63,572 nucleotides of DNA, filler included, from Asterionella formosa (GCA_002256025.1; 17 parts of 17 records of this genome joined end to end with filler, not necessarily neighbours in it), one strand, 5' to 3'; counted from the first letter of the whole stretch, positions 1 to 63,572 are shown. Notes: generated by a model not told the origin, from the sequence alone. Translations and numbers: made by a program.

Positions 1-238
1 CGTCGGATTCTTTGCGCGACACCCACGTGCGAGCTTCGTAAGGATAGGATCGGCAAAGTGACAAGGCTCCGTTCCAATCTCGCCTCTGAATGGCCAGATA
101 CAGATCGGTGGGTTCCTTGTCAAAGTCGCACTCCTTCACGGCGAGCAAACTTTTGTGATCGAGTTTGATTTGCCGATTGAGGGTGGTGTCCTCATCGACT
201 CTATCGTCGTATACTGAGTGATTCCCAATAGGCGGCAT
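1..238 (-). CDS. 5' part of a diatom-type ankyrin-like repeat protein (runs off the window)
   Basis: Manual translation from ATG at 238, not in the ORF track: MPPIGNHSVYDDRVDEDTTLNRQIKLDHKSLLAVKECDFDKEPTDLYLAIQRRDWNGALSLCRSYPYEARTWVSRKESD. The ECDFDxxPTxLYxAIxxxxW...PxEAxTWV pattern is typical of an expanded diatom ankyrin-like family. Confidence 0.7.
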   Translation of the reverse strand, partial: MPPIGNHSVYDDRVDEDTTLNRQIKLDHKSLLAVKECDFDKEPTDLYLAIQRRDWNGALSLCRSYPYEARTWVSRKESD

Positions 239-1072
239 GGTGGGATGGTTGCACCGAACAGTTCTGTCAACGAGCGAATCAACTGAGCGATTGTACGTGT
301 ACAAAATGGCGCTTCTATCAAGTCAGCAAAAGTGATAGTGACTAAAATAGAATGAGAGGAATTTTTTCACAAGGTGGCAAGAATATCTCCACAGTGCAAA
401 ACATATGTCGATTTCATGTAATCATTATTATCTACAAATCTGTAGAACAAGTCAATTTGAGAGAAAACATATATCTTCATTTCTGAATAATGTCTATAAC
501 AAATTTGGCGCAAACCATAATTAGGATCCGATCAAGGAAGCATACTTGGAATTTTTTTTTAGTGTCCCCTACCGGTAAGTATCGCATGTCCTCGCCAAAT
601 AGTCGACTCGCTGATTCTGGCGCCCAGATCCCACCTGGCTTTATCCTCCATGCGGACTCGTCGGCATCCTAGATGTACATGTACGGGACGAGCTGCTGGT
701 AAATACGCATGGGAACCAAAATGTCCGCCCATGTGTCGCTGCGACCTGCTGCACGTAATATGTATGTAGTACCTGTATTCGCTACAACGGTACCAGGTAC
801 TCCGCAAATCCATACATGTATACCGGTAGCTAATACACATAACGGTATGCTCTTTGATTCTAATCCTACTGGGGCGTGATGAGGGCGTTGGCCTACTAAC
901 TATAATAACCGAAGTATATCCGGAAGTCTACCGGTAGTTGTTCAGTAGATTTTCCTAGTACCGGTAGACACATCGACTCTTTGAAATACTCTGCAGTAGA
1001 ACCGTCTTACCAGTACCAGGTACCACTTAAAAACTGTAAGCCACCGCCGCTACGGCGACTTTTGAACTGTAA

Positions 1073-1939
1073 GGGTCGTTCTTATCATTTTCGATTTGGT
1101 ATCATTTTTTTTGAAAAAGTATCATGTAACGGCTACTCGATTCAAACCGAAAAAATCCATTCTCCACAAAAATAAAAATAAAATTGTATCACCAAAAAGT
1201 ATCACGAAAATTCAACGGTTACGGGCTGGCTACAAACATGTGCTTTTCCTTCCTGACTAACAGTACATAATGGTACCAAGCCAGTCCTCAAACCATGCAA
1301 GAAATCTACGCGAATTATGCATATGGACTACTATAGTCAATGGTATTTGCACAGGTATTTGTTGTAGTCACGTGATCATTTTCGTATTCTATTGCCTAGT
1401 ACGTGTTGGACGAGTGATAGTAGAATGTACCGGTAGTGACAGCCAAAGCCAAAGTATTTGCACAGCTAGTATATGTCGTAGTCACGTGATCATTTTCGTA
1501 TTCTATTGCCTAGTACCTTGTCATGAATTCCCGGACCAGGTATCAGGGTACCAGGTACCTGGTACCTGTAATTAGATAGCGAGTATGTCTCTATGCACAT
1601 GACTCAATCTGTTCAATTTTCGACTCTGTTCTTTGGTGTTGTGGCTGAACATTACCACACACGGCCGCTATGATGATTATATTGTGCTTCTTTGATGCAC
1701 ACCATAATAATTTTTGTGTATATTATCTAGATGTCAATAAAAGTACTGCCCTGCAGGCGTATTTTCGGTTATTTTATTAGTGACAACGGAAATGATACCC
1801 GCGTGAAAACGTCAGTATCACTGATACCGTTTTTGGAGGGGGCAAAAAAAGGTATCAATTTTGTATCATTGATACAAAATTGATACCATCAAGTTACCGT
1901 TGCTGATACCGTGTTTTGATACCAACCGTCATTTTTTGC
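1073..1939. mobile_element. Non-autonomous DNA transposon-like element with GTATCA/TGATAC subterminal repeats
   Basis: Begins TAA|GGGTCGTT. GTATCA repeats at about 1095-1205 and mostly inverted TGATAC repeats at about 1790-1925, including a hairpin with 18-bp arms at 1851-1887. Right end is lost at the contig break. Confidence 0.4.
1364..1516 (+). repeat. 39-bp perfect direct repeat
   Basis: GTAGTCACGTGATCATTTTCGTATTCTATTGCCTAGTAC at 1364-1402 and 1478-1516, each preceded by GTATTTGCACAG. Confidence 0.9.
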
Positions 1940-2039
1940 NNNNNNNNNNNNNNNNNNNNNNNNNNNNNNNNNNNNNNNNNNNNTTAATTAATTAANNNNN
2001 NNNNNNNNNNNNNNNNNNNNNNNNNNNNNNNNNNNNNNN
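1940..2039. other. Artificial contig linker N44-TTAATTAATTAA-N44 (16 copies in the window)
   Basis: Identical 100-bp spacer with stops in all six frames, starting at 1940, 3985, 6033, 36982, 39029, 41076, 43123, 45173, 47219, 49265, 51310, 53355, 55399, 57443, 59487 and 61530. Confidence 0.98.
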
Positions 2040-2519
2040 TACCTGTGAGAGGGGGGGGGGTTGAGGAGTACAAACGAAACTAATGCTGCCATTGAGAGCA
2101 CAAAACTACCTCCAGCAGCAACAGGAGCAAGTGGTCATCCCAAACACAACACCATGTCATTTTCAAGAGACTAAAAGCAGCAAAGCATTAAATTAGTAAC
2201 CAACCAATACAGAGCTGTTAGTTTCAAATTTTTGTATCGGGGTTTCCTATGTAACATCATATTGACAATGTCCAACAAAATGGTTGATTCAAAATGGTAC
2301 TGAAAAGATTCAAGCAAGAGCCACTTTCAAAGAAAGAAGGGCGCCAGCCAAGCTGAGTTTGCAATTGAGGAAGACTACATTGTTGACCTGGCAGCCCGTG
2401 CCTGGGAAGTATCATTTGCCCAAGTTGACACCAAGCGGAATGCAATTGCCGGAAAGGGATGGGGAACAATGAACTAGTACAACACACATCTTCATAATGA
2501 AATACAACTGACTGAAGTT

Positions 2520-3020
2520 TCAGGAATGCAGACATAATTGAATGCAGCTATCTCGACCATCACACCAGCAAAAAGTAAAACTGAATTTAAAAAGGAGTCA
2601 ACGGCACCCTTCTTGACAAGCAAAGTTATTGAATACAGGAACAGAGAGGATTCAAGGAATGGCATCAATCTTATTCAGTTGGCTCGCCTACGGAAGGAGT
2701 CAGCGCTATTGGCGATCACGCAAAATAAAAGGTACATTGCAGGACTTCAAGTGGTGGCTGGGTGCTTTAAACTGGGAATGGAAGCACTGGACGATATAAC
2801 TAGGAGAAAAGAAGATCTGGGGAGGATGAGATTGAGAAAGCAAATAAGAAAGTTATGCATTATACAGCAACATTGAATAAGGTGCAAGCGATCAGAGCAC
2901 TTTAACAAACATCCACATGAATGGAAAATGGCTTAAACAAAAACAATGGTGTCCTTGTGGTGGCACAAACAAATTTTGCGATGCGCCATAACCTGAACAA
3001 AACAAATACTGCTTACCACC
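2520..3020 (+). pseudogene. Degenerate C-terminal part of a probable pogo-like (DDE_1) transposase
   Basis: YRNREDSRNG...RKESALLAITQNKRYIAGLQVVAGCFKLGMEALDDI resembles the C-terminal tails of diatom DDE transposases. Broken by stops and frameshifts; no catalytic core visible. Confidence 0.3.
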
Positions 3021-3430
3021 AGCAGGTATGTTGATTGATATAATGGGGTGGGATGTGGTGATGGCTGCACCAGTCCCAGTTGCCAGAGCTATAACACCAC
3101 CAGCAGCCTCAGCTGAAGAAGACAACAAGGATGAAGTCATGGCGATGGAAGAGTGATTTATGTGTTAACACAATAAATCGATATCAGTTGCTTGAAATGA
3201 GAAATTGGAGAAAATATGGAAAACCAGGTCGTATTTTCTAACCATTTCCCATTAAATAATTAATCTTCATGATGAAAAATAAAAAAGACCACTAAAATGC
3301 AAAATGAACAACTTAAAAAATTCGATATCATAAGTTTTATGCTTCAAATTGTTGAAATGATTTATTTATCTAAAAGGAGTACCGGTACATTCTATTCAAA
3401 GGGTTTTAATTGGGGTCCGTTGAAAATTTC

Positions 3431-3984
3431 TGCATCGGTGGAGCATGTAAGTATGTCCTGAAAGAGAATTTTGGAATTGCAGATGATTGGCTTCTTGAGC
3501 ATGTTGTGCCAAACATTCTTTCTCAGTACCCACGTGGTGTAGCATTGACGCTGGCAAGGCCACTTCTTTGGGCGGCTTTTGAGCCCAGTCTTCAGGGTTA
3601 CTTGCCAGTTGCTATGACGACTAGCGTTAAAAATGCGTATGCATTTGTTCGGCATCTGGAACCAGATGTAAATCCAGTTGAGAAGCGGTTGGTTGTTGTA
3701 ACCGGGCATGAAGCAGAGGTGTCCATTGACGAGGTTTGGGGGTCAGCTGCAATTGAAGGCAATATAGTCAATGTCCTTGGTGGTCAAGATGGTGCAGTAC
3801 AAGGTGGTGGAGTTCTGGCAGGAGGACAAAGAGGGGAACACCAAGATCGTCTGCAAAAGTCAAGCAACGAAATAATTGGACTTTACTCACAGCAAAAAGA
3901 GACACAACGCGATGTTGTGGAAATGAAAACTCAAATAGCAGTACTAACCAGCACTGTTAGCAAGGGAATGGGACGAATGGAGAG
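3431..3984 (+). mobile_element. Crypton-like (tyrosine recombinase transposon) ORF fragment
   Basis: CIGGACKYVLKENFGIADDWLLEHVVPNI...VALTLARPLLWAAF matches the segment that follows the recombinase core in stramenopile Crypton-type proteins. It is followed by a Gly-rich linker and coiled coil. Catalytic part missing; truncated by the contig end. Confidence 0.55.
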
Positions 3985-4084
3985 NNNNNNNNNNNNNNNN
4001 NNNNNNNNNNNNNNNNNNNNNNNNNNNNTTAATTAATTAANNNNNNNNNNNNNNNNNNNNNNNNNNNNNNNNNNNNNNNNNNNN

Positions 4085-5808
4085 TTACGGTGCACGAAAT
4101 ACGAAGATCGAAAATTGCGAAGCTATCGCGGCAAAATCTTCGATCTTCGTATTCGGGAAATTTTATGGCCACCTTACGGTCCCAAAGATTAAATAGTATG
4201 TCAATCCATACGTCAAATGACCGATCTCGAGAATTGAAATTTATTTCCTACATGAAAATTAGTAGTCTCGTCCGCAGGAATATTATAGTAATTAATTATA
4301 ATGAAAATTGTCTACACTCAATGCTCCATTATCATCGTTGCTGTTGTTGTTTTAAGGTGATCGGCCTTCACATTGTCCTATCTCCTTTCTCCTCTGCTCC
4401 CACCACCAGCATCTCTCTATTATCACAATGGCGACTGAAGGACCAACAGAATACTCAACTGAGGAGGAGCATTCCTTTTGCGACCATATTCGATATTGGA
4501 TAGGTGGCCCCATTCAAGTGCACATGCTTCGAAGTGTGCAGATTGCCATTATATTTTCTGCTGGTTGTGAACTTCAACACAGGTTTGCATCTAGGGAGGA
4601 GAAGAAATTTCGAACCTTTAAATATATTCTTCTGGTAGGCAGGACATCGATTCCATCCAATGTGCACACAATTGACTGAGCCTAAACAACCTGGAAGCCC
4701 AATGGAACTGTAATCATTTAGAATTCGTTGCAGTTGGTCATCATCTTCCTCTTCCTCTCTCAGTATGTATACATGTTCATCCTTCTTTTCTGCAAACTTT
4801 GAAGTCCAGTGAATGAAAAATTTTCGGTGTACCTCTTTAGAGATGTCAGTTTGAATATACACATACAAATTGGAAGCACCGGTTGCTAGAGTGTAGAGAA
4901 CACCCAGGAGGAGCAACTCAAGGTCCTTGCACAGAAGATTGGTGCAATCTTTCCTGTGCGGATCATACCAACCATTAGATATTGTCATATCATACAGCTT
5001 CAAGAATATGTCAAATGGAAGACGAAAAATTTTGTGAAAGAGTCTTGCTTTCCATGTGTTCATGTCCAATTGTAAGATGCGCTTTTCGTTTGTTAGGAAC
5101 TTCTTCCACCAACATGATTCTTCCCTTGACACCAGAGGTCATTTCTTTCTTTTTCGCTTAGCAGATGTTGTTGGACGGCAATTGCTGTTGGACGGCGATT
5201 GCTGATTCCCTCTTTCAGATTGAGCTTCCAAATGGAACTGAGAAACCAGCTCATTTTGCAACACAGCTGGCAAGGCTGCCTGCTGGTAGTTGCCATGACA
5301 ACCATTGTTGCTTCCATGGCTGTACACACTGTTCATAATGTGCCAGGAAGGTTGACCATAGCATTGGTGGAGTCATCATGTTACAAATTATTATCATAAA
5401 ACAAAAATATTAAAAGTAAGAATGACTATATTTATAATATCTGTGGTAATAATAATGACAATAATACTACAATAGAAGTATCGAAGTAACGAATACTAGC
5501 TATATCATCAGTATATGTGATGATGATTATATATTGTTTCCGCCGTTCTGATTGGTGGAGACAATCTTTGTTTGCCCGAAGATTAATCTTCAGGAAACGA
5601 AGATTGTTCAAGAAAATACGAAGATTGGGTCAATATCGGGGATGACACTCGAAATATTTGGGCCAACGAAGATTAATCTTCGTGATTGGGGGGGATTTGC
5701 GAGTTATTTAGCCCGTAAGGCCGTAAGGGACGAAAATATGAAGATTAAACGCCCAACAGGTATCCAGGCGACTGAATCTTCGTAATTCGGGCACCGTAAG
5801 ACAGGGCC
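4085..5808 (-). mobile_element. Internally deleted PIF/Harbinger element with terminal inverted repeats
   Basis: TTACGGTGCACGAAATACGAAGAT (4085-4108) is the reverse complement of 5776-5799 with 2 mismatches in 24. The right end continues ...GACAGGGCC|TTA, giving a GGCC terminus and TTA target site typical of Harbinger. CGAAGAT/ATCTTCG subterminal repeats at both ends. Confidence 0.75.
4455..5132 (-). pseudogene. Truncated Harbinger (plant-transposon-protein/DDE_Tnp_4-like) transposase
   Basis: FHKIFRLPFDIFLKL and GLPGCLGSVNCVHIGWNRCP (family consensus GxPGxxGSxDCxH). The first catalytic Asp is replaced by Asn and the rest of the DDE core is absent. Confidence 0.8.
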
Positions 5809-6132
5809 TTAGGGTGTTTGTTTGACTTCTCCGACTAAAGGTAAATTCTATAGAATTTAGGGACTTATCCCAAACAGGGTTGAAAAAGAGAAAACTGTTC
5901 ATAAATTCAACTGCCCATTGGCATTTGCACCACAATTGCAGCACCGATTGGACCACTATTGCTTAGAGAAACCAAAATTGCACCATCAGACTACCCATAT
6001 ATTAAATCCGTGCTACTGCCTGCACTACCGTANNNNNNNNNNNNNNNNNNNNNNNNNNNNNNNNNNNNNNNNNNNNTTAATTAATTAANNNNNNNNNNNN
6101 NNNNNNNNNNNNNNNNNNNNNNNNNNNNNNNN

Positions 6133-6970
6133 ATGTATTTTAATCGAAAGTGCTTTCGTGGTGTACATGACGGCTGGCTCACTGGAGACAGTGTTGAAAG
6201 CGCTCTCCAAATGGGGGAAGCCTTGATCAAGGCTGGTTCTGATCATTTTGACATTCGTGTGGACGTACATATGTTGACAGAAATGACTCCACGTCTCTTG
6301 GAAGCAGTTGAACTTTTGCTGAAAGATGTATATGGGTTGAGTGAATATCTTTTCCCTGTCGCATACCGCATTTATGTGACCCTTCCGATGGTTGCCAAGG
6401 ATGTCGATGGTGAAAAGTCTTCAAAATTACTTATTAAGAACTTTAATAAAACGGTAAGCGATGATTGCACGAGATGGTTCCTGGCGAGGATTCGATTCAC
6501 TCAGATCTCACTTTGATAGTATTTTATTCCCTGTCTCTGACACATTCAATCGTTTCCAGAACTATGTGAATTGGCTAAATGCTACCAAACGCCACAATGA
6601 AGATGCTCTTTATTCTATTGATCCCTTTGGCAAAGAACCCATTCGAGACCCTTGCAAGTTGATGGCTGACATGGAAGCCGACCCTCGTTTTGTTATTCAT
6701 ACGTCAATCTTTCTGTCTGATGGTGCCGGGAAGGATTTTGCTGGTGGTGTTGCCTTGTATGTCGACGAACATAACAGTAATTCCAATCCAAGACGAAGGA
6801 TTCAACGTGGAGTATCCATTGATGGTCATCGTGGAAGGATAGTGGTTTCCACTGGAGGACTGGAAAACCGTCGATGTCGGTTGCCAACTAGAGCAGGTAT
6901 TCGAGCTGTTTTGCAGATTTGGTGGGATACTGGCAATGCAAGCTCGACTTGTGATACCATCACATTGTAG
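6133..6970 (+). CDS. OGFOD3-like 2OG-Fe(II) oxygenase-fold protein, 5'-truncated; exons 6133-6453 and 6560-6970
   Basis: GT-AG intron 6454-6559 (gtaagc...ttccag) joins the two ORFs in frame. Motifs KCFRGVHDGW, HTSIFLSD..DFAGG, GRIVVSTGGLENR...GIRAVLQIWW parallel OGFOD3. Confidence 0.7.
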
Positions 6971-7149
6971 GAGATCGTTATTGGTACCGTAAAATGATTT
7001 TTGGCTTTTCAATCGACATTAAGTTGCAATAGATTCGATGTACTGATTTTATTCAATGCACATTACGCCTTACTTCTATTTCCTAGTCTTAATAGACAGA
7101 GATGAATGACGCAAGAAACATTGATTGCAGTGAAAACTATAATTGCCTC

Positions 7150-8130
7150 TGCACTAGAGCCTCCCTCAAAGATACATACCCTATAGGATAGGATACACCC
7201 TCTATACAAGATACACTTTTCTCAATGGAGCGCCCCCAATTGGAAATCCTTATAAGGGACCTCTCTATACGATACACCCATCCATTAGATACACTTGGAT
7301 ACACTTTTTCTATAAAATTGGTTATTCTGATCTCTGTATAAGATAAGAACAAGCGCCGCACACTCTGCTCTCAGTTTGAGCCAGTAGTTTTTTACCTTGT
7401 TTTCCATGCTTTGATCATCTCAAATCAGTGATGTGGACTGACAATCTTCAGTAGTATTACATGCTTAAGCATGTTATAGAAGTGTCAGTAGTATGCGTAC
7501 CACATCATCTTGCTTAGCGATGATCTGGTGGTAATATCACTTGTGACATTACTTGTTAATGACACTTTTTATAATAATAACTTTTAGTTATATCCTTTAC
7601 TGAAATGAACCTTGATCGTTTCTTGTCCATTTGCTTCCATTCTTTCACTCATTTCAATCTCCAAGATTCAGACATCATCACCATTGGGAACTGAAGGAAC
7701 TATTGTGAAGAGCATGTTGGATAGCAGCAATAGAGCTACTTGGAGAAGGGATAGTGTTAGAGAAGTTGCTTTTAAACTTTCCATAAGCATTGGAACTGTT
7801 CAAAAAGCAAAGAAAAAGAAGGAGGACTTGCTGATGGAAGGAGAATTGATGCGATCAATGAAAATGGCTTTCCTTAATAGCGGTACGGAAATCATTGATT
7901 TGAGCCGCCCTGGAGTTGTGTACAAGTCAAGAAGCAAAGCATGGATGACAAATCCTATTTTCAATGAGTATCTATTGGATTTGAATGCATACATGGCTTC
8001 TCAGAACAGGAAGATTTTTTATTCTTAGATAACGCCCCTGTTCACATTGTTGATGAGGAAACAAGCTCAAGGCTAACATATGTAAAGGTTCAATTCTTCC
8101 CTTCATGGCTTTCCAAACTTGGTAGCCATT
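7150..8130 (+). mobile_element. Degenerate pogo/Tigger-type transposon
   Basis: HTH-like GDSVREVAFKLSISIGTVQK and DDE_1 motifs VYKSRSKAWMTNPIFNEYL...RKI-(frameshift)-LDNAPVH. Cluster of GATACAC subterminal repeats at about 7170-7310. Confidence 0.7.
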
Positions 8131-8189
8131 GCAACAGAAAAGAATGAAGGAAGAGAGGAAAGTGAAAAAGAACGTAGTCAGAAAGAAAG

Positions 8190-8505
8190 GAAGAGCTAGT
8201 CGAAGAAGACTACCAGTGGAAGCAAAGAAAATGAAAGAAGCAAGGGCTAGTCGAAGAAGACTACCAGTGGAAGCAAAGAAAATGAAAGAAGCAAGGGCTA
8301 GTCGACGAAGACTACCGATGGAAGTGAGTGAAGGAAATTAAAGAAGTATCTAGAAAGAATTGAAGGGTAGCCGAAGAATACTACCGATGGAAGTAAATGA
8401 TATGAACGAAGGAATCAAAAACAAGAAAGGAAGTGCTAGTCGAAAAAGACTACTGATTGAAAAGAAGAAGAAGAGCTAGTCGAAAAAGACTACTGATTGA
8501 AAAGA
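8190..8505 (+). repeat. 51-bp tandem repeat decaying into shorter purine-rich copies
   Basis: Unit GCTAGTCGAAGAAGACTACCAGTGGAAGCAAAGAAAATGAAAGAAGCAAGG, about 2.7 copies, followed by diverged GCTAGTCGAAAAAGACTACTGATTG copies. Confidence 0.9.
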
Positions 8506-9668
8506 AGAAGAAGAAGCAGCAGCAGCAGATGAAGAAGAATAAAAGAAATATGATGTTGGAAGGTTTGGGCTCAATAACCAGTTGAAAGTGTTATGGAAAC
8601 TGTAGATAATTGAATAATAGTAACTTAAATGAAGACTTTTAGACTCTATGTTTCAGAGCAAAGTGAGCTAAATGGTAAAGGATTTAAGTAGAAGCTAGGA
8701 GTTGTCACCAGTTGACAATGACAGTCAATTTGAGAGAATGCAAGTAAGTAATAGTGGAGTATCCACAATGGGCAAGTTGACCAGCATTAACTACAAAAGT
8801 TATGTGGGAACCAAATGTCTGGAGAAATTGGTATTTAACTAGTACTACTAGTGTCTATCCTTGTTCAATCAAGATTTTTGAACCTTATTCAAAGAAGCAC
8901 CATTTAGAATCCCCCATTTACTCTTGAATTCGGATGTCATCAAAAAGTCGAAACAAAGCCACTCTGAGGTTGTGGTTGCTCCTAGCCCTCTTTGTTTGAT
9001 TGTCACTTTCATCTTACAGCTCAATGATTTGAGCAAACTTGTCTTGATATCAAAATCTTGTTTTCTCCAAAGCAGCAGTGTTCTTGCCCCAAAACCCGAC
9101 CCTACACAGCTCTGTTCCATCTCAGACAAAAAGCCTTCATTGCCATCTGCAGCTCTTCCTCCTCACCAATCTCCACCATTGTTGTCAGCTTGAAATGCAC
9201 TGTATCATTGATGCAAACATGAGCTCTTTCTCCTCACCAATCTCCACCATTGTTGTCAGCTTGATGCAAACATGAGCTCCACATCATCACTGTTGCACCC
9301 AGCTTCGCCCATTTGTGACACTGGGTACTAGGCCGAGTATTTCTCCATCTCGAAGGGATTCCGTGCTTAACAAAATTATATGATGCGCCACATACTCGGA
9401 GCTTCTTCTTATAATAGAAAAATAATATGTTCTATTTTCTGCACAAGTAAAATATTTGGCTGTGTAGCACTGGACCAGATGTACACTGAGTTTTTCAGGA
9501 GCGTGGTGGACGACGGAAGCACGGGATTTACGCTAGCAGGTACCGGTAGTATGATGATGTGATAATTTGCTGCCCACCTTTTCTTATTGGCACGTTGCAT
9601 TCTTGCTTTACTTATTTATGTCCCCTTCCTTCCAGTCATCATTGTTCTTCGTCAGCTCATCGTCTCCA

Positions 9669-10528
9669 ATGCCCCCTCAATTGACTCAAGTAGCCCGACT
9701 ATCGGATGGAATGCCTTTAGTGGCGACAATCTCAAGTAGTCCAGATTCGCCGGTGACTTCCACACAGCAAGGCCAAGCCAAGGACATTCTACGGTCGTTG
9801 ACGCATCAGTGAGTGCACCTTTCTCGTGACCCCCCTTGCCGTACGATACTTGCCCTCCTCACATCTGACTATCGCTCCAGATCTCCCACGAAAATGGCCA
9901 TCGGATCGGGGAATCACGTGTTTTATTACATGGTTCGCGACACTCTGTGCTTCCTCACCATGGCAGAATCGAGTTACCCCAAGCGGACAGCGTTTCTTTA
10001 CCTGGAAGAAATTGCCGACATCATCCTCAACGAACTACTGAAAGAATTTGGAAATGAGGTGCGTTCAATCAGGAACAAGGTTGTATGGTTTCTGGACTCG
10101 TTCTCTCACAGATACACTAAATACTATGCCTGCCGATGCCTGTACATAATCATTGACAAGCCCAGTGGCGGACCCAAGTGGACACTACTGCCCGGCCGTT
10201 TCGATTCATTCATTACGATCCTGTGATTCAAAGAAAGCAAAGAGAGTTTAGAGAACCCAAATCTCAACAAAACAATAGCAAGCTCAATGATGACTTATCA
10301 GAGATTCAAAACATTATGAAGAAGAATATTGATGAAATCTTGAATCGAGGGGAGAAGTTGGACTATGTTAGCAATATTTCCCAGGAACTTCAACAAAAGA
10401 GCAAGGATTTCAAGTGGGGTGCCAAGAAATTGACCTGGCAGGCAAGGTTGCAGCAATATGGACCAGTGGTGGTAGGGTCTTGTTTTATCTTGTTTGTTTT
10501 GTATTTCAAATTCTTTTGTGGTAAATGA
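9669..10528 (+). CDS. SEC22: Vesicle-trafficking R-SNARE Sec22; exons 9669-9808, 9881-10058, 10166-10528
   Basis: Longin N-terminus (LTQVARLSDGMPL; SYPKRTAFLYLEEI), ARPFRFIHYD, synaptobrevin motif (IMKKNIDEILNRGEKLD) and a C-terminal transmembrane helix. Two in-frame GT-AG introns. Confidence 0.93.
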
Positions 10529-11113
10529 ATAGCACAAGTTTCGTTGCTCCTGCTCCTTGCAGAGCTAAATATTTTCTCTGTCTAGGTAAATGATAGAGTC
10601 CCAATACATTCATCATAATATTCTGGTGTGCAGAAATGTTGCCTTTTTCCCGGGATTTGTGGAGCAGGAATTTTTCGCCAGAACTTGACAAAATTCCTTT
10701 TCAATAGATTCTATTGACGAGTAAGTATGCCTAATAGTGATTGAGGGAAGATTTTGATAAAAGGTATACAATGGATAATACAAAAGATACGCCAATGTAC
10801 TATAGGCTCACAAGGCAATTTGGTGATTAAAATCATCAGTCATCAGCAGGCCTTTTGTTGAATGGGGCAGAGCATGACGAGGGTTTCTCCCTTGTTTCCA
10901 CCATGAGCAGTGATGCATGTTGCTATTCTTTCTGCTCAATCATCACACATGTGACGATAATATAGTTGGATTGTATACGTACCACCATGCACTACGGCAG
11001 GATCCAATCTGGCTATCATATAGATTTGTTTCCACGATGGGTGCATGTTTAGTTTTACAAAGGACAAACGAGAGATGTAAATAGTGCACAGCGAACCTTC
11101 ATTTTGCTCATAT

Positions 11114-12450
11114 TTATGAATATATTCCGTCATCGTTGCTCTCTGTAGGATCGTTTCCTTCGCTTTCTAGTGCACCTCGGAGCTTCCTTCTCCCTGCGAT
11201 TCCTTCGCCTTGTCCGATAGTTTGTGCTGGGAATTTGACTAGCAGCGTTGTCATGTTGTCTTTGCTCCCCATTCTTAAACAAATATCCAAAGTCTGTGCA
11301 GTAGAGTTAGTATAATGGTAGGGTAGGGTATCTACAGAGCTCTGCCTGTAAATCGAGAATAGAATAGAAAACACTGTTGCAATCCACTGTCACGTACCTC
11401 TTCACATATGAGTCCCAGGTTGGATTCCCCCTCTTTGAAAATGTCTGCCACAGTCTTGACGCATTCATGATTTGATTGAACATCCCAAATTCCATCACAC
11501 GCCACAATAACGAATTCATCCGTCTCAGGATTGCGAATCTGAACAATGATATCAGGACAAGCCGTAACTTTCATGTCTTCTGGTGCCAAAAGTTTGTTGT
11601 TTCCGTCACGTGCCGCTGTCTCCGAAAATTCGTTTCCTAGAAGGACTGCATTCGTGTCCTTGAATCGGAAATCCCCCAAGCCTCGACTTACCGCAAGGTC
11701 TCCTTCCACACGGCCACCTGAGACATATCCCCCTGCAGCTTTGATTCTCCTCTCTTCATCGTCATCATCTGGCTTGTGGTCGTAGGACAATGGGTATGCC
11801 TTATTTCCCTGTTTTGAAAAGACGGCTCTCGAATCCCCTGCGTTGGCACAAACCACCCAGTGGGGCGTGACCATCACCGCCACAGCCGTGGATCCCGAGT
11901 CTTCGTCGTCGGTGGGTCTCAGTGGGTCAGAGGCCGGATTGAGGTCGTCGTCGTGGTAAGGCTTGTTCGCGTCTGCGACGGGTCGTCCCTGCACAGCCAT
12001 CAGTATTTCTCTATCCAAGTCCACAAATGCGTCTCTCAAGGCCCCTTCCAAAAGGGCGAGGCCGGACTGAACGTACTTGACTCTCTCCGGCGTTGTGGCA
12101 ATTGCGAGTTCCCTGTCGTTTCGCTCCTTCGCGAACTTGGAGTAGGCAACAAACTTGGGTTGACGCGAAAGGACGCGGCATAGATTGGCTCCGGCGTACA
12201 GAGCGGCAAAGGTGCCTCCGTGTCCGTCAAAGACGGCGAAGAGCGAATGACCCTCTAGCTCCAGCTTGGGAGCCGCTGTGTCTTCTGTCCGCTGCGGAGG
12301 CTGGGCGTACAAGTGCGACTCGCAAATGTGCGCGTCTTCCATGTGAATTCTCCAACCCTGCATGGAGGAGACGGCGTACTCAATGCCACAGGGCGTGGAA
12401 CCGCAGTGGGTTTCTTTGTCGGTCACTGGCGATCCTAGTAAGTTGCCCAT
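11114..12450 (-). CDS. Protein phosphatase 2C (PPM family, N-myristoylation-type start); exons 12450-11398 and 11293-11114
   Basis: MGNLLGS start, SMQGWRIHMEDAH, VFDGHGG, NAGDSRA, DHKP, LAVSRGLGD, ACDGIWDV and GSKDNMT. Intron 11397-11294 has gtacgt donor, ctaac branch point and cag acceptor. Confidence 0.95.
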
Positions 12451-12825
12451 GATTGCAACGTATGTACCGGTAGGAGTAACGGTATTCTATTGTGTGCTGT
12501 GTTGCTGCTGTTTGATAATCTACTAGTTGCTGTTGTTGCGTTAAACCTTGGCTGTTGAACCTTATAATTTGTACCTTCTATGCAACGATGAGCAACGAGC
12601 GATGAGCTAAGCAGAGTGATGTTGGCAACTATTACGGGAACGTCTTTTGTCGGAACTACCGGTGGATGGAACAACTACAGTGGAGAGCGCAGTTTTTGGT
12701 TGTTTGGGAGGAGAGTGAAGATGAGCGAGCCGAGAAGAGGAGGATTACATTCCAATCTATGTACCTGCTACATACCTGTGGTACTGTCCTAATTACAGTA
12801 CGCACAGTTCGCCGCCATCGACCAG

Positions 12826-12902
12826 GGGAGTTGCGGTAAAAGACGGTTTTTTTACTATGAGGAAAACATAGCTGGTAAATTTCTCATTTGCCGCAACTTG
12901 CC
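12826..12902. repeat. About 75-bp foldback mini-element, copy 1
   Basis: GGGAGTTGCGGTAAAAGACGGTTTTT...TTTGCCGCAACTTG; homologous copy at 33881-33952. Confidence 0.7.
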
Positions 12903-13316
12903 AGCAGGTAAGAAAGTACTTGCACTGTACCTGGTACCTGGAACCAGTGCCTGGGAACCAACCAATCGCTCATTAGAATTGCTCACTCTTGATAGATAAT
13001 ACAACAGGCAGTTATTATCGGAGTACTTTGTCTACCGGTACATATGTATCCTATTTGTCATAACATAATGTATGCACATATTGACTACAGGTACCAGGTA
13101 ACAACTGGTCGACATTGCTTGATGATACCAGGGGGTACCAGGTACCGTTACATTGTTATGCATGTGAATACACTGTCGTTCGCGCTGCATCTTCGCTCAC
13201 TGGGTGTGGCCGGTGCACGCTTGCCCATTGTTGTTGCCACCCAATTCCTGGAGGGGGGAGGATGCCAGCCGGGATTGCGGAGCGAAGGTGAAAATTGCGT
13301 TGTTGTAGATCAGATT

Positions 13317-13722
13317 TGTTGAAATGGTCCGTACTCCTTCCCGCGGGCTGGGTCTCCCTTCACGTAGACTCTTACGTGATCGTAGTACTACCTAGTACTA
13401 GTTACTTTCTCTCTTGTCTCTGCTTCTAGCCTTCCTGCTAGATAGACTAATTGACCTTCCTGTCAATTAACACACTGTTTCGTTGGTTGATAATCTAAAA
13501 ATCAAATTAAATTATAAGCTAAACTAAATGTTTCCTTTCCATGCATCTTTGCTTCCTGCAAAGTCGTTCTAAGACTCTCTTCGAGTTTCCACTTAACATT
13601 TCCATAGAACTCTTCAATCTTTGATCTCGTTAGACAGCTGATTGATGTGGCAATGCAATATTCGACTCGTTCGATTACAATCGAGTCCACAATCCTTGTG
13701 ACTCGGGCTAATATTCTTGACA
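13317..13722 (-). mobile_element. Solo LTR (406 bp) with 6-bp target site duplication CAGATT
   Basis: On the minus strand reads TGTCAAG...TTCAACA. CAGATT at 13311-13316 and 13723-13728. Homologous along its length to 38528-38906. Confidence 0.8.
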
Positions 13723-13967
13723 CAGATTGTGAGCGATTCTTTTTTGCTTGTTTGCTTACAGGTACTGGTAGTGGTACCCTGGTACCCCTGGTACTCGAGT
13801 TGTGGAACCAGCTGAAGTCTCTAACTAAAAGTAGTTAAGTAACAGTGTACCACCTAAAAGCTGAGAGTCATCCTTATTTTACCCCATGTGTTACGACTCA
13901 AATTATTTTAGTCCGATTGCACGGCAACCTTGAAGAAAGTACACAGGTTATTGTAGCTCGTCCTCTC

Positions 13968-14570
13968 ATTAAGGTCTTGAGATAGGCAGCAAAGTCAATC
14001 ACCAGCATGTTGAAATGTTTTATCAAGTATTATCATGGCATCCACTGATGCTGATTCAGAAAGATATCACAAGGAAGATAATCCTCCAGCCACATCAGCA
14101 TAACTTTGTTGAGACTTTCATGAGACTGAGAATCTAGGAGTATTGCAACGCTCATCCAGTCAGACAAGGCGATATCTGTGAGGCATCTTTTGTAGCAGTA
14201 GGAGAACAAAGCAAAGAATCTGCTGGACTGAAGGGGGTACATGTGTTAGCCATTCCACTGAGTGTCCATTGATCCTATCTTGGGGTTGAAAGACCCCAAC
14301 CATCGACCTGATAGGGATACACAAAGAGGTCTGAGTCTTGATGTTTAGTATGTTGTTATCCTTCATCAATGGGACCACTGGGACTTGAAAGTGCATCAAC
14401 ATTATTGATTCAAATTGGACTCTTTTGAATTCAAAATGAAGTATCTAACTAGATGAAGTAGTATTTGTTGAATATATGAGTTTATTATTTAATCTTGATA
14501 AGCAACTTGTTCTCTTAGTTGACACCAAAGTATACAATAGATGTTAGTCGGGTTCTCTCATTTTTGAGTT
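13968..14570 (-). mobile_element. Degenerate Gypsy remnant (partial LTR, leader and gag 5' end)
   Basis: Translates to FSYCYKRCLTDIALSDWMSV and VPVVPLMKDNNILNIKT, homologous to gag at 39616 and 52883. Shares the leader and the LTR 3' part. Confidence 0.8.
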
Positions 14571-14992
14571 AGTAGCGCACAGTAGACGCAATTACCGGAC
14601 CTTCCATGTTTGTTCTCATAAACTTGCCACCTTTCCCCTACAGGTAGACTACGAGGTACCAGGTACTGTATGTTCCGGTACATTTTTTGATTTGATGAAA
14701 TGATTTATACTAAATACCGGCGGTATTTTGCACATATTTTAGTTAGGGGAACAATATGATAGTCCATTGCGGAGGTTTGATGAGCAAATAAGTAGGAGGA
14801 GTAGGTAGTAGAGTTCAATGAACATTCTTTCATGTAAGAAGTAGTACGCTGGTACGTGAATACCATGATGTGCATTCCCATACTTTTTTTAGGCAGTTGT
14901 TACCGGTAAACCTATTGACGACTACCGTACTAGCTGCTATCCCTCCTTTCTGTGTTTGCCTGGCAAATGAGTGAAATACCAAGTTGGAACAA

Positions 14993-17027
14993 ATGACGAA
15001 GGTAGTAAAAGCAACCATTGCTGGTTTCGTGTTTTATAGTTCGACTAGACCACTTCATGCCTTTGCACCTTCTTCCGTTTATGTTTATTCGACAAGGACG
15101 AGCTGCTGCCAACCAAGTTCCTCCGTGGTAGATTCAAAGCGGTCAAACCGATACAACAACTATGAAGAAGACGACGAAGACTTTTTGCTAGATACTCGAA
15201 CTTTTGAGCGAAGCCGCCAAGAGGAAGAGCTTAGGACTATGCGAATGGACGATGAACTAATCGACTACGAAACCGACGAAGTTTTCGAAGAAGTACCGGT
15301 AGAAACTGATGCTTTGGCTACTGGAAACTTTTGGTCAAATCCTGAAGAAGGGCTTGACATCTATCCTGACCGACCATCTCGTCGATCTAGACGACCATTG
15401 CCGCCTTCGACGGCGACACTACCACATCAATCACGACGACGACGACAATCCAGAGACAGTGATGGAGGATTGATGGCACCATCGATTTTTGGTGACAGGT
15501 AAGTTCAGAAGCTTTCTTTTTTCTAGCTACTTTTGGGCAGGGACTCATTATACACCTTGACTAACACTCGCTCGCTCTGTCGACAGAACAACGTTTCGAT
15601 CAGGAACTCCACCGCCACCAAACTCAATCAAGGAACTTTATGATCGCCTCTTTTGGTATGGATTTGATCCAGACGTGGAAAATTCAAGTCCAGAGGGATT
15701 CGATAAGACTGTTTTTGGAGGAACAAAGGGGAAATTTGATGGCCTATCTTATCTTGATGAATCCGATGGGGCAGCTCCTCAGCAGTCATCCCGGCGACGA
15801 CGTAGAACCAGAAGCATGGACTTCGAGGAAGATGGTGAATTTTTCGGACAAGACGAAGAAACAAGAGGATTAAATGAAGACAGAATATTAAGAAACACGG
15901 AAAAAAGTGAGAAGCTTGATTTTCCTCGACATGGACAGCGCATGTCGGAACCGACAGAGCCGACGGAGCGACCTTCTCGCAACGAGTACTACGACGATTT
16001 AGAAGAAGAATCCCAAGGACCAAATGTTCAGGACTCGCAATGGAGGAATTATTGGGAAGGCGATAAAAGGTATGTTCGGTTTAATGAGGACGAAAACAAA
16101 GGTGACGGAGTACGTGAACGACGACGAGAAAGGGCCCAACAACAAAATCCATTCACTGGTTTTCTTGATGATGTTTTCAATGTTGATAGAGATAAGATGG
16201 ACTACAAGGCCGAAGCTTACAATCGCCAACTTGGCAGAAGTCCCGTGGGAACTTACACATGGAACCAAGCCGCTGAACGACGGCCACGTAGTACTTCTGA
16301 CTACCAGTACAGGTATGAAGGTTCAGACGAAAGAGACTCAAATTACATTGAGGAGTTTGACTCAAGTGAAGATAAATTTGAAAATGAAGAATCATTCCCT
16401 AGCGACGTTGTAGTTGACGTAGATGCAGAAGTCGACGAAGTCACACCAAAAAACCAAAATTATCCACCCCGGAAGAAGCGCACCAGGGAAGAACGATCCC
16501 TTGCCTACGAGCTTGTACCGCCTGCTGGAGTTGCTGCATGGGGTCCATCTGGAGATCTGGGTTTTGATGCTAGAACAAAGGCGACCCTTGATGCTCTGGA
16601 TGATATTCGCAATGCGAAACGCAAGGTTGACATCAAGAGCGAGAAAGTGAAAGTAGCAAAGGAAGACATTATTATCATCAGGGCTGATGCAGAGTTGACC
16701 AAGAAACGTGCTAGCCGTGAAGATCCCCGAAGAATCCGTGCTCAACTGCTGCAAATTGAGTTGCAGCTGGAGGACGCTGCTCGTTTTTTGCGACAAGCAC
16801 GGAATGAGGAAGAACAAGCCAAGCAGGAAATGGAAAACCTTGAAGATCGCCACTGGGCGCTTCTCAGCCTATATGATGTAGACAAAGCATCTCAAGAAGT
16901 TGTGAATGCATTTGAGGAGCTCTACGCTGGGGAACCTGTAACCCGACTGAATAATGGCATCGACAGTGAATTTGCAAACGACTGGAAAACAACAGACGTT
17001 AAAAGGAATCAAGACCTCAGTCAGTAA
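14993..17027 (+). CDS. Probably plastid-targeted hypothetical protein (about 648 aa) with C-terminal coiled coil; exons 14993-15498 and 15587-17027
   Basis: Intron 15499-15586 (gtaagt...ctaac...cag) joins the ORFs in frame. N-terminus MTKVVKATIAGFVFYSSTRPLHA-FAPSS resembles a signal plus ASAFAP cleavage motif followed by a Ser/Thr-rich transit peptide. Confidence 0.75.
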
Positions 17028-20000
17028 TCAAGATGAATTTCGTCCTTATTACTTTCATCTTACAGTTTAGTATAAATACTGATTCTAGAATAAAATCTTT
17101 CAACTGGTTGGTCAACATAAATATTAGTATTCTTGTAATCACTACTAACAAATTACAGTTGTCATTATAAGCAATGCAAAGCAAGTGAAGCAATAGCTTA
17201 TTCCTAGCTGGTAGGTTGAATTAAAATGATGTTTCAATGATACTGGCATCCGATTATAAAATTTTTGGAAACAAAGGGCTAAATTATGGTCCTAGCTAGA
17301 TAGGTGTTATATTTCAAGTATTTCCTTTACAGCTCTTTATAATTATCGTTTTCAGGATAAGGCAAGAGTGGTTTGGGCGGCTTTGTAAATCATGGCAAGG
17401 AACCTGAAAGGATTGAGCAAGATGCAAGCACTATCATTTGAGATGCAGAGTGTCAAGCCTTTGTTGAAACAGCCGCTTGAGATTTCCCTGACAAAAAAGA
17501 AAGCAGAGAAGCCCCAACGACCTTACACCTGACATGATGCAGGTTAAGGACCAGTGAGTACGATGCATGACTTCCAGAGTTTTGTGAATGAAAATGCAAT
17601 TCCACCCAAAAAAGGGGTCTCCCTTCATGAAGTAGGCAAGGAATGACTGAAACATATCATTGAACCCAATTTGGATGTTTATTCCCTCCCCCCCCTAATC
17701 GTCTCAACAAAGGAGAGAATGTATCATATTGTTGTATTCTCCTTTGATTCTTCCATGATAGTTGATTTTATGTTACACAACACAACTGAGCTTGAGTCTG
17801 CCATCACCATCATTAATTTCATATTTTTTTAACATATTCCCTGTTTGTCATCAAATTAGGAAACAGTACTAGAAGAACCTCTACTCCAAAGTTCAAAAGC
17901 AAACCTATGATATGGAACATCTTGTCTTCATTTAAGATTACTTATGTACACTACATTCAAAGCTCAGCCACTCCTGCTATCAACACACAAAGTTACAGAA
18001 AACATTGCATCATAGTCTTTTGATTGAATTCATTCCTGCGCCTGTCTGTCATCCCCTAATATAAATAAGCCAACATTTCCACCATCTTCGTGTTATTCAT
18101 TCCCATATAATAGTTTCATTTATTCAGCGCCTTGAAACTACACAACTATGAATATTGCTGCATGCGTTTTATTTCCTGACTCAGCAGCTGTCAACAATAA
18201 ATCGAAGTTTGAAACTTCTAACAATTCGCGCCTGCTGGTCAAAATAAACACGACTAAACAAAATTCGCTATTTTGAAGTAATTCGGGAAAAACAGATTTC
18301 GACGAATTGTCATTTCGGAATTAAGTACTTAAGGGCTACCGGTATTTTAGTTAAAGCAAATGGGCTCTACTTGCTTTAAGAAAAACGACATTAAGCAAAC
18401 GTGCAAAGAGCAAATCTACTTTAAGAAATATTTTGCGTAAACTAGACAAACATAGACTTTACTGTGCCAAAATTCTGCCCCGAATTTTCTAGTCTTTTTC
18501 GCAAAGCTAAAAACGGAAGTTCTTTTCTACAATTTCTCGCCAGATCCTATAACCTGATGGCATGTAGAGTTGACCTATTCCCATACTTTGAAAAATGACT
18601 GTATCTAAGTATGTGAAAAGGGTGTCAAATGGTGAAAGCTAAATATAGACGAGTGATACATATTTATTTTATATATTCATGAAAAGTGTGTTTGATTACT
18701 CTGAATCAATATTTATATTAACCCTAGTTCTAGCGAGGGTCTCAATTGCAGGAACCTACATATACATATTGCATTATCACAGGAGTAACAGGTATTTTGT
18801 CAAGAATGGATCAACATTGTTCTGCTGATGGCTGAACATGTCACTGGGCACTCTGAAATGCCAATTTATTTTGTGCCAAAAATATAATCTAACATAATGT
18901 TTTGCTGAGGTTTGACTCATTCTCTTAGGTCTGACTATGGAAGCAGATGGCATAATACGCAAAACAGTTTGTTTTTGTAATTTTCGGTTAAATCAGATTA
19001 AAGCTAGCTAGTAAATTTAATTCAGAACAACATGCTGGCCGGTTTGGTTTATAAAGACGTATGTGGCACTAGATATAGCAAAATAACCGCAGCAACTTGC
19101 TCGTACTCTAGTACCAGCGTATCTTTTTGCCTGCAAGTTGTGGTACTAAACTCGGCCAAAATGACGATTTGGACAGATATTAAAACCTGCTGATCCAATA
19201 CTAAATAAACACGCTGGCTAGCTGGGACAACGGTTGTCTTTCATTCGTGACATGATCATTTAGAAATACTATTATGCTAGAATTCAATTGGCAGGGACTA
19301 TTTTAGGGTTAAACTCATTCCCCCAATCGAAAAAATTGGGTTTTTTACTGGAGAGCTAAATTCCATCAGGGTCAGATGCGCAAACAGAGTGGTGATCAAA
19401 GAAAATGATTACCAAGAACCCCCGCCAATGAGTGTACTTTCTTCGCATATGTTTTGTTATGCAATGACTAAAAATGCAGGGAACAAATATAGCGTTATAC
19501 ATCTTTGTAGAATGTATGTACCAGTAGCTATAGTGGATGCCCCTGTTCGAAATTCCAAATTTATTTTTGCCAAAACTATTATATCAAAAAAATCTTTTTT
19601 GATCTAGTAATATATAATATCGTCATTGCGCAATGACACTCTAATTATTTTATAGATTACTTTTATGACATTAAATATAAATTGAACAATAGTTTAAGTT
19701 AATTTTCATAGCAATGCATCCTCTGGTTCATTGCATGTATGAGTTTCATAATTTCACCATCTTCGGTCACCTTTCATCTCATGATGATGATGATCATGAT
19801 GACATGATCATCACATTGCTACTGCTAGCAGCATGTGATCTAGCAATTGACAAGACGCCATCATTTAGTGAAAGCTTGACTGTTGATGAGGTCAGAAGAA
19901 GAATCAAGTCAAGGATCCTGTTTACAATTTGTTAATAGGTGATAGATAACTGATTTGGTGGTTGGGTAGCTAGTTATTGTGACCTTTCAAGTAGTTGTTT

Positions 20001-21239
20001 TCCATAGCAAATGCGGTCAGCACAAAGTAGAAATGCCACAGCCATTGATTAATCCTTTATCTATAATTATAGATTAATCAATTCACCTTCAGACATTTTG
20101 GCTTTCTTTTTCTTCTCAAAAATTACCTTTTCGATTCCAAGATATTCACCGATGCTCCCACCAGCCACTGTTATAAATAATTTTTATCATGTGTTGGAAC
20201 TGTTCTTAGTAAGCTTGCGTTATTGTTAACCTTCTTCATTAAACGTGCATGTAAAATCTCGTTTAGATTCGTGCAATGAGTGCGGCAAGTATTTCTGACC
20301 CTGGAAATTGTAGGTTATGTCTTTAATTGTCCTGAGTACTAGCTAACATTAGGCTATTGCCGGTGGCGTACATGCCCTCAAAATAGTCCATTGCTTCTAC
20401 GTTCTGTTACATGATATCCGTGATACTTTATCATGGCGATCCCGCGGTTCAAGGTAGCATTGGATATTTGGAGTCTCTGCTGAGGGGAAGGGGCCAGTTC
20501 GCAGATTTTCTCCCAGGAAATGCAGATAGAGTTTCTGCTTTAGATTTGGTTGGATGTTAAAAGGCTGCTACTCACATGATTATCAGAAAAATATGTTGTT
20601 GGCTATCAATTCACTACAAGATCTCTTTCTGGCACTAAAATGAAAAATATGTCTACTGTAATTACTGGTCGAACTCTCTTGAAGATGGTCAGCTTGATCG
20701 TCTGATGAATCGGAAGAAAGCATTAGCATTTGGTTCCTGATTTTTCTTCCTGGTGTAAGTTTGTTTTCTGGTAACGATGTTGAAGACTATGACAGCAATC
20801 ATGTCTTAAAGAAGATGTTTCAATACCTGAAGGGGTTAAATATCCTCGCAACCCTGCTAATGTTGATGAGAACGAGGACGTCGAGGAAATTATCCTTGCT
20901 GCAGCATTAACTAATGATGTTGAAAAACCTGTGAATTATTTTTTCCATGGCTGGGTTGGACTTGAATTATTTGGATCATTTTCAAGAAATGAATTCAAAT
21001 CAATTATTTTGCTAACAAAAGATTGTGTGTTTGCTAAGCTATGAAAGACAAGAGGCAGCAGTGGTCATTGTTAACATTTCAATACTGCAGTTTTCATCGG
21101 TATTAAGATCTAAATTGCAAATTGAATCAGGAATTCCTCCATCGCCATCATTACCTGCACCCATCCCAGATGTATCAAGCAGTAGTAAGCTGGTTAGTCC
21201 AAGTTCTGGCGTTACAACTCTATTCAGTCGCTGAATAGA

Positions 21240-21960
21240 AAATTGTGCTTCAGCTCCATTTAACTGACCTAGCCGGCCTTCCCAGTCACTTGGAACACCA
21301 TCCCCCCATTTCATGGTGTCTAACAAATCATCAATATCAAGAAATATATCGTGAAATACGCAGCATGTAAGCCATACTTTGCCAGGTTCTTTTACCCCAT
21401 ATATTTGGACATCTGATTTTAAAATTCGCCAGGGACCCTTGAGTAATACAAATGTACATTCAACATCCTTTCTCAGTGACTCCAGCCATTATTCATACCA
21501 TCAAAGTTCTTGATCTGTGACTGATTTTTGTTGTTGGAGGGAATGTTGTTGACCATTTGAGATAACCATCATTGTGGACTATCAAAACAAAGCATCCACT
21601 ATACTTTATGGATAGTATGACTGCTCCATTTATCAGATCTCTTTCTTTCAGCTCAAACTGCACATCTTTCAAGGCATCATCTCCATTTTGGATCTCTTGA
21701 TTAAATGTATCAAGATTTATTCAACTTTTATCATTCTATCGATAAGGATGCCCAGTGGTACTTGGCAAGATCCGTCGACATTGAATTACAGTAGCATTAC
21801 ATATGTCCTCGCTGTGGAAGGAATTTTCGATGACAAATGTTGGTTCTAAAGCTGATTGGAGCATCGACCTATAGACACATGTGTAGCATTGTCAGTGCTT
21901 CTATTTCTACTAGAGCAGGTGGCAGGAGAAGTTTTCTTCCAAAAATGGCCAAAAATGAAG
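21240..21960 (-). pseudogene. Degenerate Harbinger transposase (C-terminal catalytic region)
   Basis: Manual translation gives WLESLRKDVECTFVLLKGPWRILKSDVQIYGVKEPGKVWLTCCVFHDIFLDID...WGDGVPSDWEG, with STDNATHV and TARTY upstream. Multiple stops and frameshifts. Confidence 0.75.
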
Positions 21961-23751
21961 ATATTGGATGCATCTTTCGGGAACCATTTCGCCATTACTA
22001 GCATCAAGACATACTACAATGCAATAAGGTTGATTGTCACATGAGTCCATGGGTTCAATGGCATCACTAGAAGTGTTAGAGGACATCTTGATTTCGACAA
22101 AATTAGAGAGAGGATGAGGGAAGGAGCGAAGCAAGCGGAATGGTGCTGGAAGTAGGCGCCTAATATACTAGTAGGAATTCATGTCCAGATGTCAAGCTTT
22201 GACTTCTTGTTTGCGCATTTGGGCCCTTTCTTTTGTGGGTGTCGACAGGGGGAGCAAAGCGGTTATTGTTGTCCATGGGAGGGTTGCTTTGAGGGGCAGC
22301 AGCACATGCTGCCTTGTCCGAAGGAACCATGGTGGGGGCGGAAAATTCAGCAGCAGCACGTAGGGAGGGCCGTTGGGCCAGTACTGGTGTAGAGGGTGTA
22401 AAATACACCAGAAAGTTGCGAGTTGCGTTGTTTAAAAAGTTTCTTGCAAGAAGTTATTTACTGATGCTATTTCAAGGTTTTCTATGTATCTAAATCGCCT
22501 TCAGTCAGACCCAGCCAACTTGAGCTATCATCATCCAAAAATTCGACAAAATCGGCCAGCCTTTTCTAGCTAGTTACTGTCTCCAAAATATTGGAATCAG
22601 AACCACTTAGCGCCGAAACGTCATCATCTGAATCAGAGTCTTGTGATGCAATATTTAGTCATAAAATTTCGTGTACCAAAAATTCCATTGTAAAAACGCA
22701 CAATATTATATATGTACTGATTGGCTATTGCAAAATACTTGCTTATCTCCGTTTGATTGTGCAAGGAATTGCAAAACCACACTGGCCACATTGGATACAA
22801 ATGTAATATTTCCTTGGGTGTATTGGTAGGCCAGTACTATATCTACTATGGGTACCAGTAGATGATTGTCATTGGACATTATACATGCACTACTTTGTTG
22901 TTGTGTGCATTTTCAAATATTTGCTGAGCCACCAGGTTGTATATAAGAAACATAACCATTGGTATTTATACATTCAGCAATGTACTATGTCTATATATAT
23001 ATATAGTGAATTTGAAAAGGAATCATGCATGTATGTGCAAATTTCCACTGATTTAAATATTTCAAATAAAATCATGTCATTTGAAATAGCTCATATAAAT
23101 CCTTATTTCCAGGGATTTTCGGCAACCCTAAGCAATATTTTTTTTTTGGCCTTAGGGTTTAGATGCAGGAACCTTAAAGTAAATGCTTGCGTTGGGTTTT
23201 TCACTCCCGTTAGCATCGCTTTTTAGGGTTACTGTACCGAAACCAAAACACTGTTTGGTTCTCGTTTTGGTCCACCGTTAGCACCCGCCTGATGTCCCAG
23301 TATCGGTATACACATATGTATGCTGCACACTTTCAGTACTGAATAATTTTAGTAGCACGATATGCAAGCTGGACACATTGCCAAAAATTGTTGACACCAT
23401 CAGTCGTGTTTTCATTCCTGGATGTATCTTCCTGTGCTTCAACTGTGACCTATTCGTCATCGTCCCCTAATTATTTTGTCTCACCATCTACTTCTTTTGT
23501 CTCGCCATCGACTTCTTTTGTCCTACCGTTTACTAAGTCCAACATTTACTATCATCTGTGATCCAAATGATGTTTGCATCAAACAGTAACCATGGAGACT
23601 GTAACGCCTTGCTTCTTCGCTTGTTAAAGTTGATGTGTGACCGTAACGACTTTTCAAATATGTGGTACCAGGTACTCCTTCTGAAGACCACATTTCATGG
23701 CAAAGTTTCCCTTGCTTGCCTTTGAGTGGTAAAAATCAGTGCCGAAGAAAG

Positions 23752-24213
23752 ATGCAAGACTATCCAAGCAACTGCATTATCGGCCCTGATTGGGCTATGG
23801 GGACGACTTTGATCAGAAGGACAACAGAGCAATTTGAAGAATATGACCACGAAAGGGCCCTAGCGATACTTGCCCAACAGAAGCGAGAATTGACTAAGAA
23901 GAACAAGGTACCACAAGGAGGAAATTTTTTCTTCAGAACCTTCATTAATTCCATTGGCTCTGTTAGTGAAAGCCTGGAAGAAGAACTAGAGGAGAGTAGG
24001 GCTCGACAGAAGGTACATAACGCAGTCACATCAAAGGAGGCTCGAATCAGTAAATTTCAGAGCCTCGCTCTCCAAGTTATCAATGACCAGGAGAGTTTTG
24101 CCGGCTTCAAAAGAACCTTGACGGATAGCAAGCTGAATGCTGTTCCTATGACGCCTGAGGTCTACATGCGACATCTAGCTGCCCATCCCCAGGTGTCAGC
24201 ACCGAATCGGTGA
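23752..24213 (+). CDS. Hypothetical protein (153 aa), convergent with VAC14
   Basis: Clean ORF from ATG at 23752 with coding-like composition and charged helical segments. No recognised domain. Confidence 0.55.
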   Translation: MQDYPSNCIIGPDWAMGTTLIRRTTEQFEEYDHERALAILAQQKRELTKKNKVPQGGNFFFRTFINSIGSVSESLEEELEESRARQKVHNAVTSKEARISKFQSLALQVINDQESFAGFKRTLTDSKLNAVPMTPEVYMRHLAAHPQVSAPNR

Positions 24214-24376
24214 TGAATGTACATTTTGAGTTCGTATGAATTCCCGAGACCGATAAATAATGTTCTAAACTTGGTATTTTCAATTCTCCATGTTTGTATT
24301 CGATTCCCCTCTCAAAGCCAACATGAGTATTCTGTTTCTACTTATTTTAGGAAAGCTTTTTATGGTCTTCGATAAG

Positions 24377-27300
24377 TCAAACTTGTGCGTCTTCCTCTGA
24401 CGTTTGGGCCCAGTAGCTTTTCCAGTCTTGGTCGACTTTGTTCTCTTTGCCTTGTACCCCTTCCAGCGGCAGCACACTAGTTGCTTCGCCATCCCTCGCA
24501 GCAAGATTCTTGACTGGTGCTGGGGTCCCAATTTCGTTCGATTCATGATAATCATCTCTCACCTCCTCGATGGAAAAACCAACAATCTTAAAACGCCTTT
24601 TGCTGTCACGATGGCGTTCCTTAGCAGTCGCTTCCTCCTCCTTGTTGGCGTACCCTAGCCATTTTCGTCGATCGGCACCTTCGTCCACAACGACAATGCG
24701 TTTGTCACGTTCAGCTGTTTCGAGGCTGTCAGTCCGAATCGCTTCCCAGCGGGCCTTGCAATGGAGGGCTCGAACTTCTAGGACACGCTTAGAGAAGGTT
24801 TGAGTGTCCTCTTTGGGAGCATCTGTCGCGCCATTAGGCCCATTTTCAACTACGAGGGCAGTTTGTCGGAAGCGAGAAACTGATACCAATCTATCTCGGA
24901 GAATCTTGTAGCATGTGCTCTGCGGAACCATCATGAGTAGAGATTTGAGCGTCCGAAAGAGCATTGCACCACTACCTTCCATTTTAGGATAAGCGTCGCA
25001 TTCCAACATTCGAAGATGCAAATGCCGAAAAAGTGGACGTTCAAGGACCTCGACAAGCTTGTCAAGCTCCATGAAAAAAGAAAGATTAATATCGAGTGGA
25101 TCAATGCAGTAGAGGAAGGAACACGCCGTCTTGAAAGCACCTGCCCACAGACATAAAGAGACTGACGCAATAAGATTGTGTGAGAATGAGTGCAACAAAA
25201 TGTGGAAAAGACGTTCTCGCCTGTTGCCTCGCTCGCCTTCCTCCTGAGATCCAATACAATCTTGTAGTAAATCACGAATTTCTTCGGCTTCGTCAGTGTT
25301 GAGGAGAACATGATTCATCTGTTGAACAAAGGAAGAGACAAACTCTAGGTCCACCAATAGATCTTGTCCCGCTGAAAATCTGGTAGCTTCTATCGTTGGT
25401 TCTTTAATGATGCCGCTTTCCGGATTTGGGCTCTTTCCCCCATGAAATCGTTTTTGGATGAATCGATCGAGTTCCACGGCAAAAGAAACAAAGACAAACT
25501 CCGGTGGCTGCAAGGTGCACATGAATTGAATTACCCGAGACAAATCGGCAAGCAGTTGATGATTGTATGCATGAAGTTGAATTAAGGCCGAAAACACTTC
25601 TCTGTCTCGAGACTTTCGAGCGCCCCTTGTAGTTTCAAGAATATCTAAAGCAAAAACGACGTTGGCGTTTGCCATAATGCCTTGATTTGATTCATCTGGT
25701 ATCTCTTCTTCTCCAGCAGTGCCTAAGGCCGTCAGTGACAGGGCGCTCAAAGAGTGCAGTCGCTCGCTTTCCACCGGCACCGTGATCTTGGCAAGGACTT
25801 CTAGACTCTTGAAAATGATCGTCTCTGGGGGGTTATCCACGAGTTGGTGTATGATGGGTGCAATGAACTCTCTAGCGTAATCGGCTTTCAGTACATCTGG
25901 AACGACACTCTCATACAAAACTGTTACCCATTGCAAAGCACACAGTCGCGACATCATGGTTGGGTCTTCTTTTCCGCTTGTATCTCTACTAGATCGAAAC
26001 CATCCTGTACTCTCAATTCCTGTTCCATCAGGTGTAACATCCATTCGATAAGGTTTTCGTTCGATCGCTGGAGGATTTCGGGCGTTAGAAGGAGAATCCA
26101 ATTCTTCCCGTAATGCCACAATAAAACCGTCAAGGTGAGAAACATATGCTTTTCCATCTCGCCTTACTGCGTTTTGCAAGCATTCATTGGTTTGTTCTGC
26201 CAACGACCGTGTTGTTTGATCTGGCAAGAACGAGTCCTTAGTTGATGATCGATTATGAAATGTGTCCCCAATTGATAGCAAGATTCCAGGTAGTACATGG
26301 GGAAGCGAGTTTCGCACCGACATACTCGCCGGACTTACTTTGGATGGATCGCCCATGTGCGCTCTGACTATTCTGGACATCCAATACATGGCCACCTTGC
26401 GAACAAAGGGGTCGGGGTGTTCCAACGTTGTCACCAATGATTGAATTAACTTGTCAAAGTCAACCTTCATTGGAGCATCTTCTTCAAAGAGCCCGTCGTT
26501 ATTTTCTATTAAGAGTTTTGGAAGGACAGACTGCAAAAATGCCAAGGCCGACTGTCGAATGCTAATATTCGGATCGGCAATCATGGCAAAGATACCCCCG
26601 AGGAAAAGATGCAAAAAATCCAAAACTGGAGCACCAAATAGCTTTTCGTTCAGCTCTTGCAACCACGTCAACGTGAGGCGCTTCGTTGCCTTGTTGCGCA
26701 TACATACAAATCTGGCAAAAATGGGAACGCAGGCGTCGGCGGTAAACTGCCCCGAATTGATGGCTCCCACAATGACTTCCTTCAATTTTTTGTCCAACAA
26801 CTCCGCTCCACTTCGCACATCCACGTCCACGTCTGCAAAGAGCGATCTCAAAATTTCAAAGAGAATGAAAAAGTGCTGAACTGCTAATGTAGGAATCACT
26901 TTCACAACATTGAACAAAGATTCAGTAGCGTAGTATCTGACTCGCTGGGAATGATCTTGACACGCATGCACCACCGATGCCAATATTAAATCTCGACACT
27001 CGGCCGCTTCAGGGATGGCATCGGATGCTTTTTTTAGCCCAATGGCACATGCAGCCAATGCTACGACCCCACCTTTGCGAGCATCTTCCGACGTGGATCG
27101 GACATAGTCATCGCTCAACAATAACAAAATCGCCCTAACGCGATCCAATTCGCCTTGTTGTACGAGAGACCGGACCACTTTTTCAATTTCCATGGCGGCC
27201 AAGCGTCGTCGCTCGTAACGTTTGTGTGCCAAACTAACCAGTACGGCAGCACTAAGGGATTGTTGACTCGATCGCTTGAGACTTTCCCTCGTTTCTTGCA

Positions 27301-27904
27301 AAAATCGATCATCCCATTGATCACTCCCTTCAGCGAGTCGCATCATGTCACTGTCAAAGAGGGTGATAGATTCAATCTTTTGTCGCATCGTCATAAGGAC
27401 ATCTGGAAGAACGCCAGCGGCTAGGTCCATGTCGGCCAGAGCAATAGGCCTGAGTTGCCGTGGAGGTGCAAGCGACAGTGTCGTGGATCTAGTCGTGTTT
27501 GTATTTATGGTGCTGCTATTGCTAAGCGAGAGCCTGAGTGTTGCGGGAGGAGGCAGAGGGAAGCTGGATGATTTCTGCGCGTAAGTCCTAGTGGATCTCG
27601 GCGGTGTATCGAGTGACTCGTCCGCCGTTAGGACTTCTTTGACCAATGAATCCTCCGCTTCTCGGTAAAACTCCCCATCTTCAAAAGATGCGGCCCCTCG
27701 GTTGGGTACTCCCGTTCGGAGAGCCTTGTCAAACTCTGACACCGGATAGTTTGCTTCAAAGACCTCATCGTCGTCCTCCTCCTCATCGTCGGAATCGCTG
27801 CTAAAAGCGTCCTCGTTTTGATTCTGGAACGTGGTCACTGGAGAATCCACATTGTCATCGTCTGACAGATAAATCTCCTGAATGCGGTTGCTTTGTATGT
27901 CCAT
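24377..27904 (-). CDS. VAC14: VAC14 scaffold of the PIKfyve/Fab1-Fig4 complex (about 1175 aa, intronless)
   Basis: LAHKRYERRRLAAMEIEKVVR, ARKGGVVALAACAIGL, RVRYYATESLFNVVK, VRSGAELLDKKLKE, and C-terminal ELDKLVEVLERPLFRHLHLRMLE...LKSLLMMVPQS. Start placed at MDIQ (ATG 27904) rather than the non-ATG start at 28201. Confidence 0.93.
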   Translation of the reverse strand: MDIQSNRIQEIYLSDDDNVDSPVTTFQNQNEDAFSSDSDDEEEDDDEVFEANYPVSEFDKALRTGVPNRGAASFEDGEFYREAEDSLVKEVLTADESLDTPPRSTRTYAQKSSSFPLPPPATLRLSLSNSSTINTNTTRSTTLSLAPPRQLRPIALADMDLAAGVLPDVLMTMRQKIESITLFDSDMMRLAEGSDQWDDRFLQETRESLKRSSQQSLSAAVLVSLAHKRYERRRLAAMEIEKVVRSLVQQGELDRVRAILLLLSDDYVRSTSEDARKGGVVALAACAIGLKKASDAIPEAAECRDLILASVVHACQDHSQRVRYYATESLFNVVKVIPTLAVQHFFILFEILRSLFADVDVDVRSGAELLDKKLKEVIVGAINSGQFTADACVPIFARFVCMRNKATKRLTLTWLQELNEKLFGAPVLDFLHLFLGGIFAMIADPNISIRQSALAFLQSVLPKLLIENNDGLFEEDAPMKVDFDKLIQSLVTTLEHPDPFVRKVAMYWMSRIVRAHMGDPSKVSPASMSVRNSLPHVLPGILLSIGDTFHNRSSTKDSFLPDQTTRSLAEQTNECLQNAVRRDGKAYVSHLDGFIVALREELDSPSNARNPPAIERKPYRMDVTPDGTGIESTGWFRSSRDTSGKEDPTMMSRLCALQWVTVLYESVVPDVLKADYAREFIAPIIHQLVDNPPETIIFKSLEVLAKITVPVESERLHSLSALSLTALGTAGEEEIPDESNQGIMANANVVFALDILETTRGARKSRDREVFSALIQLHAYNHQLLADLSRVIQFMCTLQPPEFVFVSFAVELDRFIQKRFHGGKSPNPESGIIKEPTIEATRFSAGQDLLVDLEFVSSFVQQMNHVLLNTDEAEEIRDLLQDCIGSQEEGERGNRRERLFHILLHSFSHNLIASVSLCLWAGAFKTACSFLYCIDPLDINLSFFMELDKLVEVLERPLFRHLHLRMLECDAYPKMEGSGAMLFRTLKSLLMMVPQSTCYKILRDRLVSVSRFRQTALVVENGPNGATDAPKEDTQTFSKRVLEVRALHCKARWEAIRTDSLETAERDKRIVVVDEGADRRKWLGYANKEEEATAKERHRDSKRRFKIVGFSIEEVRDDYHESNEIGTPAPVKNLAARDGEATSVLPLEGVQGKENKVDQDWKSYWAQTSEEDAQV

Positions 27905-28849
27905 TGTATTTGCTGATGAACTATGTGCGTCACAATTTATATTTGTAACGATGTACCGGTAGTCTAGCCCGATTGAATCGAATACCGGTAATAGCGTCAA
28001 TGCGATGAGCCGAGGAAAACAGCAATGTACCTTACCGGTAATTGTCCCGTATTGCTTTTGGTTTCGGGGAAATTTCAAACATAGACAACCGGTAACTTCC
28101 GGTGCAAGAATAATGTCATCTAAAAACATACACGTGAAAATAACATGTGAACTCATATGAAAGGAGAGGAGTATGATGATACCGGGTATTATTTTTGACA
28201 AGCATCTTATTTAGTACTATACATACATGAATGCATTGTTAACCTCATTCAAGCGCCTTAACTTGAGACTATACTCAAGTGTTAGTAGGGTAGGCCACAT
28301 GGTGCTTCCTGGCATTGACAGCCTTTAGGCAGGCAAATATTAGAGGCTATTGAAAATATTGAAGGTATTTTGGCAATCCAAAAACAGAGCATAGTAGGAA
28401 ATGTATAAAATGTGTTTTATAAGGAGGGAAATTGCAGAATTGAGTAATCCAAAAACTGAACATTGTACTATGAAATATTCAAATGATATCTTTTATATTA
28501 ATGGCAATTGGCCAGTTCGCATCCAACATACATACTATCTAAAATAGGTTTTCAATGTGAGCTGAAAGGACAATATAGTCGCTAAAAGTGCGCCAATAGC
28601 TATGTATTAGGTTGTAAATTGCCAACTGCCAGTAGTTCCCAATGTGCATTGCAAGGAAGTCTACCAGTAACTGTGAGGGCATCCCAAGTTGATTACCTAG
28701 TACCGATACCTGGTACTCCAGTACCAGCCTGGTAGTGGAGTACATATGGGATAAAGACAGTTATACTAGTACTATCCTTAGTTCAGCAAAATTACCAGTA
28801 CCGCAACTTGCTTGCAGACCTTCCTGGTATTACTTTTTGGTACCAGGTA

Positions 28850-30890
28850 CTCCCTCTGGTTGAAAACTGTTGCGTCGATTTGCCGTGACTCAAGTGCCAA
28901 GCAGCTTATTTTTAGGACGGATTACGTAAAATTGTATCAATTTCCTACATGGCTAAGGGTCGGCTTACTCAAAAAAATGCGGTTTTATGAGTAACATAGA
29001 CATGAACATAAACACTGTATATTAAATTTAATTATGAATAAATTGATTGAAGCCAATTCAACATACAAATATTCATTGGGTAAATGTAGTAGAATAAGAA
29101 AATTTTATAGTACTACGCTTTTGTTGAAAATCGAATCTAATGGAGTATGTGGAGTCGCAGCCACTGGGGCACATATAGGCCCCAAGAAGGTCTGGTAATC
29201 AAAGAATTGCGCGCACTATATACTAAAAATTCCACGTAGTGGTTTCAACCTAATTCATTGGAAGTCTGACCGGCTCACCAATTCCGAAATGATGAAAAAT
29301 CTCAAAATATTTCCCTGTGACCGTTATAAGGTTTCAAACGGAAAAGCGCCGCCACCTTTCACGGCAGAATCGCTGACTACCAACTTCAACTTGCTGACTG
29401 CGGACTTCTTGTTGATAACTGCTGATTTGATTTGCTGAAAATTTGAAATATTCGCTGACTGCTAACTTCAATATGCTGACGTCAAGCAAGCTACTTTGTA
29501 CAAAAACCAACTACCGGTACCGGTGTACAAATCGTGTCTACTTCTCATATTTGAAAAACGATGGAAACGCATCTTTTTGTTTTTGAGATACTAAAAGCGA
29601 TGCCTTCTATGTCCATAGTATCGGGAGTAACATAGACATACCTGCTACTCCGTACATGATAATAAATTGTGAAATCGACATTGATGCCTTAAAAAATCAT
29701 TGCTATCTAGACTACTTCGGCTCGTGATATTGCTACCACTATCTATGTACCGGTACTATCGTTAAAATGCTGACTTCAACTTGTTAACTACTGTGGACTT
29801 CGTTTTGCTGACTGCTGACTTGATTTGCTGAAAATTTGAAAAAATCGCTGACTGCTGATTTCTTTTGCTGACTGCTCACATGAAATCGCTGACTGCTGAC
29901 TTCAAGTTCATTTTGACAGCAAAACGAGTAACGGCTTAATGTCTATGTAAACAACTATTTAAAGAATAACGGAGTGGCGCAAAATTTAGGGGTTGGACAA
30001 TATTTGGGGTGTACCCCTGCCTTTTTCTTGTATGTGAATCGATGAACAGAAAACGAGTAACCTGCACGCTATGTGCACTGATTACTGGACCTTCCAAGGG
30101 AATGACAATTAAGGTGAATCCATAGTGGGAATCTTAGGGGTTGCAGCTTGAGGCTCAAGGTTTAGAAGGATTGAAAATGGAAAAGTGAATGGAATCTGTC
30201 TATTGTACGTCAAGGGCACACATGCCAGGATGATTGATTGTTGGGTTTACAAAGACTAAATGATCGTTTGCTTGTCAAGTGATTCAATAACTCATTTTTC
30301 ACTTGGTGGGAAACCACCGATGTCAACACAACAAAATTGGTATCTGAACAGTCAAAGATTGAAATCAACAACATCAGGGGAATTTGTGGGAAAGCGATGC
30401 AAACTCATCATTATCACCATTATAATAGGATTTGAATGTGTGGTTCCAAATACATTTTATAGTTGCTTTATCAACTTTGAACTGGCCTGCCAAATATTTA
30501 ACAGTTCCATGCACTAAAACAAGCCAACCATCTATTTCGTCCCCTCCATCAGGTCCTTTTTTGAGGTTTGGCAGACCATAGATCCAACACAAGTTGACGC
30601 TCTGGTGGTGTTAGATCCTTTCTCATATTCTTGTTGAGAAGAGTTGGTGGCAAGAAAGAAGGGGGTCAGGCATCTGCATTTTGTAGTCGAAAAGCCCAAA
30701 ATTTTTTTTCAAATTTAGTTGCCAATTTCAATCATTCTATATATATATATTGCATGCATGGATCCGTAGCTTTGAGCAAGCCTCTCAATACGGCAATTGA
30801 GTCGGAGAAAATTGAGGCGGTTAAAATTGTCCCAGAGAAATTTGAATTATCGATGCAATTACCAGTACCTGTATTATTGGACAGAGGGAG
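28850..30890 (-). mobile_element. Mariner/Stowaway-like element with decayed transposase N-terminus
   Basis: TA|CTCCCTCTG at 28850 and GGACAGAGGGAG|TA at 30879-30892 resemble Stowaway-type TIRs. Minus-strand remnant LVHGTVKYLAGQFKVDKATIKCIW resembles a mariner HTH. The left TIR matches for only 9 bp. Confidence 0.5.
29370..29905 (+). repeat. Two blocks of about 110-135 bp of iterated GCTGACTGC motifs
   Basis: Blocks at about 29370-29485 and 29768-29905 share TTGATTTGCTGAAAATTTGAAA and multiple (C/T)GCTGACT units. Confidence 0.75.
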
Positions 30891-30968
30891 TACCAGGAGA
30901 TACTCAAGATCATGGTACGAGTACATCCCTCCCTCATGTCTTACCTGCACTACGAGGATGGCACCAGG

Positions 30969-31160
30969 TACCACCTAAAAACTGAGAGTCAACGTTTAAC
31001 AACTCCTTCGTCCGACTAAAATTATCGAGGTTACTAAAAGGATGAACTTTAGTGTAGTCGATAAACCCGGGATAGCTATTAATTAATCAGTTCTGAGGTA
31101 GAACATACATTTATGGAGATCTAAGCCAATTAATTTTACTCATTTTGACTCATAACATTG
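30969..31160 (+). repeat. Dispersed repeat family beginning CCACCTAAAA(A/G)CTGAGAGTCA
   Basis: Same start at about 13850 and a diverged copy at about 56367. The internal segment TAATCAGTTCTGAGGTAGAACATACATTTATGGAGATCTAA (about 31085) is matched at about 56487. Confidence 0.6.
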
Positions 31161-31485
31161 TCTTTCAGTACATATTTTTAATGTTTTTGCCCGAAAACGA
31201 GATAAATAAAAATTCATTCTTTTGATAGCTGTCTTCACCTGCCTTAGTTTTTGTGTCACAATCATCCTTGTCTAGATCAAGTCAACCATGATGACTGTTC
31301 CTCTGCGTCGAATCCAAAACCAGTTCTTTATTTTATTATTTATTTTTTAATATTACGCGCTACAATTTATCAGGAAGCTCCAGGAGCTGATACAACGTCC
31401 CAGAGATTGCTCCGTATACTCTTTTACTTTGTTTACGGATCTGTCGTCGTGTTTCCAAAGGAAAGGACTGTCTATTTTCAATCTA

Positions 31486-32400
31486 ATGAATGAAATGACA
31501 GAATCCTTGAACGAAGCCTACCAACGAAACGGTTTTTTGGGTCCCATAGAAATTCTTTCCAGACAAGAAAGTGCCGCAGTCCTTGAGAAATTCAATATCT
31601 GGACGTCCTCGCTCCCACAGGGCAAGCTGGTCGGCGACCTTCGCTTCAAGCCACATTTGCATCTCAATTTTATCAATAATATAGTCAGGCACCCGAAACT
31701 AATCCGAACTGTCAAGAGTATTTTACAAACAGAAAATATCATACTCTGGTCATCAGATTTCAATGTTAAGCCGCCCCGATCACATGTTTACTTCCCTCCG
31801 CACCAAGATGCCACTTATGCTGGTCTCGACCCATCTGAACAGGTACTTACTGTTTGGGTAGCTCTTTCCGATCCAGTAGGAATCAATGAAGGTTGTCTAT
31901 GCTTTATTCCTGGCTCGCATCGTCATGGCCAACTTCCACATAAGGAACAACAGGACGATGATACAAACAATCTACTTTCCAGGGGACAACGAATCGCCGG
32001 CGAGCCAATGCAATACTATCATAACAAAAAACCCGTGGAACTTAGAAGTGGTGAAGCTTCCGTGCACGGATTTTTTACCGTTCACTCGAGTGGACCAAAC
32101 CGTTCGCCCTACCCTCGAGTGGGACTCGCGTGTCGGTACATGACCGCAAGTGTGCGGCAAACGGGCACAATCAAAGAGTCAGTCACCTTGATCTCCGGCA
32201 GTTTCCAGCATGATGGATTTGATGTGGAGCCGATCTTACCTGAGTACCCGACTTGTGAAGAGGTAAATTTAGGACGAGAAGCACATGCAGAGGCCATGAG
32301 GAGAGAAGCTGCCAATTATTTTCAATCGTCAGTGCAAACAAGTACCTACGACGAGATTTTTCAGGCACAGAGTAAAAGCACAGACGGCTCGCAACTATAA
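31486..32400 (+). CDS. Phytanoyl-CoA dioxygenase (PhyH) family 2OG-Fe(II) dioxygenase
   Basis: YQRNGFL, FNVKPP, HQD iron motif, LTVWVALSD, GCLCFIPGSH, distal His in TVHSSGPNRS, and RVGLACRY. Confidence 0.9.
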   Translation: MNEMTESLNEAYQRNGFLGPIEILSRQESAAVLEKFNIWTSSLPQGKLVGDLRFKPHLHLNFINNIVRHPKLIRTVKSILQTENIILWSSDFNVKPPRSHVYFPPHQDATYAGLDPSEQVLTVWVALSDPVGINEGCLCFIPGSHRHGQLPHKEQQDDDTNNLLSRGQRIAGEPMQYYHNKKPVELRSGEASVHGFFTVHSSGPNRSPYPRVGLACRYMTASVRQTGTIKESVTLISGSFQHDGFDVEPILPEYPTCEEVNLGREAHAEAMRREAANYFQSSVQTSTYDEIFQAQSKSTDGSQL

Positions 32401-32521
32401 TATGATCAAAAACTCACCCTTGAAAGACTGTAAAATGGTTTGAAATTCTCATTTATAAATTCCTGTTCCTATCCATTAAGGATCACCTATGCACAATACT
32501 ACTACCCCTACTCAGTTTCAT

Positions 32522-33739
32522 TCACTTACTAGAAAACACATTCTTCTTCACCTGATCCAAGTTCGCTTCCTGCATCTCCACTGTGGCTATTTCCACCATT
32601 TGCTGCAATGCTTGTCCTAGTTGATCTTCCTTTCCCTTCGTGGCTCTCGCTCCTGCCGGCTGATCTGCATTGGGTCGCAGCCCATAGACACCCTGTGATT
32701 TGCTTGACGTCACTGCCTTAACAGCAAGAGTGATTCGATGAATCTTTTCTGGGAGCTCCTTCTTTGCTTCTTCATTAGTAGCTGTTAGAGTCCGCATCCA
32801 GAGATAATTTTCAGTAAGCTGGCCCAATACTTTCCGTGCATGTGACGACATGTAATACTCAATGCCCAGTTCGTAATACCGAGACCAGCAAGACCCCCAT
32901 AGTTCAAGTCGTTTGCTCTCTTCTAGAATGACTTCCGAAGAAGGGCATTCGTTTTCAATCGGCGAATTGTATGCCGGTGGGTACGCTCGAAAGGCTTTGA
33001 GGGTGGGTGTCCCGGTGTGTATACTCCTGAGCGGATCCACAACAATCGCCACAAATGGATTCCCATGAGGATCTTCCGCTCGCTGCCACTGCAATTGCGT
33101 CGATAAGTCAGTCTGCGACAGAAAACAATGTGAATGCTCTCCCAAATCAAAGGGATGACTGTGATACCAGCCCATAAACTTTTCCTTGCGCGAATGTTCC
33201 AAACACTCTCCGAGCGATATCATGTGATTGACCACTTCTGAATCATCTGCAACGACGCGTGTTTCAAAGCCTTCAATAGGAAGAGGAAAGGCGTCTGTAA
33301 CGACCAGAGTTCGGGGGGTGTTGGGGTCGGGTCTGCCCATGAGCATGCCCATGACTTCAATTGGATTCCCGCCCTTTTTGATTCCCTTGGTTACCCCAGA
33401 TTGGCAGTGCATCATCTTCAGCATATGACAGCAACGAGCGACGAGTTTGTGAGCAAGCGAATTAGTTCTTCAGAAAAACTCAGCTTACAGGGTAAAATCA
33501 AGCGCAAACCGAAATCAATGCCCAGCGTTTCTACTCACGATCTTGATGAGGGCTGAAGGCGACAGCGCCACTTTGTCGAAGTGCTTGACGTTCTTCATCC
33601 AGGGCTTTTCATCCTTTAGTCTCTGCAGACTTTCTTCATCGTAACTGTAACGCGAATCAGCATTAGCATTTTCAGCTTGAAATTGTGTGACTTCTTCCGG
33701 AGGGAGAACGGCTTCCTGAGCATCCATAGGCGACGCCAT
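32522..33739 (-). CDS. CSN5: COP9 signalosome subunit 5; exons 33739-33539 and 33415-32522
   Basis: KPWMKNVKHFDKVALSPSALIKI|MMHCQSG, EVMGMLMG, DAFPLPIEGFETRV, JAMM motif GWYHSHP...FLSQTD, AIVVDPLRS and AFRAYP. Intron 33538-33416 (gtgagt...aag). Confidence 0.93.
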
Positions 33740-33880
33740 CGTAGCTCGTGCTGTTCAATTGAATCTATTTATGACAGAATGAGTGTTTTTATAATGTACC
33801 ACCGGTATTATCTAGCATGCAAATTATTTTCACTGCAGTAAAGAAAGGTACCCTGGTACCTGGTACTAACAGGTACATGT

Positions 33881-33952
33881 GGGAGTTGCGGTAAAAGACG
33901 GTTTTTACTATAAGAAAAATCAGCTACATTTCTCGATTACCGCAAATTGCTC
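33881..33952. repeat. About 75-bp foldback mini-element, copy 2 (in the CSN5/rps21 divergent spacer)
   Basis: GGGAGTTGCGGTAAAAGACGGTTTTTACTAT...TTACCGCAAATTG, homologous to 12826-12902. Confidence 0.7.
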
Positions 33953-34194
33953 TGGTACCGGTACATCCACATGATGCAATGAACAAGCCTATGAAGCTAC
34001 CGGTATGTACCGTTATTATTTATTGCTGCTTGAATCCGATTTGTCCCAATTCGTTGAAAGGGCATCCCGGATACTGGAAAGACTTTATCAGTCCATCTGA
34101 TACCGGTACGCGTTTACTGACGTCTCTGGGCCGTCGCTTTTGCCGCATGGCGTGTGTACGAATTACTCACCTCCCATTCCATAGATTGATCAAC

Positions 34195-34740
34195 ATGGCG
34201 CGTCTTTCTGCTCTTTTCTTACTTCTGTTGACGGCTCTGGCGGCTGTTTCGACATCAGCCTTTGCTCCTACCCCTGCGTTCAGCAGAACTGTCGGTATGT
34301 ACACTCAATATAAGGAACTGGAAGAAACATATTGATGGTTAAGTCACCTTGTGATGGATTAAGTCTGACGTGCGACCGCTGCAAAGAACACGAGATCGAT
34401 AATGGCGAAACGATGAGGCTGCATGGTGGTCAGCTCAAGCACCTTACCATTTCCATCAAGCACCTCCATTTTTCTAACCTTGCCGTCGCTTATTTCCCAA
34501 ACAGTTTCCAGCACTGAACTTGACGTCAAGGTCAAGGTTGTTGTGGGTGATGGCGAACCTATTGAATCTGCCCTTCGTCGATTCAAGCGTGAAGTTAGCA
34601 AGTCTGGTCACTTGATGGAACTCCGTCACAAACGCTACTTTGAAAACTCCCAAGAAGAGAAGAAGCGCAAGATTAAGGAAGGAAGATTGCGTAAGAAGTT
34701 TGAACGTATGGCCAAGCGTCGTGCGGCCAATCGCACTTAA
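34195..34740 (+). CDS. rps21: Nucleus-encoded plastid ribosomal protein bS21; exons 34195-34294 and 34505-34740
   Basis: Signal peptide with TSA-FAP motif, then VKVVVGDGEPIESALRRFKREVSKSGHLMELRHKRYFE. Intron 34295-34504 (gtatgt...ctaac...cag) is in frame. Confidence 0.92.
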
Positions 34741-35358
34741 AGTTGTTTTTATGGGTCTTCTGTAGGACACGCTGAAGTCCTCAGTAACAATTAGTAACAG
34801 AAATAGAAACGCAGAAACAAAAGCAAAGGAATGCCCTTGGGTTTGGCACCCCAAAAGAAGATTTAAGGCGTCAAATCATTTGGCCTAGTGGTCAAAGCTG
34901 CCTTTTCTTTCAGCTTGTGCTTTACAATTTATTGGCTCACGCATGTATTGTCGATTAGCTCGTAATAGGGGTAGATCAGTAGGTGCCATCCAAACAGCTA
35001 AATATGAGTACTTTAAGTGCAATTCTGTTTTTATGTGACACCGGCTGCCATATTGAGTTGCGGCGAGAAGTGTGGATCATGGTCATTACACGGTCAAGGC
35101 ACACATAAATGCTCTTTGTACTCGCGTACAGCGATCTGTGAAGGTTCTTCATCAATTTCGTTGCACATTAATGTCGGTAAACGTCATGAATAGGGTTTTT
35201 TAACTCCATATCAATACTGGTCGAATCCTCAGGGCTCCTTGTTATGCATTATCCCGTGCCCTGTGTTTCACTATTGCAACTAATATTGGCCCCGATAATT
35301 TAGTCAGTCCAATGAATGAGGCTGAACATTTAAAGAAAAATGGGTATTCTAGTGTTGT

Positions 35359-36798
35359 TTATCGCCCGTCTACTATCTTGTCATAAATCCGCTTCATTTT
35401 GGCCAGAATGTGCGATGTTTCACCGCATCGGATTTCGCGAGACTTGGCTATCATTTCCACGTTACGATCAAGTAGTGCCATCCCACGATCGAGAAGGTCT
35501 CGCTCGACCAACCTTGACTGAAAAAGTGGAAGGATCGTGGCTCCATCTTCTTGAACTGCGGATCGACTGGAGTTACAAACGATACGATACCGCAACGGAA
35601 TGGAAAGATACTTGGACATCATAACGAGAGAATGGCAAATGTATCCCAATGCAGCTGAGATTTCGTCTTCCGTCACTAAGCCCACATGCAACTCTGAAGG
35701 CAATTCTATACCCCGAATAAAGTAATGATGCTCAGGTTTGCATTGAATGGGATAAATGGCGCGAAGCTCTTTCAGCAGTTTGATACGCTGACCTTCGACG
35801 ACTAGATCAAGGTCCTTTTGTTCTTCAAGCATCTTTGCAGCATAGACCCGAATATCTTGAGTTTCTTTCTCTATGCTCTGAATCTGTTCAAATATTTCTC
35901 TTATCCCATCTTTATTTTGGTTGAACAAGTTTGTGTCGAACTCCAACAGTCTCTGTTCATCTTCTATAATAGCCTCTAATGCAATCTTTTCACTTTGCAA
36001 TTCTCTGACCTCGCATTCCAAGATACTTGAAATGGATTGCTCATTCTCTACTTCATACTCGTTTATTAAATTCGTAATTGGTGATACCAAGGCTTCGTTG
36101 ACTGTTTCAAGCAGACTCGATTGTGCTGGATGGATCTGGCAGACGACCTTGTCCAACTCTGTAAACATCTTGTCCTCAAAACGAAGGGCCCGCCCACTTT
36201 CTTCGTCCTCCTCCTCCAGTAATGGCAAATCAACTGCGCTAACTTCTTCAATGATATTTCTTTGCAGCAGCAACTGATACAGGCTAGGATGCACTCGTGT
36301 GGATCCATCCGAGTACTGAATCACGACGGAATTAATTGGAAGTGCTTTTGGAGGGTGGTGAGGTTGGCCCCAAGATACCAGTTGATCATCATTGTCTTCG
36401 GGCAATTGACGTAGATTACTTAGAAGAAGTGACATGTCATCAATCAATATGGTTTCTTTGTCGCCACCAAGAATGACAACTCGAATCTTCGGGGCCAAGT
36501 CCCACTGTTCGGGTTTTATCCGGTCCTCCAGATGATACCAACTCGGGTGCACTGAAGGCTGGTCCAGCTTGGCCGAGAAAAACACAATCTCCTTCATTGT
36601 TGTTACTCCCTGGCGGTCGGTAAATGTCTCCTGTCGATAAATATCCAATCTAGTCTGTACTAAAAGACGAGCGGTGTGTTCCGGTCGGAAGAGGCGCGAC
36701 GTGGCTGCATTTTCATTTGGCGGAAATAAGTTGAACACAGTAATCGCAACTGGTATCAGAGCGGTCTCCTCCAGTGACTTTGGGCTCGAGTATAGCAT
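35359..36798 (-). CDS. UVRAG: UVRAG/Vps38-like PI3K complex subunit (coiled coil plus BARA-like domain)
   Basis: Coiled coil followed by ELRAIYPI, IRGIELP, ISAALGYICHSLVMMSKYLSIPLRY, SSRS, PLF and LLDRNV. Confidence 0.78.
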   Translation of the reverse strand: MLYSSPKSLEETALIPVAITVFNLFPPNENAATSRLFRPEHTARLLVQTRLDIYRQETFTDRQGVTTMKEIVFFSAKLDQPSVHPSWYHLEDRIKPEQWDLAPKIRVVILGGDKETILIDDMSLLLSNLRQLPEDNDDQLVSWGQPHHPPKALPINSVVIQYSDGSTRVHPSLYQLLLQRNIIEEVSAVDLPLLEEEDEESGRALRFEDKMFTELDKVVCQIHPAQSSLLETVNEALVSPITNLINEYEVENEQSISSILECEVRELQSEKIALEAIIEDEQRLLEFDTNLFNQNKDGIREIFEQIQSIEKETQDIRVYAAKMLEEQKDLDLVVEGQRIKLLKELRAIYPIQCKPEHHYFIRGIELPSELHVGLVTEDEISAALGYICHSLVMMSKYLSIPLRYRIVCNSSRSAVQEDGATILPLFQSRLVERDLLDRGMALLDRNVEMIAKSREIRCGETSHILAKMKRIYDKIVDGR

Positions 36799-38527
36799 AG
36801 TATCAGTAGTTGAATGACGAGTAATGGTTCACTGTAAGCAGATCATCAGGTCGTCAGACAGGAGAGACAGCATTTATTGTGATGTTGGTCGTGTACTTTG
36901 TATTACAGTATAAATGTCCCGGTCAGACAATACCCTATATCGTATGATTTTTACATGATGAAAATAATGGCTTTGTGTTTTNNNNNNNNNNNNNNNNNNN
37001 NNNNNNNNNNNNNNNNNNNNNNNNNTTAATTAATTAANNNNNNNNNNNNNNNNNNNNNNNNNNNNNNNNNNNNNNNNNNNNAGTTCATTTAATCAAGCGC
37101 CTTATTGTTACTTTATTAGTGACAGGCGGGGAGCCGGCATGCATGTTGCTTCCTGGCATACCCCTTCTGGGTTTTGAAAAGAACAAACAATTTCACCCAC
37201 CTTGTGTCAACACAACAGATGTGGTGACTCTTGGTGCTTGTATGCAAGGAGATGGATGTGGACACACCCTCTTGAGGGAGAGTTGGGGAAGTGATTGGAT
37301 GCGTTTGTTGTGTCGTATGTTTCAATCTTCTAACTTGCTTGTTTCTCAACTGGTGAAGAAAGTTGTGAGTTTAGTCGGTGAGTGCGAAGGAGTTTGCGGT
37401 CACATTGTTGTTCTGGGTTGAATGTCTTGTAATTGTATTGTAAAACTCCATTGGGCAACTCTCCATTAAACAATTGCCTTCCACAGTAATAATTGCTATA
37501 TTTGCCCAATTTCCTCCCTTTCGCAGTGATGGGAACTCTTAATCTTGTTTTTGTGTTGCTAGAATGTTTCTTTTCATTTTGAGGGCATATTTCCTTTGCA
37601 AATTATTTCACCCATGCCAGTTTGGTGGCGGACACTTAATGCTTTGATACCAGAGCATTTCATGGATACAATGTCGCTTGTTGCTTGCTGGAAGCCATTT
37701 GGCCAGCAGTGGCATGACGATTCATTTGAGCTCTCGCCATAAGGTCTACATAAACACTGGAAGCATCATGAAAGCTCTCCTGTTGTCGTGCTGATTATGG
37801 ATTGAATGGTGTAGTTCTCTGTGATGGTGATCGCGTCATTGTACCGACATTTTGAGAAAAGAATGGAGTGACAATGGAAAGCTTGACCATTCCAGTCATG
37901 GTAGGAGTTTTAGCCCTTTCTTTAGCATGTATGATTGGATCAAACTCCTGTCTATTGATATATCTCTAGTTTTATTGTTTGTTTTGTTGCTTGTTAAGTG
38001 TACATCACAAATTCATCGGACAAATTCATTGCACTTGCATCGTTTATGGATTCTGCGCCAAAGCAAGCATCACCAGACGAGGACAATGCATGATGATTTT
38101 TTACAGTTTGTTCGATGCAATGATTTTTCCTTGTTTTTGTCAAAGCGATTTAGGAAAAAATGATGGCTGGTCACATTTTTGCTTACCAACTTATGAAGCA
38201 TTATTCTGTGGCCCAAATCTCAAATAAGGATACATGTATGCTATGATGGAAAATGTAGCTAGCTTCATCAAAAGTAGTATAGAATAATTGGTAAGCATGT
38301 TCATGGTGTTCAGGGATGTATCCTGCTGTGGTTACAGGAAGGGCGCTCATAACTGCTTAAGACAAGAGATTCTATACTTTTGATACAGTTGCATTATCAA
38401 GCAAAGCACCTGAACAAGACTCTCCAACTTCTCGTTTTCTCAAAATCTCAAAATTTGAGAGCATATAGGGGATTGGCATAGAAATCTCAAGTCTGAAGGC
38501 TGAAACATGATGTAAGTGACACACAGG

Positions 38528-38906
38528 TGTTGAAAGGTCTCGTACTCCTTCCCGTCTGACGGGTTCCTCTTACGTAGAACTTACCTGCTATACCACTAGT
38601 ATTGTTATCTTCTTTCTGCTGCTAGCCTTCGTGCTAGTTTTCGCTATTGACCTTACTCTGTCAATTCTCACTGTTTCTTAATTATAAGATTAAACTAAAA
38701 CTAAGTTTCAATCCCATTCATCACACTTCGAGAACCTGTTCTTCGTGTTCCCTTTTCGTTGATGTAAACCTTCTTCTGATTGATCTAAGACATCAATCTC
38801 GTTAGCAAGCTTCTTGACATGGGAACGCACCATTTGACTCATTGGACTATAGTCGAGTCCACAGTCCATGTGACTCATTTTAGCCATTGATGCTATATTC
38901 TTGACA
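38528..38906 (-). mobile_element. Solo LTR (379 bp) with 6-bp target site duplication CACAGG
   Basis: TGTTGAAAGG...ATATTCTTGACA on the plus strand. CACAGG at 38522-38527 and 38907-38912. Homolog of 13317-13722. Confidence 0.8.
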
Positions 38907-39268
38907 CACAGGTACCACTCCTAGAAAGCATTTCAAATATTTGCCGAGCCGCTGGGTCACATGACAGATCAACTGTCAATCGGTGTGTAGAGTGTATCCC
39001 GGTACTGGTATGCTTATTTACACACAGANNNNNNNNNNNNNNNNNNNNNNNNNNNNNNNNNNNNNNNNNNNNTTAATTAATTAANNNNNNNNNNNNNNNN
39101 NNNNNNNNNNNNNNNNNNNNNNNNNNNNAGCTCGAATGTTCCATCAGTTCTCTCTGTTGCACCTGTAGATAAAGTGCTTATTGGGTAGTCTAACCCCAAG
39201 TAGGAGTAGCAGATAGTCTACCTATGTAATAAACCAACTCGCGAAAAAGTTATTTGCTCTTTAGTATA

Positions 39269-39292
39269 TTACTTACTTACTTACTTACTTAC
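39269..39292 (+). repeat. (TTAC)6 microsatellite
   Basis: Direct reading of the sequence. Confidence 0.9.
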
Positions 39293-39408
39293 ACCTGTTG
39301 TATACATGGTGCTCCTCCAAGTTGGTCGTACATATCATAGACAGCATTGTAAATTATATGAACGGTGTGTTCACGAATAAATACCGGTACTACATACGAC
39401 CAGGTACC

Positions 39409-41075
39409 TGTTGAGCGATCCTGCACATCGATATAGATGTATATAGGGTTAGGGTTATATCAAATATATCAGAACTCGACTAACACCTATTGTATCCTTA
39501 AATGTCAACTTGGGATACATAAGATTAATTAGCTCATATATTCAACAAATACTACTACTTCTAGTTAGATACTTCACTTTGAATTCAAAAAGAGTCCAAT
39601 TAGAAGAAAACAAACATGGCAATGTATTCAAGGGTTCCTGTCATTCCTTTGATCAAAGATTACAATGTATTGACTATCAAGACTAAAACATTCAGAGTTG
39701 CTTTAACCGGTGGAAGGTTTGAATCTTTTGATCAAGATATAATCAATGGAAGCTCTGTGGAAGCATTGTTGATTGGAGTGAATCAATTTCGTGACATGGC
39801 TAACACATGTGCCTTTAGCCCTGCAGATACCTTTTCCTACTTTAAAAGGTGTTTAACTGACATTGCCTTATCAGATTGGTTGAATGTGGAAGTACACCCA
39901 GAAGATCAATCCTACGATAGTTTTGATGAAGCAATGACTTTATTGTTAGATGATCGTTTACCAAACAAGAGTTTTCAACGTCAACGACAATGGATGCTAT
40001 GCTACTTGTCTAAACCCTTTTCTACGAGTATTATTTGATAGTGGAGGATCCTTATCCTTAATAAATGAACGGGTTGTGCCTCAAGGTATTTCTTTGTCTA
40101 ACGACACTTCCCAATTAATACATACCATAGCTGGTACTTATTCATCTCATGTCAGTGTTATTTTATATGACCTGATTCTACCTGAATTTAATCGATCTGC
40201 TCGTGTTTTACAACAAAAGTGTCAAGTTTTTAATGGTCTATGCACATTTGATGCTATTTTAGGACGTGATTTCCTTCGTCAAGTTGGTTTAACCATTGAT
40301 TTCGTAAATAACACCATGTCCTGTATGGATATGACTGTTCCTATGCATTCTCTCACATTGCTTCTTTGATGATGGAGAACGTTTACGTGATGTATTATTA
40401 TATTTTGATGCACCTATGATTGTGGAATCTTCATATGCGCTGGAAATTAAAGCTGCTGAATATAATTATGTGAATATTGATACAGTGGTGAATAAACAGA
40501 TGCATTTAACAACAATGCAACGATCATGTTTGCGAACTATATTGGTTACATATCAAACATTATTTGATGGAAAATTAAAAGTGTATGCTCATAAACAGGT
40601 ACATTTGGAATTGTTATCAAATGCCATCCTTCGTCATCAGCGAGCGTATCCTGTCGCTCATATTCATTTAGAAGTTTTCAAAACCGAATTACAACGGTTG
40701 TGTGATATTCTTGGAGTCCTACAAAATGTGGTGCCTCTAAATGGGCGTCTCCCACTTTTATTATTCCTAAAGGGATGGAAGTGTCCGATGGGTATCAGAT
40801 TTTCGTGAACTCAATAAATTCATCAATCGCAATATATATCCGTTGCCTCGGATACAAACTATTCTCACTAAACGTTCTGGATATGTATTCTTCACCAAAT
40901 TGGATGTTTCTATGCAATACTATGCTTTCGCTTTAATTGTGGAGAGTCAAATTTATGCGTTATTTCCACTCCATTTGGTTTATATAAATATTTACGTCTC
41001 CCTATGGGGGTGAAACAATCATCTGATATAGCACAAGAAACTATGGAACAGATTCTTAGTGATTTAGATGATGTG
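39409..41075 (+). mobile_element. Defective Ty3/Gypsy retrotransposon: LTR 39409-39576, gag 5' end, protease and reverse transcriptase
   Basis: Protease VLFDSGGS...AILGRDFL is directly followed by RT motifs ([60 protein letters not shown]). Gag is fused to protease by a deletion near 40022. Frameshifted. Confidence 0.92.
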
Positions 41076-41824
41076 NNNNNNNNNNNNNNNNNNNNNNNNN
41101 NNNNNNNNNNNNNNNNNNNTTAATTAATTAANNNNNNNNNNNNNNNNNNNNNNNNNNNNNNNNNNNNNNNNNNNNCAAGGTATTGGCAAATATTTACGTG
41201 GTCAGTATGAGGTATGTAACAGGTCAAAATTCTACCATGTAGAATTTTTGGTAGAATTTGTTATCTCGTTTTGGTAGTATATTCTACCAATCATAATAAC
41301 GAGGTTAGGGTTAACAGTGATATTTTCAAGAAAATGCTACCGGTACCTGCAAGGAAAAGGAGAGCAATACCTGTATATGTTCTATCTACCGATAATTTCG
41401 GTAGTCCATAATTACTTCATTCTTAAAGTTCCTTTAACCCGTCTCAACTGTAATAATCACTGTTAATGATACTCGCTGCTATTCTATACAAGGATGCATG
41501 GACGCGAGATTGACACACGAGGATGATGGACTTTCGAATGGTAAGGCAAAAGATGGCAACAACACAGTATGCCCTGCTCGCTCACACTTGCTCCCATCGA
41601 ACACAACACAGCAACAATCCTGCGGATTCAACAGCACATGGTACATCCGTCACGTGGAAGCATCGCCCTCCAAGCACTGTAAAATGCCGTCACCAACCGA
41701 AGGTCGGTCGCTTCCGTTGCATTTCAGGCTATGTACCAAACCGTTCACACCGCGGACCAGCCGCCGCAAAACATGGCTGATTCTGGGATTCAAGACAAGT
41801 TGAGGACGGATCTGTTCCTGGAAG

Positions 41825-42178
41825 TGGAAGTCAACCAAACAGAATGTGGGACCGAAAGGATAGATCCTGAACTCAAAGTGGTTGTTGCGTGAATTCAACA
41901 GACTGCCACACTTTCTTGAGCATCGTCTTGAGCCTTCATATACACCAAAACTATTTGAACTGTTTTACACAGTCTGAAATTGTGACGACTTTTGGAAGAA
42001 TTTGATGCTCGTGGGTGGTTCACTTGGAGCAGTTTTATTGGTCTTTGCTGCACTTAACAATGCTTTTTTACTTCACTTCAAGATTGGCGATTGGAATCTT
42101 CTAGTATGGTATGTTGGTGTGCTGGGTATAATTTACTCGACAGGAAAGGCTATGCTCCCAGATCCAAAGATTCACCCC
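41825..42178 (+). pseudogene. ATG9: Decayed fragment of autophagy gene ATG9
   Basis: NVGPKG*ILNSKWLLREFNRLPHFLEHRLEPSY...YLNCF...GGSLGAVLLVFAALN...WYVGVLGIIYS matches the ATG9 core (REFNELPH.F..RL..SY). Contains a stop at 41861 and frameshifts. Confidence 0.75.
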
Positions 42179-42996
42179 TGATACACTCGCAACATCTTTG
42201 CCAAGGTTGAAAACTGCCTTGCTTTCGCAGTTTGTAGTTCATATCGATTTCTATCCTGATATTTGGAATGGGTGTGGTTGGTTAAAAGTGTACATAACCA
42301 TGTACCATGCAGAAAACTATTTGCTTGTCCATGAAGGTTTAGTGGTGATGGCGTTCCTCCAGTTGTGGTGGTTCCAATGGACATGACAGCACCATCTACA
42401 GTTGGAAGTAGTGTGAATGTTGAGGGGCAAATTCAACAATTAACAAGCAGGCAACGATTTGCAATTATAGTTGGACCTCATTATGGTTCTGGCCTACAAG
42501 CAACTGTATGTAATCCCAGCAAGGCTCCAACAAAGTCGCAAGGACTTTGTGAAGTTGGAATTGCGGAGAGAAAGTCAGTCAGGCTATTTACAAGGCTTGA
42601 GAGGGGGAGGAATAAATGATTTTATTATTGGGTAAGTTACAGAGCAGATTACCGGTAGTTGTGGTTAAAGTGCTCATACAATGATCAACAGAATATATGA
42701 GGCATATTGTCAAGAACTTTCATTGACCCACATTTTCAACAAAATGCTTATTGATTGATGCAATGGTGAAAATCTACAACTACGTGTTTAGTTTATTTCT
42801 ACCACATTAACTAGCATGCACATTATTACATTCTCATTGTTTCCATGTAATGTTAGTCATTTGATATGAGTTGATTTACCGATGTGTTAATATGTATTGT
42901 AGGAGTACCATAGTATGATAGCCGACACAAAATTAATGATCACTCTGCATACCGGTATACCGGCACGTATATTGAATTGCACGACGAAGTACCTGG

Positions 42997-43122
42997 TGAA
43001 GTATCTAACTAGAAGTAGTAGTATTTGTTGAATATATGAGCTTATTTGTTAATCCTTGTGTGTAACTCGTTCTCCAAGTCGACACCAAAGTATACAATGA
43101 GGGTTAGTCGAGTTCTCTCATT
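42997..43122 (-). mobile_element. 3' end of a Gypsy LTR (same family as 39409 and 63096)
   Basis: Near-identical to 63096-63221. Homology stops at the terminal ...GATACTTCA, which helps define the LTR end. Confidence 0.8.
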
Positions 43123-44931
43123 NNNNNNNNNNNNNNNNNNNNNNNNNNNNNNNNNNNNNNNNNNNNTTAATTAATTAANNNNNNNNNNNNNNNNNNNNNN
43201 NNNNNNNNNNNNNNNNNNNNNNGGAGAGGAAGGGAAGCCCTCCTCCCTGGCTGCTCTCCTTTGACCAGAAGAAGATGAAGACATGGCCGAAATCTAAAAG
43301 CGATGACGATCGATTTATTGAGGAGGTTGATTGATATGTAACGATATGCATATGTATATGCATACCTATTTTGGCAAGAGCGAGCCATTTTGAGTATGAG
43401 CAAGCAAGTCTTGAAATATTCCAGGAAATTCTATATAGTCATTCATGTCTAAACATCTTTTTATATAATGCACTGTTATTTATAACTGTAAAAAATTTGT
43501 GTTTGAGGTGCTTACCAGGATTACCAAATTTGGTCAACACAAACACAAATTTTGGGGTTATGGGTACAACGATTTGTGTTATAATACACATGATATAATA
43601 ATTTTTTATTATCAGAGCGCGCCCAGTAGAATAAAGCAATTAGTAATCGTTTTTCTCTGTGTCCGCCAACACTTGGATTTGTCATGATTCAATCAGTTGC
43701 AGTTTATATCGTGATCCGTTTATCCTTTACTAGGCCCAGCTAAATGAGGTAATTTTATTTTATTTGGATGTGCCTCACTCAACATTTTCGTGGTCATTTA
43801 TTTCAACAACTGGAACACAGCATCGATTGGGCGTCAAGACATCCTTTATGTAGATGCATAAAACAAATGACTTGTTCATAGTAAATATTGTCGTATTGCT
43901 AAAATTGAAAAGTTTGTGGTCTAAGCAGTTCATAGTGGTCTTGAGCAGTTTTTGACTGTGTACCAGGTACCGCCCACTCACAAACTACTTATCTATTTAT
44001 TGTCCAGTTCATGCTCTGTACGTGCGTCCTGCTAGTAAACCACCAGTTGCACTACCTTTCACTACCTACGGCAAAAATGGTAGGATTAATTGTCAATAGT
44101 GGCACAGTACCAGTACCGGTATCAACAACGTCATATGACATGCTGGTGTTGTTACAGGAAATGAAAGAGGAATATGGAATATTTGGCAACTACTTCGTGT
44201 ATTTTCGTGAAGTTTAATAATATTTATATCGTCATATTTATTGCCCTTGTCCCGTCAGTCACAGTTTAATTATTTATATTTTTAAGATTCAACGACTTGT
44301 TTCGCCACATGCATTCATAAAATTCATTTATTAATCGTCTCTATGTATTATGTACCTTTGCTGACCTTTTATACCGGTATATTTATGATGCATACTAAGT
44401 TGAAGAAAAACTTAAGTGCGGATTTCCCCGTTCCTTCCTGGGATCAGTACTTACCAGGTTCCTGGAACCCGGGCCGGGTCCGGGACCACATACATACAGG
44501 AGTTCCATATGGTAACAGATACCATGCAATACATAGACCTCGTGAAGGACATGGTGCTGAGGAGGAAATTCAATTGCTGTAGGATATATAAGAATATGGA
44601 CAACAAACTGTCCCTGGATGTGAACTCGACATCCTTGCCGATTTATATAGAAATTAAAATATTCTTTTTTTCGTACCTGGTTGGAGTACCAGGTACCGTA
44701 TACAGGTCACACATGTTCATTGTATACAGTATCCGTACAGTACTTCATACAGCACTTCGATTCATGTCCAAAACGCACAAGAAGAGCTATGTAGCTTTTC
44801 CTTGTTGAATGAGAACACTATTCTGTTAACAAGGTACGTGGTACCTAGTACCATGGTACCAGCAGCACTCCAGTATCGACTTTCAGTCGCTCATTAAAAA
44901 AGTGCCCCAGACGGATTCAGGATTCACCACC

Positions 44932-45172
44932 ATGGCTAAAAAGAAACGGCCCGTTCTCCTCCCCTTGATTGGTGGAGAATCCATTGAATGGGGTGACGCT
45001 GCGGCTCACAGGATGCTTTGGCAGTTTATAGAACTCTCTGAAGCCTCTCGACGAGTACGAACTACTCCAAGTTTTCAATCGTCCCCAAGTCGGATTCGAG
45101 ATGCGAAGTGTCCGACGAATGGTCTGACGAAGCAAGAGCTTGAAGTCGCCACGGAACTTGGAGTTCATGAAA
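44932..45172 (+). CDS. 5' part of a hypothetical protein (truncated by contig end)
   Basis: ATG in CACCATGG context and open to the contig end: MAKKKRPVLLPLIGGESIEWGDAAAHRMLWQF... Confidence 0.5.
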
Positions 45173-45728
45173 NNNNNNNNNNNNNNNNNNNNNNNNNNNN
45201 NNNNNNNNNNNNNNNNTTAATTAATTAANNNNNNNNNNNNNNNNNNNNNNNNNNNNNNNNNNNNNNNNNNNNCCTGCTGCTGCATGACCTGTGATACCAG
45301 TCTTCCATTGGGTAGCAGGTACCAGGTACCGGTAATTACCAGGTACCCTGGTACCCGTTATATCCCGCTACCTTTTTTTGTACTCCTATCTTACATTACC
45401 GGTACATACCTGATGATGCGGTCTATATCATCATAATTTTTGCATCTGTCGTCCCGGTACCCCTAGTACCTGATAGTGTTGTAGTGAAGCAATTAGTGCT
45501 ATTCAAGGTACCCTAGTACCAGGTACCTGAGTTTAGCTTGGGTAGCGAACAACCTACAACCATTTACTAAAGGCAAAAGAACTTAACAGTTACAAAACAT
45601 ACTTTAACTACTGGTTCGTTAGGTTCAATGGTTCTACAAGTGTTTGTAGATTCAGTCAAAAATTGAAACATTCGGGTCATTAAGCAACTGCAGTAGCTGC
45701 TTGTATGAATGAAGAACAAGTGGTGCAT

Positions 45729-46443
45729 TCACGGCACCTTTTTTGATCTAGTCTCATAGTGAATGACAAACGACGATAGGACATGACGATCTACAGCGAT
45801 GATGACACTTGCCAAGATTGGATACATGTGCCACATGGTATGCCACAGGACAAATGCCTCTCGATCGACCATGGATTGCGCCAGTTGTGATTGAGCGTAT
45901 GAAAACAAGGCAAAGGAAGTGGCAAGAAAGTAGAGCACTAATGTGATTCGTCGTTCGCCGTAGTACACCATAGTGGCGAGTTTCCCAATTTCCAACAGCA
46001 TGGCTGGGGCAGCCGTTGCTCTATCCAAAACGTGAAAGATGCTATCGTTGCTCATGTTACAAAAGTCAGCCAAGAACGATAGCGGACCTGTATAGAATAT
46101 CATTTGATGTGATTGAATCCATAAAGTGCCGTTGAGCAGTACATGAGCATTTTGATGTATCTGTATGCGAGGAGCGACAGCACACAACCGAACGACGCTT
46201 CGACTGACCTTGAAGGAATATCAAAAAGTAAGCAAACGAGAAGTAGGGAAACCGACTCTTGGAAAGCCAGCTTGGAACGTATAGCAACATTACGACTCCA
46301 CTGAAACTGTACGTGATGCATCCGACGCCGAACCACCACGGCAAATGGAGTTCTTGTCCGTAGAAGCTCATTTTCGTCTTGAACAGCCATGCTGCGCCAC
46401 AATGGAGCGCAGCCTCTGGGGACGAGAGGCATGATTCGTTCAT
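45729..46443 (-). CDS. Small multi-pass membrane protein, CREST-superfamily-like; exons 46443-46209 and 46087-45729
   Basis: Intron 46208-46088 (gtcagt...cag) joins FLQ-G-PLSFLAD in frame. About 5-6 hydrophobic helices with motifs SFLAD, HVLDR and WHTMWH. Start may be at 46371. Confidence 0.7.
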
Positions 46444-46559
46444 CAGAGCAATTGGTGCCTTGGTGCCGATGTTCAGTGATGTGCACGAACAAACGAGAAG
46501 AAGTACGGTAAAAACAGGCGGAAATGAGGCAGATTATGAAGAGGAAGAACAATGAGACA

Positions 46560-47070
46560 CGTTAGTACATGATACCGGTACTGTGGTCTACCGGTAGTTA
46601 AAAATATAGTGTACCGGTACATACGCAAAATGCCAAGAAGAACCACAATGATGATAAATGGCGGTGCTGACGATGCAGCAGAAGGAGTACCTTGTACCTG
46701 GTACTGTTACATTGGCGAGAAAGTTTTCGGTAAATGAGAAAGTTAGCCACGTTTGCCCCATAGGAAGAAGAGTCTTTTACTGCAACTCTCTCTAGCATTG
46801 TGTAGCATTATTGCGTACCGGCAAATGGTGTACCGGTAGCCTAGTAAGTACCGATGCAACTACCGGTACGTTAATAATGATGACGTAGAAAGGAGAAAGC
46901 ATATACCGGTCATATGAAGTGTACATAGCGGTATATAGTACCAGGTACAGCAGAAAACTGGTAACAACAGGTACTACCGGTATACCGGTATACATGGTAC
47001 CTGGTAACTAAAGAGACAATGCATCATGACGCAATACCGGCACTGGTACCAGGAACCAGTACCAGGTACC
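46560..47070. repeat. Dense tract of TACCGGTA / TACCWGGTA / GGTACC palindromes
   Basis: TACCGGTA at 46573, 46589, 46612, 46831, 46861, 46975 and 46983, plus several TACCWGGTA, upstream of the CREST-like gene. Confidence 0.85.
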
Positions 47071-47739
47071 AAATTACCAGCTCGCTAACTTACGGGGATG
47101 CGTGACTAACAAATCACGAAGCAAGTGGTGGCGGTTATCAGCAATCCCCTCTCGCTTGTCACACATCTCAGTCGCACAATCTTGTGAACAAACTCAAGGC
47201 TTTTATGCTCCATCGAACNNNNNNNNNNNNNNNNNNNNNNNNNNNNNNNNNNNNNNNNNNNNTTAATTAATTAANNNNNNNNNNNNNNNNNNNNNNNNNN
47301 NNNNNNNNNNNNNNNNNNATTGATTTCGTTCAAACAGTTTGTTTTGATGCCGATGACTATGATAATGGTTTATTCCTTGATAGTTTAGTAGATCATGATG
47401 CTGCTGCTATTAATGGTCCAATCATTCAGAACAGAGAAATAAACGACATTATAAACCCTACCAACTTCCGTCTTTGCGCACAAAATATATCTGATTTGTC
47501 CACTTCAGCATGACAATCTCACCAATCAACCCGTAAACAAACACATTCTACCGGTACTTGTTCTCGTTGAAATTTTCAATTCTCACATGATACTACATCT
47601 ACTATTTCGATTCAGCATAGAAGGAGATACGAAAATGTGCGTAACAGACTACTGTCCACATAGCTATAGTTATAGAATGATTCTGATTAGAACGCATTTC
47701 ATTTTCATATCGCTCGCTCGTTTCTGCATTTGGCATACT

Positions 47740-48200
47740 GTACTTGAATTAACTATTGAACTTGTCTGCATCTTTGATACCATCAAGAGAGCGAAAGCAA
47801 GTGGCTCTTTTCATTGTTGTTTGCTCGTAGGAAGAATTTGATATCTGTATCGTCATTTGCTTGTTGGAATTGTCCGTTGCCTCAAACCTGCTTGGCGTGT
47901 GCGTACACACAGCCACTGTCGACTTGTTTTCATTGGAATGTGGTTCTTGTATTCACTGTTAAACTTGTCCGTATCTTTGTTACCATCAATAGAGCGACGC
48001 AGATGAAGTGGGTCTCTTCATTGTTGTTTGCTCCTGAAAAAGTCGGTGTCCATGTCCGTGTCATCCTCATCAATAGAGAGACAAGTTCTTTCGTTGGAAA
48101 AATTGGTACTCGTGGTATCATCATTCGCTCGTTGGAACCACTGTCCGTTGCCTCAAACCTGATTAGCGTCTGAGTACCGGTATGTGCACTGTCGACTTTA
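47740..48200. repeat. Degenerate tandem duplication (units of about 200-270 bp)
   Basis: Shared blocks AACTTGTC..ATCTTTG.TACCATCAA.AGAGCGA, TTCATTGTTGTTTGCTC, TGTCCGTTGCCTCAAACCTG and CACTGTCGACTT each occur twice in the same order. Confidence 0.75.
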
Positions 48201-48801
48201 GTACATTACAGGCGGAGTGACTTTGCTACTAAATTGCGTGATATAATAATATACCCTGTAGCACAATGCAGAATACAGTTGCTTCCCAATCATCTCATCA
48301 TGATTGATAAGATGATACTGTGATATCATGATAAGGTTACATCGATGCATACATCACCAAAGTATGATACGTAATATTGAATAAAGTACATCACATAGCT
48401 ATGATACATTGATCCTAAAACTATGATGATTTTATAGAATGTTTATGATATAATTTTGATCAAAATATGATCATGTAAAAATAATACAATGACAATAAAA
48501 TACGATAAAATATGTATGCAAGTGTTACCAAGACATCATAGAATATAAATCAAGCAATCATAAAGTATGTTAATTAATATATGTGTTTGTCATTTAATGT
48601 ATACAGTTAAAGTCAACAGTTAGCTAATATGATAGTATTATACAGTGGATAGGATCTAAGTATATGGATGCATTGATAGGTACATCACTATAATATGATT
48701 TGTGACATGATGGATTGATGCATATCACATACCGGTATCCTCAACAACCAGCCATCACGTTCATTGTTGTGTCGTCTTTCCTTTTTTTAGCTATATATAT
48801 G

Positions 48802-49005
48802 CTCAGATCCGTTCCATTGCAAATCTTCTTTCAATAGGTCAAACTCGTCATCCTTGAGCATTTGCCTTCCAGTGGCATCGTAGGACTGAAGCGCGTCCAG
48901 AAAGATACGCTCCTTTTAGGCTACTGTGAGACGAATGAGTTCCCCACTTTCCGGATCAACGACACAGTATCCCTTGTCAGGACTAGTTTCGTTTTTGCTT
49001 GATTT
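48802..49005 (-). pseudogene. PGRL1: Decayed fragment of PGR5-like protein 1 (cyclic electron flow)
   Basis: KGYCVVDPESGELIRLTVA*KERIFLDALQSYDATGRQMLKDDEFDLLKEDLQWNGSE matches the PGRL1 motif FLxALQSxY..G...xxxEFDxLKExLxWxGS. In-frame TAA at 48916-48918. A splice acceptor and transit-peptide-like exon remnant lie upstream. Confidence 0.75.
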
Positions 49006-50294
49006 CTATGGGGAAAGATGGAAGTAAGAATTTTTTTTACTCATAAATAGTTACTAATAAAATGGTTATTTGTTTTTAATCAAGTACAGCCATTTGCAAA
49101 TAACCGCACGCTGGTGTCGTTTCTTTTGCTCCATCGACCGAGTCGGACAGAAGTGTCATGTTTATGACAAGTCTCTTCGTTCCAACCACTCCTCATATTC
49201 GAAACCCGTTTGATTCGTCGTTGTGGCAAGTTTTGTTGTGTTGCGCAGGAAGTCACAAATAGGCNNNNNNNNNNNNNNNNNNNNNNNNNNNNNNNNNNNN
49301 NNNNNNNNTTAATTAATTAANNNNNNNNNNNNNNNNNNNNNNNNNNNNNNNNNNNNNNNNNNNNCGAAGCAATGAAGTACAGCGAGGTGAACGCACATCA
49401 TGTCATTTCAATATAATGTATGTAAGATAATATTTTATCCATTTCCAAAATGCACTGATGCCCACATCCCCCTTTGCTCTCGAAAAAGCTATTGCGAAAC
49501 TTAGTCGTGACTGAATACAGATAGAAACATGACCAGGGACTAAGTTCTCTTGGAGAATAATATAGCATACATTGTCCCTCGATGCTGCGTCACTCATCAT
49601 CTTGTGCATCAGAGGTCGCAGCGCTGTGTAACCGGTAGGTGAAAGGTGCGAGAACTACCGGTATCTACCGGTATGCTACATCAACAGTACCGCGGTACAC
49701 CTCTACCGGGTAACTGTACACGTCTATAATCATTTTTATATAACAGTACCGGCAGTCATCTTCATAAACGCCAATTTCAATCGAGGAGACATATCAGTTA
49801 TTACAGTCATGTCCGTGACTGGCAGTTGTAATTTGCTCCTCTTCTTTCTGCCTTCCTTTTCTTGAATCGCCAGCCCAGCCACAACAAATTTGAGGGACTG
49901 TCAACTGCTGATCTGCCTGATATACTTTGCAAGTAGCAATGATCTTTGGCTGTCCACAGCCACATCGAGCGCGTTGGTGTGACATTAACAGTAGCTGTTA
50001 CAGTAGCTATCATGACGATTGTGATCTTGCTTGCTTCCACGAAGTTCTAATGATAATGAATGGGTGATAATTGAGTTGTGATACATATCGGTACGAATAT
50101 TCAAAACAAATGAATCGGTTATTTTACAATAGGTTTCTATTTGCTACTCAGATATTATGTAATATTTAGGGTCATCCAACTCTGTTCATCGGTTTATGGT
50201 TACTGTAGATTGTAGATTGTCGAAGTGTATACTGTCATGGTAGTAGTGAGAAGATACTCACAAGCAACAACGGGCATGGGCCATGACAGGTCAT

Positions 50295-50810
50295 CTTGAA
50301 TACCGGTACCGGTAGGCTGTTTCTTCATAAGATAGTCGTATTATTACGGGGATGTAGACTAGTACATACTGTATTTATTTATGATCCATACTGTCCCATT
50401 CATGCATGATAAACGATGTCCAATTATTCTTGCTGGTGGTTTCTCATGTGCCGGTTCTAGATGTAGTACCAGGTACTGTAAATACCCACTACATAGTTCT
50501 AGGTACCAGGTATCTAGTACTACCACCGGTAGACTATGCCGTTGAGTTCGCATTGGTTGTAATATTTTGTATTCCCTTGTTGTTAGGTACGAGGTACCGG
50601 TACTGGTACCAGGTACCGGTATTAATGATCATAATGGTACCTGGTACCAGGTACCCCGGAAATCCGGTACCAGGGGTACTAGGTACTCCAGTATACTATA
50701 AGTAAACACCGTACAATACCAGGTACCAGTACTGGTATGTACCATTTGGGTAAACTCTACTGTACAGGACCTGGTACCAGGTACCATCCTGTGCTTTTAG
50801 TACCAGTATG
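50295..50810. repeat. Dense tract of GTAC-core palindromes
   Basis: TACCGGTA at 50301, 50307, 50595 and 50614 and many TACCWGGTA/GGTACC copies, upstream of the gene at 50991. Confidence 0.85.
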
Positions 50811-50990
50811 GGGTCTACTTTTATAAATATCACATCAATATTCCTGCCCAATTTTTACATGTGAATATACGACCGGTGTAAATACAACTCTTGCTTTGCT
50901 TATCCTGCCTTGTTTCAGCATTTCTGTTTTAGAATTATTGTGTTAGCTGATCGAGCGGATCGTTCATCCATTCCAGCAATCGTTGCAAGC

Positions 50991-51300
50991 ATGTGGAAGC
51001 CAATAGTCATCGGTCTACTCTTTCCTCGGTTGACGTTCTCTCGTCAAGTCAATCGAAACTTGCGAATCCTCAACGACAGCAGAGCCCGCGTGGAATTGTA
51101 CTGGATCCACCCAACGACAAAAGCGCTCTCCCTGTTGACAACGCCTTTTATTTACGACGGAGCAACGTTTCCGCTGCAGACCTATGTTGGCCATGAGTTT
51201 GAAGTCCGTGAACTCGCTAACGCCAAGACTGGGGAATGCTACGGTGGAGAGCAGACCTGCAAGATTGGGCACTTCGCCATTTCAGAAAATGACGATCAAG
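50991..51300 (+). CDS. First exon of a probably secreted protein with a VHL-beta-like domain
   Basis: Hydrophobic N-terminus, then LRILNDSRARVELYWIHP...LQTYVGHEFEVRE, a VHL-beta-like pattern often seen in diatom prolyl-hydroxylase-like proteins. GTAAGT donor at 51301. Confidence 0.65.
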
Positions 51301-51409
51301 GTAAGTCACNNNNNNNNNNNNNNNNNNNNNNNNNNNNNNNNNNNNNNNNNNNNTTAATTAATTAANNNNNNNNNNNNNNNNNNNNNNNNNNNNNNNNNNN
51401 NNNNNNNNN

Positions 51410-52850
51410 TATTATTAAAATCATAGCATTGTTGCTATTGTCGCACATAATTCTGTTAAGGCGATATGTTCAGCATTCTGCTGGTTTTTTATTAGGCACA
51501 TCGGCCACTAACTGACCAACAGGAGGGTTCATGACCGCTAAAATTTCCTGGGCAGATTCATAATAATCGGCAGGTATGGCCCTCGGCACAGTACCCTAAC
51601 CAGACATCATCATAGGGTTAACCCATGGATTTGCTTGTATAAAACATGCACGGAAGAAATAACATGAATAGCGTTAGCTGTGTTAGTATGATAATTCGCT
51701 CCGTGTAGAAGTTCCATGCCATAGGAACAGGAACATAGTTAGTAGTGTTAGTAATGATAACTCCATGAACCTTATGTTTGACCGTTGTTTCATATCCCAT
51801 GCGTGGCCGGCTGCATTAAAATGCATTTGCCCTGCCATTATCACTGAGTATAAAATTATCATGTACAAATTTACGCTTGAAAGGGTGGTTGTATTCTTGA
51901 TACATCACAGGACTGCATTTAGCAAGAATGCGAAGACGATCTTTTGTTAAAATTGACACCAGTCACGCTTATTTTCTTGATACGTCATGGAAGTGTCTTC
52001 AACTTCAACTATTTATATACGATTTTGTGTTAGAAAATTGACACCAGCAGGCACGCGCGTTCTCTCGACATAACACGATTGCCTTCAACAAGCGATGCGA
52101 AGTCGATTTCGGCTTATGGTAGAACTCATGCTTGAGGATGTGCTTGAGTTGATCTTTGAATGATAGTTGACTCTCGAAGTAAGTCAAAACCAAGCGAATC
52201 AATTTTTTTTTTGTTCTTTTCATTGTTCCACTCAAACACTTGTTGCCACGCATTGTCGATCAAGCAAAATGACAATCAACCTCAAATCTTCCTTGGCGGA
52301 AACCTCTTGATCTTCTGGATGAGTTATCATGAGTTTTAGGAGCTTCTTTAAGGTCTTGAGACAGGCAACGAAGTCGATTATAAACATGTTGAAATGTTTT
52401 ATTGAGTAATATCATGGCATCCAGTCACTGTTATTGACTCTCAGAGATATCATGAAGAAGGTAATCTTCCAGCCACATCACTATGACTTTCTTGTTGAGA
52501 CTGTTATGGTGGGACTGAGCATCTGAGTGTATTGCAACGCTCATCCAGTCAGACAGAACGATATCTATGAGTCATCTTTTGTAGCAGTAGGTGAACAAGC
52601 AAGGAATCTGCTGGACTGAAGATATATGTGTTAGCCATATCACAGGATTTACTGAAATCAATAAACAAGCTTCCCCTGAGCGTCAATTGATCATATCTTT
52701 GCTGTAAGACTCCAAATGTCGACCTGGCTTGTTAGGATACACAAAGAAATTTGAATCTTGATGTTTAGTATGTTGTTATCCTTCATCAATGGGACCACTG
52801 GAACTTGAGAGGACATCAACAATATTAATTCTAATTGGACTCTTTTTGAA
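51410..52850. repeat. Near-identical duplicate of 61630-63088
   Basis: Both contigs start with the same sequence (TATTATTAAAATCATAGC...) and stay colinear with scattered substitutions and indels. The last about 500 bp is a minus-strand degenerate Gypsy gag. Confidence 0.92.
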
Positions 52851-52882
52851 TTCAAAAAGAGTCGAATTAGAAGACAACAAAC

Positions 52883-53354
52883 ATGGCAATGTATTCAAGG
52901 GTTCCTGTGATTCCTTTGATCAAAGACTACAATGTATTGACTATCAAAACTAAAACGTTCAGAGTTGCTTTAACCGGTGGAAGGTTTGAATCGTTTGATC
53001 AAGATATGATTGATGGAAGCTCAGTGGAAGCATTGTTAATTGGAGTTAGTCAATTTCGTGATATGGCTAACACATGTGACTTTAGCCCTGCAGATACCTT
53101 TTCCTATTTTAAAAGGTGTTTGACAGACATTGCCTTATCGGATTGGTTGAATGTGGAAGTACACCCAGAAGATCAATCTTACGATAGTTTCGAAGAAGCG
53201 ATGGCTTTATGGTTAGACGATCGTTTACCAAATGAGAGTTTTCAACATCAACGACAATGGATGCTACGTTATTTATCTAAACCCTTTTCCATGTTGGTAA
53301 TGGATTACGGAGCTCGTATTAAAACTCTAAACAGGCTACTTCAACTAATGCCTC
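52883..53354 (+). mobile_element. Gypsy gag 5' end (open frame, truncated by contig end)
   Basis: MAMYSRVPVIPLIKDY... is nearly identical to 39616 and continues past the point where that copy is deleted. Confidence 0.85.
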
Positions 53355-54815
53355 NNNNNNNNNNNNNNNNNNNNNNNNNNNNNNNNNNNNNNNNNNNNTT
53401 AATTAATTAANNNNNNNNNNNNNNNNNNNNNNNNNNNNNNNNNNNNNNNNNNNNCAAATGACTTACAATGCTGTGAATCAAATCATTTTCTCACTTATTT
53501 CATTCATCACCTACTGAACAGGGAATGCACACAACCATAGACAAGTTGCCATGTTTCAGGAATTGAAATTGTTTCATGCCATGGCACCTAAAGATATTAT
53601 TTCACTTTCTTGGACTTAAAAAAACAACTGCCTGTGTATCAATGCTTGTATGTCCTCATGATTCTTTCCATTTTGGGAGTGCTTCAGAATCGACATCTCT
53701 GTATCAGTACTCCTTTCATTGTGATGGTGTGACTGGTGAATTTTTGAGTGAGTGATTGGAATGGAAACAGATCCAGTTGTTTCCTACAAAATGATGTATG
53801 TATTCAAAATTTATGAATTTTTAATGTATTTTTCTTGCATGATATTTCTGAACCATGCTCTTGCTTCTTTCATTGCAGTGCTTCAATGTAAATATATCTT
53901 TCTCTGTGCTCCAATTTGCTTTGTATGATAAAGTAATGTTGAATTGCAATCATGAACAAGGCAAAGCTGGGTCTCGAAAACCAACAGATGTTGCAAAAAA
54001 ATTCAGAAATTCGATATTGCTATACTAGGACTCCACAGTATATTTGTCTTCTTATTTAAAAAGCAAAAAATTTGAATATTCATTAAAGAATATAATGGTA
54101 GTATTGTAGATATTAGTTTGCTATTAATCTTGAAAGATTATCCTGGTACTGTTATGGGTTGCGCAAATGAGTTATTGGTTCTGCTTCGAGGGATACCTTG
54201 TTTTGGTTGAAATTCTGTGCTACTACCTTGCATTGGGTTAAAATTAAGGTACTTCTTGCATTGGCATGTCCAAAGCAAGATATACCTTAAATTGGAATTG
54301 ATGATCTGATTGGGTTGCCAAGACATGGTGGATGCAACAAGAATAGTAAAAACTAATACAAGATACAAAGTTGCCTATTTCCTGGTATTGGCAAATTCAC
54401 TATTAATCTGTTAAGAATAGGTGGATCATCATCGCCATATCGTTGTTTCCACTGCCAGTCTCCATACTCAGAATAGATTTTATTTGAGTCCACAATTGCG
54501 GTAAAAACTAATTAATTCCGAAGAAATAGAATTGCATTTTTTAATTATATTTTTGTCTTCCTACATCACAGCCCATGGGTGGCTGACAATTAGGTTTTCC
54601 TAAAAACTGTTTGCATCGCTTTTTCGTCTCCCTGACCGAAACCATAATAAGAAACCCAAAATTTTGTTTTGCCGGATCACCCCAACAAACATTGTGACTT
54701 TGGGCACTGGTGCATGGGATCTGTACTGGTTTTAATTGTCCATTCGTTACAATGGGATTTTTTAAATTCATGCATTAGCTGCACCCTAGGGTCTACATGA
54801 AAAAGAAAGACAGGT

Positions 54816-54927
54816 GAAGAATGCAGAAATCGAACCCGCCGCTTATGAAGGCGTGCTGTCCTACTACCAGTAAGGAATCCATCCTACCGAGACTGGAGCC
54901 TGCTACATACCGTTAGACAACAAATCT
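54816..54927 (-). pseudogene. Possible tRNA-derived relic (SINE head or tRNA pseudogene)
   Basis: The minus strand has an A-box-like TTGTCTAACGGTA and a T-arm/B-box GCGGGTTCGATTTCTGC. The spacing is long and the acceptor stem does not pair. Confidence 0.3.
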
Positions 54928-56639
54928 ATTTCCAGAGCTTTACTACAGTACCGGTACCTTACCGTTCAGGTTCATACTCCCCACAGCATGATTGGAATTA
55001 GGTACAAGTACCTGTTACCAAGTACCTGCAGAAGGGATAGCAATTGTTGTTATGGAACTTATTTTAGTCTGCATATTGTCATGAGCATGTGTTCACATAA
55101 CGCAGCATGACTTTGCCCAAGGCAGACTTGCCCGAACCATTGCTGCTTGCGCCAGTGAAAAATATGTTGTTGGAAAAGCAGTACGAGCGTGTCTAGCTAC
55201 CGGGTAGAGAGTTGTAGCTAGCTTATGCTAGTCAATTAAATTAATGACAGCCAATTCAACATTGCTACTAAGTAAACAATCAGTGACAAAGGACGTACAA
55301 TAACTTTGAGGAGCTCTTGCGGATTAGATATTAGTAACAATTTTCCGTTGTATAGCTTAGTTCCACCATCCCTTTCCACCGGTACGGAAATCGTCCTCNN
55401 NNNNNNNNNNNNNNNNNNNNNNNNNNNNNNNNNNNNNNNNNNTTAATTAATTAANNNNNNNNNNNNNNNNNNNNNNNNNNNNNNNNNNNNNNNNNNNNAA
55501 CAACTGTTCATTCACAAACTAGATCTGTTTCCCCAGCACCATGATCACTCCAATGTCTTGGTTGCTCACACTTTACAAAAAGTGAATTGACATCTCATGT
55601 CAAAATCAAGATTCATTCCATTGAATTATTACACGCCATTGTTCATTCAAATATAATCATATTAAAATTTGATCAAATTGATCAAATCACATAAAATAGA
55701 ATCCACGATTCAATATTTTGTCAAAACTTCACATGCGAGCTTCTATCACTGGATGCAAGTAACCTTATTTTCTGAAATAGTGGCATTAATTCATGTGAAT
55801 TGACAAATTATTCGACTCATCGGTACATGAAATTTCGAAAATTGGCATGTGTTGTATGCTGCGGCTTAGATGATGTTTCTACTTTATAGGCTGCAAGCAA
55901 TATCAAGAAGGACCTGGTGACATAAATATTCTGGACAACATTGCGTCATGTTTCAAGTTATGATTTTCAAGTACTATGGCAAGGAGAAGGAGAAACAAGA
56001 TCTCACACGACCAAGGTGACAGATGTATTTGGAAGATTATTCAATCTACCATTGCCAATCTGGTATGGAGTGCATACCAGGTATAGTCTAAGCCTCCTAC
56101 CAGGTACCCTGTACTAAGTCTATGCACAAGTACAGATGGCGATAAATAACTTCTTGGATCATTATGAAACATCATCCAGGGCAAATCCACAAATCATCAG
56201 ATAAAGTTGACGTCCAAAAAATGACCAACCATCGTCAACCTTTATAGGAAAAAGAGATCATTTTCCTCTCTTTGGCAATGGCGATCAGCCATTCTACAAA
56301 CTGCAAATAGTGGAAAAGAATAGCGCTCTCCAGGACCTTCTTACCCAGTACCAGGTACTCAGAGTTCCACCAAAAAATGAGAGCCAGCCAACATTCAATC
56401 ACCACATCATTTTTTACTTATATGATGAAATTCGAACCAAGTAAGAATTTTATTGTAGAGAATAGAAAAGGAATCGCTTATCATGTAATCAGTTCTAAAG
56501 TAGAACATACAGTTATGGAGGTCTAAACCAATTTAGCTATGTCACACATTTTGATTTAAAAAGCAATCTGTCATAACATATTTTTTACATTTAAAAAAGC
56601 CAAGGCAGGGTTGATCTTGAATTGTAAGTTACCATTACT

Positions 56640-56885
56640 TTTATTGGAACTTATGACCTTGTTTTGGGATGTGACATAGTAGAGCCAAAACCCAATACAA
56701 ACCTTGAATTGTAAACAAACATCACCTTGTATTGGGATGGGATGAAGTACAGCCAAAACCTAATAAGGGGGCAACCATGACATGCAAATTATCTTCACCT
56801 TGTATTGGAACTTGTGACCTTGTATTATTTGGATGTGTCAAAGTACAGCCAAAACCCATTACAGTGGGGCAACCTTGAATTGCAA
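56640..56885. repeat. Three degenerate tandem units of about 75-90 bp
   Basis: CCTTGT(A/T)TT..GGATG...AGTA(C/G)AGCCAAAACC recurs three times. Confidence 0.75.
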
Positions 56886-57542
56886 TATATCTACTGGTAG
56901 ACCAACTGTCATATAAACCGGTACTTACTCTGTCTATAAATATAGAATAATACCTGTAGACATGTAACCACACGTGTCATCACCATACTACTGTTCCTGG
57001 TCACCATTGAATGATGATACCAGAGGTGTGTTCCAATATCTCTCTTGCTTTTTTCTTTGCCAGCAGTACAGCGTGGTATCTGGTGGAGTATTATGTTGTC
57101 CTACACTCGAATACCATACCAAGGAGCTGTCAAAAGTCTATGTACATAATTTGAACTCCAAGTACCTGGTACCAGGTACTTACCTTGAATCGGGTTCTGA
57201 GGAGATGCATACCGGTAGTACCTGGGACGACGTTCGAGTTTACAGGACGAAACGCTCAAAAATTTGGCCCCCTCCCGGTCATTTTGAGAACTCATGTCGG
57301 ATCAATAGCACCACCTAACACCTTTTTGTGAGCAATAAGCATTTTCTTTTGTGCCTGATGGAAGATAGATTTGTCTTCTTAATCCGTTAGAGTGACATTT
57401 GAATTTTTCGACGAAGGATTCATGTCGACGACAGTCAACGGANNNNNNNNNNNNNNNNNNNNNNNNNNNNNNNNNNNNNNNNNNNNTTAATTAATTAANN
57501 NNNNNNNNNNNNNNNNNNNNNNNNNNNNNNNNNNNNNNNNNN

Positions 57543-57701
57543 TGCAACATACTCAGGCGACGACGTGGGAACGTAAATGGAGGGAGGATGACCATGAGCG
57601 GCAAAGGAGTGGTGGTACAGGGCATCGCCGTGAGGAGGTGGCAGCGAATCGGGGCACCACAGTGGATCTTGATTGGCGTCCTCGGGCGAGGTAGAGCGCA
57701 T
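57543..57701 (-). CDS. Possible 5' end of a gene divergent from the AAA ATPase
   Basis: GC-rich, Pro/His-rich ORF from ATG 57701, open to the contig edge. Confidence 0.4.
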
Positions 57702-58119
57702 TATGAGAAATCAACCGGAAGGGATCAATAACCTGTCAGAGAGAGAGAGAGGGAGAGACGATCACTTACAATGCATCGACAGCGATCGATTGATAGAAAA
57801 AATGAGTTTTAGAGTGAAAGAATTAGGGATACTACTGCTACTAGCTACTGGGAAAGGCCTACTTGCGTATGTTCTAGTACGGGGTAACCGGTACCCTGTA
57901 CTAACAATCATACTGATAAAATCTATATATATTCGTAGTCTAATATATTATATGCAAAACCGTTAAATGAATGACTGCACCACTTCGCAATGAACATATA
58001 TCATAAATACGAGTATAATACAAAGCAATAAGAGGTACCGGTACTCATATAATTACGGGGTATTCAACATTCCACACCCCCTTTCCACCAGCCCATAATC
58101 ATGCTGAAACGACGCAAGG

Positions 58120-59486
58120 ATGATTGAATCACATCCATCCTATTCAACGTCCGACCATCCACAACAGCCATTCACGATGAGCTTCCCTATCCTGAAATCT
58201 GCTGTTATGAATGATGGGTACGACTCAGAATCGACTGTTGCAGTAGTCCCATGTGGACGACCCCTTCATTTCTTAGAAGGAGAACTATTTGGAAGGGATG
58301 CCGAGGCGAGTGCTCTCATTGAAGCATACGAACGCCAAATATTTGCTACCGATCGAGAGCTTGCGTTGCTTACCGGAGCATCCGGCACCGGCAAGACGAG
58401 GTTAGCCCAGGTTTTACGAGATCACGTCGAAAAGAATGGGGGCATGATGATCACAGGCAAATTCGATCAGCTCCAGTCGCCGAAACCCTTTTCCGCTTTT
58501 GTCATGGCGTTTACTGATTTTTCCAATCAAATCATGCAGAAGGGCGATGACACTGTAGTTTGGGTACGGAATATGGTACTGGCGGGTGACGGTATCGACA
58601 CCAAGCTCCTCATTGGCATGATCCCTGCGCTAGCCACAATTCTGGAAGAGTCGTCTAGAGACAGCTACAATCAAGAGCCTACGCAGCTACTCCCCGATCT
58701 CCAACGGCAGCGATTTTTAAGCGTTTTTGCCGAATTTCTAAGTGTGATTTGCACTCGAGAATACCCTTGTGTCGTATTTCTTGATGATTTGCAGTGGGCT
58801 GATGTTGGGAGTCTGGCTCTCTTGAATAAACTTGTTAGCAAGTCTCAGAATAACCAAGGATCAATGATACTGGGTGCTTGCAGAGGAAACGAAGTTCAAA
58901 TTGACGATCCATTAGCTGAGATGCTGAGATCCCTTGAAGACACCAGTGGTGTTCGAATTACGAATATCATGCTAAGGAACCTGAGCCAAGAATCGGTCAA
59001 AATTTTTTTAGCTTTGAGCCTAGATCGAAACGAAGCAATTTGCGAGACACTCAGTGGTATAGTCTATAAAATCACGAACGGAAACATTTTCTTCACCAAG
59101 CAATACGTACAATCACTACACGCCGATGGAATCATATTCTTCGACGAAACCAACAAGCAATGGACATGGAACGAAGATCGGTTGCAAAAATCTTCATGGA
59201 CAAATACGGAGCTACTATCCAAAACATGGCATGATCTAGCCCCAGAGCATCAAGACCTTTTGAAGGTGGCTTCCTCATTAGGTGGGGTATCTACTACGGA
59301 AACTTTGTGCTTGCTATTGCCTCAATCTATCGTGGAAAAGGGTATACAGAAAGCAATTGGTAGAGGCATCCTCGTGCCGATAACGGGTACATCCAAACAC
59401 GATTCCTATCGCTTTGCTCATGATCAGCTTCAACAAGCTGCATATGATTTGATTCCAATCAAGGAAAAGAAGGAATTTCACTTATG
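58120..59486 (+). CDS. Bacterial-type AAA (STAND-like) ATPase domain protein of the multi-sensor kinase family, 3'-truncated
   Basis: LFGRDAE, Walker A GASGTGKT, GKFDQ..PFSAF, Walker B VFLDDLQWAD, CRGNEV, TNGNIFF and YRFAHDQLQQAAY. Confidence 0.88.
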
Positions 59487-60212
59487 NNNNNNNNNNNNNN
59501 NNNNNNNNNNNNNNNNNNNNNNNNNNNNNNTTAATTAATTAANNNNNNNNNNNNNNNNNNNNNNNNNNNNNNNNNNNNNNNNNNNNGGGGGGTCCAGGAC
59601 AATGAAGTATACGGTATGATCTTTAATCAATGAATTTAGATTTGTTTATTCTATAACTTTGATCATAACATATTGATCATATGATGAATGGTGTCGTTGA
59701 TGAAAAATGAATGTAACGAATGCATTTTTCGAGTAAGCCTATCCTAATGTAGAATGATCGTATGTTAGCAACGTAATCATTCATAAGCGAACAGCAAAGA
59801 CGCAAGTGGTGCCGGCGATTTGATGCAATTATTTTCAACCAAAGGGAGGAGTAAGTAGAACGGCAATGATGACTAAATATTTGCTGCTCCTGGCTGCTAT
59901 CATTTTCTTTTTTCACGCACTGCAGGAATAATTCTTAAACGCTATTCATGGTCTAATATTTTATCAACAACACTATATCCGTCGTGACGCGGGTAAATAA
60001 ATCCCTGTAAAGAACATATTTTCATTTATTCTACATATGCGAATATGACAATGAATGCCATATTGTTTTCCGGACTCACATTGCATGTGCTATGATAAGA
60101 ATAGTGTATCACTACTACCGGTATCATCCTCAAATCATTAACAACACCATAAAAAGAATACAAAACTTCCACAAAGTTGATTTCATTGCTACTTCTTTCA
60201 GTCGATATCAAC

Positions 60213-61211
60213 ATGAAGCTTCTGGGGATGTTTCTTTTCGTTCTCGTTGCTGCAACTGTTGTCGTTGATGTGTCGGCTTCGAAGGCCTCAGCGAAGTGTG
60301 AGAAAAAGCCTGGATTCTATTATGGGCCCGACAGCAAAGGCAAAATGAAATGTATCAAGGCATGCGATGCAGTGAAGAATGAGGTAGTTTTGTTTGGACA
60401 AACATTTCCTTGCAATTCTACTACATCGTTGGTTTTATTCAATGCTGCATCAGGAGTCATTCCACAATCCATTATTGGACTCACAAAGTTGACTACCTTG
60501 GACCTCTACAACAATAAAATCACGGGGACAATTCCAAGTGCTTTGGGTCGATTGACGAAGTTAAATTATTTGGACCTCAGCAAGAATGAGCTCACGGGGA
60601 AGATTCCCAGTGCCTTGGGTCGATTGACAAAGTTGAGTTTTTTGCACCTCGGTTCCAATGCACTTAATGGGATCATTCCCAGTGCATTGGGTGGATTGAC
60701 TTTGATAGATTCTTTGGACCTTAGTTACAATCAACTTACGGGGACCATTCCCAGCAGTGTATTGGGTGGATTGAAAAAGTTGAAATATTTGTACCTCAGT
60801 TCAACTGCACTCAATGGGACCATTCCCAGTGCGTTGGGTGGGTTGACGAAGTTGTACTTTTTGTTCCTCTTTGACAATGAGCTCACTGGGACCATTCCCA
60901 GTGCGTTGGGTGGATTGACGGAGTTGAATACATTGTACCTTAGTTACAATAAACTCAATGGGACCATTCCCAGTTTGTTGGGTGGATTGACGAGTTTGAA
61001 TGATTTGTACATTGATGACAATAAACTCACGGGGACCGTTCCCAGTTCGTTGGGTGGATTGACCATGTTGTATCAATTGTACCTCTTTGGCAATGAACTC
61101 ACGGGGACAATGCCAGATGATATTTGTCTCATTGAAGATCTTGATCTCACTGCTGACTGCCTCAGTGAAGTGACATGTTCTTGTTGTGATACCTGCTTTC
61201 AGATTTCATGA
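60213..61211 (+). CDS. Secreted leucine-rich repeat protein (9 plant-type 24-aa LRRs, Cys-rich caps)
   Basis: Signal peptide MKLLGMFLFVLVAATVVVDVSA, LxxLxLxxNxLTGTIPSxLGxL repeats and C-cap LTADCLSEVTCSCCDTCF. No transmembrane or kinase domain. Confidence 0.92.
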   Translation: MKLLGMFLFVLVAATVVVDVSASKASAKCEKKPGFYYGPDSKGKMKCIKACDAVKNEVVLFGQTFPCNSTTSLVLFNAASGVIPQSIIGLTKLTTLDLYNNKITGTIPSALGRLTKLNYLDLSKNELTGKIPSALGRLTKLSFLHLGSNALNGIIPSALGGLTLIDSLDLSYNQLTGTIPSSVLGGLKKLKYLYLSSTALNGTIPSALGGLTKLYFLFLFDNELTGTIPSALGGLTELNTLYLSYNKLNGTIPSLLGGLTSLNDLYIDDNKLTGTVPSSLGGLTMLYQLYLFGNELTGTMPDDICLIEDLDLTADCLSEVTCSCCDTCFQIS

Positions 61212-62574
61212 ATTTGATTAACACGAAGCAACAGAAAATTTTCCTACTGGGGAAAACCGGATAGGTCTGAATATTACAACTATTTGTCATATAAATGTAA
61301 TCATGAACATATCTATTTAAGTTTCTTAGTGCATGCTCACTCTATGTGTACCTGTTCCATGCATAAAATCAATGTATCAGCTATACTGATCTGCTGAATC
61401 TATCAAAGCTATGATACCAGGGAGTTTGTGGACATTGACCTTGCCCGAAATGGCATGCTCGCAGCAAATAGGGTTTGCATTATGATCATAAGACATGTCA
61501 ATCATCCTAAAGCAAGGTATACCGGTTTANNNNNNNNNNNNNNNNNNNNNNNNNNNNNNNNNNNNNNNNNNNNTTAATTAATTAANNNNNNNNNNNNNNN
61601 NNNNNNNNNNNNNNNNNNNNNNNNNNNNNTATTATTAAAATCATAGCATTGTTGCTATTGTCGCACATAATTCTGTTAAGGCGATATGTTCAGCATTCTG
61701 CTGGTTTTTTATTAGGCACATCGGCCACTAACTGACCAACAGGAGGGTTCATGACCATTAAAATTTCCTGGGCAGATTCATCAAAGTCGGCAGGTATGGC
61801 CCTCGGCACAGTACCCTAACCAGACATCATCATAGGGTTAACCCATGGATTTGCTTGTATAAAACATGCACGGAAGAAATAACATGAATAGCGTTAGCTG
61901 TGTTAGTATGATAATTTGCTCCACGTAGAATTTCTACGACAGGAGAGGAACAGGAACCACAGGATTCCAAACAGGAACAAGGTTAGTAGTGTTAGTAATG
62001 TTAACTCCATGAATCTTATGTTTGACTGTTGTTTCATATCCCATGCGTGGCCGGCTGCACTAAAATGCATGTGCCCTGCCATCACCACTGAGTATAAAAT
62101 TATCATGTACAAATTTACGCTTGAAATGGTGTTTGTATTCTTGATACATCACAGGACTGTATTTAGCAATGCGAAGACGATCTTTTGTTAAAATTGACAC
62201 CAGTCACGCTTATTTTCTTGATGCGTCATGGAATTGTCTTCAACTTCAACTATTTATTTACGATTTTGTGTTAGAAAATTGACACCAGGCACGCGCGTTC
62301 TCTCGACATAACACGATTGCCTTCAGCGATGCGAAGTCGATTTTGGCTCATGGTAGAACTCATGCTTGAGGATGTGCTTGAGTTGATCTTTGAATGATTG
62401 TTGACTCTCGAAGTAAGTCAAAACCAAGCGAATCAATTTTTTTTCTTTTCATTGTTCCACTCAAACACTTGTTGCCACGCATTGTCGATCAAGCAAAATG
62501 ACAATCAACCTCAAATCTTCCTTGGCGGAAACCTCTTGATCTTCTGCATGAGTTATCACGAGTTTTAGGAGCAT

Positions 62575-63295
62575 CTTTAAGGTCTTGAGACAGGCAGCAA
62601 AGTCGAAGTCGATTATAAACATGTTGAAATGTTTTATTGAGTAATATCATGGCATCCAGCCACTGTTATTGACTCTCAGAGATATCATGAAGAAGGTAAT
62701 CTTCCAGCCACATCACTATGACTTTCTTGTTGAGACTGTTATGTTGGGACTGAGCATCTGAGTGTATTGCAACGCTCATCCAGTCAGACAAGACGATATC
62801 TGTGAGTCATCTTTTGTAGCAGTAGGTGAACAAGCAAGGAATCTGCTGGACTGAAAATATATGTGTTAGCCATATCACAGGATTTACTGAAATCAATAAC
62901 AAGCTTCCCCTGGCTGAGCGTCAATTGATCATTTCTTTGCTGTAAGACTCCAAAAGTCGACCTGGCTTGTAAGGATACACAAAGAAGTTTGAATCTTGAT
63001 GTTTAGTATGTTGTTATCCTTCATCAATGGGACCACTGGAACTTGAGAGGACATCAACAATATTAATTCTAATTGGACTCCTTTTGAATTCAAAGTGAAG
63101 TATCTAACTAGAAGTAGTAGTATTTGTTGAATATATGAGCTTATTTGTTAATCCTTGTGTGTAACTCGTTCTCCAAGTCGACACCAAAATATACAATGAG
63201 GGTTAGTCGAGTTCTCTCATTATTGAGTTCTTATACATATATGATATAACACTAACCCTATATACATCTGTATTGATGCGCAAGATCGCTCAACT
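62575..63295 (-). mobile_element. Gypsy 5' end: LTR 63295-63096, leader and degenerate gag
   Basis: Reverse complement matches the 39409 LTR (AGTTGAGCGATC...GATACTTCA) and the gag start. Confidence 0.82.
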
Positions 63296-63423
63296 GGTAA
63301 CTGGTACCAGGTACCTGGTACCTGGGTCGCAACCTTAACTTCGTGTATACTCCTATATACTGTATTTATTTTATGTTCGGATTACATTGTTTTATTACCG
63401 GTAAACTTTATACCTTAATATAC

Positions 63424-63451
63424 CCGTATACTTCATTGTCCTGGACCCCCC
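63424..63451. mobile_element. Probable DNA transposon terminus shared with 59587-59614
   Basis: CCGTATACTTCATTGTCCTGGACCCCCC is the exact reverse complement of 59587-59614, where it is followed by TA (Tc1/mariner/pogo-like). Confidence 0.5.
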
Positions 63452-63572
63452 CTATGGTTGCTGGACCCCCCTGTACATTTTTCTCGAGGTGGAACCAAAC
63501 ACCCAATAATTTTCTTGTCATAGACAAAGTAACGTGCCATAATTCTTTTTGTCCTCGTAGGCACTAGTATGT

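Follow-up and report, generated by a model that had tools for sequence, protein, structure and literature searches.

The word (G)TACCGGTA is not new, being a published predicted promoter motif of oomycetes, which, like diatoms, are stramenopiles. In Phytophthora infestans it is reported as M94, TACCGGTA, and both this motif and M93, TACATGTA, belong to the high-confidence promoter motifs (Roy et al. 2013, PMC3597505). Motif-9, described as an inverted repeat, precedes 1,284 genes in three Phytophthora species (Seidl et al. 2012, PMC3520976), and a 2023 study of Plasmopara halstedii places streme-5, ATACCGGTAT, upstream of 206 genes and equates it with motif-9, GTACCGGTA (PMC10031896). The oomycete authors take the inverted repeat to reflect a homodimeric factor; as these reports present it, the (G)TACCGGTA word marks a minority of genes and is linked to infection-stage expression and to RXLR effector genes. 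The sister word TACATGTA (motif-1, M93 or AM-20) is likewise a TAC-NN-GTA palindrome that differs from TACCGGTA in the two central bases only; 4,150 copies are reported in P. infestans promoters, with occurrences upstream of 12,070 Phytophthora genes, and PsMyb37, a MYB-related protein, binds it in yeast one-hybrid and gel-shift assays (PMC11134190). According to Seidl et al., TACATGTA is also the rare Tc1 footprint of Caenorhabditis elegans; a footprint origin was weighed for this word in oomycetes, where it binds protein, and was then dismissed. Another comparable system is HIP1 (GCGATCGC) of cyanobacteria, which resembles the diatom motif described below in being an octamer palindrome that recurs roughly once per kb, with exact copies much more numerous than variants and a methylase-type core word (in part after PMC4390886).

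The DNA analysed here (the window, 63,572 nt in total) comes from the nuclear genome of a freshwater diatom. Its sites share with motif-9, M94 and streme-5 the identical 8-nt core, the inverted repeat, the location upstream of genes, with over-representation in the 0.5-1 kb or so before the start codon, and a stramenopile host. Unlike the oomycete motif, however, the diatom octamer reaches about 0.8 copies per kb, often with several copies per promoter, precedes unrelated housekeeping genes, lies near or within 5'UTRs, and occurs alongside both a spaced form, GTACCWGGTAC, and chains. A limited literature search found nothing related to the spaced form. The sister palindrome TACATGTA, although abundant in Phytophthora promoters, is not enriched in the window (3 copies).

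Abundance and form of the two palindromes

The window comprises 17 contigs, one of 30.8 kb and 16 others of about 1.94 kb each, joined by spacers of N44-TTAATTAATTAA-N44. Two forms were counted: the exact octamer TACCGGTA (form A) and TACCWGGTA, one letter longer (form B). Where the earlier note had claimed at least 49 copies of the first and some 30 or more of the second, the count is exactly 49 for form A, with every coordinate listed earlier found again (mean 0.40 and maximum 3 in 100 dinucleotide-preserving shuffles), and 35 for form B (shuffle mean 0.30). These 84 sites, about one per kb, form 32 clusters, which are distributed over 14 of the 17 contigs, and have nearly flat flank base counts, in agreement with the claim that most of the unlinked contigs carry sites in unrelated flanks. 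The exclusion of a single transposon family as their source also stands: the repeat families identified by self-BLAST are devoid of sites, and no dispersed-repeat or MITE consensus is seen beyond the core. Under Markov models, the expectation for TACCGGTA on both strands (98 observed) is 0.68 at order 1, 1.35 at order 2 and 5.7 at order 3, so that the octamer lies far above background, as a HIP1-type word does; it then climbs to 31, 72 and 93 at orders 4, 5 and 6. The Markov check proposed in the note thus nears the observed value at orders 5-6, but this collapse is circular because the model, trained on the same 62 kb, learns the motif (98 of the 109 TACCGGT words in the window are the TACCGGTA motif itself), and the enrichment is not refuted. 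The sites are also present in independent DNA and RNA sets.

The true core of the longer form is GTACCWGGTAC. Inverted half-sites occur 49 times at spacing 0, 38 times at spacing 1 and one to seven times at each of the spacings 2-12; the everted arrangement, GGTA-n-TACC, is found only two or three times at spacings 0-1. The centre base at spacing 1 is W in 35 cases and S in three. Base counts are near flat beyond -1/+8 of form A (i.e., beyond +/-1) and flat beyond +/-2 of form B, and G occupies position -1 in 19/49 copies of A versus 30/35 copies of B. One-mismatch variants of TACCGGTA are of 24 kinds with 0-11 copies each, 55 in total compared with the 49 exact copies; the commonest is a CpG transition (16/55), and decay is otherwise even across positions. 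Neighbouring sites overlap in 7 of 70 pairs, always offset by exactly 6 or 7 nt and with the TA in common, and all four chains of two B copies join an A-centred to a T-centred copy, yielding perfect palindromes of 20-22 nt. Three close pairs of form A are spaced 29-30 nt apart (929/959, 27954/27983 and 46831/46861).

Distribution relative to genes and transcripts

Supported coding sequence accounts for 23.7% of the bases and holds one of the 84 sites (binomial p = 7e-9), or one of the 32 clusters (p = 0.003). The 30.8 kb contig has 19 sites in its 11.1 kb of 5' or divergent intergenic DNA, two in 8.9 kb of 3' or convergent intergenic DNA and one in 10.9 kb of genic DNA; the bias of 5' over 3' DNA has p = 6e-4 by sites and, with 8 versus 2 clusters, p = 0.10, which is not significant. 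Eleven start codons are supported; the 150 nt ahead of them make up 3.5% of the noncoding sequence and contain 8/49 copies of A (p = 3e-4) and 0/35 copies of B. Within 1 kb upstream of the same start codons (19.4% of the noncoding bases), there are 23/49 copies of A and 18/35 of B (p about 1e-5 to 2e-5 for each form). The start-proximal copies of A lie 15-130 nt before start codons, in 5'UTRs, and those of B at least 208 nt upstream. Of the ten genes whose upstream DNA extends over at least 500 nt, nine have a site within 1 kb, the exception being PhyH. About half of all sites are on short contigs that carry no assignable gene; these contigs may be biased to repeat-rich, hard-to-assemble DNA. 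The related loci compared (64% protein identity) are almost wholly coding and have no site in them.

Spliced RNA contigs span the sites at 12465, 14901 and 15294; the one for PP2C covers 11398-12599. The Vac14 sites (27954-28040) are under an unspliced RNA contig whose first in-frame ATG is at 27904, and the RNA contigs on the 5' side of this gene extend to 28102. The statement of the earlier note that only one octamer lies in an exon therefore holds for coding sequence (15294, in an exon supported by spliced RNA) but not for transcripts, as five more copies of A (12465, 14901, 27954, 27983 and 28033) are in RNA-covered 5'UTRs. Its headline, a HIP1-like genome-wide process, is not supported, given the near-absence of sites from coding sequence, their tie to the 5' side of genes and the different distances of the two forms from start codons, although one process that it listed, a DNA-binding factor, is the option favoured here. 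HIP1, for comparison, fills coding and noncoding DNA, genes and spacers alike.

In an independent DNA run (X7), at least seven of the nine TACCGGTA sites of the 20 kb compared are recovered among the contig pieces listed, and none of the differences listed falls inside a site, with 122 substitutions and 5 indels lying outside those listed.

Table 1. Sites and clusters of forms A and B in the window (A, TACCGGTA; B, TACCWGGTA)
Coordinates	Strand	Content and context
570..1022	.	4 A + 2 B cluster
1428..1564	.	1 A + 2 B cluster; both B form a 20-nt perfect palindrome, 1547-1566
3380..3387	.	lone A
9541..9548	.	lone A; longin/synaptobrevin ATG 9894 lies 346 nt downstream
12465..12472	.	lone A in PP2C 5'UTR (gene on minus strand), 15 nt ahead of ATG 12450
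12928..13144	.	1 A + 3 B cluster in PP2C/gene X divergent region
14657..14908	.	B 14657, 82 nt before first base (14747) of gene X RNA contig; A 14901 within that contig, 85 nt ahead of ATG 14993
15294..15301	.	site in gene X exon 1, codons V-P-V; no other lies in supported coding sequence
18337..18344	.	lone A in long convergent intergenic region
23666..23674	.	lone B close to Vac14 3' end
27954..28040	.	3 A in Vac14 5'UTR (minus strand); 50, 79 and 129 nt ahead of ATG 27904
28707..28849	.	2 B, 803 and 937 nt upstream of Vac14 ATG
29512..29755	.	2 A in divergent region of Vac14/PhyH
33857..34108	.	3 A + 1 B cluster in divergent region of JAB/MPN gene and ribosomal S21 gene
39382..39389	.	lone A adjoining LTR-like repeat end
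41338..41345	.	lone A
42650..42957	.	2 A
43961..44379	.	2 A + 1 B
44687..44695	.	lone B
45320..45525	.	2 A + 3 B, with overlapping chain TACCAGGTACCGGTA
46573..47068	.	dense 7 A + 4 B, 130-617 nt upstream of minus-strand membrane-protein-like ORF, ATG 46443
47549..47556	.	lone A
48175..48182	.	lone A
48730..48737	.	lone A
49656..49673	.	2 A separated by 10 nt
50301..50783	.	dense 4 A + 7 B ahead of VHL-beta-like diatom gene (ATG 50991, 208-683 nt away), with TACCGGTACCGGTA and a 20-nt palindrome
54949..54956	.	lone A
56075..56357	.	3 B
57163..57217	.	2 B forming a 22-nt perfect palindrome, 57160-57181, + 1 A
58036..58043	.	lone A, 77 nt ahead of AAA_16 ATPase gene ATG 58120
60116..60123	.	lone A, 90 nt ahead of leucine-rich-repeat gene ATG 60213
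63305..63403	.	2 B forming a 20-nt palindrome, 63303-63322, at LTR-like repeat end, + 1 A

Possible function and origin of the sites

The two forms are best regarded as putative sites to which a dimeric, general promoter factor binds and which this diatom uses at extreme density, a reading that we hold to be reasonably probable. TACCGGTA and GTACCWGGTAC would then be cis-regulatory DNA in diatom promoters and 5'UTRs, bound by one dimeric sequence-specific factor, or by two related factors, that would read the half-site GGTA(C) at a spacing of 0 or 1 bp; form A may act near the transcription start or in the 5'UTR, and form B further upstream. Since the sites precede unrelated housekeeping genes and are usually multi-copy, such a factor would be general and promoter-marking rather than pathway-specific. 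Oomycetes have this octamer upstream of genes too, so that motif and reader are probably ancient among stramenopiles; the diatom and oomycete words may be homologous, and the regulator-and-site pair may date to the common ancestor of the two groups. By analogy with PsMyb37, the predicted factor could be of the MYB-related kind; the window itself contains no Myb gene. Several observations do not sit easily with this assignment: TACCGGTA is unusually sharp for a transcription-factor site and also fits neutral decay after a precise site-making process, the pairs overlapping by register of 6 or 7 nt (n=7) could hardly take two dimers at once, and the 5' bias on the 30.8 kb contig falls short when counted by clusters.

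Diatoms are major primary producers, and, to our knowledge, little is known of how their promoters are marked and controlled. The word found before nearly every gene sampled here is the promoter word of oomycete plant pathogens, which suggests a route to the reader of the oomycete motif, namely through factor families common to the lineages that have the word. The motif might also offer a simple aid to 5'-end annotation in fragmentary diatom genomes from lake metagenomes and a module from which synthetic diatom promoters could be assembled.

Alternatively, a mutational process acting preferentially in open promoter DNA could make the sites, which would be neutral or secondarily co-opted, and the motif would be a true eukaryotic counterpart of the highly iterated palindrome; this appears unlikely. 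The candidate sources are excision footprints of a TA-targeting cut-and-paste transposon (TA+CCGG+TA or TA+CC(W)GG+TA) and templated small insertions or slippage of TACCGG-like units. Both forms are indeed TA-flanked palindromes, and the odd-length form has a W centre in 35/38 cases, the same pattern as is shown by footprints in which two overhangs anneal with one central mismatch. The TA-sharing chains in exact register, which could be built up by repeated footprints, and the even decay, in which the CpG transition is the most frequent variant, are compatible with such an origin, as is the identity of the sister word with a rare Tc1 footprint noted by Seidl et al. The X7 run adds two motif-like 6-nt insertions in one promoter, GTACCC behind 28185 and TACCGG behind 28223, which represent two of the four indels of at least 4 nt among the 12 indels listed and which, against the promoter-factor assignment, point to a generating mechanism; in our reading of the alignment, however, neither is a clean TA-to-TACCGGTA event. 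Remnants of pogo-like and Harbinger transposases indicate that DNA transposons once lived in this genome, but the window yielded no element whose ends match: the only trace of the Tc1/mariner superfamily in these 62 kb, a small sample, is a decayed pogo-like ORF (7609-8147) that has no CCGG or CCWGG ends, and the 48 half-sites TACC(N)GG without a following TA have no downstream sequence in common. A single insertion process predicts neither the difference between A and B in G at -1 nor that in distance from start codons, and independent footprints would mix A and T centres freely in the chains. The occurrence of the same octamer upstream of oomycete genes also argues against footprints, an idea that the oomycete reports dismiss for the protein-binding sister motif.

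A combined scheme, in which an active process writes TACCGG-type units into promoters and the sites are then partly co-opted for factor binding, is quite unlikely; the candidate writers would be an element that targets TA and ends in CCGG/CCWGG, or else templated insertion at breaks. If true, a self-propagating highly iterated palindrome would exist in a eukaryote, in this diatom and perhaps also in oomycetes, given their TAC-NN-GTA words. It would be a rare eukaryotic example of DNA into which a fixed palindrome is written.

It is very unlikely that TACCGGTA acts in 5'UTR RNA, with paired octamers forming stems that tune translation or stability, or with an RNA-binding protein reading them. 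All five copies of A adjoining RNA-supported genes are inside RNA contigs, 15-129 nt ahead of the start codon, and the pairs 29-30 nt apart could give 8-bp stems. Against this, many sites are outside RNA contigs or far upstream (for example 9541, 29512 and 29748), as are all start-associated copies of B; perfect two-fold symmetry with a 0/1-bp spacing rule is a typical mark of double-stranded DNA that a dimer recognises; the oomycete counterpart is, in the reports cited, defined on promoters; and the window has no match to Rfam families.

Compared with the promoter-factor assignment, a HIP1-like, methylation-linked origin, in which a CCGG/CCWGG methyltransferase with coupled repair or a restriction-like activity creates or preserves the palindromes, is highly improbable, given the coding exclusion and 5' bias of the sites, a CpG observed/expected ratio (0.77) close to that of TpA (0.76), which does not indicate heavy CpG methylation, and the lack of a methyltransferase gene in the window, even though the density and sharpness of the motif would fit. 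Both core words, CCGG and CCWGG, are well-known methylase targets, and enzymes of this family read the two by flipping out the central base. Of the CCGG words in the window, 135 in number, 49 belong to the motifs, as do 35 of its 120 CCWGG words.

Enrichment and anatomy of the two words

The 8-nt palindrome TACCGGTA (hereafter class A) occurs exactly 49 times in the window, whereas shuffled sequences contain 0.40 copies on average and never more than 3, and TACCWGGTA (class B) occurs 35 times, compared with a shuffled mean of 0.30. The earlier note gave at least 49 copies of class A, and every position listed there is matched. When both strands are counted, the 98 occurrences of class A compare with 0.68, 1.35, 5.7, 31, 72 and 93 expected under Markov models of orders 1 to 6, respectively. 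The apparent loss of enrichment at orders 5-6, the orders named in that note as a possible refutation, is circular because these very 62 kb also served to train the model, and it does not refute the enrichment. Among the 109 TACCGGT words in the window, 98 belong to the motif. Sites of the two classes are present on 14 of the 17 contigs, where they form 32 clusters, with 30 of the 70 distances between neighbors not exceeding 60 nt. The enrichment is thus confirmed, and the density of the sites is striking.

Class A is only loosely constrained in its flanks (19 of 49 sites have G at -1, 17 of 49 have C at +8), whereas class B is not (G at -1 in 30 of 35 sites, C at +9 in 31 of 35); the true class B word is GTACCWGGTAC, and about 60% of the B sites reach further, to GGTACC...GGTACC. 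The 24 kinds of one-mismatch variants of class A are represented by 0-11 copies each (55 in total), the commonest being the CpG transition (TACCAGTA or TACTGGTA, 11 and 5 copies); variation at the remaining positions is about equal. The half-sites TACC and GGTA are separated by 0 nt in 49 sites and by 1 nt in 38, with the center W in 35 of the latter and S in 3, and each spacing from 2 to 12 nt is represented by 1-7 sites. The everted arrangement, GGTA-n-TACC, is found 3 times at spacing 0 and twice at spacing 1. Seven pairs of neighbors are exactly 6 or 7 nt apart, such that the units overlap via a common TA or GTAC; all four B-B chains join an adenine center with a thymine center, so that the whole 20-22 nt is perfectly palindromic. 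Read on the plus strand, 26 of the 35 B sites have adenine at the center and 9 have thymine, despite the arbitrary orientation of the contigs, and centers of like orientation run within contigs. Relative to the nearest gene, adenine is on the sense strand in 12 of 18 cases in a hand-made table, which is not significant.

Position relative to genes and transcripts

The 63,572 bases comprise 17 contigs and do not represent a single locus: one contig is 30,849 bases long (6133-36981, the large contig) and 16 are about 1.94 kb each, separated by spacers of the form N44-TTAATTAATTAA-N44. Pfam matches include PP2C, Vac14, PhyH, JAB/MPN, ATG14, longin/synaptobrevin, ribosomal protein S21, an AAA_16 ATPase and an LRR protein; the genes are eukaryotic. 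The named sequences most closely related to the PP2C are from the diatoms Grammatophora, Seminavis and Attheya (53-59% identity), and those most closely related to a second gene are from Cylindrotheca, Amphora and Mayamaea; 9.9 kb of the large contig is present in 20 sequencing-run rows from 13 lake or freshwater studies. Together, these observations indicate that the window comes from the nuclear genome of a freshwater diatom. The sample for all motif statistics is 62 kb of this one organism; half of the sites are on the short contigs, where no gene is assignable and which may over-represent hard-to-assemble DNA. A separate observation concerns the longin/synaptobrevin gene, which has an intron in its 5'UTR; a single study contributes the two RNA runs in which the joint is seen.

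Supported coding sequence accounts for 14,702 of 61,972 bases (23.7%) and yet contains only one of the 84 sites (p = 7e-9; by clusters, 1 of 32, p = 0.003). This is the class A site at 15294, in exon 1 of an RNA-supported gene with the ATG at 14993 (gene X), in agreement with the single exonic copy claimed previously. As to whether this site is a two-codon insertion, the nearest full-length homologues of gene X are 35-39% identical, and the region is of low complexity. On the large contig, intergenic DNA that is 5' or divergent (11.1 kb) holds 19 sites, that which is 3' or convergent (8.9 kb) holds 2, and genic DNA (10.9 kb) holds 1; the 5' versus 3' bias has p = 6e-4 by sites and p = 0.10 by clusters (8 vs 2). 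Measured from 11 supported start codons, the 150 nt immediately upstream (3.5% of the noncoding bases) contain 8 of the 49 A sites (p = 3e-4) and none of the 35 B sites, the nearest of which are 208-803 nt upstream, with 18 of 35 within 1 kb (p = 2e-5). Of the 10 genes for which 500 nt or more of upstream DNA is available, 9 have a site within 1 kb, the exception being PhyH. The two densest clusters, of 11 sites each, precede a membrane-protein-like ORF and a gene whose product resembles a diatom VHL-beta-like cluster (Atlas score 0.96); the latter resemblance is a lead rather than proof.

Spliced RNA contigs cover the A sites at 12465 and 14901, and an RNA contig that reaches 28102 spans three A sites at 27954-28040, its first in-frame ATG being at 27904. 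Given this coverage and the start codons, these five A sites are in 5'UTRs. RNA contigs end near A-like words at 13027, 28102/28087 and 14747, all in one study and with the proviso that contigs cannot show transcript starts. Most of the 17.7-23 kb interval lacks RNA contigs, which is not read as a sign of silence.

Origin and possible function of the sites

Self-BLAST identifies a family of LTR retrotransposons and a few short repeats, none of which contains a site internally, and the sequences on either side of the sites show no relation to one another, which bears out the earlier view that no single transposon family explains the copies. The sites are covered by contigs of an independent DNA sequencing run (X7) and of polyA RNA runs; the X7 pieces listed span 7 of the 9 A sites within the 20 kb compared, and among the differences listed, beyond which there are 122 substitution and 5 indel rows, none falls inside a site. 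The sites are neither a repeat family nor an artifact.

The words are probably promoter and 5'UTR binding sites of one or two dimeric factors, a general mark of gene 5' ends inherited from a stramenopile ancestor. One dimeric factor, or two related ones, would bind both words by reading the half-site GGTA(C) at spacing 0 or 1, and the ancestor would be the one common to the diatom and the oomycetes. In Phytophthora infestans, M94 (TACCGGTA) and M93 (TACATGTA) are described as high-confidence promoter motifs, with 4,150 occurrences of M93 in promoters (Roy et al. 2013, PMC3597505). In Phytophthora, 1,284 genes are reported to be preceded by an inverted repeat, motif-9, and 12,070 by TACATGTA; homodimeric factors were inferred, and an origin of TACATGTA from Tc1 footprints was weighed and rejected (Seidl et al. 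2012, PMC3520976). In Plasmopara, ATACCGGTAT was found upstream of 206 genes and equated with motif-9, GTACCGGTA (2023, PMC10031896). The single-Myb protein PsMyb37 of P. sojae was shown by yeast one-hybrid and gel shift to bind TACATGTA (PMC11134190). The TACCGGTA word of motif-9/M94 precedes genes in oomycetes as it does in this diatom; the sister word TACATGTA, abundant in P. infestans promoters, has 3 copies in the window. The counts, the positional rules and the RNA coverage are observations, from which we infer binding, dimerization, the type of factor and homology with the oomycete motif.

The main alternative, although an unlikely one, is that a precise mutational process writes motif units into promoter DNA. 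The sharpness and even decay of the motif, the TA-flanked palindromes with a W center and the chains of overlapping units are compatible with such a process, as are two 6-nt insertions resembling the motif that a contig of strain X7 carries in the Vac14 promoter: behind 28185, the window's TACCGGGTA becomes TACCGGTACCCGGTA, and the other insertion follows 28223, a place without a motif in the window. However, neither insertion is a clean duplication of TA, the window yielded no element whose ends match, its 48 half-sites lacking a common sequence, classes A and B differ in both flanks and positions, and the identical word precedes oomycete genes. An RNA-level role of TACCGGTA in 5'UTRs, where five A sites are located, is a minor and quite improbable option. 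The least likely reading, also minor, is a methylation-linked system similar to HIP1, the cyanobacterial highly iterated palindrome invoked in the earlier note, given that the sites are excluded from coding sequence and that CpG observed/expected is 0.77, near that of TpA (0.76). The two words are best read as a new and extreme case of an already known kind, the stramenopile promoter palindromes, rather than as a eukaryotic counterpart of HIP1.

In the open-access PMC and bioRxiv literature searched, TACCGGTA is not reported in diatoms, only oomycete or unrelated papers being retrieved, and there is no related report of the B form. A metagenome scan with Vac14 yields, among the matches listed, two loci at 64% identity that are almost wholly coding and contain no site, and so neither support nor contradict the occurrence of the words in other diatoms. 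Scans of viral contigs identify 120 stretches, from phages and giant viruses, in which TACCGGTA is paired; a B site is absent from all 120 loci, and they are therefore taken to be chance pairs or tandem repeats. Viral-contig scans with the B chain and with the retroelement ORF give no matches. A genome-contig scan for three close copies yields 117 stretches, all in bacterial records and none of diatom DNA, with the top B counts in one Chitinophagaceae repeat.

Mobile elements and other repeats

Coordinates of sites, repeats and other features (A-site distances are measured upstream of the ATG)
Feature	Position	Description
Overlap chain TACCGGTACCGGTA	50301	
Overlap chain GGTACCAGGTACCTGGTACC	1547, 50636, 63303	
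Run of B centers	49365-51309	6 adenine, 1 thymine
Nearest A site, PP2C		15 nt from ATG
Nearest A site, Vac14		50 nt from ATG
Nearest A site, AAA_16		77 nt from ATG
Nearest A site, gene X		85 nt from ATG
Nearest A site, LRR		90 nt from ATG
Nearest A site, membrane ORF		130 nt from ATG
Nearest A site, further genes		346, 370 and 532 nt from ATG
Intron, longin/synaptobrevin	9809-9880	72 nt, GT..AG
LTR retrotransposon fragments	39604-40805, 52871-53353, 51410-52856, 61630-63094, 13966-14640	
DNA-transposon genes	7609-8147, 4458-5138, 21042-21488	decayed
Tandem repeat	8187-8517	51-nt unit, 6 copies, 71-100% identity
Element of about 70 nt	12829-12898, 33884-33950, 46720-46787 (minus strand)	three copies
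Word related to this element	28808 (minus strand), 19136	
Perfect palindrome	1851-1887	37 nt, 18-nt arm
Perfect palindrome	52838-52863	26 nt, junction of LTR-like repeat and gag-like ORF
Telomere-like word	e.g., 63250-63270, 39430-39450	

Two ORFs are present among the LTR retrotransposon fragments, one gag-like and the other encoding a retroviral protease domain, and two LTR-like copies share 93.7% identity across 1.48 kb. In three copies, the LTR-like repeat ends in ...ACA (mutated to ACT in one), followed directly by GGTA and motif clusters. The decayed transposon genes comprise one pogo-like DDE_1 ORF with a helix-turn-helix and two of the Harbinger type (Plant_tran / DDE_Tnp_4), every Pfam score being near or under the curated cut-offs; the tandem repeat adjoins the pogo-like remnant. 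Every copy of the element of about 70 nt, which has the inverted ends AGTTGCGGTAAAAG ... TTACCGCAACT, is in a promoter region, immediately next to clusters of the motif. Possible identities are a very short MITE, a gene for a small RNA or a second cis-module; the element is without an Rfam match, and no Rfam family is matched in the window. Both perfect palindromes are unrelated to the motif. The telomere-like word TAGGGTTA / TAACCCTA is about 15-fold above the order-3 expectation, with 9 occurrences on both strands distributed across the window and partly within the LTR-like repeat.
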